Shown here: piece after piece, positions 1 through 64,000 of the stretch | Position numbering within the stretch: position 1 is the first letter of the stretch | Layout of the letters: each line of letters starts with the position of its first letter | IMG/VR virus record: IMGVR_UViG_3300037245_000806 | Span: 64,001 to 128,000 of that record | DNA: 64,000 nt | Direction: 5' to 3' (one strand) | Origin: a virus | Position numbers and translations under genes: made by a program | The notes under the pieces: model-generated | Told to the model about the DNA's origin: nothing | Database searches by the model: none | The model's input: only the letters and a program-made list of their open reading frames with translations

Positions 1-135
1 GTCACGCTCTATGTACCCGCCGAGCGGATAAGGACAACCGGCGTAATTGGCCGGTGTGACCTCGAACACGTTGACGTCCAGCATCATCGGGACGCCAGCC
101 ACGTCGGGCAACAGTAGTTTCAGTCCACTCGGCAT
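1..135 (-). CDS. partial hypothetical protein (runs off window start)
   Basis: ATG at 135 preceded by AGGAG; open to the window edge (MPSGLKLLLPDVAG...). Confidence 0.45.
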   Translation of the reverse strand, partial: MPSGLKLLLPDVAGVPMMLDVNVFEVTPANYAGCPYPLGGYIERD

Positions 136-143
136 GACGGCTC

Positions 144-521
144 CTAGCTTTCGAGGTACGCGCGCGCGTCGGTGCGCGGCTTGTTACTCCTGCGCGGCTT
201 GCGAGTCTCGCGCCGCTTGTTCCGCTCCCGGCTCTTCTTCCGTTTCTCCCGGCAGGTCCGACAGTGCCTCGGGGGCACGAAATCATTCGTCGCGTAAAAC
301 GCCTGATCCTTCTTGGACCATATGAAGGTGTTGTCGCAGGACTCGCACGTCATCCGCTTGCCGTCACCCTTCTGACTCTCGAAGGTAGTCTTGCGCACCT
401 CGCGACAGGCCTTGCAACGCTTGGGCGTCTTGAACTTCTTCAGCGCGAAGAATGTCTGCTCGCTCTCGGTGTGTACGAATGCCTCCTGACAGTCCTCGCA
501 AAAAATGGTTTGGTCCGGCAC
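144..521 (-). CDS. tandem zinc-ribbon protein (two zf-trcl-like repeats)
   Basis: Two copies of CxxC-x3-F...Q.F(F/Y)....F..P..CxxCR; GTG start after AAGGA. Confidence 0.75.
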   Translation of the reverse strand: MPDQTIFCEDCQEAFVHTESEQTFFALKKFKTPKRCKACREVRKTTFESQKGDGKRMTCESCDNTFIWSKKDQAFYATNDFVPPRHCRTCREKRKKSRERNKRRETRKPRRSNKPRTDARAYLES

Positions 522-681
522 GGTCAATTGTCCTTTCCGGCGCATACCTCATGTATGAACCTTTGAAGAAATGGCACGCCGTCACGGTTCCATTTGCGCA
601 CCTTGCGCATCCACTTCCGCTGGCGACGGCCCGCGCGCATTCGCTCGATGCCGCTCTCTCGAAGCTGTTCTGTGAGTGACT

Positions 682-2430
682 TCATTCTGAATCCTTCGGG
701 GTCACGCCAAAGCGCTTGAGCGTAGCAAGGGCCTCCGGGCTCAGTGTGGCCTTGCTCGATATAGACATGGGTTGATGCGCTGGCGGTATGTGTACCCCCA
801 TGAACGCGTCCGCTTTGAAGCCCATCAATTGCCCGCTGATAATACTCGCAATCGCGGGAGCATGCACGTCCTTGTTCTTGTCCGGTTCTCCGAACACCTT
901 GATAAGCTCCTCGGTCGTCTTAATGACCTTCGTAGCTTTCAGCGGGAAGACGGTGTTGAAGTCGCTTTCCATCCCCGAGTCGAAATTACCATACGTCTGT
1001 TCCAGCGCCACCCGCAGCTTCGCAGCTATGCGAAACACCATGCGGGCCTTGAACTTTTCGTAGTCCTCCGGTGACGCTGTGTCAAGGTCGTCGAAGTCTG
1101 ACGCTATCTTTGCGTTGATCAAGATGTGCGCGGCGTAAAACGCTGACTTGCTCAGCGTGTCCATAAAGCCGAAGGCCGTATCCATGACGAACTCAGCACA
1201 CGCCACAGCCCACTTCTCACGCTCCATCGCCTCATTGAACACGTCGGGGGGCGTTGCATACGCGAACTCAGGCGACCACGGCACATTAACATAGCCCGGA
1301 GCCAAGTGCTTGAGCCCGACGACCTCGCCCGCCTTGTACCCCTTCGGCTCCACCCCAATCGCGCGCGCCTTCGCAGCGAGCATCGGGAATGACTTGTGTA
1401 CGGCAATCCACCAACTCGCGAGACGATCACGGTAGTCCTCGGCTATCTCCCCGTCGTACCGCTTCGGCACGAACTCAACGAAGTCCTTGAGCGATGTCTC
1501 ACCCAGCGCGTGTACCATCAAGTCATAGTGAACCTGCGCCACCTTACCGGCTGTGTGAACATAGGAGCCACAGCCTGTCAGCAGCGCATCCGGTACCGGC
1601 GTGTTCTTCACCTGATCTTCCAGCAACGACAGTGTTATATGGTCCGTGGTTGCGTCAGCAAGCATGAGGTACGCCTGCTCGGTCGGCGCAACCGTCAGCT
1701 TCGACGTCACCACACCAGCTGCTGCGTCAAGCATCTCCTCGGTGACAAAATCCGAAAGGTGCCCCACGAGCGCTCCCTTGGTGATGGACCCCCCAGACTC
1801 CGTAACAAAATCCGAGATTAGTTCCACGGGAATCTTCAGGGCGTTCGCCACTGCCTGTAGCTGCTTGGCGTTAAAGTGAAGGAAGTTATCCTGACCCTTC
1901 AGCGTGTTGCTGTAAATCTCCTGCGCACCTGCCTTGAGCTTCTCGTGAAAATACGCCTCATCCGCCTTGACGGCCTCGGAACTCGACAGCAGCTTCTTGT
2001 GCTTGCCCTTGGACCAGTGCTTCGCCACATGCTTCTTCCACGCCGCAATCGCCTGCGCCACGTCAGGGTCAAGCTCCGACACGTCGGTTTCCGTGACATG
2101 AACACCGGGCTTGAGGGATAGATTCTTCACCAACTCCGCATTGCACTCGACGTGATGGAAGTCGTCCGCAATCCCCACGCCCGGCGGTAAGTTGGTAGCA
2201 TCAAAGCCGCCACCGAATACACCGTCGAACTCGGGGAAGCCGGTCGGAATCGCTGTTTGGATAATCGCCTTCAGGTCAGCAAGTGAGGCAGGCTCCCCAA
2301 CGCATCCCTTGAGCGCCTGCCCCACCACTTTCTTGACCTTGGTGAGATTCGACTGTACGAACGCCTTGCCGCTGGCCTTCTTGAGCTTGGCCTTGAGACT
2401 CTTCGATGACTTCGGCTTCTTTGGCGGCAC
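682..2430 (-). CDS. hypothetical 582-aa mosaic protein with Lys-rich N-terminus
   Basis: Long ORF with phage-typical codon usage; short motifs resembling RecA, tail sheath, portal and terminase (see findings). Confidence 0.8.
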   Translation of the reverse strand: MPPKKPKSSKSLKAKLKKASGKAFVQSNLTKVKKVVGQALKGCVGEPASLADLKAIIQTAIPTGFPEFDGVFGGGFDATNLPPGVGIADDFHHVECNAELVKNLSLKPGVHVTETDVSELDPDVAQAIAAWKKHVAKHWSKGKHKKLLSSSEAVKADEAYFHEKLKAGAQEIYSNTLKGQDNFLHFNAKQLQAVANALKIPVELISDFVTESGGSITKGALVGHLSDFVTEEMLDAAAGVVTSKLTVAPTEQAYLMLADATTDHITLSLLEDQVKNTPVPDALLTGCGSYVHTAGKVAQVHYDLMVHALGETSLKDFVEFVPKRYDGEIAEDYRDRLASWWIAVHKSFPMLAAKARAIGVEPKGYKAGEVVGLKHLAPGYVNVPWSPEFAYATPPDVFNEAMEREKWAVACAEFVMDTAFGFMDTLSKSAFYAAHILINAKIASDFDDLDTASPEDYEKFKARMVFRIAAKLRVALEQTYGNFDSGMESDFNTVFPLKATKVIKTTEELIKVFGEPDKNKDVHAPAIASIISGQLMGFKADAFMGVHIPPAHQPMSISSKATLSPEALATLKRFGVTPKDSE

Positions 2431-2442
2431 GACGGTTCCCGT

Positions 2443-2871
2443 CTAGTTCTCGTCGGTGCCTTCAGGCTCGTTCTCGTCGTCGTCGTCGGTGCGGCTCTTG
2501 CAGACCTTGTGGCAACCGGAGCAAACGACTCTCTCGGCCCGCGCGAACTCGTCGGAGGACACGCCAAGGCCCGTCCCGCAGTTGCCGCAGACGAGCTTCG
2601 GGGCGATGCGAACCACCATCTCCGCTGGGTCTTTATAGTAGTCGCACTCGGTCGTCCGCGTCTTGCGGAACTTCGCGTTGCAGCGGCTGCACTTGAGCTT
2701 GATCGTCTTGGGCGTCCCTCTGGAACGCCGCCGGTATTCGAGGTCAACACCGCCACAGAGCGGGCACTTCGCCTTCTCGTCGTCGAAGTAATACTCCAAC
2801 CCCGGTCGCGTGAGAACCACGCCCTTCATGCCCTTCACCTCGGCACCGCTCGTCAACTTGTCCTCAGACAT
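2443..2871 (-). CDS. multi-zinc-ribbon protein
   Basis: Four CxxC pairs (CPLC, CSRC, CGNC, CSGC); AAGGAGG RBS before ATG 2871. Confidence 0.75.
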   Translation of the reverse strand: MSEDKLTSGAEVKGMKGVVLTRPGLEYYFDDEKAKCPLCGGVDLEYRRRSRGTPKTIKLKCSRCNAKFRKTRTTECDYYKDPAEMVVRIAPKLVCGNCGTGLGVSSDEFARAERVVCSGCHKVCKSRTDDDDENEPEGTDEN

Positions 2872-2924
2872 TCTGTGCGCCTCCTTCTCTGGGGGCCGCG
2901 TTGTCGGCCCGTGTTCACTGCCAT

Positions 2925-2970
2925 AAGGTACGTGCTCGCGGGCTTGTACGCAAGGACTTTTTTCGCATGG
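2925..2970 (-). promoter_or_regulatory. sigma70-like promoter TTGCGT-17-TACCTT with upstream CCATGCGAAAAAA box
   Basis: -35 at 2948-2953, -10 at 2925-2930, box at 2958-2970. Confidence 0.6.
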
Positions 2971-2989
2971 CACGCGACTTTCTTTGTAT

Positions 2990-3248
2990 GCGAATAGTGT
3001 GCAAGTAGTGTGCGAATAGTGTGTCTGCTTACAGACCCTTTACTTCCAAAGGGCGCGTTACTGCGCAGGTATCAGTTTGTAAGGTTGCGAATTCGTAAGG
3101 CCTCAGCCTGCTGTAGTGGTTCTATGAGCACATCGCCCAGATGGGTGTCACGCTGCCCTTAGAAGTAAAGGGGTGCGTGACAAAGGCAATACAAAGAGCA
3201 TACAAAGACCATACAGACCGTAACCAATGGACAGACCATAGCCAATGG
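2990..3248. repeat. AT-enriched intergenic region with short tandem repeats and an imperfect inverted repeat (candidate origin or terminus)
   Basis: 3x11 bp GC(G/A)A(A/G)TAGTGT (2990-3022), 3x11 bp ACAAAG...AT (3180-3212), 2x18 bp ACAGACC(G/A)TA(A/G)CCAATGG (3213-3248), inverted repeat 3035-3058/3150-3174. Confidence 0.7.
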
Positions 3249-4730
3249 TTACTCGTCGCTGGGTCCGGGCGAACCCTTTGGACCTTGTGGTCCCGTGGGG
3301 CCTTTCGGACCTTCGGGGAACTTGCCGCCGGTCGGAGGAGGTGCCCCACCACCGCCAGCTGGTGCGGGCTCGGGTTCAGGCTCGGGTTCAGGCTCAGGCG
3401 GCGGGGCCAACGCTGCTTCCTTCTTCCGCAGCCCTGTCGGGTCGGGGACTTGGGGAGCCAAGATGGTTCCGATGGGGCTCACCTTGATGCGCCTCAGCTT
3501 GAACTTCCGCTTCGTCTTGATGAGCGCGGCACCTTGGTCGAGACCGGAAGCGATCTGCATGTCGTAGTAGGCCTGCACATCCTTGAGTTCATACCCGATC
3601 TTCTCGGCCTGCTCCTCTGCCGTCTCAAGGTCGGACATCTCGTCCTCTTCGTCCTCGGGAGGCGGCGGGGGAGCTTTCTTCTTGGCCTTCTTCTTCTTCG
3701 CAACCTTCTTCACGGCGGGCTTCTTCTCAGGCTTTTCCTTCGGCTCATCCTCGGGCGGCTCGTCGTCTTCCTTCTCGACGAACATACCCTGAAGCGTCTC
3801 GACCACCTTGGGCTTCCCCTTCAGCGCGACGACCTCGCTCGGAACATTGCGCCGCACAGTCACGATGCCGTCGTAGCCGTCCTTGATAAGCGCGCGCGTG
3901 AGTGCCTTACCCTTCTTGCCGTACTTCTCCCAGAGCGCGTGCTTCCAGCTGGACTTGTCATACCCCATGCCGAATTCGAGCACGAGAGGGTTCTTGAACG
4001 TGGCGACCCCGTGCGCGAAGTCTTTCCCCGCACGCTTCCACGTCTTAATGCCCTGCTTCTCCGCGATGATCATGTAGTAACCGGCAGGCTCGATGTCCTG
4101 CTGGAAGCGCCCACCCATATTCGGGGCGCTCTCGTTGCTGTGCATGAACGGGAACGACACCTTCTTGCCGGTGCTGAACGATGCACCGTTGGTGTATGCG
4201 TTGGTCAGCCGAAGTCGCTCGTGAGGTTCTCGCGTGTCCAGCTTGGCCGGGGCAGCATCCGGTCGGGTCTCGTCTACGAACGCGGCACTGAGCGTATCCT
4301 CGTCGGTGCTGGGGGAGCTTCCCACGAACCACTTGATGAACTCCGCACGACTGATTTGACCGACAGGCTTATCGACCATGCCCTCTGCACGCTTGACCTT
4401 GGCCGTCATGCTCGCCTTGCCCCACCGACTGAAGGCAGCCATCATGAGCTTCGCGGCAGCCGCACGTGTCGCCGGGTTGTATCCCTTGCCGCCAGCGCCC
4501 GAGTGTGTCAGTTCCCAATAGAAGAGTTTCCATGCCTGCTTCGGGTCGTAGTTCTTCTTGATGTACTTGTGTCGCCAGAGTTGCCGGTACGAGAGTGCGA
4601 GGGCCGACTTGTTTGCGAGGCCCTGCTTGGCGAGTTGCTTCGCGAGTTTGCTGTCGGCGGGTTGCTCACCTGCTCCGGGCTCGCCTTCACTCACGCTTTT
4701 GTGCTCAACAAACAGGTCGGTAAGAGGCAT
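3249..4730 (-). CDS. putative virion protein with ADP-ribosyltransferase-like domain, Lys/Glu/Pro-rich linker and short collagen-like tail
   Basis: H...AGYY...KNPLVLE...LIKDGYDGIVTV...SEVVAL resembles the ART domain of polyvalent proteins; C-terminal PEPEPE and GPKGPTGPQGPKG. Confidence 0.6.
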   Translation of the reverse strand: MPLTDLFVEHKSVSEGEPGAGEQPADSKLAKQLAKQGLANKSALALSYRQLWRHKYIKKNYDPKQAWKLFYWELTHSGAGGKGYNPATRAAAAKLMMAAFSRWGKASMTAKVKRAEGMVDKPVGQISRAEFIKWFVGSSPSTDEDTLSAAFVDETRPDAAPAKLDTREPHERLRLTNAYTNGASFSTGKKVSFPFMHSNESAPNMGGRFQQDIEPAGYYMIIAEKQGIKTWKRAGKDFAHGVATFKNPLVLEFGMGYDKSSWKHALWEKYGKKGKALTRALIKDGYDGIVTVRRNVPSEVVALKGKPKVVETLQGMFVEKEDDEPPEDEPKEKPEKKPAVKKVAKKKKAKKKAPPPPPEDEEDEMSDLETAEEQAEKIGYELKDVQAYYDMQIASGLDQGAALIKTKRKFKLRRIKVSPIGTILAPQVPDPTGLRKKEAALAPPPEPEPEPEPEPAPAGGGGAPPPTGGKFPEGPKGPTGPQGPKGSPGPSDE

Positions 4731-4742
4731 GGCACACCCTTC

Positions 4743-5186
4743 TCATGGCAGGCTGACGTCACCTTTGTAGTCATTCGCCTCAGAATCGTCAAGCTCTTTC
4801 AGCAGGCAGTAACACCCGCCTTTGAGGATGCCTGAGGCAGTCCGATACTTGACGTCGTGGACGATGTTGTGAAACGTGAAGTCTAGAAGACCGCAATCGT
4901 CACAGTCAGGATCGGGTGTCGTAAGGGGGCAATTGGATATGTCATGGCAGGGCGGTAGTGCGTTCACATGAGCGGCACCCACGCCCTCCGTCCCAGCTGT
5001 GATAACCTCTAGCTTGGAAATTCCTTCTTCGTCCCATACGATGAACCTGTCGCCCTCTTGGAGGGCCTGTACACCGTTCGGGATTGCGGGGGTACCGTCA
5101 TCCACGGGTCTGTCCTCCGCATTAAAGGGGTGGGCGATACCGCGTATACGCACCTTGGTGGGGGGACTCCACGGAGACACGCCCAC
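4743..5186 (-). CDS. hypothetical protein (possibly virion-associated)
   Basis: ORF directly upstream of and co-oriented with 3249-4730. Confidence 0.55.
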   Translation of the reverse strand: MGVSPWSPPTKVRIRGIAHPFNAEDRPVDDGTPAIPNGVQALQEGDRFIVWDEEGISKLEVITAGTEGVGAAHVNALPPCHDISNCPLTTPDPDCDDCGLLDFTFHNIVHDVKYRTASGILKGGCYCLLKELDDSEANDYKGDVSLP

Positions 5187-5251
5187 CCCTCATGACGGTA
5201 ACACAATGCCACCGCCATATGCCTAGTAGTCTACAGCCATGATGCTCGATG

Positions 5252-5545
5252 TCAACCGAGGCGACCGAGGGTGCCCAGCGAAACGTTATCGTGGATGAAC
5301 ATGGCGATGTTCCCGACGTGCGCGGTACGCTTCGTAACCTCCGCGTCCACGCGCGCGAGGTCTTCCTCAGACTTGACGTGAGGGCGCTCCTCCAACGCAG
5401 TCCGCAGCAGGTGTGCCTGAGCTTCCAGCTGCGCGAGGTGGTCACGCAACGGAACGTCCTTGTACGGTACCGCCTTCTTCTCCTCCTCGTGTGAAACGAG
5501 TTCTGCTTCCATCCTGTCAGCGAATCGAGTTACTGCCGGTCGCAT
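5252..5545 (-). CDS. small helical protein, degenerate MazG-like NTP pyrophosphatase fold
   Basis: V.RFA..ME.EL...L..LE...L..AL...A(H)VGNIAMFIHD pattern; some acidic residues substituted; AAGGAGG RBS. Confidence 0.45.
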   Translation of the reverse strand: MRPAVTRFADRMEAELVSHEEEKKAVPYKDVPLRDHLAQLEAQAHLLRTALEERPHVKSEEDLARVDAEVTKRTAHVGNIAMFIHDNVSLGTLGRLG

Positions 5546-5562
5546 CACTTCCTCCTTCGTAG

Positions 5563-6225
5563 CTATCGGTGCTGCTTCAGATGTACGTCCACGCGGGCTG
5601 CCGAGAAGCAACCCTCCTCGCAGACAGCACAGTGACCGTGCGCGCCCTTCCACGTCTTCGCGCACCGTGCAAAGCCTTTCGTTCGACTGTCGGCAACGCC
5701 TGCCGGGGCGAGCACGAGTTGGTCGAGGTTGTTGTCCCCGGCGAAGAGCATCGACCAACCAGACTCACGTAGTACAAGCTCCTCACGCGGCGTGGTGGTC
5801 GGGTCAATCGAGGCCATGACCCGGCTATTGCACAGGCGCATGATCTGCATCTCGATCTCAAGCCGCAGCTTCCCGCGCCACGCTCGCGTTGGTATCCAGA
5901 AGAGCGTGTCAGGACAGCGTGACATAATGTCACGGACCTTCCCGACGTCCCGCACGCGCGTCCATATCTCGCCCCGCACTGCGAACCGGAAGCGCTTGAC
6001 GTCGAGGTCACGGATTATCTTGACGATCTCCGAAACTGAACGCCCCTGCCAGAAGGCCTCGTCAAGGACGTCGCGGTCAGGGAGCTTGGGGTTCACGCTG
6101 TAGAACTTCTTGTTGAAGCATCGATGCGAACACCAGCGGGTCGTCCAGAGGCACGTGTCCCGGCCCCGGCTGAATGAGAAGAGCCCCGTGGCTTTGACGA
6201 AGCGGATGGGGTCAGCGGGAGGCAT
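5563..6225 (-). CDS. Gp88-like protein (Cys-rich, radical-SAM-like)
   Basis: SFS...TC...T.WC...CF, RFR...GEI, FWIPTR, C-terminal C..C..GC; ATG overlaps upstream TGA. Confidence 0.65.
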   Translation of the reverse strand: MPPADPIRFVKATGLFSFSRGRDTCLWTTRWCSHRCFNKKFYSVNPKLPDRDVLDEAFWQGRSVSEIVKIIRDLDVKRFRFAVRGEIWTRVRDVGKVRDIMSRCPDTLFWIPTRAWRGKLRLEIEMQIMRLCNSRVMASIDPTTTPREELVLRESGWSMLFAGDNNLDQLVLAPAGVADSRTKGFARCAKTWKGAHGHCAVCEEGCFSAARVDVHLKQHR

Positions 6226-6401
6226 CAGTCCTCGCCTTCGATAATGACCTGCGTGACCTTGCACCACTCAGGCTTCTCGTCAGCCGGGAGCAGGTGATCC
6301 TCGATGCCCCTGTCGTAGTAACCGCAGCGCGGATCATCAAGGCGGTCAACGTACCCGAGCGGGCAGCGCATGCAATTCTCTACTTTGGTGCAGACGTCCA
6401 T
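6225..6401 (-). CDS. small Cys-containing hypothetical protein (58 aa, below ORF-track cutoff)
   Basis: GAGGA RBS, MDVCTKVENCMRCPLG...PEWC; stop overlaps next start. Confidence 0.55.
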   Translation of the reverse strand: MDVCTKVENCMRCPLGYVDRLDDPRCGYYDRGIEDHLLPADEKPEWCKVTQVIIEGED

Positions 6402-6410
6402 GGCGTCCTC

Positions 6411-6602
6411 TCAGTACGGGCTCTTACACGCCTTCTCATAGAGCCCGTCAATGTACTTCTGCTGCGGCAGGGTCAGGCGGAAGGTCGAGTCCTTTAGCTT
6501 CCGCTCCATGTCGCGCAGGAACTGAATGTTCTGCGCATTGAAGAGACCCTCCCCGATGATCTCAATACACTCTGCAACCTTCTTGGCATTCGAGTCTGGC
6601 AC
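6411..6602 (-). CDS. hypothetical protein
   Basis: AAGGAGG RBS; F....E.K.....LT..Q.KYI..LY pattern. Confidence 0.65.
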   Translation of the reverse strand: MPDSNAKKVAECIEIIGEGLFNAQNIQFLRDMERKLKDSTFRLTLPQQKYIDGLYEKACKSPY

Positions 6603-6622
6603 TGCTCACCTCCTTGACACCA

Positions 6623-7933
6623 TCAAACGTGGTGCCGAGTCTTCTTGAGTGGTCGCCGAAGCGACTCCATTGAGATACCTTCACGAAGCGCTGCCACAGC
6701 ACCCGCCGCTTCCATGTAGCTGTCCACCTGAATGCACGGCCCCACGAGGTCCGGGCGATTCTGCATCCAGTTGCGGTTCTTCACGAGAATCAACGGAATG
6801 CCCTGCGCGAAACACGCGAGTGTCGGCAGACCGAAGCACGTGTCAGGCATCACAACGCAGTCCACGTCGCTGGCATTGAGCACACCGGGGTCGTGGTATA
6901 TGTGATCGCCCATTGCAATCTGGGGAGCCTTGGCGAGCCCCTTCACAGTACAGTACGTGTAGTCGCCGACCGCTGCTTCAGAAGCCTTCCGAGGATCGAC
7001 GACCCCGTACAGCGCATCGGCTTCTTCCAACGTCGCCATGAGAGGTGCGTGGGCGACAGGCTTCCCGAGGAGCATCGTCATGGTGTGTGTCAACATCGCT
7101 TCGACACCACCCCACGGATTCACCATCTCAGCCGCCACCGTCATGTACGAATGCGCGCCGCCTTCAGGCATCGTAATCGGCGAGGAGATAGCAACCGTGT
7201 CGAAGTCGGACAGGAGTGGCTTGATGTGATCGCAGAGAACCCCAAGACCGTTGACCTCCCCGACCGCCGCACCGCTCTCCGTGTAGTCACTGCGCATCTT
7301 GAAGCCAATGTCCTTCGGGAGCACGAGAATCTCGGCCTCAATGCCGAGGACAGCGCGAGCGGCAGCAACCATGTTCCTACAGATATCAAGCACCCCGCCC
7401 TCCACGCCGCCGTCGAGGACGACCAGCACCTTGTTCGAGCGCACCGGAGTAAGCCCGCACGTCCCCATCAGGAAGCGCGTGAGAATGGAGCCCTCGACGT
7501 AAAGGGCATTCGACGGCATCTCATTGATCGCGGAGGAGTTCACGACGTTCGGATGCAGGATGAGGTTGTCGCAGATACTCCCGAGGAGGCGCGCGGCAGG
7601 CGTAGCGTCACCAGCGTGGCCCCCGACCTCAGCACCCACGCCGGTCGGTACGATCATCACCGCGTTGAAGCTGTTCGCCCTCGCGCCCATGCAGTGCTCG
7701 AACTCGAAGATGGAACTGAGGTGTCGGGGTGTCTCGCCATCATCCGGTGCCAGCGCACTGACGGAGTATTCGTAGCCGTCAACGTGCGGGTGGGAGCGGG
7801 TCACGAAGAAGCGGACAGGAGTACAGTCGCTCCCAACTGCCGCCTGCGCGCTCGCCGCCAACCGTTGCAGGATAGACGCTGAGGCCCTGCCCCACTTGCT
7901 GTCCATATAACTGCTGCACTCAAAGACCTTCAT
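6623..7933 (-). CDS. DUF3326-like protein
   Basis: IVPTGVGAEVGGHAGDA..AARL...LILHPNVVN, LYVEGS, NPWGGVEAML.H, AHAP, DPRKASEA motifs. Confidence 0.8.
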   Translation of the reverse strand: MKVFECSSYMDSKWGRASASILQRLAASAQAAVGSDCTPVRFFVTRSHPHVDGYEYSVSALAPDDGETPRHLSSIFEFEHCMGARANSFNAVMIVPTGVGAEVGGHAGDATPAARLLGSICDNLILHPNVVNSSAINEMPSNALYVEGSILTRFLMGTCGLTPVRSNKVLVVLDGGVEGGVLDICRNMVAAARAVLGIEAEILVLPKDIGFKMRSDYTESGAAVGEVNGLGVLCDHIKPLLSDFDTVAISSPITMPEGGAHSYMTVAAEMVNPWGGVEAMLTHTMTMLLGKPVAHAPLMATLEEADALYGVVDPRKASEAAVGDYTYCTVKGLAKAPQIAMGDHIYHDPGVLNASDVDCVVMPDTCFGLPTLACFAQGIPLILVKNRNWMQNRPDLVGPCIQVDSYMEAAGAVAALREGISMESLRRPLKKTRHHV

Positions 7934-7944
7934 CCTGCCCCCTG

Positions 7945-8551
7945 TCAGCTTAGCTTTCCGTGCTTACGTAGTTCCTCGCGGGCTTCCTCGAAGTCCACCT
8001 TGCGATGCGCCTTGCACACCCAGAAGCGCCAATCCCAGCCGAGCAACCCTGTGAGGAACCAGCTGAGCCAGTGCATCTTGGGGCTCTTCTTCTTGCAGCC
8101 GTGGAACCAGCACTTGATCTTCATCAGGCCTCCAACATCTTGTGCCACATGATCGCCGCGACGATGATGCCGAGCGGCAGGAATTCCCAACTCCCTCGGG
8201 AGAGCATGTACGCCGTCAGGCCGAGTTCAACGAACGCCAAGCAGCCATACCGAAGGCGCTGCCCCCATTGCTTCGTCATGGCTATATCTTCCCGAGGAGC
8301 CAGAGACCCACAACGATGAGCCCGATCACCGCGACACCCCCGGCGACGATGAGCTTCTCACCCAAGGGCATGGACTCGTCGCGGCACTCCGGGCATCGCG
8401 TGTAGTACGGACCGCGTCTGTGCTCATGGTATTCCTTCTTGCACACACGGCACTTCTGATACGGACTCCCATACGCTGCCATTGCGATAACCCTCTCAAG
8501 GCATACACTAGCGAGCCATTGATGGCGGGATTCCCCACCCCGCACCTGCAC
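7945..8551 (-). other. cluster of three small coupled ORFs (two with hydrophobic segments)
   Basis: 7945-8124, ~8124-8279 and 8282-~8482 with overlapping or adjacent stop/start codons. Confidence 0.5.
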
Positions 8552-8802
8552 CCATAGGGCGCGAACCGTTACTCCGGTAGTCTATATACCGCTGAATCGG
8601 CAGACGTCAGCGGACCGGCGGTGCATTTTCCTCTTCAACCACGGCGCTGCCGCGCGCGCATCAATGGCACGACTCCTGTCTTGTCGGCGTCCAGCACAAG
8701 CATGCTTACGTCGGTCCAAGCCCCGCCAAGCCAAAGTAGTGCGCGGCGATATATCGCGGGTTATACGCGGCGAATCGCAATGCTTAGACCAACTTTCTCG
8801 AA

Positions 8803-9801
8803 TTATTCTGCTTCCCATCCCTGAGCCTCTAGGAGCACTCCTATGGCAGGCGGCTTGTGGCTTGCAGGCTTAATCCACTTGCCGTCATTTCGGCGATAAC
8901 CCGAGCGGAACTCGACGTCACAGTCCTGACAATGACGATCACCCGGCACTTTTCCGCCCCCGACAAATGGCCCACCCGGCTTACCGCACTCCGGGCAGTG
9001 ATGCTCGAACTTGGCGAGGTTGTTCTTGTCCACCTCCTGTAGTATCGCCACGTCGGTGATGCCGCAGGCGATGAGCATGCCCGCGTTGACCACGCTTATG
9101 TCAGCGAAGCCGTCAACGATGGCTTCAAGGTCCGGGCGGATGATGGAAGGCACGATCTCAACGGTGTCCTTGTTCACCTCCACCATCTCACCGTTCGATG
9201 AGCGCACCCGCACGCACGTGCCGAGCGCCAGCGTGGTCTCTAGCACTTCCTCGACCGAGAGCTTGGCCCTGAGGACGCGCGTCTCCTCGTCGGGGACGCA
9301 GGGCTTGTCAGGTGTGTCCTGATTCGCGTGCTCCATGAACTTCTTGACGCGGTCGTAGTGCGGAGTCGTCTTCGACTGAGGAGCGAGCAACCACGCGCAA
9401 CTGCGCATGGCCTCTTCGACCTCGATCTCCTGCACGATCATCTCGTCAGGCGCGCAGGTGAGCTTACCGTCCCACATGTTCAGCACATTCAAGACCGGGT
9501 TCAGGTCATCGCTGACCGGCTCGATCTTCTTGCCAGCGGTGTGCGGCTCCGCACCCGCAACGTTGTAGAAGTATGCTCCGACAGACAACTCATCGAAGCG
9601 ACACGTCGGCTTCCCGCGACTCGGGAAGTGCTCCTTTACCTCATCCACGGCGTCCGTCCTTCCTTGTTTGAATTGGCTGTCCCACTTGCGGCGGTCTTCC
9701 TCGCTAAGCCCGTAGTAGAAGCTCCCGATACCGCGAACGATTTCTTCCGTCTCTATGTCAAAGCACTTTTGCCGAAGCGCCTCTGCAAAGTCTTTCATCA
9801 A
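8803..9801 (-). CDS. MazG-like/PRA-PH family dNTP pyrophosphatase with N-terminal extension and zinc-ribbon insertion
   Basis: RVKKFM..A.Q..P...LRAKL..EE..E...D.F ADI.VV...VDKNNLAK...R.DGK..KP..HKPP; CPEC/CQDC inserted near the C-terminus. Confidence 0.75.
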   Translation of the reverse strand: MMKDFAEALRQKCFDIETEEIVRGIGSFYYGLSEEDRRKWDSQFKQGRTDAVDEVKEHFPSRGKPTCRFDELSVGAYFYNVAGAEPHTAGKKIEPVSDDLNPVLNVLNMWDGKLTCAPDEMIVQEIEVEEAMRSCAWLLAPQSKTTPHYDRVKKFMEHANQDTPDKPCVPDEETRVLRAKLSVEEVLETTLALGTCVRVRSSNGEMVEVNKDTVEIVPSIIRPDLEAIVDGFADISVVNAGMLIACGITDVAILQEVDKNNLAKFEHHCPECGKPGGPFVGGGKVPGDRHCQDCDVEFRSGYRRNDGKWIKPASHKPPAIGVLLEAQGWEAE

Positions 9802-9937
9802 GCCTCCACGAAAGAGTCAGGGGGCGGGGTCCACCAGAAGCAGACCGCAAGAGGAAAAGAGAGCATGCACGCAGCAGCTAGTTCCCGCCAGTTGTCACGT
9901 CACGCCCGGACCCAAGCCCGATGCCGCCCCCCGATTA

Positions 9938-10276
9938 CTAACGCGACGAATCGCTGTGCGACGGGTCACCGCGTCGAGTCACGTCACCCGGCCCGCCGGG
10001 CTTCTTCTCAACGTCGAGCTTTGTGGGTGCGTCCTGATTAGGCACGAGGACCGCGCGGTTCACGTCGATCCAGTGCTCCTTGATCTCACCCTTGTGGATG
10101 TACTCAAGGCAGACGCGGTTGCAGCCGGTGAACCAGAGCGAAACGCATATCGCAACGCCCTCGATCTTCTCACCATGCACCTTGTCATGGTAGCGCCACC
10201 CCAGACTGATCCCCGTGTCGCCAATGGTCACCGGCTCAGGCGACCCCTCTTTCTTCACGCCCACATCACCGTCCAT
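9938..10276 (-). CDS. small conserved phage protein (SH3-like beta protein)
   Basis: DKVHG...EG.A......TGC.RV.L...EHWID..R; AAGGAGGAG RBS. Confidence 0.65.
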   Translation of the reverse strand: MDGDVGVKKEGSPEPVTIGDTGISLGWRYHDKVHGEKIEGVAICVSLWFTGCNRVCLEYIHKGEIKEHWIDVNRAVLVPNQDAPTKLDVEKKPGGPGDVTRRGDPSHSDSSR

Positions 10277-10310
10277 GAGTCTCCTCCTTCTTTCTGGTAC
10301 GTCACAAGCC

Positions 10311-11264
10311 TCACCCGCTCAGGTGAGGGTAGTCAGGTTCCGTTGTACCGACCGAAGCCCATGCCGCGACGACCGCGATTGCAGGGGACGCCCGCCGGTT
10401 CGTGAGCACAGCGCGGCTCTTGATCGCCCTCCTGCACCTTGGCGATGGCAGCCTCCACGAGCCCCACGACTTCATTGGGCCGGTAACCACCACGACTCGA
10501 CTTGCGCATGTCTGCCTCAAGCTGTCGCAGCACTTTCTCAGTATCCATCGGGCCTCCCTCTTTCTGTAGTCTACTCGTCCGTCCGGTCGCGCACCGGCAG
10601 GTCGCCAGCCATCGCTTCATGTCTGCTCGTGAAGACGTCTGCCCTTTTGTAAAAGCGTATGGCGTGCTTCGTCGGACGACCCCGGCCCTTGGAGTACACG
10701 CACACCTTCGCGTCGTCGAATGAAATGACGCGCGCCTGTATGACGGACACATACGTCTTGAACGCCAGCCTGATGAAGACACGTACACCGACGCCCATGC
10801 TCGGCACCAGACCGGCAGGCAACTCACCGCTCATCGTGTCGCTCCATCCTTCTTGTCAACGCCCCCGGCAGCGTGGGAATGCACGTCGAAGAAGACCGGG
10901 TTGTCCTGCTGGCAGCGCGTGCAGATGTCCCCGATCCATCCTTCTGTGCAATCTTCGCAGCACTCCTTCACACCACATTCGATACACACGCGTAGTTCCC
11001 TGATCTCCCGACACGAGCGACAGAGTTCTTTGCTCATGACTTCTCCACAAATGCCTCAAGCCGGTCAGCGTAATCATTGGCGAGCTTGATGTAATACCCT
11101 CGTGCTTCCTTCGCCCCCTTGAAGACCTCGTGCTCCTCGCCCCCGGAAAGCGTCATCACCGGGCACGCTTCTGCGCGCTCAAGGGCCTGCTGGCGCGCGT
11201 CGGCCAGCCACAATCCTGTTACGACCTTGGGTTCTTTCGGGCGCTCCATCTGACCCCCACTCAT
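10311..11264 (-). other. run of four small coupled hypothetical ORFs
   Basis: 10311-~10547, 10571-10834, 10831-11037 (CxxC pairs), 11034-11264; three junctions are ATGA overlaps. Confidence 0.55.
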
Positions 11265-11860
11265 CGCTTCGGCACATACAGCACAACCTCAGCCACGAAC
11301 TTCCCGGCGGTGGCCGTGCCGAGGATTCCATCGCGCCCCACGGCGAAGCACTTCGGCAAAGCCAGCACGTGCGAAAGGCGGTAGTCGAGTATGAAGAGGG
11401 GGGCAACGCGCCCGGAAGTCCTGATACCCAAGCGCACCTTCTTTACGTACCGTTGGTCTATGCCATCCGCTTCGATCTCGAAGAGGTGCGAGGCCACACT
11501 GCGCGTGAGCGGCAGTACCGGTTGGCCCGACTTGTCGAGCAACTTGATCTTCACGTCAGCGAGGTGGAAGTGCTTCGTCTCCACCACGTCACGCTCGAAC
11601 TCAGGGATATCAGCAGCGCGAAGCAGCGGACGTGACGCAGGTGAGAAGTCAGGCTTCTCCATGTGCGCGTCCTTGTCGAAGACCCAGCCGAGCCAGCCCT
11701 CGAAGTCACACGCGCACTTAACCGCGAACTCAGGCTTGCTCGTGTAACGCCCGACGCCCGTGTACTGCAAGTCGGGCTTGAGGCACTTCGGACAGGGGGT
11801 CTGAATCAGCTTCGCCACAGACTCCGCGCCCGGCATCTTCATTTCTTTGTCATTCGGCAT
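11261..11860 (-). CDS. hypothetical protein with N-terminal zinc ribbon
   Basis: CPKC...CAC; GAAGGGA RBS. Confidence 0.65.
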   Translation of the reverse strand: MPNDKEMKMPGAESVAKLIQTPCPKCLKPDLQYTGVGRYTSKPEFAVKCACDFEGWLGWVFDKDAHMEKPDFSPASRPLLRAADIPEFERDVVETKHFHLADVKIKLLDKSGQPVLPLTRSVASHLFEIEADGIDQRYVKKVRLGIRTSGRVAPLFILDYRLSHVLALPKCFAVGRDGILGTATAGKFVAEVVLYVPKR

Positions 11861-11997
11861 CGCTGTAGTTCCCTTCTCGAACCCGCTTCCGAAGCTCACG
11901 CGCCGCCTTGCCAAAGCTCACGCCACGCCCCGGCACAATCGTCATGCCGTGCGGGCCTTTCCTTTGCATGCCATCATACTTATTCATCAGGACACGC

Positions 11998-12561
11998 TCA
12001 GCCTTGTTGATCGCTGCTAACGTCGCCACTGGTCGGCCTTTCAAAGCGGCGCATGTCAGCCGCATTCTTCGGACAACTGCCACTGTAATGCCCGGCCCCA
12101 CCACAGTACCGACAGGGCCTCTCCTCCGTAGCCGGGTCAGCCCACTCAGGGCGCTCGATCTCCGAAGGCTTCGCAGTCACTGCCTCGCGAAGCGCTTCAA
12201 AGCAGCTGCCCCGAGCGTCTATAGCTGGCGTCGATTCCATCGGACCGAGCTTTCGGACGCGCCAACTCTGCCCGAGTATGTGCGCAAGTACGCGCTCCGC
12301 AGCCATGCGGACCTTGTGATCCATCGTGCTATTGACGCACGAGTCTCCCTGTAGTTTCCAGCCGGTCGCCACGGCTTCCTTGGGGGATTCCATCGCACGC
12401 TGCGCATCGCCCATGCCCCGGCAGAACTTGTATTGAAGCGCGCGCCTCTCGTCTGGGGTGACCTGCTCTGTGGCGACCATCTCATCCAAGGCCTTGATGC
12501 CGCCCTCTGTGAGATGCTTGATCATGTTCGCTATGCACTTGCGGAATTCGTCGGACATCAA
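11998..12561 (-). CDS. hypothetical protein with CCHC zinc knuckle
   Basis: CRYCGGAGHYSGSC = C-x2-C-x4-H-x4-C; AAGGAG RBS. Confidence 0.7.
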   Translation of the reverse strand: MMSDEFRKCIANMIKHLTEGGIKALDEMVATEQVTPDERRALQYKFCRGMGDAQRAMESPKEAVATGWKLQGDSCVNSTMDHKVRMAAERVLAHILGQSWRVRKLGPMESTPAIDARGSCFEALREAVTAKPSEIERPEWADPATEERPCRYCGGAGHYSGSCPKNAADMRRFERPTSGDVSSDQQG

Positions 12562-12567
12562 AACTCC

Positions 12568-12942
12568 TTACCCGCGCAGCCTGAAACGGCCCTTGTATTC
12601 AGGTAACACGCGACAAAGATTGCAGAGCAATCGAATATCGTCCGGGTTGTACGTGCTGGCCGTGCCAGAAACCTTCATTTGAACCTTACGAATACCGTAC
12701 CGGATACCCGAACGCTGGCACCCGGCACAGGGCTTCGTCTTTGGCTGCTCGCCCTCGTAGTGCGGCCCCATATCAAACATACGCCGCTCGATCTCAGTCA
12801 ACGAAGTTGCCAGAGCGATAGCCGCGTTCTCTATTCTGTCCCGCTCAGGCTGGTCCACCCTATGCAGATTCCGTTCGCACCATGTGTCGAGCTTAGTCGA
12901 TACCCAACCAAGGCCCGCTATGCGCTTCTTACTTTTCAGCAT
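12568..12942 (-). CDS. hypothetical protein with treble-clef/degenerate HNH-like zinc site
   Basis: CAGC...YNPDDIRLLCNLC. Confidence 0.55.
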   Translation of the reverse strand: MLKSKKRIAGLGWVSTKLDTWCERNLHRVDQPERDRIENAAIALATSLTEIERRMFDMGPHYEGEQPKTKPCAGCQRSGIRYGIRKVQMKVSGTASTYNPDDIRLLCNLCRVLPEYKGRFRLRG

Positions 12943-13418
12943 CAGGCACCAAACCTTCCGTAGACCTCCCGCTGGAACTGTGCTTCGTTACCGCAGTTGT
13001 CAATGACCAGAAAGACACGAGCGTGCCCGCCTTCAATACCCAACTCTGCAAGTATCGCCTGACAACGGCGCATCGTCTTCACGCACCCCTCAGCCGACGT
13101 GAATTCGTTTAGCCAACGCTCAGGGATATGCACGCGCACGACGATGAAGAAGCTGTACTTGATGGCGTCCATGATATCGTCGGCTGTCGGTCGGGCAATG
13201 AAGCGGAGAAGCGCGCGCACCACCGCAGGCGTTGACCCAAGTAGTAATCTGTCATACTCAGCTTGCTGCTGGACACACGCCTTTGAGAGCCCCCACCCAT
13301 CGCCATCGTCAGACTCAGTTGCACGAGCCACGGTGGGCATTGGCGTTATCGCCCCCGGCATCGTGGCCATGCGCTGTACGCGCTCACCCCACGCCGGTCC
13401 TCTGGGTTCATCGGTCAT
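12942..13418 (-). CDS. hypothetical protein, paralogue B of a tandem pair
   Basis: Shares G.S..C.QQQ.E, FI.RPT..DI, FIVVR..IP..W, ELGI.GG..RVFL..D.C with the upstream gene. Confidence 0.75.
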   Translation of the reverse strand: MTDEPRGPAWGERVQRMATMPGAITPMPTVARATESDDGDGWGLSKACVQQQAEYDRLLLGSTPAVVRALLRFIARPTADDIMDAIKYSFFIVVRVHIPERWLNEFTSAEGCVKTMRRCQAILAELGIEGGHARVFLVIDNCGNEAQFQREVYGRFGA

Positions 13419-13837
13419 GCGCAGAATCCCGCGCGAACCTTCTCCTTGAACTCGTCGGCGGCAGTGCAGCTGTCGGCCATGAGGAAGACACGCGGATTTC
13501 CACCCACGATGTCCAACTCCTGTAGCATGGCCCGGCAGAGCTTGAACACCCGCAGCATGCCCTCTTCGGGCGTGAGTTCCTTGCGCCAATGTGACGGGAT
13601 GCGGATGCGCACGACGATGAACGTGTCGTCGGTAGTTGCGCGCTCGATGTCCTGCTTGGTTGGCCGGTCGATGAAGTGAACCCGCTTCGCGACGGCGGCA
13701 GCACTGGCCACCGGTGAGAGCGACTTGAATACCTGTATGAACTCGTGCTGCTGCTGGATGCATTCTAAGGACATGCCCATGCCCTCGTCATGATCGCCCT
13801 TGCACGTCGCGCGAGCCATCCCACGCAGTGTTCCCAC
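13415..13837 (-). CDS. hypothetical protein, paralogue A of a tandem pair (start uncertain)
   Basis: Same motifs as 12942-13418. Confidence 0.7.
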   Translation of the reverse strand: MGTLRGMARATCKGDHDEGMGMSLECIQQQHEFIQVFKSLSPVASAAAVAKRVHFIDRPTKQDIERATTDDTFIVVRIRIPSHWRKELTPEEGMLRVFKLCRAMLQELDIVGGNPRVFLMADSCTAADEFKEKVRAGFCA

Positions 13838-13877
13838 GGCAGGTGCTTCCTTACGGTCCTCTTGGCTTGACACAGTG

Positions 13878-14003
13878 TTACCATCCAAACATGCTGAACA
13901 TCTCACGCATCTCCTTGAACGCATCGCGCAACAGTTTGCGCACGACACAATAGGCAGCCACAGCCACCGCAGCGACTGCACAGACAATGTATAGGGTAGT
14001 CAT
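13878..14003 (-). CDS. 41-aa single-TM peptide
   Basis: GGGAGG RBS; MTTLYIVCAVAAVAVAAYCVVRKLL...FGW; TAA lies within palindrome 13868-13880. Confidence 0.6.
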   Translation of the reverse strand: MTTLYIVCAVAAVAVAAYCVVRKLLRDAFKEMREMFSMFGW

Positions 14004-14029
14004 ATGCGCCTCCCTCAATGAACACGGGC

Positions 14030-14075
14030 ATCCTTACGCATGCCTGTGCCCTTGTCAAGATGTTTTTTCGCATGG
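14030..14075 (-). promoter_or_regulatory. promoter with TTGACA -35 and upstream CCATGCGAAAAAA box
   Basis: TTGACA 14053-14058, weak -10, box 14063-14075. Confidence 0.55.
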
Positions 14076-14088
14076 AGCGTAAACTTAT

Positions 14089-14994
14089 TTAGGGCGAGTT
14101 CTCAGGGAGGAGCGCGAAATTGATGTTGTCAATATCAGGGATAATGTACTCGCACATGGAGACGCCACCCACCTTGAACGAATACTTGACGTTCTCTGCG
14201 GTGTACTCCCCGGAGCGATTAAGGACCAGTTCCCAATAGCCGTCAGGCCCGGCGGTGACAGTCTTCGCACTCTTGATGACCTGAATGCCACCCGTAGTGA
14301 AGAACTTGTAATCGACGAGGTTCGCCACGACGTCGCGCGCCGCAGGGTCGTCACTGATGTCGTGGAGGAAGCCCCACACAACACAGGTTCCCGGCGAGGG
14401 CGGCGAGGAGGGATTGAACGGGGCACCTTCGTAAAGAACCGGTGTTGCGCCGCTCACCACGAGGTCTTTCGGAAGCGGGTCGAAGGTGTACTGCCCGAGC
14501 TTCTTGAGCATCACCTTGTAGTTACCGTCGTCCAGATTCCTCAGGAGTTGGCCTGCCGCATCCGTGAGCCCGAAGGCGTACAGCGTCGTCAGCGTTGCGT
14601 CGAATATCTGAACAGTGCAGTCAGGAATAAGCGGTCCGCTGCCGACCTCTTGCACGGTGAAGGTCACGATGTTCGAGCCCGAACCCGCGCCGTCGATGTC
14701 GTCGAAGAGTTGGTTGTACACGTCGTAGTCATTCCGCTTGCCCTCGGGGAAGAAGGTCGCGTGCGTAATGATGATGAGCCAGCGGCCCGTGAGGTTAGGG
14801 GTGAAGACCGTGGCGTAATCGCCGTTGCCAAGCTCGGTGATCGTGACAGGGATGCTGCCCGAGACCTCTGCCCCGGCGGGGTTCCACAGGCGCACCCCGA
14901 ACGTGGCGGGGAGGACGCCCGTCTTCAGGTTGCCGAGGGCATCGTCGCATACAAAGGTGTCGTGAAGCGGCGTGGCCTTCTTGCCGAGCAGCAT
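14089..14994 (-). CDS. putative virion structural protein (beta-sandwich, prealbumin/CarboxypepD_reg-like repeats)
   Basis: ITELGNGDY..VFTP, TDAAG....LDDGNYKV, T.GPDGYWELVL motifs; located in the tail block. Confidence 0.55.
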   Translation of the reverse strand: MLLGKKATPLHDTFVCDDALGNLKTGVLPATFGVRLWNPAGAEVSGSIPVTITELGNGDYATVFTPNLTGRWLIIITHATFFPEGKRNDYDVYNQLFDDIDGAGSGSNIVTFTVQEVGSGPLIPDCTVQIFDATLTTLYAFGLTDAAGQLLRNLDDGNYKVMLKKLGQYTFDPLPKDLVVSGATPVLYEGAPFNPSSPPSPGTCVVWGFLHDISDDPAARDVVANLVDYKFFTTGGIQVIKSAKTVTAGPDGYWELVLNRSGEYTAENVKYSFKVGGVSMCEYIIPDIDNINFALLPENSP

Positions 14995-15003
14995 CGTAGT
15001 CCC

Positions 15004-15447
15004 CTATGGTGTTTGCTTGATCTTCTCGACCTTTTCGGCGAGGTCATCAAGAGTCTTACAGATACGCTCGTCTGTATCCTTGAATGATGTGTGTTCCGCG
15101 CGCATGTCGCGGAGTATAAGGCTCGTATCACGCGCGTCCTTCTCGCGTTGCTTGGCACCATCTTGGAGGGTCTGCTGAATGGTACTTACATGCTCTAGGC
15201 GCTTGGCAGTTTCCAGATTCATCGTAGTTTGCACGCCCCGGTCTGCATGGATGGCGTCGAACTTCTTGTCTGATTCCTCGACGTGCTTCTGGACAATGGT
15301 GAGGGTCTTCTCGATCTGCGTGCTCTGCTTTCCGATCACGCGATACTGGACTATCTCGGCCACGAAATAGGTGGTTACGAGAAACGCGACGAAAGCCAAC
15401 GCCCTGAGCACATTCGTGACCGTCAGGAACTTGCCTTCTTTAGGCAT
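15004..15447 (-). CDS. membrane-anchored coiled-coil protein (holin or spanin-like candidate)
   Basis: One N-terminal TM helix followed by a coiled coil. Confidence 0.5.
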   Translation of the reverse strand: MPKEGKFLTVTNVLRALAFVAFLVTTYFVAEIVQYRVIGKQSTQIEKTLTIVQKHVEESDKKFDAIHADRGVQTTMNLETAKRLEHVSTIQQTLQDGAKQREKDARDTSLILRDMRAEHTSFKDTDERICKTLDDLAEKVEKIKQTP

Positions 15448-15619
15448 CGTTTTTGCGTCCTTCCATTCGAGGTCCAGCGTAGTTACCCAACGGCCAGTAC
15501 CACGGTGCCCCACTCGGCTTGAAACAGGACGCGCACGCTATTATCCCGGCACAATACGCTCCGGGTGTTGCAACAAGCATTCCTATCACCAATCCGAGGA
15601 GCCACCACATTTCGCCCCC

Positions 15620-16024
15620 TTACGAACCGACTTCATCTCGATATTGAGGCCACATGAAGTGACCCACAGGGAACCCGAGCGCGAACACGACATGCGGATG
15701 ATTGCACAAGTAGTCGATTGGCGCAAGTGAAGGACACGTCAATGCGAGACCGGTGAGGAGAATGCCGAGGAGAGCGACGACGATCAACCGTTGCTTCAAT
15801 GTGGAGTTGTCGCGGGGTCCATCCTTGTGCCAGAAGATGTGCCCGGCGAGGACGCCGAACACATACGGGAAGCCCAACAGGCGAGACGTGATCCGCAGGA
15901 CTGCGCTGATCGTAGTGTCCTCCAACCCATCGTGTAATAGTACCACATCCCACACGATCAAGCCAGCAGCGAGCGCTAGAATTCCGTACAGCGTCTTTCG
16001 CCCGTCAGATGTCAGCAGACCCAT
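15620..16024 (-). CDS. four-TM membrane protein (holin candidate)
   Basis: Hydrophobic helices; internal duplication of G..AGH(I/F)(F/M)W motif; TISA motif. Confidence 0.55.
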   Translation of the reverse strand: MGLLTSDGRKTLYGILALAAGLIVWDVVLLHDGLEDTTISAVLRITSRLLGFPYVFGVLAGHIFWHKDGPRDNSTLKQRLIVVALLGILLTGLALTCPSLAPIDYLCNHPHVVFALGFPVGHFMWPQYRDEVGS

Positions 16025-16029
16025 GTTAC

Positions 16030-16626
16030 CTACCGCTCATCTTCGACGGCGACGACCTCTGCGACTGTCTCGCAGGCAGCCACCAGCATCTTGAGCGCGC
16101 GTCCGCTGTCGGTGTGCGTCTTGACCGTGCCGAGCGCGGTCAGATAGAACGTGTTGTACGCGGCTTCGTCCGCAAGCGCATGCTCAATGTCAGCGTCACT
16201 CGTGGATACCTTGTGCGGGAACGTGATCTGACCCATGTCGATGGCAGCCTTCACCCCGACGATGTTCATCTGCGCTTGGTCAGACAAGCTGAACTGATGC
16301 CCGTCATAGGTGAAGCCCTCGCCGATCTTCACACGCGTAGTCACGTCGATCTCCGCACCCTTGGCGACCTTGACAACATCCAGCGGGCGCTCGTCGAGCG
16401 TCTTGGGGCGCACCGCCGTCTTGGCGTCGAGGTCGTAGGTCCAGTCATTCAACCGGACGGTGTGCGTGAGCGGGTTGAGTGCTGGCGTCGAGACAGTCGT
16501 CTCCGCGAGGAACACGATGTTCTCCGCGAGTCCCGGTATCTCCCCGGTGCCCTCTTCCGTCGTGGGCCACGGCCTGCCATGCGCGACGGCCTCGCCCGCG
16601 TCGGTGTCATAGATCGTATACAGCAT
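16030..16626 (-). CDS. DUF4376-like tail fibre assembly protein
   Basis: K.AK.AEID.......GF.YDG..F.LSD.AQ.NI.G ... LK..V.ACETVAEV.AV. Confidence 0.7.
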   Translation of the reverse strand: MLYTIYDTDAGEAVAHGRPWPTTEEGTGEIPGLAENIVFLAETTVSTPALNPLTHTVRLNDWTYDLDAKTAVRPKTLDERPLDVVKVAKGAEIDVTTRVKIGEGFTYDGHQFSLSDQAQMNIVGVKAAIDMGQITFPHKVSTSDADIEHALADEAAYNTFYLTALGTVKTHTDSGRALKMLVAACETVAEVVAVEDER

Positions 16627-16635
16627 ATCGTCCTC

Positions 16636-18735
16636 CTAGATCGTTGGTGCTGCATCCTTGTACGGATGTCCACCGGGGAGCTTGCTTTCCTGCCCCCACT
16701 TCCAAGCGAAGTAGCCTTCCATCCGCTGCCGATCAGCTTCGGTGAGTTCACCATCGACAATGACGATCTCACCGATCATACCATCCGCCGCGTGCGCGTA
16801 CTGGTTGTCCGCGATGGCATTCATACCGAGCGTCCTCGGATAGCGGTATAGTCCCGCGTTGTCGGTCAGTACACCATCGACACTGAACTGCTTCTGCGAC
16901 GTGCGGATGTGCGAGAGGAAGCCGAGGATGTAGTCGGTGGCGATGACCGCAGTCTGAGCCGCCTTCGTGTCGGTCGGACTCCACGGCGAGGCGCTTCCCC
17001 AGTTCCGAATCAAGCCGGTCGTGAGGACCGTGTTCTGCGTGTTGCTGCCTCCGATGCAGGTGAAGTCAGCGACCAGCGCGTCGATGTTGATGACGCACCA
17101 CATCTCCTTGCCGATCATGTCGATGGCTGAACCGAAGTCGAGGTGCTGACTCGACGCGCCCACGTAGTCGAAGACGTTCTCGCCGCCGATGGTGCGCGTC
17201 CCGGTCGTCGGCCTGTTCCCGCCCGACTGCGTGGCGTCGTTTTCCCTGCCGCTCTTGTCGTCAATCTGATCGACCGCGCCAGCCGTGTCGGAGATCGTCG
17301 CGGAGTCGGCGGTATCCCACCACGCTTCGAGGGGTTCCCCGGCGTCCTTCGGCGTCCACGCCCGCGTCGCACGAGTCGGAGCGTGGCCCTTGTACGGGTG
17401 CCCGATGGGGAGTAGTGCTTGGATGCCCCACTTCCACGCGAGGTATCCCTCGATCTTCTGAATGTTGGCAAGCGTCAGGTCCGTGATGACAATGAACTCA
17501 GCCATCGCGCCGTCAGGAATAGCCGTGCCCGCGCGGTCAGCGAACATCCTGAGAGTCTGCGAGGCCGAGAGCTTGGTCGAGTACGTCTGCGGCGTCCCGT
17601 TCACTTCCCCATCGACCCGCGCACTGATCTCTGTGTCGCCGGTGAAATCGAAGATGGACGCGAACATGTGCGCGCCCGTGTAAGGGCCACCCGTTAGCGC
17701 GACGTTGGTGCCTCCCGTGGCGTCAATCTCACCGTCGAACTGACTCGCGTTCGCAGCGTCTAGCTGGTAGTCCTCCGCAGCGTCCGCGCTCCACAGTGAA
17801 TCGTTCGCGTCGTCCACCGAGTCGATCAACACGACGCCGATGACCGCGTGGTCTCCCGAGGCGTCGATGGGGAAGGCGGTCTTCGCCATGAAGTCGCCGC
17901 CGTCGCAGTCGAGGACGTTCAAACCGTTCTGTGTGCGTGCGCCCGAGGTCGGCTGCGCTGCCACAGTCGCTTGAACCAGATCGCGCTGCTGGTTCGCCTT
18001 GTCCTGCCACAAGCTCACGTCTGCGGCTTCAACCGTCAGGAGTGGCGATATTCCGTAGATCGGAAGATCGTAGGTGTCAGTATTGACGCCACGATCAATC
18101 CAGAACTGTTGCTCGGCCCGTGCAAGACCCAAGTTGGTGTTGCCACCGTTGCCAAGAGGATTTTCGGCAGTGCCGTCCCAACGAGTACCCGTCCAGACAG
18201 CACACCACGATGTCCAAATAGGAGTGTCATTCGGACGCAGGTTTCCGTCTTCGTCCAAGTCTATATTGACTCTGGCCCAACTACTGCTAGGCCACATATC
18301 TGAGAGCTTGAGGAAAGCCACCTGTGCGCCGTCCATCAGGATAACCGCACTGTCCGTGTCGGAGCCGGGATCGGTGTTAGTATTATCTTTCGCGTCTACA
18401 GTGGCCGTGGACACAACAGCCGTCCATCCCGTACCGAGTCCAGCCGCAGTCGCTAGGTTCTGAATGAACGTGTTGTAGTCCGCTATCGTTGCAGACGACC
18501 CATCCCGCACGCCACTCGACACGAACATCAGTCGGTACTTGTCCCCGACCTGCCACGGCTTCCCTGTGTTGGGATTGATCGGGAGCGCGTCAACGTCGAG
18601 GACGCCAAGCTCGCCAGCCGCACCGAGGATCGTCGCCTCGTCGGCGGCGTCATACCACGCGTCGAGGTCGATCTCAGACGGGAGCCACGGCGTAGACGGG
18701 ATACCAAATGTCCTGAATGGGTTGATGATCTCCAT
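16636..18735 (-). CDS. receptor-binding/fibre protein: two ConA/LamG-like repeats with an inserted lectin-like domain
   Basis: Duplicated W.D..D..TI...DK.....Q...P..G.RT..G...EGY.AWKWG....LP.GHPYK..APT; ~200-aa insertion in repeat 1. Confidence 0.7.
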   Translation of the reverse strand: MEIINPFRTFGIPSTPWLPSEIDLDAWYDAADEATILGAAGELGVLDVDALPINPNTGKPWQVGDKYRLMFVSSGVRDGSSATIADYNTFIQNLATAAGLGTGWTAVVSTATVDAKDNTNTDPGSDTDSAVILMDGAQVAFLKLSDMWPSSSWARVNIDLDEDGNLRPNDTPIWTSWCAVWTGTRWDGTAENPLGNGGNTNLGLARAEQQFWIDRGVNTDTYDLPIYGISPLLTVEAADVSLWQDKANQQRDLVQATVAAQPTSGARTQNGLNVLDCDGGDFMAKTAFPIDASGDHAVIGVVLIDSVDDANDSLWSADAAEDYQLDAANASQFDGEIDATGGTNVALTGGPYTGAHMFASIFDFTGDTEISARVDGEVNGTPQTYSTKLSASQTLRMFADRAGTAIPDGAMAEFIVITDLTLANIQKIEGYLAWKWGIQALLPIGHPYKGHAPTRATRAWTPKDAGEPLEAWWDTADSATISDTAGAVDQIDDKSGRENDATQSGGNRPTTGTRTIGGENVFDYVGASSQHLDFGSAIDMIGKEMWCVINIDALVADFTCIGGSNTQNTVLTTGLIRNWGSASPWSPTDTKAAQTAVIATDYILGFLSHIRTSQKQFSVDGVLTDNAGLYRYPRTLGMNAIADNQYAHAADGMIGEIVIVDGELTEADRQRMEGYFAWKWGQESKLPGGHPYKDAAPTI

Positions 18736-19535
18736 TATGGCTGCGCTCCGATCAGCGCAATCTTCAATCCCAAGCCCGCGACGGAGGCACCTACGGCGTC
18801 GATGTCCACTGTGATCTCCACGTCGCCCCCGAGATTCGGGTCGTCGATGACAGGAGGCGTCACTGCGGTCACGGAGGTCTTCTCCCCGGCGTCAATCGTG
18901 ATCTCCGTAGTGAGAATGGAGACGCCACCCACATTGATGTCCACCGTGATAGCAGAGCCGGTGGGCGCGGTCTTCACGTTCGCACGCACCCCCGAGAGTA
19001 CGAACGCGTAAGGCATTCGGAACGTGAGCTTGTCCGTTCCCGTAGTCAGCGGAGTAAACTCGTTGCTCACCGCAGCGACGATGGCCTCGACGGGGTTGCC
19101 AGCGTGACCAATCAACTCGATCTTCAAGCCCGCCCCGGCGATGGTCGAGCCTATAGCGTCGATGTCCACGGTGATCTCTGCATCGTCCACGAGGTTCACG
19201 TCGTCGAGCACAGGAGGATTCACTGAGTCGAGCGAGGTCTTGGTCCCCGCGTCAATGCTGATCTTCGTCGAGAGGATGCTTACGGGACCGCCGCCTGTGT
19301 CCTGATTGATGTCCACCACGAGGGCCGACCCCGTGGGAGCCGTCTTCGAGTTCGCGCGGACGCCGGTCAGTGTGAATCCATAGGGGACGCGGAACGTGAG
19401 CTTGGCGCTCCCTGTAGTCAGGATCGAATCTTCGTCGCCCACCGCAGCCATGATCGACTGCCTGACGTTGCCGCCGGGCACACCGGGATCGCCCTTCGGC
19501 CCTTGGAGTAGCTCAATCGCTGATTCATCAGCCAT
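18735..19535 (-). CDS. virion protein with two tandem beta-sandwich repeats
   Basis: Duplicated AAV..E...LTTG..KLTFR.PY.F.L.GVRAN.KTAPTGSA..VDIN...EITVDIDA.G...AG.GLKI.LIG. Confidence 0.75.
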   Translation of the reverse strand: MADESAIELLQGPKGDPGVPGGNVRQSIMAAVGDEDSILTTGSAKLTFRVPYGFTLTGVRANSKTAPTGSALVVDINQDTGGGPVSILSTKISIDAGTKTSLDSVNPPVLDDVNLVDDAEITVDIDAIGSTIAGAGLKIELIGHAGNPVEAIVAAVSNEFTPLTTGTDKLTFRMPYAFVLSGVRANVKTAPTGSAITVDINVGGVSILTTEITIDAGEKTSVTAVTPPVIDDPNLGGDVEITVDIDAVGASVAGLGLKIALIGAQP

Positions 19536-19543
19536 GACTCACC

Positions 19544-19804
19544 CTATCCTGCTTGCGCCAGCTTCGCCTTTATGCCAAGGCACTTGATGCTGCCTTCTTT
19601 GAACTTGCGACACGTCGCCGGACGATCTTCGTAGATGGTACATAACATTGTGTCAAGGTCCAGCGCCACGCACGTCTCGTCAGCCCGCTGTTGCATGTAC
19701 CTTACGCCGCCAAGGGTGAACGTCATCTCCTCGGGGACGTTGTTGAAGCGACCCACATCCGTGAGCATCTTGTGACAACACGCCCCGCAGCCCATGCAGC
19801 CCAT
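19544..19804 (-). CDS. YkgJ-family (CxxCxxCC) cysteine-cluster protein
   Basis: CMGCGACC...C.AL.....CTIYEDRP.TCRKF. Confidence 0.85.
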   Translation of the reverse strand: MGCMGCGACCHKMLTDVGRFNNVPEEMTFTLGGVRYMQQRADETCVALDLDTMLCTIYEDRPATCRKFKEGSIKCLGIKAKLAQAG

Positions 19805-19811
19805 GATTCAC

Positions 19812-22800
19812 CTACTCATTGAGAGTACCCACCTGCCACTCCCGAATACCATAGAAGAAGTTCTCCAACACGACGTCGGCTACAAGATCGTCACTCCCAT
19901 GATTGGCGGGGCGCTGTAGTCTACACCAGATGATATCGCCCGTCTTCCGGTCAGAGATGTCTATTCGCTTAGCGAGTACGTATCGTTGCGACCTGCCCGC
20001 AGGCCAAAGGTTAGTGAACGTGATGAGATTCACCTGCGTGGGCTCCTCAAGCGCAGAGCCATTGAACGTCGCACCCGGACCTGTCTTCGCTGCGTAGAGG
20101 TTCATCACAGCGACCTTGTCGCCCCCGGCAATTGGAGCATCAGCGGACAACTCGAAGACCACCTGTATACCGGACGACGTGTCCATGTCTGCCGTGATGA
20201 GAATGCGGAAGTACATGTCATCGTCTTTTGTGTCCTCGAACTTGTTCTCCTTGAGCCCGAACGCAGGGATGTTGGCCGATATGTCAATGGACTGATCGCC
20301 AGCGCCACCCTTGAACACACCCGACTCGGAAAGCTGAGGGCGGGCCGTGCGCGCGTCACCATGATGTGAGACCGTCCCGTTGGGGCGTATCTCGAAGTAA
20401 CTTCCCTTCATGCGGGGCGACCTGAGTATCGGCGACGTAGTGATCGCAGTCACGATGCGACAGCGCATCCAGTAACCGGTGTCGCCATCCACAGCAACCG
20501 TCGCCCAACCCGCCGCACTCGGGCTGGCCTCAGTGACCCCATCGTGGATGCGCTGGTCCCAACGGATCGTATAGCCCTTGTCGCTCGCGCCGCCGAAGCT
20601 CACGTCGGCAGTCGAGTTGGAGAAGCCCGACCGCGTGTTCAGTGAATTGATCGCCAGCCAACTCGCCGAACCGCCGTCGTAGTATTCCCACACGATAGAG
20701 CCCGCCCCGAGATTGATCGGGGTGATGCCCATGATGTACCCAATGGCGTGAAAGATGAATGGGCTCAGGTCACCGAAATAGATCGCCGCGTCGGCGTTCA
20801 CATTCGGGAAGCTGATATCATTACCATCGGCCACGTCGGCATAGGTGGCGCTGCCATCGAACGTCTTGACCTTCGTCCCGAAGAAGTACGGGCCACCCTG
20901 CCCTGCGCGGAGGAAGTTGCCACCCGTTTGTCCGTGAGAGCCGACCGCCATGTCTTCGAGGAAGCGGTACACGTTCACATCGGTATCGAATCCACCAATG
21001 TTGACCGTAGCACCCGCAGCGATGCTCACACGGTCCCGCGAGAAGGAGACGGTCTGCGCCTCGATGACACCCGACGCCGTCTCGACAAGTATGTCAAAGA
21101 TGGTTGACTCGATCTGAATACCCTGCGCGGAAATCTGACCTCCGCTGCCGCCTGTACGGAAACCGTAGTCCCCTCCGCTTAGTCGTCCACCGATTACAGC
21201 GATAACACCGCTGTCGGCGTATGCGCTATTGATGACCTGATTGCTTGTTGACGCGAAGCCGACTGCCGCCACCACAGCACCCGGCGCAGAGGCATGAAGG
21301 ACTGTATCAACAGGCGCATTCCTGATAATCATCGACGTGTACGACAAGACCGTTCCGCCAGCAACCGACGACCTGAAGTACGTCCCAAGCGATGTTATCG
21401 GCGCAGCCGCGCAGTCATAGCAGAGGACGAGAGCGCCTGCTGCGGCACACTCGATGCCGACCAGCCCATCCTCAACACGAATGTCGCGGAGAACCCATGT
21501 ACCATTACTGACGGACATCTTGGCGAGCGCAGCAGTCGTAGTGCCCCTCAGCGTGAAGCCCTCAAGCTCGCTGTTGTCTGCGCCAGCGAACAGGTCGGAA
21601 CTCGACGTGTCAGCCTCGATGACTGTACTCGACGCGCCATTGCATGACACAATGTCAACATACGGGATGTTCACGAGCGGGTTGTCTTCAATGAAGACGC
21701 CGGGGCCGACCTTGATGATGTATCGGTTGGTCACGTCTGCATCCGTGATCGTGGACAACGCGTGCTTGAGCGTCAGGAACGGGGAGGTCATGTGCCCCAA
21801 CCCGGTGAGGTCACTCCCGTTCTTCGCAACCCACAAGAGATTCTTGATTACGGTCTGAGGCTGCGCGGAGAGCTTGAGACCGATCAGGTCGAGTATCTCG
21901 CCCTTGTCTGTTGTCGAGGTGCGGAGGACGGGGAGGACGATCTGACCCACCGTTGTCGGCTTGGTCGTAGTGGGGACACCTGCCGACGTCGGGCTGAGGA
22001 AGTATGTCGTGTTGACAGTCAGCGCGCCACCATTCTGCCACCCCGTGATAACCACGTCACCGATCTTCTGCACGGTGAAGTTGTCCACGCCAGCAACAGC
22101 GATAACGACCCAACACGCCTCCGCGTTAAGCGACGAGTCAGCCTTCGCGCGGACCCAACCTGCGTTGGTCGGGCGAACCACGGTGACTGCCGTAGTCGGT
22201 GCAGTGAAACCATGCGCCACCTGATTGACGCTCAACGAACCGCCACCGAGGTCGAGGTCGTCAATCGTGTCAAGCGCCTTCTGCACATCGGTATCTGAGG
22301 CGGACAGGTTCTTGGTGAAGGCAGCCACGACTGTGGAGATAGCGCTCGCCGGGTGCGAGTCGGGTGCGGAGCGACCCGTCGTGCCAGCGTGTACTATCGA
22401 GCCCGCATCGACAGCCGGGCCAGTGCTGACGTTACGGTAGTCTACCGCTGAGATGAAGTCAGGCGTCCCGCCCACGTTCCGATACGTGACGCGGTACAGC
22501 AACTTCCACTCGGCCACGCCCATCAAGATAGCCGGGAAGCTCTCATTCTCTGCCCCGGACACAGTGGTGTATTGCGCCTGCCCGACGAGCGTCTGAATCG
22601 GTGAGCCCAAGACGCCTGCGCCATAGATGTAGTAGTTGATGTACCGATTGTTCGCCGCAGCGGTCAGCGTTCCCGCATCGTCAAACATGAGCGTGTCATC
22701 GACGCCCGCGTTGACAACACGATACGGTGTGGCGACGGCGTTCTCTACGCGCATCGACGTGAGGCCAGCATTCCGATACCAGATGTTACCGCTCGCCTGC

Positions 22801-23309
22801 GCGATGATGTTGTGCAGCAACTCCTCGTCGAAGACCACGCCCTGTTCGATGCTGAATGCCGCATCGAGGAACGCGCCCGCGAGGCCAGAGCCATAGCGCG
22901 TCCCGATAGAGAAATGGTCCAAGCGGTGCTGCACCCGGTTGCTGCTGTAGTCATGGCGCTCTTCGGTGATCTTGTAAATCGCGCCGTCTCGGAACACCGT
23001 CGCCACAGGCACAGTGGAGGCGAGCAAGTCCCACGGAGTCGTACTCTGCTGAAGCACGCCTGCGGGATCGAAATACACGAAGGTCAGGTCTTGGTCAGCC
23101 GCGATGGTGACGATATCCGTAGTCGTCTTTATTACGAGCACTCCCTCGACCCAATAAGTATAGGACGCCGCCGAAGGCGCAATCTCGAAGTCCCCACCGT
23201 TCATCACCATGGTGGAGTCGGTGAGGTTCGGGAAGCCATGGAAAATCTTCTTGCCAGCGAGCGCGGGCAGAAGACCGGCAACCTGTTTCTGTTCAACCGG
23301 ACTTGACAT
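19812..23309 (-). CDS. tail fibre/tailspike with pectin-lyase-like beta-helix region
   Basis: 1165 aa, Gly/Thr/Ala/Val-rich; WVAKNGSD..G.G....PFLTLKHAL...I.VGPG.F.E beta-helix leader; HPASAIS motif. Confidence 0.75.
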   Translation of the reverse strand: MSSPVEQKQVAGLLPALAGKKIFHGFPNLTDSTMVMNGGDFEIAPSAASYTYWVEGVLVIKTTTDIVTIAADQDLTFVYFDPAGVLQQSTTPWDLLASTVPVATVFRDGAIYKITEERHDYSSNRVQHRLDHFSIGTRYGSGLAGAFLDAAFSIEQGVVFDEELLHNIIAQASGNIWYRNAGLTSMRVENAVATPYRVVNAGVDDTLMFDDAGTLTAAANNRYINYYIYGAGVLGSPIQTLVGQAQYTTVSGAENESFPAILMGVAEWKLLYRVTYRNVGGTPDFISAVDYRNVSTGPAVDAGSIVHAGTTGRSAPDSHPASAISTVVAAFTKNLSASDTDVQKALDTIDDLDLGGGSLSVNQVAHGFTAPTTAVTVVRPTNAGWVRAKADSSLNAEACWVVIAVAGVDNFTVQKIGDVVITGWQNGGALTVNTTYFLSPTSAGVPTTTKPTTVGQIVLPVLRTSTTDKGEILDLIGLKLSAQPQTVIKNLLWVAKNGSDLTGLGHMTSPFLTLKHALSTITDADVTNRYIIKVGPGVFIEDNPLVNIPYVDIVSCNGASSTVIEADTSSSDLFAGADNSELEGFTLRGTTTAALAKMSVSNGTWVLRDIRVEDGLVGIECAAAGALVLCYDCAAAPITSLGTYFRSSVAGGTVLSYTSMIIRNAPVDTVLHASAPGAVVAAVGFASTSNQVINSAYADSGVIAVIGGRLSGGDYGFRTGGSGGQISAQGIQIESTIFDILVETASGVIEAQTVSFSRDRVSIAAGATVNIGGFDTDVNVYRFLEDMAVGSHGQTGGNFLRAGQGGPYFFGTKVKTFDGSATYADVADGNDISFPNVNADAAIYFGDLSPFIFHAIGYIMGITPINLGAGSIVWEYYDGGSASWLAINSLNTRSGFSNSTADVSFGGASDKGYTIRWDQRIHDGVTEASPSAAGWATVAVDGDTGYWMRCRIVTAITTSPILRSPRMKGSYFEIRPNGTVSHHGDARTARPQLSESGVFKGGAGDQSIDISANIPAFGLKENKFEDTKDDDMYFRILITADMDTSSGIQVVFELSADAPIAGGDKVAVMNLYAAKTGPGATFNGSALEEPTQVNLITFTNLWPAGRSQRYVLAKRIDISDRKTGDIIWCRLQRPANHGSDDLVADVVLENFFYGIREWQVGTLNE

Positions 23310-23321
23310 CAGCGCCCCCTA

Positions 23322-24683
23322 CTAGGCAGCGGTATCGTAGACAAGCGCAATCGAGTCAGTCGCGGCATCAAGCTGATAGCCCGCACTTGAACCGCGCCAG
23401 TGCAGCGTGTCGGCAGCGTCGATGGCGCTCAGGGCACGGGCTGTTATCCCGGCGTCATCTGAGAAGAAACAGTCCTTCGTCTTGTCGCCGCCAAGCTCCA
23501 CGCGAACGCCGTTGACATACACGTTGACCGCTCTGTCCCCGGCGGGCCTCTTCGTGATGGCAACGCCGGTCGCGTCATCGTCAGTCGTCGTAGTGCTCAC
23601 CGGAAGGTCTTTGTCAGCGGCGGTCGGGGTCGCGGCCTTGAGTTGACTGCCGCTCTCCTTCACGGTGTCATCGTCAATCTTGACCGCGACACCGTTCACG
23701 TTCACGTCGATAACCTTGGCGAGGTTCGCACCGCCCGTAGCGTCAGGAACCACTGCGAGAGGTGTACCGCCACCGCCCGAGATGCCGTTGCCCGCGACCG
23801 AAGTGTTCAGATGCGACTCGGTGATACCGGCTGCCTTGACCCGCACTTCACCGACTTGCCCTGCCACGTCCGAAACCTCAATGGTAGCGTTGTCAGGGTT
23901 GACAGCGATGTCGTCGGCGTTGGCAAGGATGCCGCCGCCTTCATTGCCGCCACCGTCACCGAGCTTCTCACCGACGCTAATCGTGTTGCCACTCTTGGTG
24001 AGGCCTGCGCCCGCGTCGATCTGTCCAGCGCCGGAGGTCTGCGTGAACGTGAGCGCGGTCGTGTCAACGGTGATTGTGTCTGGTGTGATGAGCGTCCACT
24101 GCGAGTCCTGATTCACCGTTCCCGCAGCAACCCACGCGTAGTCGCCGTGCTCGACTTCACCTGTGGGTGAACCGTCGAAGTCCTCGGCACGTGTGAATTC
24201 CGCCTGCACGCCGGTCGCGCCTTCGGTCGTACACTTGTAAATACCGTGATCGACGTGCGCGCCTTCTGCCCCCTGCGCACCATTCTCGTTCTTCACGATC
24301 AAGCGGTCATCGAGGAGCACCTTCACGCTATCCACGAAGAAGTCGCCGGTCGCGTCAATGGTGAGCGTGCGGCCCACGCCAGCCGGGCCACCCATCGTGT
24401 ACGCGGGTAGTGCAGCAGCGGTCGCAAGGTTACAGGTCTGCTTGGGGTGAAGCCCATTGGCAATATCGTCAACGTACTTCTTGTTGACCGCAGACGAGTC
24501 ACCCGCTGGGGTGTCGGCTACTTGGATGTCACCTCCCGAGAAGTCGTAGGTCTGCGTCTTATCGACCTTCGAGGGGATCACTGCATTGTTGGCGAGTTGT
24601 GTGGTATCGACCGCGCCGTCTTCGAGCTTCCCGCCGGGGATGCTCTGGTCCTGCATCTGCTTTCCGTGAATCGGCTTACTCAT
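23322..24683 (-). CDS. fibre/whisker-type virion protein
   Basis: DSSAVNKKYVD...GL..K, DR.IVKNE, HGIY, TRAEDFD, AGAGLTKSGN motifs; C-terminal CFFSDD domain. Confidence 0.75.
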   Translation of the reverse strand: MSKPIHGKQMQDQSIPGGKLEDGAVDTTQLANNAVIPSKVDKTQTYDFSGGDIQVADTPAGDSSAVNKKYVDDIANGLHPKQTCNLATAAALPAYTMGGPAGVGRTLTIDATGDFFVDSVKVLLDDRLIVKNENGAQGAEGAHVDHGIYKCTTEGATGVQAEFTRAEDFDGSPTGEVEHGDYAWVAAGTVNQDSQWTLITPDTITVDTTALTFTQTSGAGQIDAGAGLTKSGNTISVGEKLGDGGGNEGGGILANADDIAVNPDNATIEVSDVAGQVGEVRVKAAGITESHLNTSVAGNGISGGGGTPLAVVPDATGGANLAKVIDVNVNGVAVKIDDDTVKESGSQLKAATPTAADKDLPVSTTTTDDDATGVAITKRPAGDRAVNVYVNGVRVELGGDKTKDCFFSDDAGITARALSAIDAADTLHWRGSSAGYQLDAATDSIALVYDTAA

Positions 24684-24693
24684 CGAACACCCC

Positions 24694-26265
24694 CTAGACC
24701 TCGTAAATAAGGTCGATCACATCCGTGGGATCAAGCTGGAAGCCCGCCGCCCCGCCGCCCCAATAGAGCTTACTGGCACCACCCGCGATGGAACCTATTG
24801 TAGTCACCGTGCCGCCGCCGTCATCTGAAAAAAAGCAGAATGATGTGAGTTTCTCAGCAGTGTCTCGTGCGGGCTTGTACTCCACCCCGTTCACACGCAC
24901 GATCACGTCATGCTCGGGCGTCCGCGTGATGGCTGCTGTTGCAGCAAGCTGGTACACACCCGTCGTCGTGAGCGCAGGGATGTCGTAGTCACCGTTGAGC
25001 GCGGGGGCCGGTACCGAGTTCCACCGCTGTCCGTCATGGCGGCGTATGTCACCAACATTGGCAGTCGGTGCCTCCTTGAAGGTCACCGCATTCGTTCCGG
25101 CAATGACAAGCTCGACAGGGACAGGGCCGGGATAGATCGCTGAGTAGCAGTCCTTCCAGAAAGAGAAGGAACTCAGCGTACCGTCCACGATGATGTCCGC
25201 TGTTCCCCTGCGCCAGAATCCCACGCCACTCAATACCAGCAGGTTGTTCACAGTTCCGACGAGCACTTCGATCTCGCCGTTTATCACGCCCTTCCCAAGC
25301 CCCGGCGTACCCCTGCCTGCGTACATGAAGAATGCATTGCCAGACAAGCGGAACACTGTCCCTTGGAACGAACCTGCATACGCCGTGCAGTCGATGCCTG
25401 CGAAGCGGCCACCCGTAGTAATGTCCATCACAATGTAACCGACCTCGCTGGTGAGCGTACATCTCTCAGGTGCTATCGTGACACCACCCGAAGCCAGCGG
25501 TGCATATGTGATCGTGTCCGAGTCCGGCGAGCCCTTCACGTTGCAATCGAAGAGATAGATGCGCTTGCTGTAGTCGCCCCCTGCAACGTGGATCGCTGGA
25601 CCCGTTGTTGGCAGAACAGCAATCCCGCGCAGCGTGATGTCGTTGGCTATCCCCGACAGGTTGACCGTATACGTCAGCGTTCCGAGGATGCTAACTCGCT
25701 GCCCGGTCGGGTAAACATCCACCACGCCCGTGAACACGTCCACAGCTTCGAGGTTGATCCACGGGCTCGGAATCGAAACGCTCTCAGCGTAATCCCCGTT
25801 CAGGATGCCGACGCGCGCTTGGATGTCCCTTGTCCAGCCCGCATCCGTGGCGGCTTGATCCACGGCGGATTGAATCGTCTGGAAGGGTGCCTTACCTACC
25901 GGCCCCACGAGGTAGTCGTAATCGAATAGCGGCGTGCGGTTGCGCCACACCGCTGCGCCGATTGAGTTGTCGAGGCACTGGAACACATTCTCAGTGGTAG
26001 TGTTCAGCCAGCCACCGCCCGCATTGAAGCCCGCGTTGGCATCATCGTTGACAGTCGGGTCGATGGCAGACACGTACACACCCGCGCCGCCTGACTCGGT
26101 CCATACTGCCGCGCCAATCGCAGCGTTCGTACACATGAAGGCTTCGTCAGTTGCCGTGTTGATCCAGAACGTGAAATACCCGAAGCCCAAGCTGCTGTCA
26201 TCCGTGGGCAGCGGGTCGCGGGTATCAGTCCACAGCTTGATGCGTTGAACCGGACGCTCGATCAT
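24694..26265 (-). CDS. fibre protein with DP...DD..GF...W.NT repeats and beta-helix-like region
   Basis: Two N-terminal repeats; PFQTIQSAVD...GDYAE; C-terminal CFFSDD domain shared with 23322-24683. Confidence 0.75.
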   Translation of the reverse strand: MIERPVQRIKLWTDTRDPLPTDDSSLGFGYFTFWINTATDEAFMCTNAAIGAAVWTESGGAGVYVSAIDPTVNDDANAGFNAGGGWLNTTTENVFQCLDNSIGAAVWRNRTPLFDYDYLVGPVGKAPFQTIQSAVDQAATDAGWTRDIQARVGILNGDYAESVSIPSPWINLEAVDVFTGVVDVYPTGQRVSILGTLTYTVNLSGIANDITLRGIAVLPTTGPAIHVAGGDYSKRIYLFDCNVKGSPDSDTITYAPLASGGVTIAPERCTLTSEVGYIVMDITTGGRFAGIDCTAYAGSFQGTVFRLSGNAFFMYAGRGTPGLGKGVINGEIEVLVGTVNNLLVLSGVGFWRRGTADIIVDGTLSSFSFWKDCYSAIYPGPVPVELVIAGTNAVTFKEAPTANVGDIRRHDGQRWNSVPAPALNGDYDIPALTTTGVYQLAATAAITRTPEHDVIVRVNGVEYKPARDTAEKLTSFCFFSDDGGGTVTTIGSIAGGASKLYWGGGAAGFQLDPTDVIDLIYEV

Positions 26266-26296
26266 AGGTCAGTCCCCACGTAGTCGTGACACAGTG

Positions 26297-29227
26297 TTAC
26301 GCTCTGGCCGGTCCGATCTTCGACATGCCATCGTACCAGATGAGTCCCTTCTTGCCGAGCGCTTTTGCGGCACTCATGAGTTTCTTGAAGTGAATACCGG
26401 TGAACTCAGGGCGCTTGGCGATTGCGGATAGCTTGTAGTCGCCCCCCTCGGCAGTCTTCTCCATGAACGCGAGCAACGCCGCCTGCGCCTTGCCCTTCGC
26501 GGCTGCCTCCTGAATGCCCTCCGCGACCTTCTCGGCACTCACAGAGTCCGTGCCATACATGGAGTCGTCAGCGGGCGTGAGGTACCGCTGAACCTGTCGC
26601 TTCGTGAAGCGGTCCGTGTTGCCGGTCAGCGTGGTGAGCGCCACGATGTCTGGCAGGATGTACTGGACGAACACGCGGCCTGCACCGATCCGCACGCCAG
26701 TGCCGCCCTTCATCTCCTTGTTCAGGATCGCATTGCCCTTGTAGTTGTCGTTGTCATCGATCACGAGCCCGAGCTTCGTGACAAGCTTGTCATTGGACCC
26801 GGCGACACCCTCGGCAATGCCCTTCTTCCAGAGGTCGCAGATATCATCCTGCTCGATCTTCCCGCGCACCAGCTGGCAGGCATCGGGGAGGACCACAGAC
26901 GAGCAAGTTCCGCAGCGCTTGTCGCCGTCCTTGTCAGTCTGCGAATGGCGGTAGTTCACTTCCTCCTTGGGCTTCCGGTCCACCGCTTTGTTGCGGGTGG
27001 GGGCGGCTGCCTCATCGACGGGCTCCAAGACTTTCTCACCCACGTCCTTCGAGGTCATTGAAACGCGCCAACCCTTGCCATTCTTCTTTCGCCACTTACG
27101 CATCAACCTCGCAGAGCCGCGCTTGACCACAATACCCGCAGGGTCCACAAGCACATAGCCCACCATGGCTTCCTGTAGTTTGATGATATTGGCAATGCCT
27201 TTCCCCGCCGGAAGCGAGCGCTGTGACGCCGGGGTGACACCAAGCTCCTTCTTCAGCGCAGCCCGGAACGATGGACTCTTCATGGCGTCAGCAAAGGACA
27301 CGCTGGCGAAGCCACCACTGAGCCTGACCTTCCCGCCGTACTTCTTGGCGAGCGCGCGAAGTGACTTCGTGAACGCACTGTCGGTCGCCTCATCGAGCTT
27401 GACGCGTGTGGTATTGAAGCCCGCGCCCTTGACTGCTCGAATGATGCGACTCACTGAGGCCACTGCTTCTGCTGCCGTCGCAGGCTTACGCCGTAGTGTT
27501 GCCATGAGTTTCTTCGCCCCCGTACCAATTGCCTTGAGCACCTTCACGAGCGTTGCGTCCGGTCGCTTGTCATCCACCGCGCGAATCGCATACGCCTTGA
27601 TCTTATGCTTCCCCTTCGGACCGAAGTCAACAAGATACTCAGGATCAACGGTAGTGTCCTTCGCGACCAGTGACACAATGTTGCCCCGGAGGCTCGCAAC
27701 CTTGACCTTCTGGCCGGGCTTGAAGAAGCTCTCCTCGTCGATGGATTCGCGCAGTGCTCTATGGGGCTCATCCGCGAGGCGATACTTCTGACCCTTGAGC
27801 GTGAACCAATGCTTCTTGCCGTGCGACACCATCACGCCCTTGAGTTGCTCATCCGACACAGCTTCAGCAACCCCCAGCTGAACGTAAACGCGGTAGACGT
27901 GCGAGCGGAAGCTGCTGTCCTCCTCGATGTCGTCCAACGCGAGGTAAATGCGCTTGGCTGCCTGCGTGTTCAGGGCGATACGGTAGTTGGCTCCCGCCTT
28001 CTTCGCCTCGCCTATCGCTTTGACGCCAGCCCGATCCAAGGCATCCTGCGGGTCGTCCACTTCGACGATCTTGTAACGCAACTCCTCGAACAGCTTCTTC
28101 GATACGACAATGTGCCGGGGCAGCTTGTACACTTCATCGATGGACTCGCGCGCGGACTTGAGTTCCTTGTACTCACTCCACCAACCGTCCAACGTCATGG
28201 CGTCCACTTGCGAGGTCATGACGCTCGCCGTGTACCATCCCGACGCACCCCCGCCAATGAAGTAGTAGTAACCCTTACCCTTTACCAGCTTCTCCTTGAC
28301 GCCCTTCGCCTTGAGCATCTTGTTGACCGTGCCGAGGGTCACCTTGCCCTCATCGATGGATTCATTCTTCCTCTTGAGCCGCACCTCGTCAGCCTTCACG
28401 GTGATCTCATTCGGGGTCTGCGTCTTCGTGCCGGGTGCGACACGTGCGTAGTCCTTTGGATCGATCAGGACCACGAGTGTCGCTGGACCCTTCGGATAGA
28501 AGACATTGACATCGCGCTTGATGATCTTGCCGGGGACCGGAGGCTTGACTGCGATGGGCTTGTACCCGCGCTTCCATCCGAACCTGCGGACGACCACGAT
28601 CTCATCGCCCACCTTGTACGTTGGGCCTTTGTAAATGCTCGGTATGAAGATGCGCTTCTCATCGATGGCAGCCGCCTCGAACACTTTCTTCGGACCGCAG
28701 TAGTCACATACACCACATTGCGCGGTGCCACGCCACTGAGTATCCGGGTCGTCCTTGGGGCCGAACCTGATGTGCTCCGTCGAACCGCACTCGGGGCAGA
28801 GCACCTCACTGATATCTTCAGTGGCAAGCAAGGTACCGCTAAGCGGAACCGTGAAGAATCCCTGCTTGCCAGAGCCGCTCGTCCCCGAAGGCCCGTGGCC
28901 GCTGTAGTGCATATGCACCTGAGCACCAGAGCGAGCGTACTTCGGGAAATACTTGGCGATGATCTTCTGCGTCTTCTCAGGGCTGTGATACAGGCGCGCG
29001 ACCGTGAAGTCCTTCGCGTCCTGTGACTTCCCCTTGGTGGCGTCATCGAACTTCAGGTACCGGGCCTTCATGAACGTGTCGGAGTATGCGATGCGCCGTA
29101 GTTTGCTGGCCATCTCAGTGGTGACGAGCACCTCGTACACGCGCAGCTGCTTGCCGACCACCTCGATGGCAAGGTCGCCCCGATAGACTTGGCCCGCACG
29201 CTTCTCAGCTTCTAGGATGGCTGGCAT
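26297..29227 (-). CDS. ~976-aa modular basic protein with [ILV]DE linkers (candidate head polyprotein B)
   Basis: ATG 29227 after GAAGGGG; ESIDE x3, AIDE, LDE, VDE, LQE, IQE linkers; zinc ribbon, SH3-like, HiPIP-like and wHTH-like modules. Confidence 0.8.
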   Translation of the reverse strand: MPAILEAEKRAGQVYRGDLAIEVVGKQLRVYEVLVTTEMASKLRRIAYSDTFMKARYLKFDDATKGKSQDAKDFTVARLYHSPEKTQKIIAKYFPKYARSGAQVHMHYSGHGPSGTSGSGKQGFFTVPLSGTLLATEDISEVLCPECGSTEHIRFGPKDDPDTQWRGTAQCGVCDYCGPKKVFEAAAIDEKRIFIPSIYKGPTYKVGDEIVVVRRFGWKRGYKPIAVKPPVPGKIIKRDVNVFYPKGPATLVVLIDPKDYARVAPGTKTQTPNEITVKADEVRLKRKNESIDEGKVTLGTVNKMLKAKGVKEKLVKGKGYYYFIGGGASGWYTASVMTSQVDAMTLDGWWSEYKELKSARESIDEVYKLPRHIVVSKKLFEELRYKIVEVDDPQDALDRAGVKAIGEAKKAGANYRIALNTQAAKRIYLALDDIEEDSSFRSHVYRVYVQLGVAEAVSDEQLKGVMVSHGKKHWFTLKGQKYRLADEPHRALRESIDEESFFKPGQKVKVASLRGNIVSLVAKDTTVDPEYLVDFGPKGKHKIKAYAIRAVDDKRPDATLVKVLKAIGTGAKKLMATLRRKPATAAEAVASVSRIIRAVKGAGFNTTRVKLDEATDSAFTKSLRALAKKYGGKVRLSGGFASVSFADAMKSPSFRAALKKELGVTPASQRSLPAGKGIANIIKLQEAMVGYVLVDPAGIVVKRGSARLMRKWRKKNGKGWRVSMTSKDVGEKVLEPVDEAAAPTRNKAVDRKPKEEVNYRHSQTDKDGDKRCGTCSSVVLPDACQLVRGKIEQDDICDLWKKGIAEGVAGSNDKLVTKLGLVIDDNDNYKGNAILNKEMKGGTGVRIGAGRVFVQYILPDIVALTTLTGNTDRFTKRQVQRYLTPADDSMYGTDSVSAEKVAEGIQEAAAKGKAQAALLAFMEKTAEGGDYKLSAIAKRPEFTGIHFKKLMSAAKALGKKGLIWYDGMSKIGPARA

Positions 29228-29237
29228 GACTGCCCCT

Positions 29238-29378
29238 TCAGATGAGGTCTTCGATGGAATCGAGCACGCGCTCTGTATCCGGCGACAGCATGATCTCCAT
29301 GACGACCAATGGTAGTGCAATGACGAGCACAACGAAAGCGCGAAGACTGAAGTTCAGCCGTGGCAGATCAGGATACAT
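29238..29378 (-). CDS. 46-aa single-TM peptide
   Basis: ATG overlaps upstream TAA; RAFVVLVIALPLVVMEIML hydrophobic segment. Confidence 0.5.
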   Translation of the reverse strand: MYPDLPRLNFSLRAFVVLVIALPLVVMEIMLSPDTERVLDSIEDLI

Positions 29379-29686
29379 TAGAGCGCCCCCTTTGGCGTCG
29401 GTCCACACCACTTGATCTCACCCTTGGTCAGGAAGAAATGGCTCTTGCATTCGCAGGTTCGCTGTAGTGATGGTGTCAATGTCACGCGCTTGTCCTCGGC
29501 GACGGTCAAGTCCCAGCGTGGACCCTTGCCGGGCAGCACTGGAATGTTCACAGCGCGCCCGCACCCGCAGGGGCACACAAACGCAACACACCAAATGCAA
29601 TCGTCCTCGCCACAGACATAGACGACGCCCGGCTTCATGTCTTGGAGATCAGGCCGATAGTGTGTACGCTCAGCGAGCCAGATCAT
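29378..29686 (-). CDS. DUF6527-like zinc-binding protein
   Basis: CPCGCG...W.L....VTL.PS....C.SHFFL..G.I.W. Confidence 0.75.
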   Translation of the reverse strand: MIWLAERTHYRPDLQDMKPGVVYVCGEDDCIWCVAFVCPCGCGRAVNIPVLPGKGPRWDLTVAEDKRVTLTPSLQRTCECKSHFFLTKGEIKWCGPTPKGAL

Positions 29687-29985
29687 GCGCCCTCCCGTGG
29701 AAGCTCACCGTGCTGGACCTTCTTCTCGAACAGCGCCGGGTTGCGGAAGAAGAGGCGCTTGGCCTCCTCGATCTTGTTGGGGTCCGTAGTGTTCCAGAGG
29801 AGGTGGGCCTTCGCTTGGTACACCTCGACCTCGACGTGTCGCCGACCCTTACCATCTTCGTCGGCGTCCCACTCGGTGATGTACAGGAAGTAATGGCCAT
29901 CCTGCCACTCCTGCACACTGCCCTTGCGCCTCGGGGTGAACGGCATGGACTCGGGGATCGTAGTCTCCACGTTGGCCTCCTGCAT
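29683..29985 (-). CDS. hypothetical protein
   Basis: Coupled ORF (ATGA overlap with downstream gene). Confidence 0.6.
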   Translation of the reverse strand: MQEANVETTIPESMPFTPRRKGSVQEWQDGHYFLYITEWDADEDGKGRRHVEVEVYQAKAHLLWNTTDPNKIEEAKRLFFRNPALFEKKVQHGELPREGA

Positions 29986-30084
29986 GCAGCGGCTTCAGGC
30001 ACCCCCTATGGTCCCAGCGTACCGCGATTCTGAAGGCGCAGAAGCCGGGGAGGGAAGGAGGTGCCGGGAGCGGCTGAAAGCTCC

Positions 30085-30555
30085 CTAACCCACTCGGGCA
30101 GCAGGGGTCACCCTTCGTGCTCTCGCGGCCATGGTATTATCGTTGTCGTCGCTGCGGGCTCCGTATCTAGAGCGCGTCAGGACAAGGCCCGTGTCCACAG
30201 GAAGGTCGCCGATGATCGTGCTCTCCGCTTGGTAGTCTTTAGGCGGATGTTTCAGCACTGTCCGTGACTCGTTGTCAGCATGGATGTCGGTGCCGTGTTG
30301 AGACTCACTGTTGGGCTCGGCATCTGGCGCACTGACCTGCGGAAGTTTCAGCGAGTAAACCCCGGTCGCTTGGACCTCGGCGTCGTAGTGCGCGGGTACC
30401 ATGTTGTCCGTCACGTCCATCGTGCAGCCCGCGTGGAACGGGGCGTCGGCAAGAAGCACCGTGCCCTGCTCAACCACAGGAGCTGTGTTCGACGTGCCCG
30501 CAACGAACAGTGCGAGCATTACTGCGATGAGAATCCCTGCCATGCACATGCGCAT
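30085..30555 (-). CDS. hypothetical secreted/membrane-anchored protein
   Basis: AAGGAGG RBS; N-terminal hydrophobic signal-like segment. Confidence 0.6.
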   Translation of the reverse strand: MRMCMAGILIAVMLALFVAGTSNTAPVVEQGTVLLADAPFHAGCTMDVTDNMVPAHYDAEVQATGVYSLKLPQVSAPDAEPNSESQHGTDIHADNESRTVLKHPPKDYQAESTIIGDLPVDTGLVLTRSRYGARSDDNDNTMAARARRVTPAARVG

Positions 30556-30584
30556 TCGACTCCTCCTTTCAAGAGGTAAACCAC

Positions 30585-33500
30585 TTACTCGTCAAGTGCC
30601 GGGTCGGCTGCCTCGATCTCCTCTTCCGTCGCAGGTCTGACCTCTCCCGTTGGTGACACAACGTCACTGCCGCACTCGACGCACTTCGCGACGGTAGTCA
30701 GATTGAGGAATGCAATCGATGCACTTGAGCAATGCTCGCACCGAACCTCAGCCATGATGGGGCCGACGTCCGCGCACTCCTCTTTGCCTAGCCCGAGCAT
30801 GTTCTTGAACACTGCGGTGACAAGCTTGTAGTAACGCGAGCCATCACCACCCTCATCCTTGGACTTCTTGATATCCGGGTACTGCTTGTTGACCGCAGCC
30901 TGCGCCTTGCCCCACAGCTTGATCGCTTCATTCGCTGTCTTGCCCGCCTTGCGTGCGAGCGCCTTCATGTGCGTGGGCTCTTTCACCTTGCCCGCGCCGG
31001 GATAGGTCGTGGAAAGCTGGGCTTCGGTCACGCCCTCGACGGCTTCACCCAACGCCTTGAGCACCTTCGTGAGATGCCACAGGCCGATCTTGATATTGGA
31101 CGCGGAGACGAACGTGTCACGTAGTGTTTTCCCGTCACCCTTGGCCGCAGCATCGAACTTATTCACGAGCGCGACAGGGAGCGACCTCGTGAACGTGAAC
31201 ACGAGACGACCCTTACTGTCCACGACCCACTTGTCCCACGCGACGTTGTTCTTCTTGAGCCACCCGATCATCTTGTTGATGACCTTCTTGGCAGCCGGGT
31301 GCTTGTCCAAGTCGTCCTGCGTGTAGCCCTTGTCAGCTTCGTCCACATCTTCCTTGACCGTGAAGCCCTTGCCCTTCTTGAGGCCGTGCTTGGCGAGCGC
31401 TGGCAGCAGGTACTTCATGTGCTTCTGCTGGACGATCACGTAGTGGGTTCCGTCCGTGTCCTTCCGCATCCCGCTCGCTGTCTGCGAACTGATGACCGCA
31501 GCGATGTCGTCGGCCTTCTGCTTCGAGAGCTTGCCGAACTCCAAGGTCACCGCAGCCTCATCGAGGTCTTCCGTCTTGATATCCTTCGCACGATCCGCCA
31601 GCCCCTTGGCACCCTTGAGCGTAGGGTGAGAGCCGATGTCCTTGATGACCTTCTTGCCCTTCAGGATGACAACCCCGAACTGGTCCTGATGCGGCACCGG
31701 CTTGGGGTATCGCAGGAACACAACGCCGCCGCCTGTCTTCGCCCGGTACACGATCTTCTTGCCGGGGGCGTAGTCCTCTTCGAGGTCTTCGGACTCGGCA
31801 ACCTTCTTGATCACCGTGGCAGCCTTACGTGCGTTGTCGAACTTCTGGCCCTTCGCTTCGAGTTCGCCCTGCTTGCCACCCACCCACGCCTTGCCCGTCC
31901 ACACCTCGCGCGGATTGGCAATCGACCCCGACTTCCGGCGCACGAGAATAACTTCAGCGTACCCGGTCGCGGAAAGCTTGAGCGTCATGTACTCGTAGTC
32001 GCCCTTGGTGAACGAGACTTCGTCGAGGCCCGCCGCCTCAAGCTCGTCGCCCCCATCGAAGTCCTCGTCGGTCTTCTTCTTGCTGATCTTATCAATGGTG
32101 ACGATCTTGCCGCCGGGGAACTCAGTGAGCATTATCCGCGCGAGCTTCATGCTCTTCATGTAGAGGGGTTTGCCCGAACCCTTTTGAACGACGGCGTGCG
32201 TGTACCCGCGTGCCTGCAAGATGGCGGCGAGGCGCTTCTCTTGCACGTCCACAACTTCGTCGAGGTCCACGTCTTCCTTGACCACCTTGACGTCTGCCTT
32301 CAGGAACTTGCGCCCGTCTGCCACGACGACAATGTACTTGCCCTCGTCACGTAGTTTCGTCGGGTCCGCAACGCCCTCGCCCTTCTTCCAGACGCCGCCC
32401 TTCGATCCGTCCTTGTTGACCGGGACGGTGCCCCTCGGGTTAGAGATCGAGAAGGTGCCCTTGAAGGTCTTCGCCTCATCGAGGTCTTCCTTGAGCGCCG
32501 GGTCATTCAGGTTCACGACAATCGTGTTGCCACGGAACTGAATCGACTTCTTGTTGGTCTCCGGGTACTCGATGCTGAACGTGCGCATGAAACTGTCCCG
32601 GCGGTCCTCGCTTGGTAGTGTGATGACTGCGGTCTTACCGGAGACCTTCAGCTTGCCCTTGTCGTCCTTCGCCATGATCTTCAGGGAGGCGAGCGCAGCC
32701 TCATCGACAGACTCGTGGGCTTTCTTCTTGCGCCACTTCCAGCCCTTGTTCGCCACCTCGTTGGACTTGTTGAGCTTGGCAGCCTCCTTGGGAGTCATGG
32801 ACTTGAAGACCTTCTTGACGCCGGTCTTCCTGACCGGGTTGTTCTGCGAGTCAACGAGTACGTAGTCTGCTTCGTCGATGCCTTCCCTCGGACCCGTCTT
32901 CTTGGCCTTCGCAATCGGGACAAGGACTTCCTCGTCGCCCTTCTTGGGGCGGGGGTTCGTCACCCTGACCTTGAGCGTGTTGTTGACATCGCTTATCACC
33001 GCACCCTGCATCAGCTTTCCATTGGGCGCAGTCCACGTGATGCGCTGGCCCTTCTTGAACACCTCGTCAAGGCCCTCGGTGGGATTCTTGTTGTAGTCGG
33101 CCCCGAAGACATACCCGTACTTCTTGAGCGCCTTGAGCATCTCCTTGTCCTTGAGGGCTTTCTTGTCACCGCGTCCAGCGGGCGTCATGGACAATACCGA
33201 CAGGCCCATCAACCGCGCGGTCACGACGGCAACCTGCTCGTCGCCCTTAAACACGGGGCGCACGATCACCGAAAACCGATTCGGATACTTCCCTGCCTTA
33301 TCCGTGTGGAAGCCGCCGAGCCCGTAGACGTCCCCGAGCGTCATCACGATGTGTCGGCCAACCTTGCGCGTAAGCTTCCCGTCACTGCCGGGGGTTGGCC
33401 CCTTCTCATCGAGGTCGTCATCGGACTCGTTCTTCTTCTTGTCGGCCACCCCGCGAGCGTAGCCTTTCTTGTATGCCTTGATCCGGGCGCGTGACCAATT

Positions 33501-36500
33501 CTTCTTGTCGAACTCCTTCTTCTCCTGCTCGCCCTTCGTCGCCGCGATGTGCCCGTGCATGAATGAAGCATGAGCCGCATCACCACGGGTGCCACTGCGA
33601 CCGTACTCCTCGATGGCCGCTGCTTCCGCGAGGTCTTCGTAGTCATCCCCATCAATGGACTCTGCAACATAGGTCGCATTGAGGGCCTGAGCCACAACGT
33701 CTTTACCGGACCCCTTCTTGGTGAGCTTCACGTGACGATACATCTGAAGGAGCAGTAGTCCCGCTGAGACCTCAGGCTCCGAGAGCCCCGTGGCCTTCAC
33801 GATGGCCTTGCCAGTGATAGGCTTCTTCGCCTTCTTCACCGCAGCGAGCATCGCCTTCTCACGCTTGTCCAGCGGCGCGCGCTCATCGAGGTCGTCCTCG
33901 GAGACAGTCTTCTTCTTGCACTTCACGCAGTACCCTGTCGCGGCGAGCACCTTGCTGCCGCAGCCCGGACACTTGACGGTCCCCGTAGTGGCCTTCTCAT
34001 CGAGCATGGCTTCGGAGTGCAGGAGCAAGTCCTCCGCATCCTCATCCGCGATGTGCCCCATGTCCTCGCCGTCAATCACGAGCGAGTAGGTATCGTCGTC
34101 CTCCGTAACGATCTCGATCTCGCACTCCTTGACCTTGCGGTCAAGCTGGATCATGTGACCAAGCTTGGCCTCGTCATCGCGGAGCGGCCTGACCCACGTG
34201 CCCTTGCCCTTCACCTTCCACCCGGCGGCGGTCATACCGAGCGCGCGTGAAACAGCGCGGAGAATCGTCTTGATCTGGTTGTCGCCCTCAGCTGCCGGGG
34301 CACCCAACGTGACCTGCGCAGTCTTGCCAACAACCTTGCGCGTTGCGATGGGGTTGTCGGCACCGCGACGAACTGCAACAAGGGCGTCACCCTTGATGCC
34401 GATGGTCCTCGTAGTACGCCCCTTGCCATCGCCGCCGCGCACGAAGTCCGAGATAACTATCTTGGCCTTCATCGGGATGCTATAGCCCTTCACCTCATCG
34501 ACTGACTCGATGATCGAGAGCCCCTCTGCCTTGGCTGCCTTGCGGATTGCGTTGACCCATGTCTGACTCACGTTGCCCTGCGGATCACCGAGCACAATCC
34601 GGTTGCCCTTGCGCGTAGCGAGCGGGTCTTTGCGACCGCGCGAAGGTCCGGTGAGGATGTCGCCCTCGATGTCAAGGTTCTTCGCCTTGACGCCCGAGCC
34701 ATCCTTGCCCTGCACGAAGGCCTTGATCATCTTGCGGTCGCCCGCCTTCAGCTTGTAGCCCATGGACTCCCGTAGTCGTGACACAGTGTTATCATCTTCG
34801 CCGAGGGCGAGGAGACGCATGCGACAGGCGCTTTCGACCGCTACGTCCCGAGTCGCTATAAACTCGTGGCTTCTCCCACTTTTGATGCCTTCAAACAGGC
34901 TCGTAACACAACGTTCGCCCTCCACAACAGTACCATGCTCCTCAACGTACTCCTGAAAGAAGGCTTCAACCATGACGTCAAACTCGTTGGGAAGGTCCGC
35001 ATAGAATTCAACCATCTTCTCAAGAAGGCTATGGACTTCCTGTAGTGTGATCGGAACCCTGTACGCCTGACCGCCAACCTGTACCAACGTCTTCCCATCA
35101 TCCGTACCATCCCTGCGTGCGGTCCATGAAAGGAACTTGGACTGAAAGCCCTCCTCCCCCTCCATGTACAGCGGGCCTTGCTGTAGTTCAGGCTCGAAGC
35201 CCACGCACAGTACCTCACCGGGGTGGATCATCTTGTTCTCGCCTGAGCCCACCACGGGAGCGCCTATAAGATTGTGCGAACCCTCGGGGTCATCCTTACC
35301 CTTGTCTGACTCACTGACATCCTTGCTGAGGCTCTTGAGCATACGCAGGTCTGTTGCCACCGAAGCGTTCTTCTTCTTCTTGCCTGACTTGATATCCTTC
35401 CGCAGCTGCCTGAGGGCTTTCTTCATCCCGTCCGCTGTGGCCCGCACTCCATAGCCCTTGGCGTACTGCTTCAGTTCCCTGCTGTGACCGTAGGCTTCGT
35501 CGATACCTTCGTTGGGGGCCTTCGCGCTGAACTTCTTGACTTCCTTCTTGAGCACGTGTGTCTGGACTCCCGGTTCGAGTTCCACCTTGTACCCGGTCGC
35601 GGTCTTCTTGATAACCGTGACGGTCTTGCCCTTGGCGTACTTCTTGCCCTTGAGCTTCAGGTCCGTAGTGAGCATGTACGCCTCGTCGATAGACTCGAAG
35701 GGCTTCGTGAGTTTCGTCATGCGCGCATACGGGAGCTTGTCCCAATGCGCGTGGGCAGCCTTGACCACTTCAGCCTTCTCCTTCGGATCGCCGTAGTCAC
35801 CGAAGGACATCGCAGCTTTCTTCCACCCTCTCGGGCTCAGCTTCTTCAGGCGCTTCTGAATCTTCTTGACCGTCTTCACCTCGTTGTCGGCGAAGCTCAG
35901 GATCATGAAGGCGACAAGGTCTTTGATGGTACCCTTGTCTGCTTCGTCGAGGTCTTCCACTTTGGGGAACCACAGCCCGCCGTTGCCATACCACCGCACG
36001 CCATTGGCATCCTCAACACAGAGGATACTGTTCTCGGCATCCTCATTGAGCGTGGAGTCGTGCAGGTCGGGGTACAGGAACTGGAACGCATTGTCAGTGA
36101 CCCCACCCTCTTCGCAGATGGCTACGTAGTCTGCCTTGGTCTCGGGGCGCAGGCCCTCGGTCTTCATCGCGGGGTCTTCCTCTTTGGACTTCGCGGTTGC
36201 CTTGGCGAAGCCCGCACGCTTCGGGAAGCATTCGATGATCGTGAAGTCGCTGACCTGACCGGACTCGAAGTCGGTATCGCCAGCGGTGACGAGAGTGTCC
36301 AGCTTGCAGAAACCCCTCACACCTTCGTTGAGCTTCTGAAGAGGCTCGGCAGCAATCTTGCCTTGGAAGATCGCGAGGAACGTAGTGTCCGTTCCTTCGA
36401 GTTGTGTCTCAAGGAACTGCGTGATGAGGTCGCCGCACTTCTCCATGAGGTACGCCTCGAAGAGGATCGCGGCCATGCCCGTGTCGGTGTTGCTGAAGGC

Positions 36501-36830
36501 CGGGCTCTTGTCGGTGAAGTTCTTGGCGAACTCGCGGGCGCTCTGCTTCTCGTCCTGAAACCCGGAGGCGACTTCGAGGATGAGGTCAATGTACTCGTCG
36601 CGGTGTGAGATGCTGCCGGTGATGGTAGCGGGGAGGTCGAGGCTCGACCGGAGCTTGGCAACCTTCTTATAGAATCCGCTGGCCTTCTTCTGGCGAACCG
36701 ATGCCTTCTGCTTGGCACTCAGGCGCTTGGGCTTCCTGAACTTCATGAGCCTGCGGCGCTTCTTGGCCTTGATGCCCTGTAGTCTGCGCTGGGAGGAAGA
36801 CTGCCGACGAACGGTTGCCTCAAATACCAT
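30585..36830 (-). CDS. 2081-aa modular basic protein with 15 internal [ILV]DE linkers (candidate head polyprotein A)
   Basis: Repeated E[SGD][ILV]DE linkers separate 55-110 aa Lys-rich modules; has its own sigma70-like promoter. Confidence 0.85.
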   Translation of the reverse strand: MVFEATVRRQSSSQRRLQGIKAKKRRRLMKFRKPKRLSAKQKASVRQKKASGFYKKVAKLRSSLDLPATITGSISHRDEYIDLILEVASGFQDEKQSAREFAKNFTDKSPAFSNTDTGMAAILFEAYLMEKCGDLITQFLETQLEGTDTTFLAIFQGKIAAEPLQKLNEGVRGFCKLDTLVTAGDTDFESGQVSDFTIIECFPKRAGFAKATAKSKEEDPAMKTEGLRPETKADYVAICEEGGVTDNAFQFLYPDLHDSTLNEDAENSILCVEDANGVRWYGNGGLWFPKVEDLDEADKGTIKDLVAFMILSFADNEVKTVKKIQKRLKKLSPRGWKKAAMSFGDYGDPKEKAEVVKAAHAHWDKLPYARMTKLTKPFESIDEAYMLTTDLKLKGKKYAKGKTVTVIKKTATGYKVELEPGVQTHVLKKEVKKFSAKAPNEGIDEAYGHSRELKQYAKGYGVRATADGMKKALRQLRKDIKSGKKKKNASVATDLRMLKSLSKDVSESDKGKDDPEGSHNLIGAPVVGSGENKMIHPGEVLCVGFEPELQQGPLYMEGEEGFQSKFLSWTARRDGTDDGKTLVQVGGQAYRVPITLQEVHSLLEKMVEFYADLPNEFDVMVEAFFQEYVEEHGTVVEGERCVTSLFEGIKSGRSHEFIATRDVAVESACRMRLLALGEDDNTVSRLRESMGYKLKAGDRKMIKAFVQGKDGSGVKAKNLDIEGDILTGPSRGRKDPLATRKGNRIVLGDPQGNVSQTWVNAIRKAAKAEGLSIIESVDEVKGYSIPMKAKIVISDFVRGGDGKGRTTRTIGIKGDALVAVRRGADNPIATRKVVGKTAQVTLGAPAAEGDNQIKTILRAVSRALGMTAAGWKVKGKGTWVRPLRDDEAKLGHMIQLDRKVKECEIEIVTEDDDTYSLVIDGEDMGHIADEDAEDLLLHSEAMLDEKATTGTVKCPGCGSKVLAATGYCVKCKKKTVSEDDLDERAPLDKREKAMLAAVKKAKKPITGKAIVKATGLSEPEVSAGLLLLQMYRHVKLTKKGSGKDVVAQALNATYVAESIDGDDYEDLAEAAAIEEYGRSGTRGDAAHASFMHGHIAATKGEQEKKEFDKKNWSRARIKAYKKGYARGVADKKKNESDDDLDEKGPTPGSDGKLTRKVGRHIVMTLGDVYGLGGFHTDKAGKYPNRFSVIVRPVFKGDEQVAVVTARLMGLSVLSMTPAGRGDKKALKDKEMLKALKKYGYVFGADYNKNPTEGLDEVFKKGQRITWTAPNGKLMQGAVISDVNNTLKVRVTNPRPKKGDEEVLVPIAKAKKTGPREGIDEADYVLVDSQNNPVRKTGVKKVFKSMTPKEAAKLNKSNEVANKGWKWRKKKAHESVDEAALASLKIMAKDDKGKLKVSGKTAVITLPSEDRRDSFMRTFSIEYPETNKKSIQFRGNTIVVNLNDPALKEDLDEAKTFKGTFSISNPRGTVPVNKDGSKGGVWKKGEGVADPTKLRDEGKYIVVVADGRKFLKADVKVVKEDVDLDEVVDVQEKRLAAILQARGYTHAVVQKGSGKPLYMKSMKLARIMLTEFPGGKIVTIDKISKKKTDEDFDGGDELEAAGLDEVSFTKGDYEYMTLKLSATGYAEVILVRRKSGSIANPREVWTGKAWVGGKQGELEAKGQKFDNARKAATVIKKVAESEDLEEDYAPGKKIVYRAKTGGGVVFLRYPKPVPHQDQFGVVILKGKKVIKDIGSHPTLKGAKGLADRAKDIKTEDLDEAAVTLEFGKLSKQKADDIAAVISSQTASGMRKDTDGTHYVIVQQKHMKYLLPALAKHGLKKGKGFTVKEDVDEADKGYTQDDLDKHPAAKKVINKMIGWLKKNNVAWDKWVVDSKGRLVFTFTRSLPVALVNKFDAAAKGDGKTLRDTFVSASNIKIGLWHLTKVLKALGEAVEGVTEAQLSTTYPGAGKVKEPTHMKALARKAGKTANEAIKLWGKAQAAVNKQYPDIKKSKDEGGDGSRYYKLVTAVFKNMLGLGKEECADVGPIMAEVRCEHCSSASIAFLNLTTVAKCVECGSDVVSPTGEVRPATEEEIEAADPALDE

Positions 36831-36873
36831 CGTTTACCCCTCTCGAAGCCTGTAGTGTCTTCACGAGGGATCA

Positions 36874-36902
36874 AGGATAGGTGAGCCTTAACACAGTGTC
36901 AA
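36874..36902 (-). promoter_or_regulatory. promoter TTGACA-17-TATCCT overlapped by palindrome
   Basis: -35 36897-36902, -10 36874-36879; TAACACAGTGTCA 36889-36901. Confidence 0.7.
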
Positions 36903-37411
36903 GCGACATGTTGCCACGATTTGCGCGTGACAACGGCACTGATTGCACCGAGACTTACAAGGTATTCCGCAGCAAGATCAGCGTATGTTACGCCACCAAC
37001 GGCATAGAGCGCCCTGATTTCTTTGACGTCACACGCGGTCAACTTGGAGCCATAATTCTTTTCACCCACGTTGTTTTGCAAGACAATGGCGCTATGCCTT
37101 TGGTTGTCTTCGGGTGTCGCGTACTCAAGGTTCACCAAGCGACAGTCAGCCTTAATGCCGTTTATGTGGTTCACGTGGTAGCCCCAAGGGCATGGGCCGA
37201 TGAACGCGGCGGCTACCTGTTGATGCACCTGAACTGTTTCAGCCATCCCGTCCACACTGAAGTCCAGATGCAAATAACCAGTGCTCAGATTAACATGCGT
37301 CTTTAGAATACCGCCGTTGGTCCTCTTGCGCGCGATACTGAAAATCCGACCTAAATCTGAAATACGGTAGTAGCCCACGTACCCTACAACGTCCTCCCAG
37401 AGTTCGACCAA
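36899..37411 (-). CDS. NUMOD4-HNH homing endonuclease
   Basis: W.DV.GY.GYY.IS.LGRI (NUMOD4), VHQ.VA.AF...VNHING.K.D.RL.NLEY.T..DN..H (HNH), C-terminal HTH. Confidence 0.9.
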   Translation of the reverse strand: MVELWEDVVGYVGYYRISDLGRIFSIARKRTNGGILKTHVNLSTGYLHLDFSVDGMAETVQVHQQVAAAFIGPCPWGYHVNHINGIKADCRLVNLEYATPEDNQRHSAIVLQNNVGEKNYGSKLTACDVKEIRALYAVGGVTYADLAAEYLVSLGAISAVVTRKSWQHVA

Positions 37412-37429
37412 GTGACGCCTCCCTTGTTG

Positions 37430-37855
37430 CTATCCCCGAGCTTGAACGATGCCGCCCGGTCCACCCCGCAGCTTACCACCCTCGCCGAGCATGCTGCCGG
37501 GGGCGGTCTGAATCTTGTCCTCCCTCAGCTGGTCCACCACGGCCTGCTTCAAGCCGTCACGGAGTTCCTTGGATGCCTTGGCCATCGCGGCGTCGTACTC
37601 CTTCTCGATCTCCGCGTAAGCTTCCTCCACGGTAGTGGCGGTCGGCAACGGTATGTCGAACTTCTTCGTCGCCTTGCCGCCCTCGAACTCGGCCTTGACC
37701 ATCGCGCGGACGCTGAAGCGCACCCAACCCTCAGGAGCCTTACCGGAGATGATGATGCTCTCGTCGAGGACGCGCTTGTTGTTGTCGCGGTACGACACCT
37801 TGCGCTCGATGAACGTGACATCCTTGTGCTCGTACTTCGGTGCTTTCGCAGACAT
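37430..37855 (-). CDS. hypothetical protein
   Basis: AAGGAAG RBS, typical codon usage. Confidence 0.7.
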   Translation of the reverse strand: MSAKAPKYEHKDVTFIERKVSYRDNNKRVLDESIIISGKAPEGWVRFSVRAMVKAEFEGGKATKKFDIPLPTATTVEEAYAEIEKEYDAAMAKASKELRDGLKQAVVDQLREDKIQTAPGSMLGEGGKLRGGPGGIVQARG

Positions 37856-38004
37856 GGTACTTCCTTTCAGTAGGTGGGTGGGGGGCTGTCGCTATTGGCC
37901 AGCCCATGCTTGGTCGTCAGAGTTGTTTTGCTTCGCCCGTAAAAACCCTGAAGCAGCTTTCGCCGCACCGCCACGCGACCCAGCACCCAAAACGGCCCAC
38001 CCGC

Positions 38005-38790
38005 TCATTTCCTCTTTCGTAGTGTCCCAGACTTCCCGCGCTTCGACAAGGGGGCTTTACGCCGCTGCTCCTTCGACCCCAACAGCTTCTTCGATACCGC
38101 TGGCACATGCACCGGCTTGGCCTCGACAGGTACCGGGTCACACACCATAGGGCCACATACCGGCGCGAGAAGCTCAGGCGTTATCAGCGACGTGAGGCTC
38201 GCCAGATTCTTGTCAATGTTCTCGGGGCTCAGGAACTCCTGCATGCGCCCACGTAGTTGACCGAGCCTCCGCGCGAACTCCTCAAGGCATTCCGTGTTGG
38301 CATCCGATGCGAGTACGAGCGCCCGCGTCGTACCCCGCGCACCCATCTCTTTCAGGTTGGGCCAGCCCTTGCGAATGTCTTGGCCCCGCCCACGGCTAGA
38401 CTCCATGCGGTGTACAGTCTCACCCTCTGGCGTCTCCCCGACCTGAATGTAAGTCCAATCCAACTCGACGCCAGCACTGTTGCCCTTCCACGTCCTGAAG
38501 CTCTCCTCCACCTCGACGATCCAATACTCTTCCCACTTGATCGCGTAGTGGTCTGCCAGCGCATCCATGACTGCCCCGCGCAGCGCCTCGATATCCGTGG
38601 ACCACAGATTGATCTTCAACTCGGGGATGTCAACGCCGAAGGTCGCGCTGAGGGTCTGCTGCGGTCCAGCATATCGCTTCGACTCGCGACCGGCAGGAGG
38701 CTCTGCCGTCTTGTGCAAGCGCACTGGCACCTTGAACGTTTCACCGTGGCGCTTGAACGTGAACGCGTCAACGATCTTACCTACTGGCAT
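38005..38790 (-). CDS. hypothetical protein
   Basis: GGAGA RBS, typical codon usage. Confidence 0.7.
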   Translation of the reverse strand: MPVGKIVDAFTFKRHGETFKVPVRLHKTAEPPAGRESKRYAGPQQTLSATFGVDIPELKINLWSTDIEALRGAVMDALADHYAIKWEEYWIVEVEESFRTWKGNSAGVELDWTYIQVGETPEGETVHRMESSRGRGQDIRKGWPNLKEMGARGTTRALVLASDANTECLEEFARRLGQLRGRMQEFLSPENIDKNLASLTSLITPELLAPVCGPMVCDPVPVEAKPVHVPAVSKKLLGSKEQRRKAPLSKRGKSGTLRKRK

Positions 38791-39010
38791 TCGGGTTCTC
38801 CATGACGTGTGCAACAGCGGCCTGCACTGAAGCAAATGTTCTAGGGCTGTAGTCGCCCATGCGGGCGATGACCCGAACGCGTTGCCCGGCCTGCTGAACC
38901 TGCCCGAGCAACTGCCTACCCTTGAACACCATGCGCAGTGTTGACGGTGGCGAAGGGTCGTGAAGCTCGATACCCTCAGGCACTTCGTAGTCGTCGAACA
39001 ACGTCATCAT
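38777..39010 (-). CDS. hypothetical protein
   Basis: Coupled to the upstream gene by ATGA overlap. Confidence 0.55.
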   Translation of the reverse strand: MMTLFDDYEVPEGIELHDPSPPSTLRMVFKGRQLLGQVQQAGQRVRVIARMGDYSPRTFASVQAAVAHVMENPNASR

Positions 39011-39492
39011 GCGTGCATCCTACTTCGCAGGCTGCTGCTGCTGCGAGTCTTGCCGTTGGCGGGCTTCTTGTCCGGTGCCGGGGCATCGTGCATCAGCGCT
39101 GCAATGCTCGTGCGTACCGGGGCGTCCTCCTCGTGGAGCAACTCATCGATCTCCACGCTGGCATGCACGAGCGCCTCAGGCATGCACTCGTCCACCTGCA
39201 CAGAAGGCTCAGCCGCCTTCGCCTCATTGGCCTCCTTGATCGCTGCCATCACGGCCTCCCGCTGCTCGTCGGCGTCAGCAACGTCTTCGTCGGTCGGCAT
39301 GAATAGCTGCCCGTCAATCCACACGCACCCCTCGGGGCTTTCCTCCCACAGGTCGAGGAGCCATCGCGTGGCGTACCAGCGATTCTTCGTCTCGCCCATG
39401 CTGAGGGTACCATGCTCTATGGCGTCCTCAGGTTTACCGGTGCGCGAGAAGCTCAGGCGCGGCTGATTGTCGAAGTCGTGTTCGTAGTACAA
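39007..39492 (-). CDS. hypothetical acidic protein
   Basis: GAGGGG RBS region directly after the tmk stop. Confidence 0.6.
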   Translation of the reverse strand: MYYEHDFDNQPRLSFSRTGKPEDAIEHGTLSMGETKNRWYATRWLLDLWEESPEGCVWIDGQLFMPTDEDVADADEQREAVMAAIKEANEAKAAEPSVQVDECMPEALVHASVEIDELLHEEDAPVRTSIAALMHDAPAPDKKPANGKTRSSSSLRSRMHA

Positions 39493-39494
39493 TG

Positions 39495-40124
39495 CTAGAT
39501 TCCCCTCGCTATCCGTGCATCGACCGCTGCGACTATGTGCTCTGCAAGCGTCTCGGCACAGAAAACTTCAGCGTCCAACGCGGTGAGGTACGTGGGCACG
39601 AGTTCCGTGTACGCTTCGCGGAGCTTCTGCTGGAAGGGCAGACCCTGCATCTCGAAACGATCCTTGAACCCCTCCCCGGACATGTTTGCCGAGCGGCGCA
39701 TCGCCACCTTGGGTGACACGTCGAGGAGGAAGCTGAGTTCCTTCTCGGTACGAAAATCAGACACGCGCGCGTTCGTCGTGACAATGAGGTCGGAGGGCAC
39801 ACCCTCTATGGATTGGTAGGCATAGGTGCTCATCCACCAGCGGTCAAGTATCACGATCCTCCCCGCCTTGAGCGAGTCGAGAAGATGCTCATGGATAAGC
39901 TGGACCCGAGCGGCGGTGAACATAAGCATCTGCGTCATGGGGCAGAGGTGTACCTCGGGGCGCTTGAGCATGCTCCGTAGTTCCTCCCCGATGGCCGTCG
40001 AACCGGGGTCGCGGTATGCGTCAACCGCATAGCCCTTGTCAGCGAGCATCTCGGTCAGGAGCACCATCACTGACGACTTGCCCGAACCGTTGAGACCCTC
40101 AAGCACAATCACTGGCATCGACAT
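39495..40124 (-). CDS. tmk: thymidylate kinase
   Basis: IVLEGLNGSGKSS P-loop, RDPG, LMFTAAR.Q, DRW..ST.AYQ, DRFE. Confidence 0.92.
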   Translation of the reverse strand: MSMPVIVLEGLNGSGKSSVMVLLTEMLADKGYAVDAYRDPGSTAIGEELRSMLKRPEVHLCPMTQMLMFTAARVQLIHEHLLDSLKAGRIVILDRWWMSTYAYQSIEGVPSDLIVTTNARVSDFRTEKELSFLLDVSPKVAMRRSANMSGEGFKDRFEMQGLPFQQKLREAYTELVPTYLTALDAEVFCAETLAEHIVAAVDARIARGI

Positions 40125-40836
40125 CACAACTTCCTTCCGGTGGTAGTTCAGGCATGCTCTTCCACATGCGGCGACGGTCAACAATCGCAATAGCCATCGT
40201 AACGAGCCCGGTCAGCAAACCTAGCCCCGCGACCACAACCACTGAACACGCCAAGAGCCGCGTGCTTAGGAAGCGTGGTATCTGCAAGGCAAGGCCACTG
40301 GCTATGATGAGTGCGAGGGGGCGGTTGGTCCTGCTGCGTATCGCTTCAAGGAGTTCCATGCGCTTGTGGCAAATCGCGATTACATCCTCGTGCGCCGAGT
40401 CCTGCTTCTTTCGTAACACAGTGTCAACCTCCCGCCGATGATTACGGCGTGCCCGATGCACAGCAAGGCGACCGCGTAGTGCCTTCAACTCCTTCTCATG
40501 TGCCTCGGGAGACTTGGCCCGGCGAGCATCGTCAGCTGCGTCCAACTCACCCGACACAAAAGATATGTGGCAACTCAGACCGAAGTAATGCTCACGCTCA
40601 ACAAGAGACGCCGGGATAGCGCCAGCAAACAACGCGTCCTCAACACCGTCAGCGTCAAGCAGCATGTACCGTGCGCGACCATTTACGGTCATGGTTGTCG
40701 GGTCAAAGTCCATGATACGCGCGATACGCTTCATGTACTCCGCGTCACCAAACAGGAAGTTATTGTGTAAGTACGGGCCATCAGACCGCCCCAGATACTT
40801 CCGTTGCTTGGCCACCGTAGTCACCCTCTCAGCCAA
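40099..40836 (-). CDS. hypothetical protein with two C-terminal TM helices
   Basis: ORF with hydrophobic C-terminus; start uncertain. Confidence 0.55.
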   Translation of the reverse strand: MAERVTTVAKQRKYLGRSDGPYLHNNFLFGDAEYMKRIARIMDFDPTTMTVNGRARYMLLDADGVEDALFAGAIPASLVEREHYFGLSCHISFVSGELDAADDARRAKSPEAHEKELKALRGRLAVHRARRNHRREVDTVLRKKQDSAHEDVIAICHKRMELLEAIRSRTNRPLALIIASGLALQIPRFLSTRLLACSVVVVAGLGLLTGLVTMAIAIVDRRRMWKSMPELPPEGSCDVDASDCA

Positions 40837-40848
40837 CCCGAATGAAGA

Positions 40849-40969
40849 TGCCGGGCAGAGGGATTGAACCCCCCACGTACCGCCTTAGCTTTGCTCAACA
40901 ATACGCCCTGCCCTTAAAGCCCTTGAGCTTCTTGCGCGCCGTCCACTGTCGGGCTCCGACAAACCCGGC
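40849..40969 (-). ncRNA. tRNA-like RNA (121 nt; atypical, intron-containing or pseudo-tRNA)
   Basis: Acceptor stem GCCGGGT/GCCCGGC + discriminator A; T-arm GGGGG-TTCAATC-CCTCT; oversized interior with no clean anticodon arm. Confidence 0.55.
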
Positions 40970-41118
40970 CCCACTTACAGCTGGTACAACAAACGGAATA
41001 GGGTGAGAGCGACGGTGCTCCACAGGAGGGCTAGTCGATGCAAGCGTCACTCTCGACTCCCATTCGTGGGCCGCGATGTCCCACGGACTACGCCCCCACC
41101 CCTGCCGTGAGTCCCGAC

Positions 41119-42003
41119 CTAGCAGCGGAAGTCCGACCGCACGAGTTGCTCCTGCCTCGCCTCGCGCTTCAACGCGTAGGCACCTTCAGACTTCTGCACC
41201 TTGGCGTTGCACTCGTCGATCTTCTCGGCGAGGTCACTGAAGACTGAAGGCCACCGCTCAGCGAAGACGCGGAGCACGTTCTGCGCGATGCCCCTGATCT
41301 CCCACTGCGCGCGCGGGTTCAGGCCCCGGTGCTCGAAGATGTGCCGCCACGTGTGGAAATTGAAGGTAGCGGCGACCTCTGTCTTCGTCTCGTTGGGGAG
41401 CTTGAAGCGGGCGTCCTCTGCCTTGAAGCCCGCCTTGTCGCGCCACCACAGGTACTTCAGGTACGCATCGCGACAGTCGGAGAGCCACTGGAACTTGAGA
41501 AGCTCCTGCGTGGGTGTGGTGTTGAGCGCGTATATCGACTCACCACTCTCATGGGACCACCTCGGTGAGCCCTCACAAGCGCCGTGCTCGATGGCACCGA
41601 ACTCCCACCGTCCGGTCGCGAGCGGCATCGGCTGCGCGGGCACCACGGCAAAGCCCTTCTTGCCGTAGTCACAGTACCTCTGGGACTCCTGCGAGTACGC
41701 AGCAATCCGGTGCCTGACGAGTTGATGCGACATCGCACGCGAACCCGTCCAGACGACCGACGCCGTGGCATGCTCGATCATGGAGGTATGCCCCATGTCA
41801 CGGCAGAAGCGCGCGACGAAGTCGGGTGCCGAGCCGGGTGCAATCTTGTGCTCCGACTTATAGCAGCGCCGCCCGGCGTTCTCGATAAGCTCGACCAGCC
41901 CGCTCGTCCAGCCATCCGGCGTGAGCACCTCAAACGTCGGCGCGTGTACCGTCAGCACATCACCCTTCTTGGGCTCCATCACTGCGTCTTGTTTCTCGTC
42001 CAC
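41119..42003 (-). CDS. thyX: flavin-dependent thymidylate synthase
   Basis: GHTSMIEH, SRAMSHQLVRHR-x7-SQRY signature, EDAR..LP, AQWEIR. Confidence 0.95.
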   Translation of the reverse strand: MDEKQDAVMEPKKGDVLTVHAPTFEVLTPDGWTSGLVELIENAGRRCYKSEHKIAPGSAPDFVARFCRDMGHTSMIEHATASVVWTGSRAMSHQLVRHRIAAYSQESQRYCDYGKKGFAVVPAQPMPLATGRWEFGAIEHGACEGSPRWSHESGESIYALNTTPTQELLKFQWLSDCRDAYLKYLWWRDKAGFKAEDARFKLPNETKTEVAATFNFHTWRHIFEHRGLNPRAQWEIRGIAQNVLRVFAERWPSVFSDLAEKIDECNAKVQKSEGAYALKREARQEQLVRSDFRC

Positions 42004-42025
42004 GGCTATCTCCTCCCGTGTAGTC

Positions 42026-42223
42026 CTATGACCTCTTTAGGTCGATACCCACTGCGCCATCCAGCACGTCACTTACGTCACCACCCTCCGCACCAACGGA
42101 AAGCTTCCCATCCTTTATCGCGGCGGCGAGCACGACAGAGCCCTTGGGGTGGCACGCAAACACGGTGTGTATACCCTCGAAGATCAGCTTCTTGCCGTTC
42201 TCGTCGATCACTGTTACGACCAT
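42026..42223 (-). CDS. small hypothetical protein
   Basis: GGGAGG RBS. Confidence 0.55.
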   Translation of the reverse strand: MVVTVIDENGKKLIFEGIHTVFACHPKGSVVLAAAIKDGKLSVGAEGGDVSDVLDGAVGIDLKRS

Positions 42224-42242
42224 CACGGCCTCCCCCGTAGTC

Positions 42243-42857
42243 TTATATCGCCCCCGTCTTTCGCTCGACCTTGATGCGCGACTCAGCATCCGCGAGCAAC
42301 TCCTTGAAGTCAGCCCCATGCACCTGAAAATTCACATGCTTCATGGGCTTCTGGTATGGATCACGGATGCTGAACGAGGCGCTGATAGGCCCCGTGACCT
42401 CAAGGCTCCACATATCCGCGCGCTTGCCGTCGTAGATACGTTTGGCCTGTGACGTGATGTGAAGGTTCTCAACGTGGTGCTCACCGAGCACGTACAACTG
42501 CCCGACGAACGTTGCCTCAGACATCACACCAAACACCGTGCGCATGTCCTTGCCATCGCCGGGTGCCCGCGCGGGGAGGAACGCCAACTCCCCCTGAGCA
42601 AGCCGACGCGTAATAACAGCGAGTGCCTTGCCGTAGTTGTATGGCTTCTTGTCAATGAGGATGAGCGGCACGTTGTCATCTATCATGGTGTGCGCAGCCA
42701 TGACATCAACGGTACCGTCCTCACGCCATGTCTCGCACTGCGTGAGCGCCTGCTGAAGATCGCGGTTAAGGTACGGAACCTTGAGGAAGACGGCGAGCTT
42801 GGTCTTGAAGCCCTCGCACAGTTTGCAGCCCAGCTTGGAATACACGATGATCTCCAC
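42243..42857 (-). CDS. glutaredoxin-like domain fused to an unknown domain
   Basis: IIVYSKLGCKLC...VP.I.ID. Confidence 0.7.
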   Translation of the reverse strand: MEIIVYSKLGCKLCEGFKTKLAVFLKVPYLNRDLQQALTQCETWREDGTVDVMAAHTMIDDNVPLILIDKKPYNYGKALAVITRRLAQGELAFLPARAPGDGKDMRTVFGVMSEATFVGQLYVLGEHHVENLHITSQAKRIYDGKRADMWSLEVTGPISASFSIRDPYQKPMKHVNFQVHGADFKELLADAESRIKVERKTGAI

Positions 42858-42858
42858 G

Positions 42859-43179
42859 TCACTCGCCTTTCAGTTCTTCCGCAGTGCCCTCAGTAGTGTG
42901 CTTACATTTGGCCTCACTGACCGCTTCCTCAGCCGACTTCACCGCCGACGTGGGGTCGAACACGGCGACCAGCCGCCGGTAAGGGTTGTGCTTGTGGAAG
43001 AAGATACGCAGGAACCAGCACACAGGATTGAGCCAGCACTTCCAGAAGAGCCAGCATAGAATCTGCCCGCGCAACGGATACGTCCACGGCGCGAGCGCCA
43101 TGTCTGGCACGCCCTTATGTGGATCAGCCGGATCGTTCCGGTAAGCCCACACACCCTTTGACTCGTTCTGCTCAGGCAT
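42859..43179 (-). CDS. hypothetical protein
   Basis: Coupled ORF with aromatic-rich middle. Confidence 0.55.
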   Translation of the reverse strand: MPEQNESKGVWAYRNDPADPHKGVPDMALAPWTYPLRGQILCWLFWKCWLNPVCWFLRIFFHKHNPYRRLVAVFDPTSAVKSAEEAVSEAKCKHTTEGTAEELKGE

Positions 43180-43540
43180 CAGGGTCTCTCACGCTTTCAA
43201 TGTCATCGCCGTAGAGGTACACCTTCGCGCGCTCCAAGAGATCGCGGAAGTCGTTAATCCAGTCATTGCCGCACTGCTGGCAGAAGACGCTCGTAGTCGC
43301 GTGACGTCCCGCCCCTTTGGTAACTCGGAGGCGTTTACCGGTGGGGCGCTCCCCACACATCTCGCACAACTTCTTGTGCGCGGAGCGCACGTCCTGAATG
43401 TCAGCACGCATGGTGCCGAACCAAAGGCCCTTGTTCTGAATGCGCCGCTTCTTCTTGGGCTCTTCTTCTCGTGACACAGTGTTACGAACCTCTCGTCTAG
43501 GCACACTGGCAGGGGACCGGCTTTTAGACCGGCCCCCCAA
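43172..43540 (-). CDS. zinc-finger hypothetical protein
   Basis: CEMC...CQQC. Confidence 0.6.
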   Translation of the reverse strand: MGGRSKSRSPASVPRREVRNTVSREEEPKKKRRIQNKGLWFGTMRADIQDVRSAHKKLCEMCGERPTGKRLRVTKGAGRHATTSVFCQQCGNDWINDFRDLLERAKVYLYGDDIESVRDPDA

Positions 43541-43558
43541 CCTAAGCGCCCCCCAGCG

Positions 43559-44107
43559 CTAGAATCCAGCGTGTCTGTAACTCTTCTGAAGGAAACGGCG
43601 CATCGCGAAGCGGTACGCTTTCTTGCGCTGCGCGAAGTCCGGGTTGTCGATCTTGTCATCGCCGGTACCGTACTTGCGCTCGCGGTACGTCGCGTAAGCC
43701 TCCGGGTCAAGCACGCGGAGGAAGGTCACGGCGCGCTGTCGCCACATTTCGCCAGCAACCTGAAGCTTCGTCGGTGACTCGGGCGTGGTCGCGGTGTAGC
43801 TGAGGTCGAGGAACCGCGTGACGGCGTACAGGTACGCCAGCTTCCTCTGCTTGAGGTCAGGCTTCTCGACCGCGTCGTCGCCTTCACCGTACTTGCGCCT
43901 GCGGTACTCGGCGTAGCCTTCTTCGTCCTCTTCCTTGAGCACGGTCACCGCGAACTGACGCCAGTGCGTTGACTCCAAGTCAAGCTGCGTGATCGATGTC
44001 GGAACACCGTCCACGTCGATCTTCTTGATCTCTTTGGTCAACGCTGCCTTCATCATCTCGAACTTCTCCGAATTGTCCTGCGGCTGCCCTTGTTTGCCGT
44101 CACTCAT
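43559..44107 (-). CDS. helical protein with an internal tandem duplication
   Basis: Two ~57-aa repeats WRQ.AVT.L...D.E.YA.YR.RKYG.GDD....PD..QRK.AY..A..RFL..SY; AAGGAGG RBS. Confidence 0.75.
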   Translation of the reverse strand: MSDGKQGQPQDNSEKFEMMKAALTKEIKKIDVDGVPTSITQLDLESTHWRQFAVTVLKEEDEEGYAEYRRRKYGEGDDAVEKPDLKQRKLAYLYAVTRFLDLSYTATTPESPTKLQVAGEMWRQRAVTFLRVLDPEAYATYRERKYGTGDDKIDNPDFAQRKKAYRFAMRRFLQKSYRHAGF

Positions 44108-44288
44108 TTGCGGCCTCCTTTTCTGCGCGCTTTTGCGCGCTCTTACGACCACACTCTATGAGGTGCCCGAGCATACACCCCGGACGGGGGTGCAGGCACT
44201 CGGGGCCATCGCCAAGGTCTGCAACACCATACACGTTGCCACAACGCCTGCACTTTCTGCGCTTGGCCGGATCGATCAAAGTCCCCAT
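44100..44288 (-). CDS. small zinc-ribbon protein
   Basis: CRRC...C.H...C; GGGAGA RBS. Confidence 0.6.
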   Translation of the reverse strand: MGTLIDPAKRRKCRRCGNVYGVADLGDGPECLHPRPGCMLGHLIECGRKSAQKRAEKEAANE

Positions 44289-44362
44289 TGCCGATCTCCC
44301 TTTTCTGAGCGCTGTTGCGCTCCGGGTCCGACAGGCGGAATCCCCGCCCTTCACTGCAAAGA

Positions 44363-44412
44363 AGATTAGCGCATAGCACGGAAGATGTCAAGAGTTTTTC
44401 CGTGCTATACGC
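44363..44412 (-). promoter_or_regulatory. promoter TTGACA-17-TAATCT inside a 15-bp inverted repeat
   Basis: -35 44386-44391, -10 44363-44368; arms 44369-44383 and 44398-44412 (1 mismatch). Confidence 0.7.
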
Positions 44413-44421
44413 AAAAATTCC

Positions 44422-44721
44422 TCACTTATTTTCCTGCGGGTCTGTGGCCTCTGTGAGCGCATCCGCGCCGCCCTCAGGTGTCTTGGCCCGAATGACCGGG
44501 GCACCCGTAGTCTTGTCAATGCCCCCCACTGTCTGTGTGTCCTCCACAATCGGAGCCTTCACAGGATTCGGCTTCAACGGTTCGTCGCCATCTGCCACGA
44601 TGATCTCCTTCCATGCGTCCATGAGCGGAGTGAAGCACTCGCTGCACTCCGCGTACCCACCAGCACGAAACCGACCTTCACCGACACCAATGTCACGACC
44701 ACACTTCTCGCACGTGTCCAC
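44422..44721 (-). CDS. small zinc-finger hypothetical protein
   Basis: CEKC...CSEC. Confidence 0.55.
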   Translation of the reverse strand: MDTCEKCGRDIGVGEGRFRAGGYAECSECFTPLMDAWKEIIVADGDEPLKPNPVKAPIVEDTQTVGGIDKTTGAPVIRAKTPEGGADALTEATDPQENK

Positions 44722-44722
44722 G

Positions 44723-45415
44723 TTACCCGTCCATTGCCTCCTGTGCGTCGAATATCGGCGCACCACTGATCTTGGCTTCGGACCACGGCATATGCCGGAA
44801 CTCCGGGTGCGCCACAACATCGCAGACCTCTGCCGCAATGGCGTCCGCGTAGGCACGTTCCGGCTCCGCATAACAACTAGGCGACCATACGACAACGACC
44901 TCATTGCCGTTGTCCTGATCGAGGACAACGAGCACGTCTGCACTTGGCCCCGGCTCCTCTCTAAGCGGCGGGCTCTCCGACGTGTCCTCAGGCACCTCAG
45001 CGGTTGAACTCGTTGAGTATATACCGGGGCCGTACTTGTCGCCTTGGAATCCATACGCAGCGCTCCACACCTTCATGAGAAGATCATGATAGCGGCGCTG
45101 CTCCGGGGTGGTCGTCCCCCACGCGCTGTCAACCGCGCCCTTGAAGTTGTCGTAATCCTGCTCTTCTATAAGGGCGGTCATCACCTCTTGCCACACGGCC
45201 TTGGGCGCGATGATACGGAACCTGTAGTCGTTCCGCGTGCTCTCCTTGATGTCGTACTCCTTGAGCGCCGGGAAGCGGGCTTGAAGCTGCTCGATGTGCT
45301 CCAAGTCGCGCGCACGAATCATCATCGTACTCGGGTCAGGGGGATTGGCATGGCTGCCGTCGCCCTTGCGCGCACATACGACGCTGTAAAAACCATAGAC
45401 AGTGAATACCCACAT
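44723..45415 (-). CDS. conserved phage hypothetical protein
   Basis: MW.FT..GFYSVV...IRAR...DY.FR...DYDNFK pattern; AAGGAGG RBS; strong promoter upstream. Confidence 0.7.
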   Translation of the reverse strand: MWVFTVYGFYSVVCARKGDGSHANPPDPSTMMIRARDLEHIEQLQARFPALKEYDIKESTRNDYRFRIIAPKAVWQEVMTALIEEQDYDNFKGAVDSAWGTTTPEQRRYHDLLMKVWSAAYGFQGDKYGPGIYSTSSTAEVPEDTSESPPLREEPGPSADVLVVLDQDNGNEVVVVWSPSCYAEPERAYADAIAAEVCDVVAHPEFRHMPWSEAKISGAPIFDAQEAMDG

Positions 45416-45441
45416 TTCGCCACCTCCTTCTATGCCGGGGC

Positions 45442-45487
45442 ATATTAAGGGGGAAGCACGTGAATGTCAAGTTGTTTTTTCGCATGG
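45442..45487 (-). promoter_or_regulatory. promoter TTGACA-17-TAATAT with upstream CCATGCGAAAAAA box
   Basis: -35 45465-45470, -10 45442-45447, box 45475-45487. Confidence 0.75.
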
Positions 45488-45499
45488 CGCGAGAAATAT

Positions 45500-46366
45500 C
45501 TAGGCGTGACCTTGCTTCTTGATCGTGCGAAGTTTGCGCACGTAATGTTGACGTTGTGTCAAGGCCCCGAACGACATTGACTCCGCTTGCTCAGGGGACA
45601 CGCGCCGGATGAACAAATGGTCCCGGCAGTTGGTCAGGCAGATTGTCGCACCGCTCCGTGGCGTAGTAGGCAAGGTCAACTTGGTGTATGGGCTGTGCTC
45701 GAACATGTACCGACACGATGGACAGGTCACCTTGTCGTCTGGACCCTTCCACCATATGGCGACGTTAGCCGGAAGGGCAATCACGCGCGCGCTCTCGTAG
45801 AAACTATTCAGCGCACTGAGGTACATACCGACGCGGCGATTGAGAGGCATGACATACGTCTCGTTGACAACAGCGTTGATGAACCCATTGAGGAAACGCA
45901 TCTCATGCTGCACGGCACTCTTCAGCCACTTGTCGTCCCCGACGTCGAGCTTCACCATCACCTTGTTCTTGCCCGAGCCCTCACCCTTCGCACCACCCGC
46001 GCGAAGGCCTGCGAGGAAGACGTCCCGCCACGCCATACGCATGGTCTTCGTAACGTCTTTCCTGAACTCTTTCTCGTCAAGCTCACTTTTCTGGTATTTG
46101 CCAATAGCACGTTGTAGTGCAGCGCGTGTTCGCTTCGTGGCGACCTTGAACTTCCGAGCCCCGACTGTCTGCCCCTTCTTGCGCTCGTTGGCAAACGCCT
46201 TGGGGTCGGCGTCCTGCATACCCAATTGGTCACGCTTGAGGGCGAGGTCGGCGAGGGCTGCGGTACCTATGGCCTTGCCCTCGAAGACAAGACCCTGCTC
46301 TTCCATCTGTTCAGCTATGAGGAAGCTGGGCTCGTAGACGAAGAGGTCGTCGAACTCGGGCTTCAT
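45500..46366 (-). CDS. head morphogenesis protein (Mu gpF/SPP1 gp7-like)
   Basis: Two genes downstream of portal; W......TCPSC...SPY...LP..P.SG.T.C.TNCR C-terminal motif. Confidence 0.7.
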   Translation of the reverse strand: MKPEFDDLFVYEPSFLIAEQMEEQGLVFEGKAIGTAALADLALKRDQLGMQDADPKAFANERKKGQTVGARKFKVATKRTRAALQRAIGKYQKSELDEKEFRKDVTKTMRMAWRDVFLAGLRAGGAKGEGSGKNKVMVKLDVGDDKWLKSAVQHEMRFLNGFINAVVNETYVMPLNRRVGMYLSALNSFYESARVIALPANVAIWWKGPDDKVTCPSCRYMFEHSPYTKLTLPTTPRSGATICLTNCRDHLFIRRVSPEQAESMSFGALTQRQHYVRKLRTIKKQGHA

Positions 46367-46839
46367 GCTGACAGTATCCCCGTGGGTCGAGACTTAATGC
46401 CGAACTTCCGCGCCTGCGCGTCAATGTGCTGCCGGAATGAGTGCATCGCACTCGACGTCCGACTCGTATGGCTCTTGGCCTTGGAGCTACCATGGTTGGT
46501 GCGCCGGTACGTGTCGATCTCTTTATTGCGGTGCCTGCGATAAGGGCACGCGGCCCTGAGTTGATTCCTGAACGCGCGCGACCCGTTGAAGGACGGAAGG
46601 CAGTGCTTCTCCAAGCCCTTCTTACGTGGCGTGTAGCCATACGGGGCGAAGATTCCGAAGCCGGGGATGCGCACGATCTCGCCCCGCGTAACCTCGTCGG
46701 CGGTGTATTCGAGGAAATAGGCGACAAGGTTCGCAGCGAAATGGTCGCTCACGCCCATCTTCTGCGCACACTTCGTGATGGTGCGCTGTAGTGGCTCGCC
46801 CTGCTTCGTCGTCGGCATGAACGGTATGCGTACAATCAC
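46363..46839 (-). CDS. HU/IHF-like DNA-binding protein with basic C-terminal extension
   Basis: GEIVRIPGFGIF...P.F..SRAFR; coupled to the portal stop. Confidence 0.75.
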   Translation of the reverse strand: MIVRIPFMPTTKQGEPLQRTITKCAQKMGVSDHFAANLVAYFLEYTADEVTRGEIVRIPGFGIFAPYGYTPRKKGLEKHCLPSFNGSRAFRNQLRAACPYRRHRNKEIDTYRRTNHGSSKAKSHTSRTSSAMHSFRQHIDAQARKFGIKSRPTGILSA

Positions 46840-48785
46840 TTGGCTTCGTCCTTCCCCGTGTCTTCGTCCTTCTCAGCGTCTTCGTCCTCGTTGATCGGAG
46901 GCGCAACCTTGAGCGCCGCCATGTCCTCCTTGAGCAACTTCGCTTCCTTGTCGTCCTCGTAATCGTCTTCCAACAACTTCCCGGCGACAACAGGAGGCAG
47001 AATGCTCGGGTCGGTCTGCTGGAACGCACGACGCACCAACATGCTAACCTGCGCGTCCTTAGCGTCTGCCTCGTCAGCTGCCTCGTTGACTTCGTCTTCG
47101 TAGTAGTACGCTAGGTCGCCAACAACCTTCCGAAGCTCAGGGCTGCGGTGCATCATCTTGGCGATCTCAAGCTGCTCATTCGGGCTGACCGAAGTGAACC
47201 CGGTTGGCGTCATGTCCTCCATGATTGCGTTACGCGCGTCTGGGTTCATGGCCAACAGCGTACCCCTGACGCGGGGTGACAGGTTCTCCATACCTCCGAA
47301 GCCTTCACCACCACCACCAGCAGCAGCAGCGGCAGGCTCGACCGGCGTCTTGGAAATAAGCTTCAGCACAAGGTCTTCAGGAAGCTTCGCGTAGTTCAGG
47401 AGAATGTAAATCGCCCACACCTTCGGGTCCAACTGCATGTCGGCGGCGAGTCTGCTCATCGACTCCACGATCTGGTACCGCAGCTGGACGAGTTCAAGCC
47501 GCTCCCACTCGTCCAAGTACGATATCGGCGACATCTGTACAAGGAATTCCTTGTCAGGCTGATGGAAGTCATAGGTGTCATCGTTGGGCTCAGTCGGGAG
47601 CAACGTGTAGTGTATTTCTAGCGTCTGCCTGATCCCATATATCGTTGACCGCTGAAGACGCTTCGCACTGCGCGCGAACCGCACGTCCTGCTGGACAAGC
47701 GTTGCCTTCGCGTTGATCTCGCCCTCGAAGCCGAAGTACGCCTTGGGCACCTTGGCGGTACCGAAGAACTTGTCGCGGAAGTGTTCGAGGTCGTACAACT
47801 CGCCCATATTACCCGCGCCGGAAAGCGTCTCGATACGCGTGTTGTTATTCGGGCGCATCGCCACGAAGACATCTTCCAGCGGCGTCAGAGGATTATACTG
47901 CTTCTTGTAGTTGGGGCTCGACGGATCAATGAACTCAAGCTTCCTGAACCGCTTCCGCCAACTGTTGAGGTACGAAACAGCGTCGTGCTCCTCCATATTC
48001 CCGACGTCAACCATCACAAGATTGCGGTCCGGTGCGCGCCGCATCCGGTACATGAGCACACTGTCCTCGGCGAGGGTGAGTTGCCGCCACGGTCGGAATA
48101 GAGCGTCCAGTATCGCGGTGCCGTATCCGGCCTCCTCGTACTTGCCTAGCAACCGGAAGTGTACGTAGTCCCACGGCCACGAAACCTTCCGCTTCTTCTG
48201 CCGATACTTCTGGCCGTCTTCCCTGAAGCCGATCAAGCGGCCATACTTATCTTCAAGTCGATGCACCTTGCTAGACGATGCCACCTTCCAGCCGAGCACA
48301 CCCTTGCCTGTCTGATAGATCAACCGCTGGAATGCGTCACCGAGCTTGCCTGTCCGACGCGTTATGAACTGGACCCGGTCTTCCATCTGCGTGTTACGCA
48401 GGCACTCGTTACCGGCAGTGATCATGGCCTTCGACTTGGATTCGATCCACACGGAAACACCACGGTCGTAATCACGCTGGGTGGCTTCTTCCGCGTACAC
48501 GTCGAGGATAGCTGAGACGAGACCGAACGTATCCATCTCTGAAAAGATGCGATACCGCTCCTTGCGATCACGCGCGATGCTGAGGTAGTTGGTATACCAT
48601 TCCTGCGACTGCTCCGCGAGGGCGGCAGCTTCGTCACCATCGCCGGTAACAGTCACCGGGTGCGAGTGGCGTCCAAACAATCCAGTGAGTCGCCAAAACC
48701 ACCCAACTTGGTGGGGGTCGGCCAAGCGCTGCTCACCGGAGTAACTCGGCACAGGCTTCTTTACTTGATCCTGAAGACCGGGCAC
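46836..48785 (-). CDS. portal protein (T4 gp20-like)
   Basis: WRQL.LAEDS.L.YRMRRAPDR....VDVGNM, EDVF, IETL.GA.N.GE..D..HF..K, QDVRFAR. Confidence 0.92.
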   Translation of the reverse strand: MPGLQDQVKKPVPSYSGEQRLADPHQVGWFWRLTGLFGRHSHPVTVTGDGDEAAALAEQSQEWYTNYLSIARDRKERYRIFSEMDTFGLVSAILDVYAEEATQRDYDRGVSVWIESKSKAMITAGNECLRNTQMEDRVQFITRRTGKLGDAFQRLIYQTGKGVLGWKVASSSKVHRLEDKYGRLIGFREDGQKYRQKKRKVSWPWDYVHFRLLGKYEEAGYGTAILDALFRPWRQLTLAEDSVLMYRMRRAPDRNLVMVDVGNMEEHDAVSYLNSWRKRFRKLEFIDPSSPNYKKQYNPLTPLEDVFVAMRPNNNTRIETLSGAGNMGELYDLEHFRDKFFGTAKVPKAYFGFEGEINAKATLVQQDVRFARSAKRLQRSTIYGIRQTLEIHYTLLPTEPNDDTYDFHQPDKEFLVQMSPISYLDEWERLELVQLRYQIVESMSRLAADMQLDPKVWAIYILLNYAKLPEDLVLKLISKTPVEPAAAAAGGGGEGFGGMENLSPRVRGTLLAMNPDARNAIMEDMTPTGFTSVSPNEQLEIAKMMHRSPELRKVVGDLAYYYEDEVNEAADEADAKDAQVSMLVRRAFQQTDPSILPPVVAGKLLEDDYEDDKEAKLLKEDMAALKVAPPINEDEDAEKDEDTGKDEAK

Positions 48786-48818
48786 TGGCTTGTCCTTCCT
48801 CGTAGTTCACAATCGCGG

Positions 48819-48847
48819 AGTATAAGGCACGACATGAACTCAGTCCA
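48819..48847 (-). promoter_or_regulatory. promoter TGGACT-17-TATACT upstream of portal
   Basis: -35 48842-48847, -10 48819-48824. Confidence 0.55.
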
Positions 48848-48854
48848 GCAAAAT

Positions 48855-50942
48855 TCAGTCGTCCATGGTCAAATTCGCCACGTCAACTCTAACGCCGCCG
48901 ATCTCCCGCACAGCACGCTTGGCCTGCGCATGCAAGTCAACGCCGCTGTCCGGGTCAACGATCTGCCGTATGATCTTGTCGTCAATGTCCTCAATGTCCA
49001 CCAGCGTGGCCCCGGCGATAGCGCGGTCGTCGGTCATGCACGCGTACACAACGCCAGCCACAGCATCACTGACATCCTTGGTACCTTTGCCACCATGCGT
49101 TGCTCGCGTCGGGTGATCGACCTTCTGCTTCTTGGCGTTCCGCTCTAGGTCAAGCAACTCACGGATATAGGGCTCGTAGCTGTACATGGCAATACGACGA
49201 TCAAAGTGTGCGGCGCGAAGACTGAGGTACGGTTCGTCTGACTTGTCAACAGACTGAAGCTTCGCGTCGTAACCAGCCTTCCGCAGAAGCTGCTTGCAGT
49301 CGGCACTCTGAAAACCGTCGAAGGTTATCATGGTCAGCGGGTACAGTTTGGCGATGTAGTACACAAACGACCTGATCTTCTCCAAGTCGATTTCGGAGCC
49401 GGGTGGAGGATTGATCCTGAGCATGAAGTCGATGATGATAAACGGGTATTCGGATACAGACCGCGTACCGTCAGGCTTCATCTTCTCCTTGCGAATGAGC
49501 CCACTCACGTGCCCCATCGCAATACCGGCGCAGTCGCCTGAGAGCGAGAGGTCAATGTGCATGAACCTCGCGGCCATGGGGTTCAAGCGCGGGGTCCAAT
49601 TTGACTCGCTGATACGACACGCGATGTTCACGACGAAAAACTCGTCAAGCATGATATCGTCTTGGTAGTCGATCATGGCCTCATGCTTGGTGAACGGATG
49701 TATGAGCGAATCGCGAACAGCATCGAATATAGACTGCCTGTCGCGCACCAGCGGCGAGATGTTGAACGTTGCCACACCGGCTATGTCCCGCAGGTTCTGG
49801 TCAACGTCTTCGTCAAACACGGAACGGAAGTCACCGGGGATGCCGCCAATTATCTTCGCGCCAGCCCGTGGCTCCTCGTCGTCATCAAGAATACGACTCT
49901 GAGAAACACGGTCCCCAACCTGAACACGGAAAGGCGGAAGCTTGAACTTCGACTTCGCCTTGACCTCCCACAGAGCGTAGTCTGATACAAACGTATGCGG
50001 CGAGTCCTGCACCTTCTTGAGCCGCGTCTCAAGGAAACTCGTCTGCGCGTTCCTCGACGACATCAACAGCATGATGCCGGGTATAGCCCCGCCGGGACGC
50101 AGGAAGCGTGACGTGATTCTTGAGTGTGTCGCGTTGTACAGTTCGTATGCCTGCCCGGCGATGATACCACGCTCGTTATCGCGCTTCTCACGCATGAAGT
50201 TGACTTCGTCCATGCTGAACGCGAACAGGTCAAGGCCAAGCGCGTGGAGTTCCTGCGACCCCGGTATGACTTGGAGATTCTGCCCGCCGGGCTTGAAGTC
50301 GATCTTGGAATCAATCTTCATGGAACGGGGGAACTCTTTGCGAAAGTACGGACTCGTGTCGATCCAGCCGCGCAGCTTGAAGTACCCCGTGTCCGCGACC
50401 TGTCGCTTCGTGATTGAGTAGATACCGAAGATCAGAAGCGAGCCGGGCAAGAGCCCGTAGTAGCGCGCTGGGTCGCGAAGACAAGACATACGCTGAAGCA
50501 GGTACCCCAGCGCGGTCATGGCGAGCGTGGTTTTCCCAATCCCGATAGCCCCGGTGATTATCCACTCAAATATCTTGCTGCCGGGCTTGAACACCTCGTT
50601 CAGGTCTTCAACCCACCTCGGGTGCAAGTCCTTGCATATGAGCCCGAAGTAATGGTCGTCATTGATGAACGTATGGATATCCACGGGCTTCCTGCGGTAG
50701 TCAACCTCCCACAGAGTATCGTGTACGATGTTATTGCTCTTGTCCTCGATGATAGCTTCGGAGAGCCACGCCAAGACGATCTTACGCTCATGCGTGCTCA
50801 AGCCGTCGAAGGTTTCGCGGTCGGTGTGAATAGCCTCTTCGGCTATACGTGTGAAGAGCCGCTCGGACTCGTCACCTAGACACGACTTGGGGAGCTTGAG
50901 TAGTGTCCCCGGCTTGCGTGCTTTAGGTCGCTTCTTCGCCAT
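48855..50942 (-). CDS. terL: terminase large subunit
   Basis: Walker A TGAIGIGKT, Walker B MDEVNF, RNase H-like HIDLS..GD, TFDGFQS, KVDHP...KDVSDAVAG; directly upstream of portal. Confidence 0.9.
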   Translation of the reverse strand: MAKKRPKARKPGTLLKLPKSCLGDESERLFTRIAEEAIHTDRETFDGLSTHERKIVLAWLSEAIIEDKSNNIVHDTLWEVDYRRKPVDIHTFINDDHYFGLICKDLHPRWVEDLNEVFKPGSKIFEWIITGAIGIGKTTLAMTALGYLLQRMSCLRDPARYYGLLPGSLLIFGIYSITKRQVADTGYFKLRGWIDTSPYFRKEFPRSMKIDSKIDFKPGGQNLQVIPGSQELHALGLDLFAFSMDEVNFMREKRDNERGIIAGQAYELYNATHSRITSRFLRPGGAIPGIMLLMSSRNAQTSFLETRLKKVQDSPHTFVSDYALWEVKAKSKFKLPPFRVQVGDRVSQSRILDDDEEPRAGAKIIGGIPGDFRSVFDEDVDQNLRDIAGVATFNISPLVRDRQSIFDAVRDSLIHPFTKHEAMIDYQDDIMLDEFFVVNIACRISESNWTPRLNPMAARFMHIDLSLSGDCAGIAMGHVSGLIRKEKMKPDGTRSVSEYPFIIIDFMLRINPPPGSEIDLEKIRSFVYYIAKLYPLTMITFDGFQSADCKQLLRKAGYDAKLQSVDKSDEPYLSLRAAHFDRRIAMYSYEPYIRELLDLERNAKKQKVDHPTRATHGGKGTKDVSDAVAGVVYACMTDDRAIAGATLVDIEDIDDKIIRQIVDPDSGVDLHAQAKRAVREIGGVRVDVANLTMDD

Positions 50943-50943
50943 A

Positions 50944-51639
50944 TCACGTTGCCGCCTTGGCCTTCTTCTTCACGCGCTTCTTCTTCTTCACGTGCGTCTT
51001 CTTCTTCTTCTTCTTCTTCGCACCGGACGGGAGGGCCTTGGCTGCCCGCTCCTTCATTGCCGGGAGCTTCTTCGACAGGATATCAATGGCGGTTCGACAC
51101 CGCTCGCGCGACAGAGCCTTCTCCTCTTCAGTCTCGTGCGTGGGGTCATCTTCAATCTGAATCTTGACCTCCTCGGCTGAAGCGAAGGTCAAGTTCACGT
51201 TGACAGCCGCGCGATCTGAAATCTGAACCCCGCCCTTGCCCTCGGCAGTCACGCCTATGCGATCCAGTATTTCCTTCGCGGCAGATACCTGTGTCGTAGT
51301 AGGGCCGGTCTCCATGAGAACCGGCTTCCCAGAAACATCGTTGAGGATATGGCCATTCTTGTCGCGGGCATAGATAGGACCGGCCAACGCAGCTGCCAAG
51401 ACAGACGTAGCGCCGGTACCGAAGCGACCGAGCTGGCGCTTCAGCCCGTACTTCATGCGGGCGGCTAGACCTTCAGCATCCCTGAACGACTTGACAAGCT
51501 CTTCTGCTTCAAGCTTCACATCCGGGCGAGCAAAGAACTTCTCAATCTGGTCGCCATTCCAACCCTCCTCGAAAAGCGCAGAAGGGCCACGCATGAACGC
51601 CGTCTCGATAGATGTACGCTCAGTGGCATTCAAAGGCAC
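50944..51639 (-). CDS. probable terminase small subunit with poly-Lys tail
   Basis: Immediately upstream of terL; helical with SAAKEILDRIG motif. Confidence 0.55.
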   Translation of the reverse strand: MPLNATERTSIETAFMRGPSALFEEGWNGDQIEKFFARPDVKLEAEELVKSFRDAEGLAARMKYGLKRQLGRFGTGATSVLAAALAGPIYARDKNGHILNDVSGKPVLMETGPTTTQVSAAKEILDRIGVTAEGKGGVQISDRAAVNVNLTFASAEEVKIQIEDDPTHETEEEKALSRERCRTAIDILSKKLPAMKERAAKALPSGAKKKKKKKTHVKKKKRVKKKAKAAT

Positions 51640-51660
51640 GGGCTACCCCTTGACACAGTG

Positions 51661-52083
51661 TTACGCGCTCTTACTGCGAAGGGCGCTCTTGAGGCTGGGG
51701 GAAAGCACGAACCGCACGTGCTTCCGCCGTGGTGTATCCTGCATCTCGCCGGTCTCCGGGTGACGGTACCGCGTTGGCTTCTTCATGAACGGCTCCAACG
51801 TTCCGATATTCGTCAGCGCAACCGGCTTGCCCTTACGTAGTGTGCCCCGTATCTTGTCCAGAATCAAGGCCCACAAAGACTGCGCCTCGTCACCGTCGAG
51901 CTTGAGCTTCTTGCTGAGGTATATCTCCATCCCGCGCCGGGTCAGCTTACCGCGTTTACTAAAGCCCTCACCCTTCGCTTTGGCACTGCCAGCAGATTTT
52001 CCACCGCGCTTACCACCACGCGCTCCCCGCTTGGTCGCTCCACTCGCAACAGCGGTCCGTGTTCTGGTTTTAGTGTCAGACAT
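51661..52083 (-). CDS. HU/IHF family DNA-binding protein
   Basis: G.PVALTNIGTL.......R.P.TGE.......VRF..S..LK; AAGGAG RBS. Confidence 0.85.
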   Translation of the reverse strand: MSDTKTRTRTAVASGATKRGARGGKRGGKSAGSAKAKGEGFSKRGKLTRRGMEIYLSKKLKLDGDEAQSLWALILDKIRGTLRKGKPVALTNIGTLEPFMKKPTRYRHPETGEMQDTPRRKHVRFVLSPSLKSALRSKSA

Positions 52084-52487
52084 TGTGCGGTCTCCTTATC
52101 CACGACCACGTAGACCCGGCGGTGCGGTCTCGTGAAAAACATCAGCGGCGTGGCGGCCACTTTTGCAGCTTGCTTCTTGCACTGGTCCCACCAGCCCCAC
52201 GGGGGCCACTTCGGGTTCATCAGGATGCCATCGAGTTCCCAACCCTTTTGACTCTTACACTCGACACAGAAGGGACAGACAATCCCCATCGCAGCCGTGT
52301 GTAGTATATCACCCTGCCCGTTCCAGTGACCCACCAGAGGCATGCGGTCAGTCGAAGCCCGCCGGAACGGCAAGTCAAACACCGTGAACTGCTTCGTGTC
52401 AACGTACTCGTCAGACACGAGCCACACCGACAAGAGTCGGCAGACCTTGTTCTCGAAGAGGTTACCCTTTATTCGACCGTCTACCAT
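51942..52487 (-). CDS. PD-(D/E)xK Holliday junction resolvase-like nuclease
   Basis: KG..FEN.V...LS.W, GDI, VECK, WW.QC..QA, PL.FF. Confidence 0.8.
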   Translation of the reverse strand: MVDGRIKGNLFENKVCRLLSVWLVSDEYVDTKQFTVFDLPFRRASTDRMPLVGHWNGQGDILHTAAMGIVCPFCVECKSQKGWELDGILMNPKWPPWGWWDQCKKQAAKVAATPLMFFTRPHRRVYVVVDKETAQCLTLKPEHGPLLRVERPSGERVVVSAVENLLAVPKRRVRALVNAVS

Positions 52488-52505
52488 GTGTAGTTCCTTA
52501 CACAC

Positions 52506-52535
52506 ACCATACCGCACCCTGTGGTGGTCCGTCAA
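52506..52535 (-). promoter_or_regulatory. promoter TTGACG-18-TATGGT
   Basis: A-tract upstream; precedes the resolvase RBS. Confidence 0.5.
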
Positions 52536-52587
52536 GTGATTTTTTGTTGTATGACGCGGAAAATTAGGGGGGCTAATCTGTGTAGGA

Positions 52588-54597
52588 TCAGCGTTTAGAG
52601 GCCTTCTGCGGCTTCTTCTTTCTCTTCACCTTCTTGGTCACCTTCTTGACCACCTTCTTCTTCGCCTTCTTCGTCACGCCTTTGCGCTTCACGCCAAGAT
52701 TCTTCGTGACGCCCTTCGCCGCACCCTCAATAATGGCACGACCCTCCTTGTGGCACACGAGCACAACCCGGTCAGCTACGGGCTTAATCCTTTTGTCGTG
52801 CGTAATGAGCGACACGGGACATACGGCGGCGATACCCTGCAAAAGCTCGCAGATGGTATCGGCCCCCGCCGGGTCAAGGCCGTCAAATATCTCGTCCATG
52901 AACAACTGCGAGAAGGCGCGCACTTGTCGTGTAGACACAAGCTCCCTGAAAGCAAGGAGGAGCGACAGGTCCATGCGCTTCTTCTGACCACGTGAAGCAC
53001 CGGCATAGCTCTCGGTACACTGCGGGATGGAACCCTCGACGGTGAGATTCTCCCGCACCACGTCCTTCGTCTTGAGCGCCTTCGTGGCATTCAGCTTAAC
53101 GACCGCCCCGATCCCAAGAAGCTCCTGCGCATACGTAGTCGCCAGCCTGTTGATCTCCGGTATCTCTGCCTCGATCAAGAACGACTTGAGCCCTCGATTG
53201 CCAAAACCCTCAACCCAGAACTCTAGATCGTCTGAACGCTTCTTGACCTCTGCGTACTCTTCGTCAACCGCCTGCAAGGACTCCTCTGCCGACTCCACCG
53301 CAGTCGTTAGCTCGGTCACCTGCGTATCGACCCGCTGCTGTGCCTCCTCCATCTCAGACGCGCGAGCCTCCGCGACCTTCGCGTCATTGTTGGCAGCGTT
53401 AAGCTCCTCCTTCACGCCCTCAATCTTAGCGTAAAGCTCAGCGATTTCCGGGGGCTTCTCGGGGGCCTCGGGCTCGACGAGCTTGCCCTCTTCCTTGTCT
53501 ATGCCTGCGAGCTTGGTCACACAACACTTAACTGACTTCTCTGCGACCTCGATCTCCTCGACGTAGCGCTTGCCGCATTCGTCCGCGCGCTTCTTCGCCA
53601 GCTTCTGCTCACACTCCGGGCAATTCTTCCCGGCGAGCTTGTCAAACTTCGCCTTCTTCTTGAGCGCAGCAGACTGCTTGGTCTTCAGCCCCGCGCGCTC
53701 CTGCTTGACGCGCATGCGCTTCTGCGACAACGCCAGCAACGCATCGTCGTACTCCTCGTGCGCTTCGTCGTACTGTACGACTGCCTCGTCATGTGCGGCC
53801 ACGTTCAGGTCGTGGACATCCGTCAACGTGTCCCTTTGCTTGACGTGCTTCGTCGCCGTCTTCCGAAGACGCTTCGCCTCCAACCTGAGTCGCTTTGCCT
53901 TGAACTCAACATCGTCTTCCTTCTCAGCGGTGAGGAAGGAGTTCAAAAGCTGTCGCCGCTCCCCGATGGTGCCCTGAAGCCTTGTACGTTGTAGTGTCAA
54001 GCGCTCAACATCTTCGGACACTTCAGTCAGCATCTTCCGGGCAAGCTTCTCTGCGCTCGAATACAGTTCCAGCCCGAGGATGCGCTCAAGCACCTTCTTC
54101 CGGTCGCTGTCGGTTGCTGCGAAGAAGCTCTTGATATCCTCGTGAACGCCGAAAGCCACTGAGTTGCAGAAGGACGTGAAGTCCATCCCGACGAGCTTCG
54201 CTATCGCCAGCGTCGTGGCACCGTTCGTGCCCCGCGTCTTGTTCTTGCCGTTGACGTAGAGGAGTACCTTGTCACCGTTCATGGGGTGCTTCCGGTACCT
54301 GACGATCTTGATAGCCGCTGGGCCACCGACAAGGTTGACTTCGACCGAGCAACCGGCCTTCGACGCGAGGTGTATCACCTCGTTACCCTTGTACTTCTCG
54401 CGTATACACCGACCGAAGAGCGCCCATGCAGGGCCGTCGAACAGGAAGGACTTGCCCGCGCCATTCGAGTTGCAACCACGCTTGCCTTCGATGGAGCCCT
54501 CAATGACAGTGAGGCCCGGCGTATCGAAGTCATGCGTCACATTCTCGAAGGGGCCAAAGTTCTTGTAGTTGACAACGCCTATACGGTATCCGGTCAT
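52588..54597 (-). CDS. Rad50/SbcC-like (T4 gp46-like) ATPase
   Basis: NFGPF, SNGAGKS Walker A, CPEC zinc hook, S(R)GQ signature, FMDEIFDGLD, ITHD. Confidence 0.93.
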   Translation of the reverse strand: MTGYRIGVVNYKNFGPFENVTHDFDTPGLTVIEGSIEGKRGCNSNGAGKSFLFDGPAWALFGRCIREKYKGNEVIHLASKAGCSVEVNLVGGPAAIKIVRYRKHPMNGDKVLLYVNGKNKTRGTNGATTLAIAKLVGMDFTSFCNSVAFGVHEDIKSFFAATDSDRKKVLERILGLELYSSAEKLARKMLTEVSEDVERLTLQRTRLQGTIGERRQLLNSFLTAEKEDDVEFKAKRLRLEAKRLRKTATKHVKQRDTLTDVHDLNVAAHDEAVVQYDEAHEEYDDALLALSQKRMRVKQERAGLKTKQSAALKKKAKFDKLAGKNCPECEQKLAKKRADECGKRYVEEIEVAEKSVKCCVTKLAGIDKEEGKLVEPEAPEKPPEIAELYAKIEGVKEELNAANNDAKVAEARASEMEEAQQRVDTQVTELTTAVESAEESLQAVDEEYAEVKKRSDDLEFWVEGFGNRGLKSFLIEAEIPEINRLATTYAQELLGIGAVVKLNATKALKTKDVVRENLTVEGSIPQCTESYAGASRGQKKRMDLSLLLAFRELVSTRQVRAFSQLFMDEIFDGLDPAGADTICELLQGIAAVCPVSLITHDKRIKPVADRVVLVCHKEGRAIIEGAAKGVTKNLGVKRKGVTKKAKKKVVKKVTKKVKRKKKPQKASKR

Positions 54598-54730
54598 CGC
54601 TTACTCCCAAAGTTGATCCTGAGCCCAAGCCAAAAGAACGGTTGCAGGTACAGGTGCTTGTGCCGCCGGTCGTAGTAATACCCGAACCAGCCATCGTACC
54701 ACGCCACGTACAGCTTGAAGCGCCAGAGCT

Positions 54731-55336
54731 TCATCGTTCACTCCGAAGCTTCTTGAAGAAGCCCACCAGCGTGGTGAACATCTCCTGCTCTGGCGGGAGC
54801 CTGTTGGGTGCATACCACCCCCACCCGTCGCACAGGTCGGGCTCCTCATTCACCGGATTCTGATGCGCCGTGCAGCCCATGAAAATCACCGGCTGGCAGA
54901 TACCAGCATCCGGGCGAACATCATCCTGCACGTCAATCACGTGAAGATTGTACAGACGATAAATGCCCGTCTCTTCCCTCACCTCGCGGCGCGCGCATAC
55001 CCCGATGGACTCACCACGTCGCATGTGCCCGCCGGGTAGTCCGAAGAGCCCTGACCCTTCAGCATCCTTGCCACGTCGCCCAAGGAGCACCTTGCCCGTG
55101 GCCTTGTACTGAATCGCCACAGCCACAATGACATCCGGGCGCTCGACTGCGTTGTCGCGCTCGACAAGCGCACGGTCCACCATACGAGTCAGCGCGCCAA
55201 CAGCGTCCTGCTCCTCCGGGTGACGCTCCAAGAAGCCCTCAGTCAAGTCGAGTAGTAGCTTGGCCTCCTCGTACTCAGGAGTACCTTCAAGCCGTTCGAC
55301 TTCTCCCTTGAACCACTCGGACATCTTGCGTTCCAT
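54731..55336 (-). CDS. Nudix hydrolase with N-terminal extension
   Basis: PGGHMRRGESIGVCARREVREETG Nudix box; EPDLCDGW.W. Confidence 0.88.
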   Translation of the reverse strand: MERKMSEWFKGEVERLEGTPEYEEAKLLLDLTEGFLERHPEEQDAVGALTRMVDRALVERDNAVERPDVIVAVAIQYKATGKVLLGRRGKDAEGSGLFGLPGGHMRRGESIGVCARREVREETGIYRLYNLHVIDVQDDVRPDAGICQPVIFMGCTAHQNPVNEEPDLCDGWGWYAPNRLPPEQEMFTTLVGFFKKLRSER

Positions 55337-55344
55337 CGCGCCCC

Positions 55345-55875
55345 CTAGAAGATATTCGATATGAACCAATCGCGGTCCGCACGCCGCCCAAGGCAGGCCA
55401 CGGCATTCTGCGCCGTCATCCGTGCCATCTTCTCGACGAAGGGGCGGTACTGCATACGACCACAGGTGAGCGTGACACTGACCTTGGCAATCCTGCCGTT
55501 GGGGTCATCGTGGATGAGGCGCTCCAAGGCGTACTCGCGCGCTTGCAGCTTGTCGTACATCTCGTCACGCGAACATATCGAGGCAGCGAACGTGTACACG
55601 CCGTCCACCTCACGCATGACAACGCAGACGCCCCCGTGGCCGTCACGCATCGGGTTGTATATCGACCTGTAGTGGAAGTACCTGACACCCTCGACCGAGT
55701 TGACGCTGGCCTTCTTCTTGTCGCGCTCAGCCTTCCTGCGTGCGTGCTTCGCGTTGAGCACCTTGCGCTTCTCGGCGGTGCGCGCCAGACTTGCGCCCTT
55801 CTCAGCAAGCCACTGCGAAAGGGCCACCTCAGCCGACAGACTGCGCCAAGCCTTACTCTGGTCTTCGGACGTCAT
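55345..55875 (-). CDS. hypothetical phage protein
   Basis: GG...V......FA.SICS..E.Y.K..AR..A..R motif; coupled ORF. Confidence 0.65.
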   Translation of the reverse strand: MTSEDQSKAWRSLSAEVALSQWLAEKGASLARTAEKRKVLNAKHARRKAERDKKKASVNSVEGVRYFHYRSIYNPMRDGHGGVCVVMREVDGVYTFAASICSRDEMYDKLQAREYALERLIHDDPNGRIAKVSVTLTCGRMQYRPFVEKMARMTAQNAVACLGRRADRDWFISNIF

Positions 55876-56357
55876 GCCTTTTTCCCTTCTGCTTTGTCAC
55901 TCAGCCATCGAGCGATAGCCTCGGTCTGTGTCATCACTATCTCCCCGGCAACATAGCCCCATATGGGAAGCTCCCCACCGGAGACCATCGAAGGCCACCA
56001 GTTGTCCATCCAATCTTCGAGGAGCTTCCGGTGACACACCCCGTAGTGCTGCGCGACCGGGCGCAGCAGAAACGCAATCCACTTCTGCCACGTGTCCAGC
56101 TGATACCGGTGAATCATCCCGGCAGGCGGCATGTGCATGAGCATCTCTTCGAGCCCGACGAGCGCGAAGAGTTCGTTATCCTCCTTGTCAAGAGGATCGT
56201 CACCCGGATTCGGGGGCTTCAGCGGAAAGAGGCAGTTGTCAATCAGCAGCCCCTCGTGCTCCGCGCCCTCGGTGATCCCCTTGACCACGCGGAATTCCTT
56301 GTGCGTGTCGAGACCTGCTTTCATGATCTCGTGGGCGATCTTCTCTGGACCCGTCAT
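55872..56357 (-). CDS. hypothetical protein
   Basis: Coupled by ATGA overlaps on both sides. Confidence 0.65.
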   Translation of the reverse strand: MTGPEKIAHEIMKAGLDTHKEFRVVKGITEGAEHEGLLIDNCLFPLKPPNPGDDPLDKEDNELFALVGLEEMLMHMPPAGMIHRYQLDTWQKWIAFLLRPVAQHYGVCHRKLLEDWMDNWWPSMVSGGELPIWGYVAGEIVMTQTEAIARWLSDKAEGKKA

Positions 56358-56746
56358 CCTTGGGCCTCATCCTTCACCTTGAGGAAGTAGCGCCGCTTGA
56401 ACTCCTCCACGGTGAAATGGAAGACGTCCGAACGCTTCTTGCCGGGCCACTGGCAGAGCACCTGCGTCTGGGGCTCGTACTGCGATGCCAGCCTCTCTGC
56501 ACTCCTCTCCGTGGTGACGAGCCCTGCGGGCGTTATCACAATGAACGCATTGTGTAGCCGCTTTTCGCACGTCAGGGTATCGGTCAGCCTGAAGAAGTCT
56601 TCCAAGTCATGCCGAACGCCCGAGAATATCAGCGTCGTGGACGAGAGAGGCACAGGCGTAACCGGCTTGGCCTTCTTCGGCGCAACCTTCTTCTTCTTGG
56701 CAACCTTCTTCTTCGGCCCCTTGGCCTTCTTCTTCTTCGCACTCAT
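56354..56746 (-). CDS. hypothetical protein with Lys-rich N-terminus
   Basis: KKKVAKKKKVAPKKAK; QWPGK.RSD.F motif. Confidence 0.65.
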   Translation of the reverse strand: MSAKKKKAKGPKKKVAKKKKVAPKKAKPVTPVPLSSTTLIFSGVRHDLEDFFRLTDTLTCEKRLHNAFIVITPAGLVTTERSAERLASQYEPQTQVLCQWPGKKRSDVFHFTVEEFKRRYFLKVKDEAQG

Positions 56747-57738
56747 CCCTTTGCCCCTTTCAAGATTTCGAGCCCCAATTCAAGAAGCTCAGCCTCGTCA
56801 CGTCCCTGAAACTCCATGTAGCGTCCAAGGACTTCCTCGTTCGTGTCCTTCGTGTGAACTGCAATCCGTGGTGCCTGCTCGTCGGTCTCGACGAGCGTGC
56901 CCTCGACCCAGCCGGTCTTACCCTGTGCGGCCTCAATAGCTGCAAGAGCGGCCTTGGGGTCAGAGGTCTTAACCCGCACGAAGTCACGCTTCCCCACCTG
57001 CGACACGTCGTCGTCAACCAAGATATGAAACTCGGGACTCACGTTGTTGTAATGGCACTTCCACTTGCCCGTCTTCGAGTCCACCACATAGAAGCCGCGC
57101 TTCTGCCCGGCGTCCCTGAAGTCGATCTGAAGCGGCGAGCCCACGTAGCGTACATTCGGAGTAATCACCTTGGGCTCGTGGACGTCACCAAGGAAGACGT
57201 GCCTGAACCGCTTCGGGCACAGGTACGAGAGCGGCACACCCTTGCCTTTGTAGCCTGCCTCCTCAAGGAGCACGTGGCTCAGGAGGTATTCGGACCCGTG
57301 CTTCTTTGACATTGTGTCAACGGCCTTGCGGTACGCGTCGATGTCCTCAGTCCATGGGACCAGCAGGAACTCATCGAAGGTATCCGGCGTCTCGATCACG
57401 TGCGTATAGCCCCGGAAGACCTGAAGGCTATTTCGTTCCGGTGACCGCAGCAGCGCGTCGTGGTTCCCAACGAGCACCACGACATTCTCCAACACCGTCG
57501 CGGCCTCATAGAACTCCCGGCATACAATGTCGAGCACGCCGAGCGGAATCTCCGTGCGCGAGTTGAATATGTCGCCTATGACGAATATACCTTCGCAGCC
57601 TTCCGCAACGCTCGTCTTGACGATCCAGCGCCAGCACTCAATAAGGTCGATCAGGCGCGTAGTCAGCCCGCTGGGGTGCAACGTCGAGAGGCGTGAGTAT
57701 TCATCAAATTGCAGGTCTGCCGTGATAGCCCACTTCAT
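56743..57738 (-). CDS. Mre11/SbcD-like (T4 gp47-like) metallophosphoesterase nuclease
   Basis: TADLQ, GDIF, GNHD, LGDVH, YVGSPLQIDF.D. Confidence 0.92.
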   Translation of the reverse strand: MKWAITADLQFDEYSRLSTLHPSGLTTRLIDLIECWRWIVKTSVAEGCEGIFVIGDIFNSRTEIPLGVLDIVCREFYEAATVLENVVVLVGNHDALLRSPERNSLQVFRGYTHVIETPDTFDEFLLVPWTEDIDAYRKAVDTMSKKHGSEYLLSHVLLEEAGYKGKGVPLSYLCPKRFRHVFLGDVHEPKVITPNVRYVGSPLQIDFRDAGQKRGFYVVDSKTGKWKCHYNNVSPEFHILVDDDVSQVGKRDFVRVKTSDPKAALAAIEAAQGKTGWVEGTLVETDEQAPRIAVHTKDTNEEVLGRYMEFQGRDEAELLELGLEILKGAKG

Positions 57739-58403
57739 GCCAACATCCCTTCAATGCGCGGGAGGAACGCAGCCACTGTCGGAATCAGCTGCTTCAAGTC
57801 ACGCAGCGCCTTCGCGTCAAACCAGTACCATTCATCCGTCTTGTCCTTCTCCTTCGAGAAAGGCACCACACCGTCAGGCACGTAACAGCGGACCAGCGCG
57901 GCAATGTAGTGATGGTCTTCACCATCGACCACGTGCTCATTCCAGCCGATCAACTCCGTGCCCGTCGCGACCAGACCGGTCTCCTCCTCAAGCTCCCGGC
58001 ACGCGGTCTTCTCAGCGCTCTCACGCCACTCCACGTGCCCGCCCGGAGGAGCCCACCAGCCTTTCAAGCCACCGGCCAGCCGCTTCCCCAACAGGATACG
58101 CCCGCCCGAGATCACCAAGCAACCAGCGCCCACCTTCGGCTGTTTCAGACCATCGCGGTCGTCGCCGCGCCAGTGGTTGCGAAGCCCGTTGATACACGCG
58201 CCTGTATGCCACGCGCACAGAAGCATGATCCCCCACTGCTTGTTCAAGTAGGTAGTGATCCACCAGAAAGGTTGGTTCAACAGACTCGCCAAGAAACCCC
58301 ACCGCTTCACCTTCCGGCGCTTCATACTGACCAAGAGTGCGCCAGTAGTGCCAAGGATCACGATGCCAATCTGGCATATGAGTTCAAGCGTCTTCACAGT
58401 CAC
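57735..58403 (-). CDS. membrane domain (PnuC-like fragment) fused to Nudix hydrolase
   Basis: GTG after GGAGG; 2-3 TM helices (WGFLASLLNQPFW...QWG...NG..NHW), then PGGHVEWRES...ACRELEEETG. Confidence 0.8.
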   Translation of the reverse strand: MTVKTLELICQIGIVILGTTGALLVSMKRRKVKRWGFLASLLNQPFWWITTYLNKQWGIMLLCAWHTGACINGLRNHWRGDDRDGLKQPKVGAGCLVISGGRILLGKRLAGGLKGWWAPPGGHVEWRESAEKTACRELEEETGLVATGTELIGWNEHVVDGEDHHYIAALVRCYVPDGVVPFSKEKDKTDEWYWFDAKALRDLKQLIPTVAAFLPRIEGMLA

Positions 58404-58404
58404 A

Positions 58405-59673
58405 TCAAACCTCCACGCTCTTGCAATACGCCACGATGGCTGGGTCAACACTGACGTGCCGCGCCTGCATGGGCTCTGTGAGTCTGAGCCCTGCGAGCGA
58501 ACGCACACGCGAAAGCGCCACGTATGCCTGCCCCGGCGCGAAGCACTCGGACACGTCGCATTCGAGTAGATCGAGCGTCATGCCCTGAGACTTGTGAATC
58601 GTCAGAGCCCACGCGAGCTTGACGGGGAATTGCTTGAGACTGGCCAGCTGCTTATCGTTGGCGTCCTTCAAATCCCACGTCATTGGAACAACCCCGACGA
58701 CATTTCCATCAGGCTTCCGCACCCATATCGTGTCGTCGTCCATCCGTTCTACGACGCCACGCTCCCCGTTCACAAATTCACGCTCGTAGTCATTCCACAG
58801 GAAGATCACCGGGGCACCGACCTTCAATTCGAGGAACGTCTCGGCGAGGCAGTCACGCACCAAACGCTCCGCGTACTGGTCCTCACCCCAAAGCTCAGCC
58901 TCATACTCCTTGGCCTCACCCTCGAACGCCTTGAGGTGCTGATAATTCACCATGGACGCGGCGTCATTGCGTGCGTATAAGCACGTAGGCTCATCACCAT
59001 CACCCAACTCGGCACCAACACGGGAATTGAAATACGCTAGGACTGAGGCGTCAGTGTTGCCATACCGAACACGACTAAGCGCGGCGACAAACTCAGCGTC
59101 GTCCTGTCGGAAGACTTTGGACAGCACGTGGACTTCAGGCTCGACCAACAGCCATGAGGATGCCTGAAACGCATACGGGTACTCGACCTCGTCGGCACGC
59201 TTGGAGACCGGAGGGAGTTGCAAGAAGTCACCCGTGAAGATTACCTGAATCCCCCCAAAAGGCTTCTTGGAGACCCGTATTCGCTTGAGCCAGAAGTTTA
59301 TCATGTCGATGTAGTCACCAGAAAGCATGGAGACCTCGTCGATGATGAGCACCTGACAGGCCTTCACGCGCTCACACATCTCGCCGAAGTTCTTCACCCG
59401 GCGGCTGTTCAGGAGCACACTAGCTTCCGCCTTGTTCTTCTTGATCTGTGTCCCGAGCCACGAGTGAATCGTGCAGCCACTCACGCGGATAGCTGCAATG
59501 CCCGTGGACGCGGTGACGGCAACCCGCTTGGTCCCGCCAAGCTGCTCGATGATCTCCTCGACCAGCACTGACTTCCCCGTCCCGCCGGGTCCAGTGATGA
59601 AGATATTCCTACCCGCAAGCGCTGCGGCGAGCGCGGCCTCTTGGCCGTCGCTGAGTACAATTTTAGACCCCAT
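58405..59673 (-). CDS. Pif1/RecD-like SF1B DNA helicase
   Basis: TGPGGTGKS, TASTGIAA, DEVSML, GDFLQLPPV, FRQ, LAWALTIHKSQGMTL, GQAYVALSR. Confidence 0.95.
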   Translation of the reverse strand: MGSKIVLSDGQEAALAAALAGRNIFITGPGGTGKSVLVEEIIEQLGGTKRVAVTASTGIAAIRVSGCTIHSWLGTQIKKNKAEASVLLNSRRVKNFGEMCERVKACQVLIIDEVSMLSGDYIDMINFWLKRIRVSKKPFGGIQVIFTGDFLQLPPVSKRADEVEYPYAFQASSWLLVEPEVHVLSKVFRQDDAEFVAALSRVRYGNTDASVLAYFNSRVGAELGDGDEPTCLYARNDAASMVNYQHLKAFEGEAKEYEAELWGEDQYAERLVRDCLAETFLELKVGAPVIFLWNDYEREFVNGERGVVERMDDDTIWVRKPDGNVVGVVPMTWDLKDANDKQLASLKQFPVKLAWALTIHKSQGMTLDLLECDVSECFAPGQAYVALSRVRSLAGLRLTEPMQARHVSVDPAIVAYCKSVEV

Positions 59674-60058
59674 CTGGTAACTCCTCCACAACGTGTACAG
59701 GGATATTAAGCGGTCCAGTGAACTGCGGCGCTTTCAGGTACGCATGCCCGGTCTCGTAGTTATAGTGGAAGCCGCCGCCAAGCTGACGCACTGTCGCGCC
59801 AAACACTTGCAGCAAATCCCATACGTCCAAAGTGCTGAGTTCGCCCTCCTTCGGGAGTCGCGTCGATGCGCCCCGAAGCGCTTTCTCCGCGAAGGCGCTC
59901 GCCCAACACGCCCGGCAGCAATCACCAGACTCGACGTCCTCAGGCTTGCACGGGCCTCTTGGTGCGAGGAGATTACTGCACTCCCACTTCACCATCTCCG
60001 TGAGGTCTGCGCGCCTGACGGCGAGGAGCCTACGTGGGTTCTTTTGTTCGTTCTTCAT
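59663..60058 (-). CDS. Cys-rich hypothetical protein, paralogue of 60030-60398
   Basis: DL..M..W.C......GPC.P..V..GDCC.AC...AFAE..L. Confidence 0.7.
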   Translation of the reverse strand: MKNEQKNPRRLLAVRRADLTEMVKWECSNLLAPRGPCKPEDVESGDCCRACWASAFAEKALRGASTRLPKEGELSTLDVWDLLQVFGATVRQLGGGFHYNYETGHAYLKAPQFTGPLNIPVHVVEELPDGV

Positions 60059-60398
60059 ATACCAATCCAATGGGCATCACCACGTAGCGCCGCATCGCAC
60101 CTATCCCGGCCTTCTCGACCGCATCATCTTCCGCCTGTGTCCGTGTCGAATGTACGCCTTTGAATTCGAGCGAATTCGCAACAAGCTCGAAAACAGCATG
60201 CCTCCGCAACACGAGCACGTGGGGAGGCCTGTCAGCTTCTAGCAGCATCCGCTCTGCGAACGCACGCCCCTTGCACGCACAGCAGCAATCGCCAGCGCTT
60301 ACAGCGTCCGGGGTACACGGCCCCTGCTTCGCAGGATGCTCGCACTTCCACCGCGACATCCGCACGAGGTCGTCACGCTCGATCTCAACCTTGGGCAT
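60030..60398 (-). CDS. Cys-rich hypothetical protein
   Basis: Same module as 59663-60058; AAGGAGGAG RBS. Confidence 0.7.
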   Translation of the reverse strand: MPKVEIERDDLVRMSRWKCEHPAKQGPCTPDAVSAGDCCCACKGRAFAERMLLEADRPPHVLVLRRHAVFELVANSLEFKGVHSTRTQAEDDAVEKAGIGAMRRYVVMPIGLVYEERTKEPT

Positions 60399-60565
60399 TC
60401 TTCTCCTCCTTGAGTATAGACCCGAGCGTCGGGAGCGAGAGCGCAATAGGCCACGTCGCCCACCACGGGTGGTCGCACAGTATGAGGGCCAGAGCGGTTG
60501 CAGAAAGACCGAGGAGGCAGATGGTCAGTGCCGCGTAGCGTGCGCCGAGTCGTCGTAACACAGTG

Positions 60566-61504
60566 TTACCGATCTAGGAGAATCCTGTACCTGTGATTGC
60601 CAATGACCGCTTCGCTGTCACCGACCCACGTGGCCGGAATCATGACAGTCTTGCCCTTCATCGCCTTGTACCGCCCGTCGCGATATGTTCGAGAATGCCG
60701 CCTGCGTTCGTGCGGGCGCTTGGGGCCATGAGCTTCGAGCGGCGGTAGGTTCAACCGCTTCCTGATCTCACTCGGCCTGAGGAGTGTATACGTCGGGCGG
60801 TCATGCCGCCTGCGGATACGCTCCTTGTGCTTCCCCTTGCGCGCCTGTCGCTTCCTGTGCCGTTCCGCTGCCTTGAGCGGACTGTCCTCGACAATGAAAC
60901 GATTCGGGGAGTTGAAGTAGAAGACCTCCTGAAGCCCCACGTTCACGTTCCGCAGGATGGGGGGCGTCATCAGCTTGAGGCTCTCTTGATCCTTAGGGCG
61001 GCTTGCTATGTCAACGCCAATGATGCCGTCTGCCTTTGTGGCCAACGCTGACCACAACACCATGCCCATGAAGTCAATCGGGCCTTCAGGATTCAGCTTC
61101 ACCGGGCCGAAGCGACCTTCGCTGATAAGCACGGAACCCTCGGGGTAGCCTTCGATCACTTTCTTGATCGCGGCTGCCTCCTCCGGGTCGTCACCTTCCA
61201 CAAAGGCGTCCACATGCCACGCGTCTATGGGTTCAATCTCAAGGAACCCGCGCTCGCCGCTGAGCCCCTCTTGATCCTTCTCGGTATCCCACAGGACAGT
61301 ACACGTCGCCTTGTCCTCGACGGCCATGGTCGGAAAGGGCAGGAAGAAATGCTCGTGGAGCATGGCAACAGTCTCCACGTCGCTATGCTTCGGTAGCACG
61401 TCCTGCGCCCTCGCGTCGAACAGGAAGACGCGCGCTTGCTCCATGCGCTTAATGACCGCCGGTATGTGTCGTTCAATGATGCCCGCAGCTTGATCAAAGA
61501 TCAT
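60566..61504 (-). CDS. conserved phage protein with C-terminal PH.RRRH.R motif
   Basis: FFLPF...VE N-terminal motif; RPHERRRHSR...IPATWVG. Confidence 0.75.
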   Translation of the reverse strand: MIFDQAAGIIERHIPAVIKRMEQARVFLFDARAQDVLPKHSDVETVAMLHEHFFLPFPTMAVEDKATCTVLWDTEKDQEGLSGERGFLEIEPIDAWHVDAFVEGDDPEEAAAIKKVIEGYPEGSVLISEGRFGPVKLNPEGPIDFMGMVLWSALATKADGIIGVDIASRPKDQESLKLMTPPILRNVNVGLQEVFYFNSPNRFIVEDSPLKAAERHRKRQARKGKHKERIRRRHDRPTYTLLRPSEIRKRLNLPPLEAHGPKRPHERRRHSRTYRDGRYKAMKGKTVMIPATWVGDSEAVIGNHRYRILLDR

Positions 61505-61526
61505 TTTTTACCGCCTCACACGATAG

Positions 61527-61570
61527 AATGTACAGGGACACACGCGCCACGTCAAGATGTTTTTCGCGTC
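61527..61570 (-). promoter_or_regulatory. promoter TTGACG-17-TACATT with upstream GCGAAAAA box
   Basis: -35 61550-61555, -10 61527-61532. Confidence 0.65.
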
Positions 61571-62544
61571 ACGCTAAACTTTTTTGCTGACCGCCGGAAC
61601 GGTTGGTCGTACCGGTCGGGCGCACCGATGATCGATTGAAGGTCCAGCTTCTTACACAGACGTAGGAAGCCGAGCTTCTGCACATCCGGCACCCAATTGA
61701 CCAGTTGCTTCGTCAGGCCCTCCGTGCCACCGAACGACCGGCGCAAGTCGATTGCCTTCACGACACGCTTGAGGTAATCGATATTCTCGTACAGTGACTT
61801 CTCGAATTTCCTCGGCTTCGGTCGCTGTGCTGCGCGATTGCGAAGCACGCAGAGTTGGGCCGTAGTTGACATCCGCTCGAAGCCCTTGACATGCTCCGTG
61901 GCCTCTAGGATGAGTTCCTTAGCGCGCTTGTCGCCACACCCGGAGCAACCAGCAATTGAGTCTGACGGGTCACCCACGAGAGTCTTGTACAGCAGATAGG
62001 TCGAAGACTCGACACCGGTAATCTCGGCGAAATTGTCCGCGTCGATCCATCGCTTCTTGTTGAGGTCATAGACGCGAGCACCCCACTCCACCATCTGCCA
62101 GAGGTCTTTGTCCCCGGACATCACAACCGGCGTGCCGAAATGCTTCAGGCATATCGACGCCACCGCGCCGACAACATCATCGGCTTCCCGCTCTGTGTAA
62201 CTGATGCAGAGCACCCCGAGCTTCTCCATCATTTTGCGCGCCAACCCAATCTGAGTGAACGCGCTTGCCTTCTCCTCCTCAGTCAGGAGCTTCTTTCGCT
62301 CCTCACGCTTGCACTTGTAGTCGGGCAGAAGCTCTAGCCGACGCTTGGGGATACCCGCGTCGAAGCACGCGACAATGGGGCCTGAGTACCTCCCCTCCGG
62401 TGACTCCAAGAAAGCGCGAAGCGTGTTGAGCGCACCGTAGACGCCCCCGGTGAATTGCCCGCCCGCCTTGAGGTCGTCCAGAGCGGTCGCCATTATGCAG
62501 CGCTTAATCAGGCTGTTCGCGTCGATCACCAGAGGCATGGGCAT
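61552..62544 (-). CDS. 5'-3' exonuclease/FEN (T4 RNase H/PolA 5' domain-like)
   Basis: VIDAN, CFD, YK..R, EADDV, SGDKDL.Q, LVGD.SD.I.G..G.G.K.A. Confidence 0.93.
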   Translation of the reverse strand: MPMPLVIDANSLIKRCIMATALDDLKAGGQFTGGVYGALNTLRAFLESPEGRYSGPIVACFDAGIPKRRLELLPDYKCKREERKKLLTEEEKASAFTQIGLARKMMEKLGVLCISYTEREADDVVGAVASICLKHFGTPVVMSGDKDLWQMVEWGARVYDLNKKRWIDADNFAEITGVESSTYLLYKTLVGDPSDSIAGCSGCGDKRAKELILEATEHVKGFERMSTTAQLCVLRNRAAQRPKPRKFEKSLYENIDYLKRVVKAIDLRRSFGGTEGLTKQLVNWVPDVQKLGFLRLCKKLDLQSIIGAPDRYDQPFRRSAKKFSVTRKTS

Positions 62545-62574
62545 TGGGATGCTCCTATACAGCGGGGCAGACAG

Positions 62575-62606
62575 TAAGAAGGGGGGCAACCTCTCGGCTG
62601 CCCCCC
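62575..62606 (-). terminator. intrinsic terminator after parB
   Basis: GGGGGGCAGCC-GAGA-GGTTGCCCCCC followed by TTCTT. Confidence 0.65.
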
Positions 62607-62630
62607 TCCGTGATACCGCAGAAGGCGAGC

Positions 62631-63773
62631 CTACTCCTCAGTCTCGTCCTCGGTCTCAGGCTTGTGCTTGCTGGCGGCATCGGCGACGTGCTCTTTGAAC
62701 GCCTTGAGCGCGGCCTTGCCAGCCTTGGTCTTGTCGTCCAACTCGGGCGGGAACGGCGAGTCAATTGCGCCCCGATCCCACAGGAGGGTCGCCGCGACGG
62801 CACAACTCACGTGATACTCGGTCGTGCCGATCTCGTCGCCCTTCGCCTTGTGTACGATATCGCTGACCAGCCGTAGCATCGTCTCCTTCTCACGGCTGCC
62901 CTTCCGCACCTTGAGGGCGGCATCGCGAGCCGCACCCTTGAGGTGCTGCGCGGACTTGCCCGGCGTGGGGGCGTTGTCCGCTTTCGCGGTCTTCTTGGCG
63001 AGCTTCTTGATGGCTGCCGCAGACATGCCGGGCTCAAGCGCGTCCTTGAACTCCTGCTTGCCACGCGTCTTGCCGTCAACCTTCGTCAGTTCGAGACCGG
63101 CGATGAGCGACATCGCGCCCGACTCGACGTGCTCCTGCACATCCTTCGGTGCGCCCATCAGCGTCATACACCTGCGAATCTTGCTGACGTGTAGCCCCGT
63201 CTCCTGCGCGATGCGGGGGAAGCCCCACTCGTGCTTCGTGGCGAGTTCGTTGACGACGCGCCCGATTTCTATCGGGTTCAGGTTCGTCCTGCCCTCTTCC
63301 GAGTTCTCAGCGACAGCAACCGCGCGGGCGCTCGCATCTTCGGATTCGAGGTCCATACGTATCGTGACCGCAAGCTCAGTCAGGCCGAGCAGGTCACTGG
63401 CGCGCAGACGACGCTCACCGGCGACGAGCAGGAAGGAGCCGGGCTTGTCGAGCGCGGGCCGCACGACGAGAGGGCTGAGCAGGCCGTTCTTCTTGATGGA
63501 CTTGGCGAGCGGTTCGAGGTCGGTGACCACGGTGCGGGGGTTGAACCCCTGCACGATCTTGATGACCTTGCGGGGCAACATCGTGACGATGGACCCCTTG
63601 CCCTTCAAGGCCTTCTTCACGTCGCCAACGGACAGCGTCACGCCGTGTAGCTCGACCGGTACAACCGGCGCGGACTTCCCCGTCTTCGCAGCGTTACTCG
63701 GCTTGGCGACCGTCTTCTTCGCCACCTTCTTCTTCGCCACCTTCTTCTTCCCCGTCTTCTTCTCCACAGCCAT
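62631..63773 (-). CDS. parB: ParB/Spo0J-like CTPase DNA-binding protein with Lys-rich N-terminus
   Basis: FNPR, LA.SIKKNGLL.PLVVR, VAGERRLRA, AENS...R.NLNPIE, HTH. Confidence 0.88.
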   Translation of the reverse strand: MAVEKKTGKKKVAKKKVAKKTVAKPSNAAKTGKSAPVVPVELHGVTLSVGDVKKALKGKGSIVTMLPRKVIKIVQGFNPRTVVTDLEPLAKSIKKNGLLSPLVVRPALDKPGSFLLVAGERRLRASDLLGLTELAVTIRMDLESEDASARAVAVAENSEEGRTNLNPIEIGRVVNELATKHEWGFPRIAQETGLHVSKIRRCMTLMGAPKDVQEHVESGAMSLIAGLELTKVDGKTRGKQEFKDALEPGMSAAAIKKLAKKTAKADNAPTPGKSAQHLKGAARDAALKVRKGSREKETMLRLVSDIVHKAKGDEIGTTEYHVSCAVAATLLWDRGAIDSPFPPELDDKTKAGKAALKAFKEHVADAASKHKPETEDETEE

Positions 63774-63836
63774 TTTGCGTCCTCCCTTTCAGCGGTCTGA
63801 GGGCGACCCCTGTCACCCCCTGTTCTTCATTGCGGA

Positions 63837-63865
63837 AGTATGCCATAATCTTAACACAGTGTCAA
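63837..63865 (-). promoter_or_regulatory. parB promoter TTGACA-17-CATACT overlapped by palindrome
   Basis: -35 63860-63865, -10 63837-63842; TAACACAGTGTCA 63852-63864. Confidence 0.75.
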
Positions 63866-64000
63866 GAAACTTTTGCCGTATCAGACGAAAAAGTTTATGG
63901 CGCTATACAGCCCCTGCGGGCTTATACTCATTCGTCTTCGTCTTCGTCCTCGTCGTCGTCGTCACTAAATTTCATATGCTCTTTCTGAATCGCCGCAGTG

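What the first reader, a model, noticed from the sequence alone, without database searches (positions are those of the whole stretch)
13868..63864. Genome-wide 13-bp palindrome TRACAC-A-GTGTYA, a candidate ParB (parS-like) or master-regulator site
Seen: nine exact copies (13868, 26287, 34779, 36889, 40414, 43472, 51651, 60556, 63852); under 0.01 expected by chance in 64 kb at uniform composition. Near-matches at 1072, 5920, 19643, 21645 and 57307. Five copies begin at a stop codon (13878, 26297, 36899, 51661, 60566). Two contain or overlap the TTGACA -35 of strong promoters (parB and the 2081-aa gene). Three lie inside CDSs. All nine have central A on the + strand, so they share one polarity. 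Copies at 26279-26299 and 34771-34791 share 21 bp. Known: ParB CTPases load at palindromic parS sites and often autoregulate. Inference: a phage ParB uses a non-canonical dispersed site to organise the genome and to link partitioning with head-cargo gene expression.
Basis: partly seen in the sequence, partly recalled or inferred. Interest (0 to 1): 0.8.

Follow-up and report, generated by a model that had tools for sequence, protein, structure and literature searches.

The report
Phage-wide docking sites for orphan ParB
An uncultured 143-kb contractile-tailed phage carries one 13-letter DNA palindrome about every 5-7 kb along its whole genome, most likely as docking sites for its own partner-less ParB DNA clamp, an arrangement known from plasmid RK2 but not described for such phages in the papers I could search.

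Summary
The window is part of a 143,033-bp phage record with every gene on the minus strand. That genome holds 21 exact and 28 relaxed (TRACAYNRTGTYA) copies, against 0.03 and 0.07 expected.

The sites are spaced far more evenly than chance, in this genome and in two long relatives. Half of them use their first TRA as the stop codon of the upstream gene. Five form the -35 box of sigma-70-like promoters, including those of parB and the 2081-aa gene.

Each of about 15 related phage lineages has its own palindrome of the same build and a syntenic ParB homologue. ParB is the core gene most often next to a site. Its most variable DNA-binding positions match the known ParB/Noc specificity residues.

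No ParA, tubulin or integrase was found, so this is not classical partition. My best reading (0.65) is a KorB/Noc-like array of ParB loading sites that covers the genome and represses some promoters. Binding itself is inferred, not shown.

The link to "head cargo" is not supported. This scan had already noted the same array in a neighbouring window of this genome, and similar ParB-linked arrays on other DNA.

The parts
13868..13880 (-). Exact site. Reads TAACACTGTGTCA on the coding strand and lies at a gene junction, 48 nt before the called start at 13819.
26287..26299 (-). Exact site. Its TAA is the stop codon of the 976-aa gene, and it lies 21 nt before the start of the 523-aa gene.
34779..34791 (-). 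Exact site inside the 2081-aa gene, read in frame as D-N-T-V-S. It shares 21 bp with the site at 26287.
36889..36901 (-). Exact site. Its TGA is the stop of the 170-aa gene, and it forms the TTGACA -35 box of the promoter of the 2081-aa gene.
40414..40426 (-). Exact site, preceded by T (TTGACAC). It lies in a weakly called ORF, 40099-40815.
43472..43484 (-). Exact site at the 5' end of a 101-aa gene (43172-43477) that is conserved in G001 and G006.
51651..51663 (-). Exact site. Its TAA is the stop of the 140-aa gene, and it lies 11 nt before the GTG start of the 231-aa gene upstream of the terminase gene.
60556..60568 (-). Exact site. Its TAA is the stop of the 312-aa gene.
63852..63864 (-). 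Exact site that forms the -35 box of the parB promoter (TTGACA-17-CATACT with TG), 78 nt before the parB start.
5920..5932 (-). Relaxed site TGACATTATGTCA inside a CDS. It fills the 16-kb gap between exact copies.
19643..19655 (-). Relaxed site TGACACAATGTTA inside a CDS.
21645..21657 (-). Relaxed site TGACATTGTGTCA inside the 1165-aa gene.
57307..57319 (-). Relaxed site TGACACAATGTCA inside the Mre11/SbcD-like gene.
62631..63773 (-). The parB gene (380 aa). The protein has a Lys-rich disordered N-tail, a ParB_N CTPase fold with GERRLRA and AENS boxes, a ParB-type HTH, and an all-helical C-terminal domain.
36874..36902 (-). Sigma-70-like promoter of the 2081-aa gene (10 of 12 matches).
63837..63865 (-). 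Sigma-70-like promoter of parB (10 of 12 matches, with an extended -10 TG).

Best explanation
The 13-bp palindromes are most likely the cognate DNA sites of the phage's own orphan ParB-family protein, which has a CTPase fold, an HTH and a helical C-terminal domain.

Shown:
- The sites form an evenly spaced, genome-wide array, kept as double-stranded dyads.
- Relatives carry lineage-specific versions of the palindrome together with a syntenic parB.
- A subset of sites is the -35 box of sigma-70-type promoters, including the parB promoter.

Inferred:
- A ParB dimer binds each site through its HTH.
- By analogy with ParB, Noc and KorB, it closes into a CTP clamp and slides onto flanking DNA.
- With no gap above about 8.5 kb, this would cover the whole phage chromosome.
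- At promoter-embedded sites, ParB would compete with sigma-70 region 4 and repress those promoters, including its own.

There is no ParA partner. The role would therefore be genome-wide control or marking during infection, not plasmid-style segregation.
For: **Array statistics**
- 21 exact and 28 relaxed copies, against 0.025 and 0.072 expected.
- The coefficient of variation (CV) of the gaps is 0.55 (exact) and 0.50 (relaxed) in G000, 0.51 in G001 and 0.40 in G006. Random placement gives about 0.95 (P 0.004 to below 0.0001).

**Dyad kept at the DNA level**
- Positions 2 and 12 vary independently. 10 of 28 sites would give an A.C mismatch in a hairpin.
- RNA folding energy at the sites equals that of random 29-mers.
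- About 30% of sites sit inside ORFs.

**Relatives**
- G001 has TRACAYWRTGTYA, 37 copies.
- G006, a complete 156-kb genome, has CCAGTGACA-SSS-TGTCACTGG, 17 copies.
- G004 has TAAACG-W-CGTTTA, 9 copies.
- G005 has CAAACA-C-TGTTTG, 7 copies.
- G002, G003, L031, L046, L053/54, L056 and L032 have further variants.
- Every one of these encodes a syntenic ParB homologue.

**ParB as the binder**
- ParB is the only sequence-specific HTH protein I recognised among the 53 proteins shared by the two complete genomes G000 and G006. The Xre and NrdR-like candidates are not shared.
- parB is the core gene most often flanked by a site: 7 of 13 lineages, against 12% of junctions overall.
- ParB matches chromosomal ParB, Spo0J and Noc by sequence (E 1e-23). 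By predicted fold it matches ParB, Noc and KorB, with target-normalised TM-scores (TMt) up to 0.72.
- The CTP-box residues are invariant in 69 homologues.
- The positions equivalent to the ParB/Noc specificity residues 173, 179, 184 and 201 (PMC7383237) are among the most variable in the DNA-binding domain. Their entropies are 2.7, 2.0, 2.8 and 3.3 bits, inside conserved helices.
- R201 is invariant except in G004 and G005. These are the two arrayed lineages whose site lacks the ACA..TGT core.

**Promoters**
- 5 of 14 predicted intergenic sigma-70-like promoters have the site as their -35 box. One more has it just downstream of the -10 box.
Against: - No binding experiment exists.
- The covariation rests on about 15 lineages that are not phylogenetically independent. 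It is imperfect: L046 keeps the RRC helix but has TAACGA, and L053/54 and L049/52 share RRA but differ in the outer bases.
- For several ParB-bearing relatives (L029/30, L039, L037, L057) I found no clear repeated palindrome in the 10-20 kb available.
- By sequence the protein is closer to chromosomal ParB than to KorB.
- No KorA- or TrbA-like clamp lock was identified.
- The predicted C-terminal domain is not the canonical ParB dimerisation domain.
- Unknown conserved proteins could also bind DNA: 419, 165 and 231 aa, and two HU-like proteins.
- The 20:1 polarity of the central base is not expected for a symmetric dimer site.
Confidence: 0.65

Rival explanations
1. The palindromes are bound by a different dimeric DNA-binding protein, not ParB. 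This could be an unannotated conserved phage protein, the HU/IHF-like proteins, the ParB_N-methyltransferase fusions, or a host factor.
For: - Dyad symmetry only tells us the binder is a dimer.
- Several conserved proteins of unknown function lie in the same core block.
- Two HU-like proteins and two ParB_N-N6/N4 methylases are present, and at least the methylases are conserved in G006.
- The Cluster O phage dyad repeats have no assigned binder either (PMC4351075).
Against: - ParB is the only recognised sequence-specific HTH protein in the shared core.
- Sites are most often next to parB.
- The ParB specificity positions diversify along with the sites.
- HU/IHF proteins do not normally read 13-25-bp perfect dyads.
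- The Xre and NrdR-like proteins are not shared with G006, which keeps the TGACA..TGTCA core.
Confidence: 0.17
2. The element is transcriptional punctuation. It would be part of a phage-specific promoter, or a roadblock or terminator cassette marking operon borders, like stoperators or the promoter-early stem-loops of T4-type phages. The even spacing would then simply reflect operon size.
For: - 19 of 158 junctions carry a site, and half of the sites share a stop codon.
- Many sites lie 11-22 nt before the next start.
- In G000 the central base is polar with respect to transcription, 20:1.
- 5 sites are -35 boxes.
Against: - No conserved -10 or start element lies at a fixed distance after the junction-type sites.
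- No T-run follows the sites, and no stable hairpin forms.
- About 30% of sites lie inside ORFs.
- The polarity is lost in G001, G006 and G004.
- Stoperators are asymmetric sites read by a monomer (PMC9283540), whereas these are perfect dyads.
- This reading is compatible with ParB acting as the roadblock, so it is partly a sub-case of the best explanation.
Confidence: 0.1
3. The sites are true partition centromeres (parS) of a plasmid-like prophage. A ParA would be supplied by the host or has been missed.
For: - ParB has an intact CTPase fold and HTH.
- Dispersed centromere sites are known in the linear phage-plasmid N15 (from my own knowledge, not checked here).
Against: - The 98%-complete genome has no ParA/CbiA-type ATPase, tubulin or tyrosine integrase.
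- ParB has no LG[KR]GL-type ParA-binding motif in its N-tail (motif from PMC12704722).
- The rest of the genome is a T4-like lytic-style set of replication, recombination and structural genes.
Confidence: 0.04
4. The sites act at the RNA level, as hairpins for mRNA stability (REP-like), processing, or translational control at gene junctions.
For: - The sites lie at stop codons and just upstream of ribosome-binding sites.
- In G006 the long arms would fold stably, at -14.9 kcal/mol.
Against: - In G000, G001 and G004 the RNA is no more stable than random sequence, and in G005 only slightly more.
- A 6-bp stem with a 1-nt loop cannot form.
- Positions 2 and 12 show no compensatory change.
- No Rfam search was run.
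Confidence: 0.03

Closest known systems
KorB and its OB operators on IncP plasmid RK2 (PMC11790492, PMC13584720)
   Same: - A ParB-family CTPase with an HTH.
- Short palindromic sites dispersed over the whole replicon.
- Some sites next to or over the -35 box of promoters, and others far from any promoter.
- The predicted fold matches KorB (target-normalised TM-score 0.72 to 8qa9_B).
- That OB is 13 bp is from my own knowledge. The paper text I read did not give the length.
   Different: - Here the replicon is a lytic-type 143-kb phage.
- There is no IncC/ParA partner, and no KorA or TrbA clamp lock was identified.
- There are 21-37 sites, with statistically even spacing.
- The sites often share a stop codon.
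- By sequence the protein is nearer to chromosomal ParB/Noc (E 1e-23) than to KorB (E 6.5e-9).
Noc and its NBS sites in Firmicutes (PMC8429893, PMC7383237)
   Same: - An orphan ParB paralogue without ParA.
- Many palindromic sites dispersed over the chromosome.
- CTP-dependent spreading.
- Specificity set by a few HTH-domain residues.
   Different: - Noc has an N-terminal membrane-targeting amphipathic helix.
- The phage protein instead has a roughly 40-residue Lys-rich tail predicted to be disordered.
- The site sequence is different.
- The context is a phage genome.
17-bp dyad repeat TGTTCGG-N3-CCGAACA of Cluster O mycobacteriophages (PMC4351075)
   Same: - More than 30 copies of one perfect dyad throughout a phage genome.
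- The copies lie between ORFs, near ORF ends and inside ORFs, and are mostly not at promoters.
- The central bases are biased with the direction of transcription.
- The phage is not obviously temperate and has a ParB-like domain protein but no parA.
   Different: - The binder and function are unknown there, and the authors did not link the repeat to the ParB-like protein.
- The arms are 7 bp with a 3-bp centre.
- The phages are siphoviruses of actinobacteria.
- Even spacing was not reported.
Stoperators of Cluster A mycobacteriophages (PMC9283540, PMC6550527)
   Same: - 13-bp sites, numerous and dispersed across the phage genome.
- They act away from promoters.
   Different: - Stoperators are asymmetric and oriented with transcription.
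- They are bound by a monomeric immunity repressor of temperate phages.
- The sites here are perfect dyads in a phage with no lysogeny genes.
BisD, a ParB-like CTP clamp of ICEclc (PMC12409273)
   Same: A ParB-like CTP clamp on a mobile element that acts as a long-distance transcription regulator rather than a segregation protein.
   Different: - It is an activator on an integrative conjugative element.
- I know only the abstract, and no dense site array is described there.

Membership tests
ParB-CTPase family (ParB/Spo0J/Noc/KorB type with HTH) | N-terminal ParB/Srx fold with the nucleotide-binding boxes (GERRxRA, ENxxR) | tested here: met
   - PF02195 matches at E 5.5e-12.
- G119, E120, R122, E156 and N157 are invariant or near-invariant in 69 homologues.
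- By fold, the top matches are the CDP- and CTP-bound ParB structures 7bnk and 6sdk.
ParB-CTPase family (ParB/Spo0J/Noc/KorB type with HTH) | ParB-type helix-turn-helix DNA-binding domain | tested here: met
   - PF17762 matches at E 6e-8.
- A profile of the family aligns to the Caulobacter ParB-parS structure 6t1f over the HTH.
ParB-CTPase family (ParB/Spo0J/Noc/KorB type with HTH) | C-terminal dimerisation domain that makes the clamp | tested here: inconclusive
   - The AF2 model shows a confident three-helix C-terminal domain, residues 293-368.
- The canonical PF23552 domain is not found in this family, although more distant ParBs have it.
- Dimerisation was not modelled.
ParB-CTPase family (ParB/Spo0J/Noc/KorB type with HTH) | Binds CTP and a cognate palindromic site | not testable with these tools
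   This needs biochemistry. Only the conservation of the boxes and the genomic association with the palindrome are shown.
ParABS partition system | Adjacent ParA (Walker-type ATPase) and a ParA-stimulating N-terminal motif in ParB | tested here: not met
   - No PF13614 or PF01656 match was found in the 98%-complete genome.
- The neighbouring genes are a RecA-like gene and a 5'-3' exonuclease.
- The N-tail has no [LFI]G[KR]G[LFI] motif (motif from PMC12704722).
KorB/OB regulon of IncP plasmids | Dispersed palindromic operators, some at promoters, some distal | tested here: met
   There are 28 sites. 5 are -35 boxes, 1 lies just downstream of a -10 box, and the rest are away from predicted promoters.
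KorB/OB regulon of IncP plasmids | Partner clamp-locking repressor (KorA or TrbA) | not tested
   I made no search for KorA or TrbA homologues. None appeared in the Pfam survey of 136 proteins.
KorB/OB regulon of IncP plasmids | Close sequence kinship to KorB | tested here: not met
   KorB (8qa8) scores only E 6.5e-9, against E 1e-23 for chromosomal ParB/Noc.
Stoperator system | Asymmetric site in one orientation, bound by a monomeric immunity repressor | tested here: not met
   - The sites are perfect dyads with a weakly symmetric flank, tCG..CGa.
- The polarity concerns only the central base and is not conserved.
Noc/NBS | N-terminal amphipathic membrane-targeting helix | tested here: not met
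   Residues 1-36 are Lys-rich and predicted disordered, with pLDDT below 50.

The most novel reading that the evidence does not exclude
In a whole clade of uncultured roughly 140-160-kb lytic phages, an orphan ParB clamp and an evenly spaced array of loading sites may act as a 'self' coat for the viral chromosome. ParB-CTP clamps loaded every few kb would mark phage DNA. They might then recruit other proteins that carry a ParB_N domain. The two conserved ParB_N-N6/N4 DNA methylases encoded next to the giant head protein are candidates. Modification, silencing or protection would thereby be aimed at phage DNA rather than host DNA.
Probability: 0.12. Interest if true: 0.85.

Novelty: new variant of a known kind. 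Interest (0 to 1): 0.62.

Why it matters
ParB clamps are known as segregation proteins. In KorB and BisD they are also known as long-range regulators of plasmids and integrative elements.

If the reading here is right, a widespread group of large uncultured lytic-type phages uses the same CTP-clamp principle without any ParA. It would rest on a regular array of loading sites, written partly into stop codons, promoters and even coding sequence. That would give orphan phage ParBs a function. It would also offer a candidate explanation for the unexplained dyad repeats of phages such as Corndog.

The system is easy to test: one protein, one 13-bp site and two promoters. The lineage-specific sites and the variable specificity residues also form a natural series for studying how ParB-DNA specificity evolves.

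Tried and rejected
**Readings rejected**
- RNA hairpin, terminator or REP-like reading. Folding energy at the sites equals that of random sequence in G000, G001 and G004, there is no compensatory variation, and no T-run follows.
- NrdR box. The phage has an NrdR-like protein, and NrdR boxes end in ACAC..GTGT (from memory). The spacing differs, and the protein is not shared with G006.
- The 85-aa Xre protein as binder. It is not detectably shared with G001 or G006.
- The 578-aa protein with a Crp-like wHTH. It is a RecQ/DEAD-type helicase.
- The ParB-dependent thymine dioxygenase system (PMC13229309). There is no Tet_JBP gene, and those ParBs lack a DNA-binding domain.
- Restriction-site or methylation-motif reading. 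The TAACAC variants break any GAC-N5-GTC reading.

**Searches that gave nothing**
- Close DNA relatives among 50,697 phage records: none. ParB hits there reach at most 39% identity over at most 39% of the protein.
- Scans with the G004 and G005 ParB proteins found no further relatives.

**Methods that failed or were unavailable**
- De novo motif finding by k-mers or loose palindromes was too noisy in GC-rich 20-kb loci. Exact-arm recurrence worked better.

Full report
**Observation**

The pattern TRACACAGTGTYA occurs nine times in the window, at exactly the coordinates given, always with central A on the + strand. Dinucleotide-preserving shuffles give 0.01. With one mismatch allowed there are 13 hits against 0.38 expected.

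The window is bases 64001-128000 of a 143,033-bp virus record rated 98% complete. My ORF-based gene map puts 158 of 159 genes on the minus strand. The biologically relevant reading is therefore T[AG]ACAC-T-GTGT[CT]A on the coding strand.

The whole genome has 21 exact copies, and 28 copies of the relaxed form TRACAYNRTGTYA. A first-order Markov model expects 0.025 and 0.072. The one at 1072 does not and may be chance.

**Anatomy**

- Of the 21 exact copies, 18-19 lie between called genes. In 11 of them the first TRA of the site is the stop codon of the upstream gene. For the 28 relaxed sites the figure is 14, and 8 sites lie inside long open frames.
- The flanks weakly extend the dyad to tCG-site-CGa. 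The downstream side is better kept, as expected if the upstream side is constrained by the end of a coding sequence.
- Six of the seven exact copies that begin TGACAC are preceded by T, which makes TTGACA.
- Among 11 TTGACA-type sites, 5 have a good -10 hexamer at 16-18 nt, against 1.9% of random positions.
- A scan of the coding strand finds 14 intergenic sigma-70-like promoters. Five use the palindrome as their -35 box. One more, upstream of the 2581-aa gene, has a site just after its -10 box.
- The junction-type TAACAC sites lie only 11-22 nt before the next start codon and have no conserved -10 element. They are therefore not promoters.

**Not an RNA element**

Positions 2 and 12 would pair in a hairpin, yet they vary independently. 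10 of 28 sites would give an A.C mismatch. Predicted RNA stability around the sites equals that of random 29-mers in G000, G001 and G004 (-4.7 against -5.1 kcal/mol in G000), and is only slightly higher in G005. Only G006, with much longer arms, would fold stably. No terminator-like T-run follows the two sites scanned.

**Even spacing**

The gaps between sites are much more regular than chance:

| Genome | Sites | CV of gaps | Largest gap | P against random placement |
|---|---|---|---|---|
| G000, exact | 21 | 0.55 | 16.1 kb | 0.004 |
| G000, relaxed | 28 | 0.50 | 8.5 kb | below 0.0001 |
| G001 | 37 | 0.51 | 5.4 kb | below 0.0001 |
| G006 | 17 | 0.40 | 16.9 kb | 0.0001 |

Random placement gives a CV of about 0.95. 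The result for G000 and G001 is the same when random sites are drawn only from gene junctions.

The relaxed, in-CDS copies fill the largest gaps left by the exact ones. This suggests that they are functional and that coverage of the genome is under selection.

**Relatives**

No close DNA relative exists among 50,697 phage records. Portal- and ParB-based searches of IMG/VR and metagenomes gave about 25 loci. Every contig long enough encodes a syntenic ParB homologue, lying between a RecA-like gene and a 5'-3' exonuclease. Each lineage has its own palindrome of the same build:

| Lineage | Palindrome | Copies |
|---|---|---|
| G001 (95 kb) | TRACAYWRTGTYA | 37 |
| G006 (complete, 156 kb) | CCAGTGACA-SSS-TGTCACTGG | 17 |
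| G002 | CGTGACA-N3-TGTCACG | 6 |
| G003 | GGACA-N3-TGTCC | 5 |
| G004 | (AT)TAAACG-W-CGTTTA(AT) | 9 |
| G005 | CAAACA-C-TGTTTG | 7 |
| L031 | TTTGACAC-S-GTGTCAAA | 2 |
| L046 | TTAACGA-N-TCGTTAA | 2 |
| L053/54 | TAGACAY-N-RTGTCTA | 6 and 3 |
| L056 | GRGACAC-S-GTGTCYC | 2 |
| L032/33 | CCAACAA-W-TTGTTGG | 2 |
| L048/49/52 | GGTGACAC-T-GTGTCACT | 1 each |

Stop-codon sharing recurs in G001 (13 of 37), G006 (9 of 17) and G002 (3 of 6). In a few relatives I could not define a palindrome from the 10-20 kb available (L029/30, L039, L037, L057).

**Which protein binds?**

The window's ParB (62631-63773, minus strand, 380 aa) has these features:
- It matches the ParB_N and HTH_ParB families.
- Its CTP boxes are invariant in 69 homologues.
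- A profile of the family matches chromosomal ParB, Spo0J and Noc at E 1e-23, and KorB at E 6.5e-9.
- The AF2 model (pLDDT 81) shows a disordered Lys-rich N-tail, the ParB_N fold, the HTH domain and a three-helix C-terminal domain.
- Foldseek returns ParB, Noc and KorB structures.

Four lines of evidence tie ParB to the sites:
1. Among the 53 proteins shared by the two complete genomes G000 and G006, ParB is the only sequence-specific HTH protein I recognised. The Xre-type (85 aa) and NrdR-like (162 aa) proteins of G000 are not shared. The 578-aa wHTH protein is a RecQ/DEAD-type helicase.
2. Of 11 core genes, parB is the one most often flanked by a site: 7 of 13 lineages, 5 of them upstream. 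Only 12% of junctions in G000 carry a site.
3. Four positions of the phage ParB align with Caulobacter ParB residues 173, 179, 184 and 201. In that protein these residues set parS-versus-NBS specificity (PMC7383237). In the phage family they are among the most variable positions of the DNA-binding domain, at 2.7, 2.0, 2.8 and 3.3 bits, although they sit in conserved helices.
4. R201 is invariant in 69 homologues. It is replaced only in G004 (K) and G005 (N), the two arrayed lineages whose palindrome lacks the ACA..TGT core. A third, distant homologue, L058, also has K there and a different palindrome.

These are correlations across related lineages, and there are exceptions (L046; L053/54 against L049/52). 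They do not prove binding.

**What it is not**

The genome has no ParA/CbiA-type ATPase, tubulin or tyrosine integrase. ParB also lacks the ParA-binding motif defined in PMC12704722. Classical partition is therefore unlikely.

There is no Tet_JBP dioxygenase, so the recently described ParB-activated thymine dioxygenase system does not apply.

Sites occur in all modules.

**Mechanism proposed**

ParB dimers would bind each dyad. By analogy with ParB, Noc and KorB (PMC11790492), they would close into CTP clamps and slide. With loading sites at most about 8.5 kb apart, the whole chromosome would be covered. At the five or six promoter-embedded sites, ParB would repress by occluding the -35 box, including at its own promoter.

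The binding, the clamp behaviour and the repression are all inferred. Whether the main role is temporal gene control, a roadblock at gene ends, chromosome organisation, or recruitment of other ParB_N proteins cannot be decided here.

**Unexplained**

The central base is T on the coding strand in 20 of 21 exact copies (p = 2e-5). This runs against the strand's A>T skew. The bias is weak or absent in G001 (7:4), G006 (10:7) and G004 (6:3), but present in G005 (6:1). Corndog's dyad shows a similar bias.

**Comparison and novelty**

The closest working analogue is the KorB/OB system. The closest phage precedent is the unexplained 17-bp dyad of Cluster O mycobacteriophages (PMC4351075). Stoperators differ in being asymmetric and bound by a monomer (PMC9283540).

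In the papers I could search, I found no description of an orphan ParB with an evenly spaced site array in lytic-type phages.

This scan had already reached a similar reading for a neighbouring window of the same genome. It has also noted similar arrays in several other phage genomes. Those are unchecked AI notes. I used them as leads only and re-derived the evidence here.

**Limits**

- Gene calls are my own simple ORF scoring.
- The host is unknown.

Noticed in passing
whole genome G000 (window = 64001-128000): By my ORF scoring, 158 of 159 called genes lie on one strand across 143 kb. The relatives G001-G005 are likewise almost unidirectional.
   Followed up: partly
L003:13354-14571 and L003:14809-16089 (genome 53354-54571 and 54809-56089), minus strand: Two adjacent N6/N4 DNA methyltransferases each have a ParB_N match, one weak at E 1.2e-4. 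They lie next to the 2581-aa head-module protein and are both conserved in G006 (41-44% identity). They might interact with the HTH-ParB system.
   Followed up: partly
window 34761-34791, minus strand: The site inside the 2081-aa gene shares 21 bp with the junction site at 26287. It is followed 15 nt later by GGGAG and an in-frame ATG (codon 690). This could be an internal translation start giving a shorter isoform.
   Followed up: no
L005:3887-7018, minus strand (genome 131887-135018): A 1043-aa family-A DNA polymerase carries an N-terminal uracil-DNA-glycosylase-superfamily domain ahead of the 3'-5' exonuclease domain.
   Followed up: no
L001:56-544, minus strand: An NrdR-like protein (zinc ribbon plus ATP-cone) is encoded at the last position of the genome. 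No ribonucleotide reductase appeared in the Pfam survey.
   Followed up: no
genome 20001-64000 and window 144-8124 (proteins of alignment A4): The Pfam survey found a Tad6-type Thoeris inhibitor, a Zeta-toxin/AAA_33 kinase, DUF3326 and a treble-clef zinc finger. A Lar restriction-alleviation protein was found in the first 33 kb. I did not locate these individually.
   Followed up: no
L059-L066 (G006, complete 156-kb relative): The 17 sites here are 23-25-bp palindromes, (GT)CCAGTGACA-SSS-TGTCACTGG(AC). They are spaced with a coefficient of variation of 0.40, and one lies at base 33 of the record.
   Followed up: partly
L058 (143-kb metagenome contig with a distant ParB): A 12-bp palindrome, CTTTCGCGAAAG, occurs three times in 20 kb near a ParB that is only distantly related (35% identity over 100 aa).
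   Followed up: no
L029 at 3645, 7210 and 9511; L030 at 6303, 9868 and 12169: A repeated TCTTGACA -35-type box lies upstream of genes, including parB, in a relative for which I could not define a palindrome.
   Followed up: no
G005 (L027-L028): A 17-nt word, AAGATAGTGATGAAGAT, occurs about 11 times. It is unrelated to the palindrome and I did not examine it.
   Followed up: no
G001, e.g. 16009, 18577, 59168 and 70965 (L017-L020): Several promoter-type sites are preceded, 10-12 nt upstream, by a short GC hairpin plus a T-rich run (GCGTTATGCGGG-ATTTTTT type). This looks like a terminator-promoter-operator cassette.
   Followed up: no

What the first reader, a model, noticed from the sequence alone, without database searches (positions are those of the whole stretch)
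26297..29227. Second linker-punctuated polyprotein (~976 aa) with the same grammar
Seen: a short leader ending ILE (MPAILE/AEK), then ISE, AIDE, ESIDE x3, LDE, LQE, PVDE, IAE and IQE between basic modules (zinc ribbon CPEC/CGVC, two SH3-like barrels, C-terminal wHTH-like). One module (GYVLVD...V...G...KGW) resembles a module in the 2081-aa protein (DYVLVDSQNNPVRKTG...KGWKW). Inference: the two genes form a system with a shared, shuffled module pool; the leader resembles the T4 capsid-targeting peptide, which ends in (I/L)xE.
Basis: partly seen in the sequence, partly recalled or inferred. Interest (0 to 1): 0.8.

Follow-up and report, generated by a model that had tools for sequence, protein, structure and literature searches.

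The report
Phage head-cargo polyprotein with protease linkers
An uncultured T4-like phage strings about eleven small, mostly basic protein modules into one 976-residue protein, joined by the cutting motif of its own head-maturation protease, so the protein is probably loaded into the capsid and cut into separate small proteins, though no cut or packaging has been measured.

Summary
[ILV]-D-E occurs 6 times against 0.7 expected, and 16 times against 2.1 in the neighbouring 2081-aa protein.

The window lies in a 143-kb phage with T4-type portal, capsid protein and gp21-family (S77) protease. That protease cuts after L/I-x-E. The phage's own protease has the same extended motif on both sides of its catalytic domain.

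Six to eight metagenomic relatives keep the first and last modules, swap the middle ones, and keep the linkers. Homology-defined module starts fall on the proposed sites (P about 0.002).

At least six modules have free-standing homologues. Homologues of two of them carry T4-style capsid-targeting leaders, inside arrays of genes with the same leader, and the cut site sits at the same place before the domain.

One module is a HiPIP-type iron-sulfur domain. The others have no known function.

Best reading (about 0.65): a capsid-packaged internal-protein polyprotein cut by the prohead protease. Cleavage, packaging and ejection are all inferred.

This scan found the same class earlier on other genomes. 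I found no published description.

The parts
29233..29239 (-). Ribosome-binding site (GAAGGGG) 5 nt before the ATG
   Evidence: it fixes the start at MPAILE rather than the upstream TTG of the 1011-aa frame
29210..29227 (-). Leader, residues 1-6 (MPAILE), proposed short propeptide ending in I-x-E
   Evidence: Conserved as MPAI[AL]E in P0003-5 and P0007. Not similar to the T4 CTS.
28805..29209 (-). Module 1, residues 7-141, ends ISE. Conserved first module of the family.
   Evidence: 47-56% identical in four relatives. ISE aligns with ESIDE of relatives. Free-standing 121-133-aa homologues P0021, P0084, P0086 and P0112, one in the small-gene region of a 174-kb T4-like contig. Atlas MutS-I look-alike at TM 0.41 only.
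28658..28804 (-). Module 2, residues 142-190, Cys-rich (CxxC...CxxCxxC), ends AIDE
   Evidence: Sequence. No homologue found. The zinc-ribbon label is untested.
28349..28657 (-). Module 3, residues 191-293, beta-rich, probably an SH3-like barrel, ends ESIDE
   Evidence: Found at different positions in P0003, P0006 and P0007. Free-standing 97-aa P0008 (E 2e-27). pLDDT 65-80. Atlas TM 0.52-0.57 to CAP-Gly, NifZ and DUF4926.
28133..28348 (-). Module 4, residues 294-365, phrog_9154 family, ends ESIDE
   Evidence: phrog_9154 E 1e-14. 119 matching stretches, 92 in proteins of 150 aa or fewer. AF2 pLDDT 92. No PDB fold match. Uncharacterised homologues in cultured phages. The closest free-standing homologue (L005, E 1e-23) starts with a leader ending LNE that a neighbouring gene shares.
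27734..28132 (-). Module 5, residues 366-498, ends ESIDE. May hold further sites.
   Evidence: Sequence only. No homologue found.
27389..27733 (-). Module 6, residues 499-613, ends LDE
   Evidence: The C-terminal half matches P0003 and P0004. LDE aligns with ESIDE and ESTDE of relatives.
27170..27388 (-). Module 7, residues 614-686, ends LQE
   Evidence: Free-standing 69-aa homologue P0058 aligned over 620-683
27011..27169 (-). Module 8, residues 687-739 (YVLVD...KGW), ends PVDE
   Evidence: Clear homologue in P0009 (score 123 vs 23 +/- 5). Only marginal link to the 2081-aa protein's 1321-1377.
26810..27010 (-). Module 9, residues 740-806, HiPIP-like four-Cys iron-sulfur domain, ends IAE
   Evidence: The profile of five members hits HiPIP PioC (6xyv_A) at E 1.1e-6 over 48 of its 54 residues, with four Cys and the Tyr aligned. 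Present in P0003-6, P0009, P0010 and P0103, and as the free 61-aa P0056. P0010 ends about where the IAE site lies.
26507..26809 (-). Module 10, residues 807-907, beta-rich, acidic (pI 5.4), ends IQE
   Evidence: Weak matches in P0004 and P0006. pLDDT about 63 over 830-890.
26300..26506 (-). Module 11, residues 908-976, helical. Conserved last module of the family.
   Evidence: 52-80% identical at the C-terminus of relatives, and N-terminal in P0010. Free-standing homologues P0107 and P0143 carry targeting-type leaders and sit in arrays of genes with the same leader. The cut site lies at the same distance before the conserved G-K-x-Q in both forms.
26287..26299 (-). 13-bp palindrome TAACACTGTGTCA overlapping the TAA stop
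   Evidence: The same palindrome lies upstream of the 2081-aa gene near 36889. Its role is unknown.
30585..36830 (-). Partner gene: 2081-aa polyprotein with 16 [ILV]DE sites
   Evidence: Syntenic 1542-aa and 1660-aa counterparts in L002 and L014, with conserved ends and variable middles.

Best explanation
The 976-aa protein is a precursor polyprotein of internal head proteins. It is made late, built into the prohead core, and cut by the phage's gp21-family (S77) serine protease after the Glu of about eleven hydrophobic-x-E sites. The consensus site is E-[S/D/G]-[L/I/V/A]-D-E, followed by Ala.

The cuts would release a 6-residue leader and about eleven small proteins of 49-135 residues, mostly basic. 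These would stay with the packaged DNA and probably enter the host with it.

The design replaces the T4 arrangement, in which each internal protein has its own gene and its own targeting leader. Here one gene has a conserved first and last module and a fast-changing set of middle cassettes. It works beside a second gene of the same kind (2081 aa).

Shown: the motif enrichment, the module borders, the free-standing homologues, the protease gene and its own matching sites.

Inferred: cleavage, packaging, retention, ejection, and what the modules do in the host.
For: 1. T4-type head machinery is present:
- Peptidase_S77 at genome 42668-43156, inside a 539-aa protease-scaffold ORF.
- Gp23 capsid protein.
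- T4-type portal.

2. gp21 cuts after L/I-x-E, and its substrates lie inside the prohead (PMC9026906).

3. The same extended motif occurs in the head genes:
- The protease ORF reads LIESIDE at 58-64 and EGLDE at 275-279, on either side of the S77 domain (76-237).
- Across 106 homologues, L58-x-E60-S61 is near invariant. L-D-E at 277-279 is kept in 62-77 of 107, and reads E[DSGA]LDE in the six full-length closest relatives.
- The capsid protein has IDE at 79-81, just before the Gp23 domain starts at residue 90.

4. The motif is strongly enriched.

5. Relatives share the leader, first and last modules and the linker grammar, but differ in the middle modules. Two relatives that are 87% identical in shared blocks carry different cassettes.

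6. Seven homology-defined module starts lie a summed 15.5 residues from the proposed sites, against 191 for shifted sites (P 0.002).

7. Non-DE sites of this protein (ISE, IQE) align with [IL]DE of relatives.

8. Free-standing homologues of modules 4 and 11 carry 10-11-residue leaders ending [ILV]-x-E. One is MKTYREILTE, against the T4 MKTYQEFIAE. Many unrelated neighbouring genes in T4-like contigs share these leaders.

9. The products are small and basic, like T4 IPI-III.
Against: - There is no protein-level evidence: no virion proteome, no mapped N-termini, no expression data.
- L/I-x-E is a short motif, and T4 gp21 leaves many such sites uncut.
- The 6-residue leader is too short and too unlike the T4 targeting sequence to count as one, so how the precursor would reach the prohead core is unknown.
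- Most free-standing homologues of module 4 have no leader, so that family is not in general a head protein.
- The gene lies next to tail-fibre-like genes, not in the head cluster.
- An Fe-S (HiPIP-like) module is an odd capsid cargo.
- The whole-protein model was too poor (pLDDT 38) to show that the linkers are exposed.
Confidence: 0.65

Rival explanations
1. It is a prohead-core (scaffold-like) substrate. It is packaged and cut at the same sites, but the pieces are debris that leaves the head before DNA packaging, like T4 gp22, gp67 and gp68. They are not functional cargo.
For: T4 core proteins are cut into multiple fragments that are mostly removed. In SPN3US, multiple cuts serve to destroy propeptides. 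The motif evidence fits this reading equally well.
Against: - The modules are folded units with free-standing homologues in many phages. Some lie in small-gene regions of T4-like contigs and some carry internal-protein-type leaders.
- The modules are basic rather than acidic coiled coils. The acidic coiled-coil scaffold is already supplied by the C-terminal half of the protease ORF.
- The fast cassette turnover suits conflict genes more than scaffolds.
Confidence: 0.12
2. It is an uncut multidomain protein. The acidic x-D-E stretches would be flexible spacers, or short docking motifs, between DNA-binding or structural modules. The protein would be, for example, a DNA-condensing, tail or baseplate-associated protein.
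For: - The gene sits directly upstream of tail-fibre-like and beta-helix genes.
- No cleavage has been measured.
- Short acidic linkers between basic domains are common.
Against: - A spacer need not keep hydrophobic P3, Asp P2, Glu P1 and Ala P1' across 104 sites in 12 proteins.
- A spacer would not recur at the borders of the phage's own protease domain, nor just before the mature capsid-protein domain.
- Free-standing homologues place a leader ending in the same motif exactly where the linker sits.
- P0010 ends about where the IAE site lies, and the 2081-aa protein ends in LDE.
Confidence: 0.13
3. It is a cytoplasmic polyprotein. It is cut, by the phage protease or another one, outside the capsid, simply to make equimolar small proteins during infection. 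It is not packaged.
For: Most homologues of module 4 and the homologues of module 1 lack leaders and look like ordinary small phage proteins. A HiPIP-like redox module would make more sense in the cell.
Against: T4-type proteases are assembled into the prohead core and act there. No other protease gene was seen near the locus. Homologues of modules 4 and 11 carry capsid-targeting-type leaders.
Confidence: 0.07

Closest known systems
Phage T4 internal proteins IPI, IPII, IPIII and Alt (capsid targeting sequence removed by the gp21 prohead protease)
   Same: - T4-type head genes, including a gp21-family protease.
- Cutting rule of hydrophobic-x-Glu.
- Small, basic, highly variable products.
- Homologues of two modules carry T4-like leaders in arrays of leader-bearing genes.
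   Different: - T4 has one gene, one leader and one cut per internal protein. Here about eleven modules sit in one reading frame with internal sites.
- The leader is only 6 residues and unlike the T4 sequence.
- The site carries an extended acidic context (E-x-hydrophobic-D-E-A).
Inner-body and ejection proteins of phiKZ-like giant phages (for example SPN3US gp53 and gp54, cut by gp245)
   Same: Abundant head-internal proteins cut by a gp21-related protease after x-x-Glu, some at several sites.
   Different: - There the motif is A-x-E.
- Apart from the protease's own cut, all mapped cuts remove N-terminal propeptides, which are then broken up. One mature C-terminal product remains.
- Here every segment between sites is a module with its own homologues.
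Polyvalent proteins of phages and conjugative elements (Iyer et al. 2017, PMC5512222)
   Same: Many unrelated modules in one polypeptide, shuffled between relatives. They are proposed to travel with the DNA and to be processed into parts.
   Different: - Those proteins are built from recognisable enzymatic and anti-restriction domains.
- Their proposed processing is by an in-built metallopeptidase domain.
- Here no such domain was found. The modules are tiny, and the cut sites match the head protease.
Polyproteins of RNA viruses
   Same: One translation product cut by a viral protease at a repeated short motif into separate proteins.
   Different: This is analogy only. The virus type and protease family differ, and here the cutting would take place inside a capsid precursor.

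Membership tests
T4-type internal head proteins (gp21 substrates with a capsid targeting sequence) | The phage encodes a gp21-family (Peptidase_S77) prohead protease with a T4-type capsid protein and portal | tested here: met
   PF03420 65.9 bits (cut-off 27), PF07068 E 6e-42, PF07230 E 1e-44
T4-type internal head proteins (gp21 substrates with a capsid targeting sequence) | N-terminal propeptide ending in L/I-x-E | tested here: met
   MPAILE, kept as MPAI[AL]E in relatives. The rule is taken from PMC9026906.
T4-type internal head proteins (gp21 substrates with a capsid targeting sequence) | A leader of about 10 residues, shared among the phage's internal-protein genes, that targets them to the core (T4: MKTYQEFIAE) | tested here: not met
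   The leader has 6 residues, no similarity to the T4 sequence, and no other gene of the genome shares it. The feature is met only by free-standing homologues in other phages.
T4-type internal head proteins (gp21 substrates with a capsid targeting sequence) | Presence in the virion and cleavage at the predicted Glu | not testable with these tools
   Uncultured phage, no proteome.
T4-type internal head proteins (gp21 substrates with a capsid targeting sequence) | Small basic mature products | tested here: met
   Eleven predicted products of 49-135 aa, nine with pI 7.9-10.6
Polyvalent proteins (Iyer et al. 2017) | Recognised conflict domains (peptidase, methylase, ParB-like, ArdC-N, MuF and others) combined in one polypeptide | tested here: not met
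   No Pfam family at E 0.01 or better, and one PHROG of unknown function. MutS-I-like look-alike of module 1 at TM 0.41 only.
HiPIP (high-potential iron-sulfur protein), module 740-806 only | Four cluster-binding Cys in the HiPIP spacing, with the conserved Tyr before the first Cys | tested here: met
   Profile against PDB: PioC 6xyv_A at E 1.1e-6, 48 of 54 residues, with Cys and Tyr aligned. All four Cys are invariant in five members. Pfam did not report it. Cluster binding itself is untested.
phrog_9154 small phage proteins, module 294-365 only | Match to the family profile over its whole length | tested here: met
   E 1e-14, profile positions 2-66 of 70. BFVD homologues at TM 0.79-0.88. Function unknown.

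The most novel reading that the evidence does not exclude
A lineage of uncultured T4-like phages pre-loads its capsid with a swappable set of a few dozen small host-directed proteins, one of them an iron-sulfur protein. It encodes them as two polyproteins that the head-maturation protease cuts inside the prohead. This would be a DNA-phage counterpart of RNA-virus polyproteins, and an evolutionary alternative to the T4 array of separately tagged internal-protein genes. New cassettes would gain capsid delivery simply by being inserted between two linkers.
Probability: 0.45. Interest if true: 0.85.

Novelty: new variant of a known kind. Interest (0 to 1): 0.72.

Why it matters
T4 internal proteins are the textbook case of proteins injected with phage DNA to disarm host defences, and each needs its own gene and its own targeting tag. 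If this locus works as proposed, there is a second, more compact solution: one tag or anchor and one protease rule deliver many unrelated small proteins in fixed proportion, and cassettes can be swapped quickly between close relatives.

That would have three consequences:
- It gives a sequence rule for finding injected phage proteins in metagenomes, namely modules bounded by the phage's own protease motif.
- It points to dozens of uncharacterised small domains as candidate early effectors or anti-defence proteins.
- It offers a natural design for loading several cargo proteins into T4-type capsids.

The idea is directly testable with the recombinant protease and the polyprotein.

Tried and rejected
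- Nucleotide and protein searches of 50,697 cultured phage records with the gene found nothing. The portal is at most 29% identical to any cultured phage.
- The word-indexed protein search at similar length found only the query. Two scans of viral contigs gave only two loci, both for module 4.
- Pfam and PHROGs gave no function for the protein or for ten free-standing module homologues. Cluster look-up gave no names.
- The whole-protein AlphaFold model on a 6-sequence alignment was too poor to use (pLDDT 38). A 64-sequence global alignment misplaced the short homologues and was dropped.
- The confident model of module 4 had no clear match in the PDB, by Foldseek (best E 0.56) or by VIA-align (best Z 4.0).
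- Profiles of modules 1, 3, 4 and 11 found no clear solved relative (module 1: best E 0.004, a PDZ fragment with no stretch passing on its own).
- My first boundary test, with union envelopes, was badly designed (P 0.066). I replaced it with median starts.
- No module of either polyprotein recurs as a separate gene in this genome.
- The relative's contig could not be searched for its protease by handle. The protease was found instead by protein search.
- I sent no complex prediction, because an enzyme with its substrate is a poor use of that tool.
Full report
**What is there**

The window is bases 64001-128000 of a 143,033-bp virus record rated 98% complete. The finding is a minus-strand ORF. 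The frame is open from a TTG at 29332, but the real start is the ATG at 29227. That ATG has a GAAGGGG ribosome-binding site 5 nt upstream, and four relatives begin with the same MPAI[AL]E. The product has 976 residues (P0001).

**Is it more than chance?**

In 2000 composition-preserving shuffles, [ILV]DE is expected 0.69 times and occurs 6 times. With an acidic residue two places before it, 0.07 is expected and 4 occur. E[SG][ILV]DE is expected 0.00 times and occurs 3 times. No shuffle reached the observed counts.

The neighbouring 2081-aa protein (P0002, window 30585-36830) shows 16 against 2.08, and 12 against 0.30. Together the two proteins hold 22 of the genome's 78 [ILV]DE on about 7% of its residues.

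A 4-mer count with no prior motif puts DLDE, ESID, SIDE and LDEA first in these two proteins. It puts LDEA, DLDE, ESLD, SLDE, ESID and SIDE first in their relatives taken alone. A logo of 104 sites from 12 proteins reads P5 Glu, P4 Ser/Asp/Gly, P3 Leu/Ile/Ala/Val, P2 Asp, P1 Glu, P1' Ala.

**The genome's head machinery**

The phage has a T4-type portal (PF07230), a Gp23-family capsid protein and a Peptidase_S77 (gp21-family) protease. The protease lies inside a 539-aa ORF whose C-terminal half is an acidic, coiled-coil, scaffold-like region. No cultured phage is close: the portal is at most 29% identical to any.

T4 gp21 cuts after Glu in L/I-x-E, inside the prohead. Its substrates include core proteins, the capsid protein (65-residue propeptide), the internal proteins and Alt (7-residue propeptide) (PMC9026906).

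In this phage the protease ORF reads LIESIDE at 58-64, just before the S77 domain (76-237), and EGLDE at 275-279, just after it. In an alignment of 106 homologues of 480-600 residues:
- L58-x-E60-S61 is nearly invariant (94-106 of 107).
- L-D-E at 277-279 is kept in 62-77 of 107.
- The six full-length closest relatives read EDLDE, EALDE, ESLDE or EGLDE there (the seventh, shorter, reads GSLDE), which is exactly the polyprotein linker.

The capsid protein has IDE at 79-81, nine residues before the Gp23 domain begins. So the linker of the polyproteins is the motif found where this phage's own head proteins are expected to be cut.

**Relatives**

An exhaustive HMMER search of 1.84 billion representatives gave 367 hits. 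Five long proteins (P0003-P0007, 588-1373 aa) share four things with P0001: the leader, the first module, the last module and the linker grammar. Their middle modules differ and sit in different orders. P0009 and P0010 carry subsets, and in P0010 the 'last' module comes first.

P0005 and P0007 are 87% identical in their shared blocks, yet one has 411 and the other 239 residues of different modules between those blocks.

Sites of P0001 that are not x-D-E (ISE 141, IQE 907) align with ESIDE, ESLDE or EDLDE in relatives. VDE 739 aligns with [TA]DE, and IAE 806 with [IV]AE.

The gene pair is syntenic in a 144.5-kb contig (L002: 1542 aa and 1373 aa) and in a marine-sediment contig (L014: 1660 aa and 594 aa, adjacent). 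In both it lies downstream of thymidylate kinase (in L014 also thyX) and upstream of beta-helix or tail-fibre-like genes. The three large proteins start MVFE, MSILE and MPRPISE. Each leader is followed directly by the same conserved [AV]TVRRQ.

**Modules are independent units**

At least six of the eleven modules have free-standing homologues of matching size:
- Residues 14-116: proteins of 121-133 aa.
- Residues 191-282: a 97-aa protein.
- Residues 294-360: 92 matching stretches lie in proteins of 150 aa or fewer (phrog_9154).
- Residues 620-683: a 69-aa protein.
- Residues 746-803: a 61-aa protein.
- Residues 900-976: proteins of 74-98 aa.

The median first aligned residue of seven module families lies a summed 15.5 residues from the nearest proposed site. 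Circularly shifted sites give 191 (P 0.002).

**Link to capsid targeting**

P0107 (74 aa) is a homologue of the last module (E 3e-13). It starts MKTYREILTE, while the T4 targeting sequence is MKTYQEFIAE (PMC8442874). It lies in a T4-like contig between gp13-type and gp14-type neck genes, in a run of about twenty genes that all start with the same kind of leader.

P0143 is another homologue. It lies in a run of about ten genes that start MIKL..[IL]L.E.

The closest free-standing homologue of module 4 (L005, E 1e-23) starts MMIKLIDILNE, and a neighbouring unrelated gene has the same leader.

In an alignment of the last-module family, the Glu that ends the leader (free-standing forms) and the Glu that ends the linker (polyprotein forms) fall at the same place, a few residues before the conserved G-K-x-Q. 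The same domain is thus found either with its own targeting leader or behind an internal linker. I regard this as the strongest comparative evidence that the linker is a gp21-type site and that these modules are head cargo.

**What the modules are**

Little can be said.
- Module 9 (740-806) is HiPIP-like. A five-sequence profile hits the small HiPIP PioC at E 1.1e-6 over 48 of its 54 residues, with the four Cys and the Tyr aligned. This confirms a lead from another first-stage note.
- Module 4 folds with pLDDT 92 into a small alpha/beta unit. It has no clear PDB match. It has uncharacterised homologues in Serratia, Stenotrophomonas, Sphingobium, Rhodobacter and Sinorhizobium phages.
- Module 3 is probably an SH3-like barrel.
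- The MutS-I look-alike of module 1 (TM 0.41) is too weak to use.
- A free-standing homologue of module 1 sits among small genes of a 174-kb T4-like contig.
- Nine modules are basic.

The cited pair is not significant by itself. It is linked only weakly through P0103.

Module sharing between the two gene types across the lineage is clear, however. Two consecutive modules of P0004, with the linker between them, match P0002 294-428 (E 4e-10). A module of P0007 and P0004 matches P0002 1056-1139 (E 1e-8 and 2e-5). A module of P0103 matches P0002 1316-1372.

**Mechanism and limits**

The best reading is a polyprotein of internal head proteins, cut in the prohead by the S77 protease.

What is not known:
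- How the precursor is targeted. The leader is too short and too unlike the T4 sequence, so the conserved end modules are candidates.
- Which sites are really cut.
- Whether the fragments stay in the head.
- Whether the fragments are ejected.

No protein-level data exist. The rivals are a scaffold-like substrate, an uncut multidomain protein, and a cytoplasmic polyprotein. They are weighed in their own sections.

**Comparison and novelty**

The closest known systems are the T4 internal proteins (one gene, one leader, one cut each) and the ejection proteins of phiKZ-like phages. In the latter, multiple A-x-E cuts destroy propeptides and leave one mature product. Polyvalent proteins share the idea of many modules travelling with the DNA, but they use recognisable enzyme domains and a proposed built-in peptidase.

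Full-text searches found no paper describing a head-protease-cut polyprotein of internal proteins.

This scan has already reported the same class on at least eight other genomes, so this is a further member of a recurring, apparently unpublished class.

What this case adds:
- The protease's own matching sites.
- The homologous placement of leader and linker.
- The conserved two-gene layout with fast cassette turnover.
- An Fe-S module.

Noticed in passing
window 26287-26299 and about 36880-36895: The 13-bp palindrome TAACACTGTGTCA overlaps the stop codon of the 976-aa gene. A copy (GACACTGTGTTAA) lies just upstream of the 2081-aa gene. Other first-stage notes report it genome-wide at gene junctions.
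   Followed up: partly
window 29378-29686 (-): A 102-aa DUF6527 protein (PF20137, E 2e-22), a 100-aa ORF (29683-29985) and a 156-aa protein with a hydrophobic N-terminus (30085-30555) lie between the two polyprotein genes. The set differs in L002, and in L014 the two polyprotein genes are adjacent, so these look like variable inserts.
   Followed up: partly
window 36899-37411 (-): An HNH/NUMOD4 homing-type endonuclease lies directly upstream of the 2081-aa gene. An HNH gene lies two genes further upstream of the large gene in the syntenic contig L002.
   Followed up: no
outside the window: genome 56144-57517 (L012:18145-19518, -): A 457-aa protein joins a zeta-toxin-like P-loop kinase domain (PF06414, E 1e-16) to a C-terminal Tad6 Thoeris-inhibitor domain (PF25188, E 2e-25).
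   Followed up: no
outside the window: genome 45554-53323 (L012:7555-15324, -): A 2589-aa protein with a NUDIX domain lies about 2 kb upstream of the protease and capsid genes, separated from them by several small ORFs. It has a few sites of the same kind (for example EGEIDE at 544) and may be another head-delivered substrate.
   Followed up: partly
outside the window: genome 59462-60814 (L013:6463-7815, -): A 450-aa protein with no family match has very acidic and very basic stretches and three [ILV]DE sites, two of them in the extended form. It is a candidate further protease substrate or core protein.
   Followed up: no
L007:4179-14124: In a T4-like contig, about twenty consecutive genes between gp13-like and gp14-like neck genes all start with a T4-type targeting leader (MKT[YFW]..[IL]..E). 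Among them are SprT-like, DnaJ-like and ParB-N-like proteins. This is an unusually large array of putative internal proteins.
   Followed up: partly
L010:774-10012 and L005:229-3190: Two other phage fragments have arrays of unrelated genes that share a different leader (MIKL..[IL]L.E). This suggests lineage-specific capsid-targeting tags.
   Followed up: partly
P0017, P0051, P0103 (metagenomic proteins): More distant long proteins (934-1615 aa) share only one module with this protein. They use the same linker grammar (ESLDE, EDLDE, or xTDE followed by AA), so the architecture reaches beyond this lineage.
   Followed up: partly

What the first reader, a model, noticed from the sequence alone, without database searches (positions are those of the whole stretch)
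30585..36830. 2081-aa 'beads on a string' protein: candidate capsid-packaged polyprotein cut by the prohead protease
Seen: 15 internal acidic linkers ending in [ILV]DE, at about 35950 EDLDE, 35690 ESIDE, 35500 EGIDE, 34500 ESVDE, 34000 MLDE, 33890 DDLDE, 33410 DDLDE, 33070 EGLDE, 32880 EGIDE, 32710 ESVDE, 32480 EDLDE, 32260 DLDE, 32025 GLDE, 31560 EDLDE and 31345 EDVDE, plus variants (DLEE, VTE, LAE). They separate mostly 55-110 aa, Lys/Arg-rich modules that are largely unrelated to each other: SH3/KOW-like barrels, a CxxC-CxxC ribbon, a winged helix. Known: the T4 gp21 prohead protease cleaves head proteins after Glu in (I/L)-x-E, and this phage has a T4-type portal. Inference: one gene packages a cargo of ~18 small basic proteins, freed during head maturation and injected with the DNA (like T4 internal proteins). 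Linker-flanked modules could be gained or lost as cassettes, giving an expandable effector or anti-defence array.
Basis: partly seen in the sequence, partly recalled or inferred. Interest (0 to 1): 0.92.

Follow-up and report, generated by a model that had tools for sequence, protein, structure and literature searches.

The report
Phage head-cargo polyprotein with protease linkers
An uncultured T4-like phage strings about 18 small, mostly basic protein modules behind one conserved N-terminal domain, joined by the cutting motif of its own head-maturation protease. The 2081-residue protein is therefore probably loaded into the capsid and cut into many separate internal proteins, a way of packaging cargo that I did not find described for tailed phages; no cut or packaging has been measured.

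Summary
Window 30585-36830(-) is one 2081-aa ORF with 16 [ILV]-D-E motifs, against 2.1 expected. All 15 listed sites are confirmed, and a 16th forms the C-terminus. The consensus is E-[DGS]-[ILV]-D-E|[AVKR].

The genome (143 kb, about 98% complete) encodes a T4 gp21-type protease (Peptidase_S77). The same motif sits where that protease should cut:
- at the major capsid protein's propeptide junction (VIDE|VTR), conserved as [ILV]-[DN]-E in 119 of 120 relatives;
- at both ends of the protease domain itself.

The extended motif occurs 16 times in the whole proteome (0.46 expected), all in four proteins.

Homologues share the N-terminal, central and C-terminal domains. Their modules differ in kind, order and copy number, yet keep the linkers (up to 28 per protein). 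All 26 copies of five module families are preceded by [ILVM]-x-E in a register that is fixed for three of them. One module also exists as stand-alone 85-111-aa proteins, whose short leaders end in L/V-x-E at the aligned position, like T4 capsid-targeting sequences.

Best reading (about 0.7): a prohead-loaded polyprotein cut into internal proteins. Injection and anti-defence roles are untested. It is a new variant of a known kind. The scan noted the neighbouring second polyprotein in this genome, but found nothing similar on other DNA.

The parts
30585..36830 (-). Polyprotein gene, 2081 aa (P0001)
   Evidence: homologues P0002-P0012
36874..36902 (-). Sigma70-like promoter match (TTGACA-17-TATCCT). 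Its -35 hexamer overlaps a copy of the genome-wide 13-bp palindrome (36889-36901). A GAGAGGGG ribosome-binding site precedes the ATG.
   Evidence: consensus match only
35943..36830 (-). Conserved N-terminal domain, residues 1-296, ending in site 1 (EDLDE|A). It is the family hallmark and the candidate prohead-targeting or anchor domain.
   Evidence: About 85 of 154 representative hits match this part, in proteins of about 180-3246 aa. AF2 pLDDT 84.6. No clear structural match.
35682..35690 (-). Site 2, ESIDE383|A
35496..35504 (-). Site 3, EGIDE445|A
34761..35291 (-). Conserved central domain, residues about 514-690, shared with P0002-P0007 and P0012
34782..34790 (-). Variant site L-R-E683|S directly before the GYK module. 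It aligns with the end of the leaders of the stand-alone homologues.
34494..34781 (-). GYK module, residues 684-779, ending in site 4 (ESVDE779|V). Stand-alone homologues are P0100, P0108, P0113 and P0134. It is predicted to be a compact alpha/beta domain.
34206..34493 (-). Diverged tandem duplicate of the GYK module, residues 780-875
   Evidence: 30% identity, E 2e-11
33996..34004 (-). Site 5, AMLDE945|K
33882..33995 (-). CxxC...CxxC zinc-ribbon module, residues 946-983, ending in site 6 (DDLDE983|R). Many small proteins match it.
33405..33413 (-). Site 7, DDLDE1142|K
33063..33071 (-). Site 8, EGLDE1256|V
32871..32879 (-). Site 9, EGIDE1320|A. It closes module H (1257-1320), which is shared with P0002 and P0006.
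32700..32708 (-). Site 10, ESVDE1377|A
32475..32483 (-). Site 11, EDLDE1452|A. It closes module D (1378-1452), found at other positions in P0003 and P0004 and twice in P0006.
32256..32264 (-). Site 12, VDLDE1525|V
32019..32027 (-). Site 13, AGLDE1604|V. It closes module F (1526-1604), which is shared with P0005 (twice), P0006 and P0011.
31776..31784 (-). Variant site EDLEE1685|D
31557..31565 (-). Site 14, EDLDE1758|A
31338..31346 (-). Site 15, EDVDE1831|A
30588..31022 (-). Conserved C-terminal domain with a zinc ribbon, residues 1937-2081. It follows variant site GVTE1936|A and ends in site 16 (PALDE-stop).
26297..29332 (-). Second, shorter polyprotein of the same operon (P0276) with 6 [ILV]DE sites, three of them ESIDE. 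Its module 331-394 equals a 70-position stand-alone PHROG family. Its C-terminal module resembles (by eye) modules in P0006 (C-terminal) and P0007 (internal).
34779..34791 (.). Copy of the gene-junction palindrome inside the ORF, at codons 677-680, just before a module boundary

Best explanation
The gene encodes a polyprotein that is built into the prohead and cut there by the phage's own T4 gp21-type serine protease. Cutting occurs after the Glu of each E-x-[ILV]-D-E linker. The conserved 296-residue N-terminal domain is the part shared by the whole family and most likely anchors the protein in the scaffolding core; this is inferred. Cutting at 16 strong sites, plus a few weaker [ILV]-x-E sites, would release about 18 folded, mostly lysine-rich proteins of 4-18 kDa plus three larger conserved pieces. 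All products are made in equal numbers and trapped inside the shell, where they would lie with the packaged DNA as T4 internal proteins do. Because each bead carries its own upstream site, beads can be added, lost, duplicated or exchanged without evolving a targeting signal of their own.

Shown: the motif, its enrichment, its identity with the predicted capsid-protein and protease sites, its conservation, and the shuffling of modules.

Inferred: cleavage, packaging and retention.

Speculative: ejection into the host and the function of the beads (DNA charge neutralisation, counter-defence or host takeover).
For: (1) Enrichment. There are 16 [ILV]DE against 2.1 expected. The extended motif E[DGS][ILV]DE occurs 16 times in the whole 45,319-aa proteome against 0.46 expected, and only in four proteins: this one (10), the neighbouring polyprotein (3), the protease-scaffold protein (2) and one acidic-propeptide protein (1). 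The 2589-aa virion-linked protein is not enriched.

(2) The protease. Peptidase_S77 lies at G000:C1:41759-43378 (65.9 bits in the genome search; 63.2 bits for the protein, cut-off 27; PHROG head maturation protease). It aligns to T4 gp21, including the ..HP.. His and GVSSRG Ser motifs. It also aligns at the N-terminal QLLIE that corresponds to T4's LIE-9 site; here the sequence reads QLLIESIDE|S. Directly after the protease domain lies VEGLDE|S, which is positionally conserved in a relative (VEDLDE|T) and in a distant one (ATLTE|T).

(3) The capsid protein (PF07068) has RFVIDE81|VTR seven residues before the start of the Gp23 profile. In T4, LTE65|A lies 23 residues before it. In 120 homologues (58-100% identity) this position is [ILV] in 119, D in 105 or N in 12, and E in 119.

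(4) T4 gp21 cuts after L/I-X-E and removes 10-19-aa targeting propeptides from internal proteins (PMC9026906).

(5) Homologues P0002-P0007, P0009, P0011 and others are all enriched in the motif, up to 28 sites in P0006. Their module order and copy number differ.

(6) All 26 copies of five module families are preceded by [ILVM]xE, at a fixed distance for three families.

(7) Stand-alone homologues of the GYK module carry short leaders ending VDE|, LNE| or LKE| exactly where the polyprotein has its site. In a 236-kb phage contig, six neighbouring genes share one such leader.

(8) The site codons vary synonymously, so the selection acts on the peptide and this is not a DNA repeat.

(9) In the AF2 model the GYK module has pLDDT above 90, falling to about 50 at the linker.

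(10) Gene order (thymidylate genes, polyprotein, second large protein) is conserved in relatives.
Against: There is no experimental evidence of any kind: the phage is uncultured and no virion proteome exists.
- The N-terminal domain has no recognisable relation to any known head or targeting protein, so packaging is inferred only from the protease logic.
- No short T4-type targeting leader is present at the protein's own N-terminus.
- The test of module-boundary coincidence using raw BLAST ends is only moderately significant (8 of 20 starts within 10 aa against 3.6 expected, P about 0.02).
- A real co-variation test failed for lack of contig access: it would have asked whether relatives whose capsid junction has N at P2 also have LNE linkers.
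- Distant family members carry few sites, so dense cutting is a trait of a subclade, not of the whole family.
- No module has a known function.
Confidence: 0.7

Rival explanations
1. It is an uncut multidomain virion or ejection protein, a 'polyvalent protein' in the sense of Iyer et al. 2017. The acidic E-x-[ILV]-D-E stretches are only flexible spacers between basic domains, and the protein acts as one long chain.
For: Large multidomain phage proteins that travel with the DNA are known, and some are packaged unprocessed, such as N4 virion RNA polymerase (PMC5512222). Acidic linkers between basic domains could arise for solubility. Distant family members have few sites.
Against: A spacer needs no fixed five-residue motif with invariant Glu at the last position. 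It also would not match the capsid-protein junction and the protease's own sites. Stand-alone module homologues carry a leader ending at the aligned Glu. The protein's own C-terminus ends in LDE. Other large proteins of the same phage are not enriched.
Confidence: 0.12
2. It is a sacrificial core or scaffold component. It is cut at the linkers as proposed, but the pieces are expelled from the prohead like T4 gp22 fragments, or serve only as assembly or size-determining material. They are not cargo.
For: In T4 the core proteins gp22, gp67 and gp68 are cut by gp21 (PMC9026906; their degradation to small peptides that leave the head is recalled, not checked here). Many sites in one protein recall a scaffold.
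Against: The phage already has a gp22-like acidic coiled-coil tail fused to its protease. The beads are basic, conserved, partly zinc-binding folded domains of 4-18 kDa. They are exchanged between phages and kept as separate genes elsewhere, which fits retained functional products better than disposable peptides.
Confidence: 0.08
3. It is a cytoplasmic protein that is not packaged. The motif would then be cut by another protease, or serve as a short linear motif recognised by some other partner.
For: The promoter-like site upstream is sigma70-type with an operator-like palindrome, not an obvious late promoter. Packaging is not shown.
Against: The only protease domain sought and found in the genome is the prohead protease, and no peptidase domain lies inside the protein. 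The gene heads a run of virion-protein genes. The motif is shared specifically with head proteins.
Confidence: 0.06

Closest known systems
Phage T4 internal proteins IPI, IPII, IPIII and Alt: capsid-targeting sequence plus gp21 cleavage (PMC9026906, PMC3012670)
   Same: The protease family is the same (Peptidase_S77) and so is the cleavage rule, after Glu in [ILV]-x-E. The cargo is likewise small, basic and diverse, lies with the DNA inside the head, and varies fast between related phages. One bead has stand-alone relatives with T4-like cleavable leaders.
   Different: In T4 each internal protein is a separate gene with its own 10-19-residue leader. Here about 18 units are translated as one chain behind a single 296-residue conserved domain and separated by internal sites. 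P2 is almost always Asp. No bead is homologous to a T4 internal protein.
Polyvalent proteins of phages and conjugative elements (Iyer, Burroughs, Anand, de Souza, Aravind 2017, PMC5512222)
   Same: A single giant phage polypeptide combines many unrelated domains, with rapid domain shuffling between relatives. It is proposed to travel with the DNA and to be processed into separate products.
   Different: Polyvalent proteins are defined by recognisable conflict enzymes and DNA-binding domains, and release is proposed to rely on an embedded zincin-like peptidase. Here no such domain or internal peptidase is detectable, and release would be in trans by the prohead protease at a repeated, explicit linker motif.
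Inner-body and ejection proteins of giant phages phiKZ, 201phi2-1 and SPN3US, processed by gp175 or gp245 (PMC10052503, PMC9026906)
   Same: A gp21-related protease cuts many head proteins after x-x-Glu. Several cuts can fall in one protein, and the products stay with the DNA and are ejected.
   Different: In those phages the multiple cuts lie within N-terminal propeptides that are removed, leaving one mature product per gene: 14 sites in 9 proteins in SPN3US. Here 16 or more sites lie between folded modules, giving many mature products per gene.
MuF polymorphic toxins of temperate phages (Jamet et al. 2017, PMC5576092)
   Same: A conserved N-terminal head-associated domain is followed by a variable C-terminal cargo. 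The wider family of the N-terminal domain found here (about 85 representative clusters, about 180-3246 aa) has this general layout.
   Different: The Pfam scan of the protein at E up to 1 listed no MuF domain. There are many cargo modules instead of one toxin domain, and explicit protease linkers.
Polyproteins of RNA viruses and retroviruses
   Same: One ORF gives many mature proteins in fixed stoichiometry, separated by short protease recognition sites.
   Different: The protease is encoded elsewhere in the genome and would act only inside the assembled prohead. The products are accessory cargo, not the replication or structural core. The host is a dsDNA tailed phage.

Membership tests
Substrates of a T4 gp21-type prohead protease (T4 internal-protein logic) | The genome encodes a Peptidase_S77 prohead protease with the catalytic motifs | tested here: met
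   PF03420, 65.9 bits against a cut-off of 27, at G000:C1:41759-43378. The alignment to T4 gp21 keeps the HP and GVSSRG motifs.
Substrates of a T4 gp21-type prohead protease (T4 internal-protein logic) | Cleavage motif [IL(V)]-x-Glu at the junctions, the same as at the phage's capsid-protein maturation site | tested here: met
   There are 16 [ILV]DE sites. The capsid junction VIDE|VTR is conserved in 119 of 120 relatives. The protease's own sites are IESIDE|S and VEGLDE|S. The T4 rule L/I-X-E is from PMC9026906.
Substrates of a T4 gp21-type prohead protease (T4 internal-protein logic) | Short (10-19 aa) N-terminal capsid-targeting propeptide | tested here: not met
   The N-terminus is a 296-aa conserved folded domain. 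Only stand-alone relatives of one bead have short leaders.
Substrates of a T4 gp21-type prohead protease (T4 internal-protein logic) | Protein found in proheads or virions in cleaved form | not testable with these tools
   Uncultured phage from a metagenome; no proteome available.
Polyvalent proteins (Iyer et al. 2017) | Many unrelated domains in one phage polypeptide, shuffled between relatives | tested here: met
   Module map of eight homologues; 26 module copies in varied positions.
Polyvalent proteins (Iyer et al. 2017) | Recognisable conflict-related enzymatic or DNA-binding domains | tested here: not met
   Pfam gave only a sub-threshold S27e zinc ribbon and PHROGs gave none. One distant relative (P0007) has an AAA+ domain.
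Polyvalent proteins (Iyer et al. 2017) | Embedded peptidase (zincin-like MPTase) for self-processing | tested here: not met
   No peptidase family hit at E up to 1.
MuF polymorphic toxins | N-terminal MuF (SPP1 gp7-like) domain | tested here: not met
   Pfam scan of the whole protein at E up to 1 lists no MuF family. The fold searches of the N-domain gave no clear match and listed no MuF-type protein, which does not exclude a distant relation.
Scaffold or core proteins degraded by the protease (T4 gp22 type) | Acidic, largely helical or coiled-coil protein | tested here: not met
   The protein has K+R 17.2% against D+E 14.4%, and most modules have pI 8.3-10.1. The modelled parts are mixed alpha/beta. 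The gp22-like acidic tail is fused to the protease instead.

The most novel reading that the evidence does not exclude
Tailed phages of this T4-related clade use a true polyprotein strategy for capsid cargo. One conserved N-terminal head-targeting domain loads an open-ended array of 'site plus module' cassettes, and the prohead protease then separates them. Cassettes move between stand-alone leader-bearing internal-protein genes and the polyprotein, and between the two polyproteins of one phage. The result is an evolvable, equimolar set of 15-30 injected small proteins. This would be the first polyprotein cargo system described in Caudoviricetes, and a natural platform for loading arbitrary proteins into capsids.
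Probability: 0.5. Interest if true: 0.85.

Novelty: new variant of a known kind. Interest (0 to 1): 0.78.

Why it matters
Internal capsid proteins are the first phage molecules to meet the host, but they are hard to recognise because they evolve fast and have no shared fold. This locus offers a sequence rule: the phage's own protease motif, read off the capsid protein's maturation site, marks such cargo and delimits each unit.

If the cutting is confirmed, three things follow:
- Tailed phages can package a large and changeable set of small proteins from one gene, in fixed stoichiometry, with a single targeting domain.
- About 18 proteins here, and up to about 30 in relatives, become candidates to test as DNA-condensing, counter-defence or takeover factors.
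- The T4 'targeting sequence plus protease site' packaging tool could be extended to multi-protein payloads.

It also links stand-alone leader-bearing internal-protein genes in jumbo-phage contigs to beads in polyproteins, which suggests how such arrays arise.

Tried and rejected
- Phage database: tblastn of the protein against 50,697 phage records gave no match. The capsid protein is below 30% identical to any isolate.
- Family searches: Pfam and PHROGs on the protein and on stand-alone module homologues gave nothing informative.
- Fold searches of the N-terminal domain model gave no clear match: Foldseek against PDB and BFVD, and VIA wide (best Z 5.8, a small ferredoxin-like subdomain resembling EpsL/EpsM).
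- Fold searches of the GYK module model gave no match (Z at most 4.2). The second half of that model had no alignment support and is uninformative.
- ESM Atlas on the GYK module gave no usable hit.
- The search for related loci in IMG/VR with the N-domain, as a single sequence and as alignments, found no relatives.
- The genome search on the relatives' contigs is not possible because the records are not held. The polyprotein and the protease or capsid genes of one relative could therefore be linked only for NODE_15.
- P2 co-variation (Asp versus Asn) between capsid junction and linkers could not be completed. P0013 has five [IL]NE sites and no [ILV]DE, but it lies on a 14.8-kb contig without head genes.
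- A search for shorter proteins with the module-rich part (1143-1936) found only a 99% identical fragment.
- No homology was found between this protein and any other protein of the same genome, including the 2589-aa virion-linked protein.
- A literature search for phage polyproteins processed by a prohead protease returned nothing relevant.
- The DNA-repeat explanation for the linkers is rejected, because the codons vary synonymously.

Full report
THE OBJECT

Window 30585-36830, minus strand, is a single ORF of 2081 codons. It has GC3 of 0.79 and a GAGAGGGG ribosome-binding site. A sigma70-like promoter match lies 44 nt upstream of the ATG.

The window is bases 64001-128000 of a 143,033-bp virus record rated 98% complete. 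The gene follows thymidylate kinase and an HNH endonuclease. It heads a minus-strand run of large genes with virion, tail and head-decoration matches. The T4-type portal lies at 46836-48785.

THE OBSERVATION

[ILV]-D-E occurs 16 times, against 2.1 +/- 1.4 in 2000 shuffles with a maximum of 9.

The consensus is E-[DGS]-[ILV]-D-E|[AVKR]. The codons vary synonymously (GAA/GAG, GAC/GAT, CTC/CTT), so this is a peptide motif and not a DNA repeat.

The segments between sites are 38-334 aa, and most have pI 8.3-10.1. Weaker [ILV]-x-E candidates (LRE683, VTE910, LAE1069, LEE1685, VTE1936) subdivide the longer segments.

IS THE MOTIF THE PROTEASE'S SITE?

The genome encodes one Peptidase_S77 protein at G000:C1:41759-43378. 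It is 539 aa: a protease domain plus an acidic coiled-coil tail that looks like a fused scaffold.
- It aligns to T4 gp21 through the HP and GVSSRG motifs.
- It also aligns at the N-terminal QLLIE, which in T4 is the LIE-9 site conforming to the gp21 logo (PMC9026906). Here the sequence reads QLLIESIDE|S.
- Directly after the protease domain lies VEGLDE|S. The close relative NODE_15 has VEDLDE|T at the same column and a distant relative has ATLTE|T.

The next gene is the Gp23-family capsid protein.
- It carries RFVIDE81|VTR seven residues before the Pfam profile starts. T4 gp23 is cut at LTE65|A, 23 residues before the profile start.
- In 120 metagenomic homologues (58-100% identity) the three positions are [ILV] in 119, D in 105 or N in 12, and E in 119.

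T4 gp21 cuts after L/I-X-E (PMC9026906). The linkers of the 2081-aa protein therefore carry exactly the motif found at the two places where a gp21-type protease is expected to cut in this clade.

Proteome-wide, E[DGS][ILV]DE occurs 16 times against 0.46 expected, and only in four proteins:
- this protein (10);
- the 1011-aa protein two genes downstream (3);
- the protease-scaffold protein (2);
- a 450-aa protein with an acidic N-part followed by GESVDE|R and a basic module (1).

The 2589-aa Nudix-bearing protein next to the head genes is not enriched.

RELATIVES

The word-indexed search found seven long homologues of 1433-3246 aa. The exhaustive search with residues 1-1200 found 154 representatives, about 85 of which match the N-terminal 296 residues, in proteins of about 180-3246 aa.

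Close relatives share three blocks: the N-terminal domain, a central domain (about 514-690) and a C-terminal domain with a zinc ribbon. Between these blocks they carry different sets of modules.

All close relatives are enriched in [ILV]DE: 8-12 sites in P0002-P0004 and P0007, 19 in P0005 and 28 in P0006. Distant members have few sites, or use N or other residues at P2.

The boundary after the N-domain is an [ILV]DE site in five of the six closest homologues (P0001, P0002, P0004, P0005, P0006), although a different module follows in each; P0003 lacks one there.

Five module families were traced by anchor motifs. All 26 copies are preceded by [ILVM]-x-E, whatever their position and host protein. 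The distance is fixed for three families: 0, 1 or 2 residues. Using raw BLAST ends, the coincidence is only moderate (8 of 20 starts within 10 aa against 3.6 expected).

Residues 684-779 and 780-875 are a diverged tandem duplicate separated by ESVDE. Gene order around the locus is conserved in four relatives.

STAND-ALONE BEADS WITH LEADERS

The module at 684-779 (GYK...GNVSQTW) has stand-alone homologues of 85-111 aa. In the alignment their short N-terminal leaders end in VDE|, LNE| or LKE|. This is exactly where the polyprotein has LRE683|S, and where P0004 and P0089 have LDE|G and VDE|V.

One homologue lies in a 236-kb phage-like contig. There, six neighbouring genes of unrelated bodies share one roughly 22-residue leader of the type MK[IL]TKK.LT.II.E...[LI]NE. 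That is the layout of T4 internal proteins, which are diverse bodies behind a conserved cleavable capsid-targeting sequence (PMC9026906, PMC3012670).

A module of the neighbouring polyprotein (residues 331-394, between two ESIDE sites) matches the whole length of a 70-position PHROG family. Beads are thus autonomous proteins elsewhere, and at least one family is of the leader-bearing, internal-protein type.

STRUCTURE

- The N-domain model is confident (pLDDT 84.6): basic N-terminal helices followed by an alpha/beta body. It has no clear match in PDB or BFVD.
- The GYK module is predicted as a compact alpha/beta domain with pLDDT above 90, falling to about 50 at the ESVDE linker. It has no known fold match.

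MECHANISM, WITH STATUS

1. The protein is made from its own promoter-like site. This is a consensus match only.
2. It is incorporated into the prohead core, probably through the conserved N-terminal domain. This is inferred from that domain being the family-wide constant, and from the fact that gp21-type proteases act inside proheads.
3. The protease cuts after each [ILV]-D-E. This is inferred from motif identity, conservation and the homology to leader-bearing proteins.
4. The basic folded pieces are too large to leave the shell and stay with the DNA. This is inferred by analogy with T4, where about 1000 internal protein molecules lie with the DNA and their lysines contact phosphates (PMC3012670).
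5. The pieces enter the host with the DNA and act there. This is speculative.

The polyprotein format gives equimolar products and lets a bead be packaged without a targeting signal of its own, which explains the cassette-like turnover.

RIVALS

- An uncut multidomain protein with acidic spacers does not explain the invariant Glu, the match to capsid and protease sites, or the leaders of the stand-alone homologues.
- A disposable scaffold is unlikely, because the beads are basic, folded, conserved and exchanged, and a gp22-like tail already exists on the protease.
- A non-virion protein cut by another enzyme has no support beyond the absence of direct packaging evidence.

COMPARISON AND NOVELTY

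The process is that of T4 internal proteins, and the general idea is that of polyvalent proteins (PMC5512222) and of giant-phage ejection proteins (PMC10052503). In those systems, however, each gene yields one mature product, or release is ascribed to an embedded peptidase.

I found no paper in the held library describing a tailed-phage polyprotein with many internal prohead-protease sites.

The scan's notes show that the neighbouring 976/1011-aa polyprotein of this same genome was read the same way by another agent. That is not independent evidence. No look-alike was noted on other DNA.

VERDICT

The core interpretation (a polyprotein cut by the prohead protease) is well supported in silico but unproven. 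The effector and anti-defence role is open. I class it as a new variant of a known kind.

Noticed in passing
L007:5140-10762 (ENA DOMB18-1 scaffold_5, 235.8 kb): Six neighbouring genes with unrelated bodies share one roughly 22-aa N-terminal leader (MK[IL]TKK.LT.II.E...[LI]NE). This looks like a capsid-targeting-sequence gene family in a jumbo-phage contig, and one member is a stand-alone copy of a bead of the polyprotein.
   Followed up: partly
window 34779-34791 and 36889-36901: The genome-wide 13-bp palindrome TRACACWRTGTYA normally sits at gene junctions. One copy overlaps the -35 hexamer of the polyprotein's promoter-like site. Another lies inside the ORF at codons 677-680, three residues before the LRE683|S site that opens the GYK module. 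The internal copy may be a relic of a former gene junction, that is, of a bead gene fused in frame.
   Followed up: partly
G000:C1:59462-60814 (-), 3186-4538 bases before the window start: A 450-aa protein (P0277) has an acidic 286-aa N-part with an Asp run, then GESVDE|R, a basic module, VTLDE|S and an acidic tail. It is probably another prohead-protease substrate with a long propeptide. It has no PHROG match.
   Followed up: partly
window 26297-29332 (-): A second polyprotein (P0276) has six [ILV]DE sites. Its last module (..GIHFKKL.SAAKALGKKG..YDG.S) resembles, by eye, the C-terminal module of the 3246-aa relative P0006 and an internal module of P0007. Modules therefore seem to move between the two polyprotein genes, or the two genes are fused in some phages.
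   Followed up: partly
L009:1-1277 (NCBI GCA_044240345.1 contig, relative): The relative's T4-type portal protein is 1061 aa and carries an intein (PF14890 together with PF07230).
   Followed up: no
L010:14248-14742 (JGI Ga0452209_014691): The homologue P0004 ends in a low-complexity tail and overlaps the next ORF. This is probably a frameshift (assembly error or real) that truncates the polyprotein.
   Followed up: no
window 36899-37411 (-): An HNH homing-type endonuclease sits directly upstream of the polyprotein here. In relatives it lies at another place in the thymidylate gene block or is absent, so it is a mobile insertion.
   Followed up: no
P0007, P0067, P0068 (distant family members): Some proteins with the same N-terminal domain carry an AAA+ ATPase domain in their variable part, so the family's cargo is not limited to small basic modules.
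   Followed up: no
window 36819-36827 (codons 2-4) and homologues' N-termini: The first 4-8 residues of most family members already contain an [ILV]-x-E (MVFE|A, MPRPISE|V, MSDHVNE|V, MPTLTE|A) just before the conserved TVRRQ. This may be a very short N-terminal propeptide, or chance.
   Followed up: no
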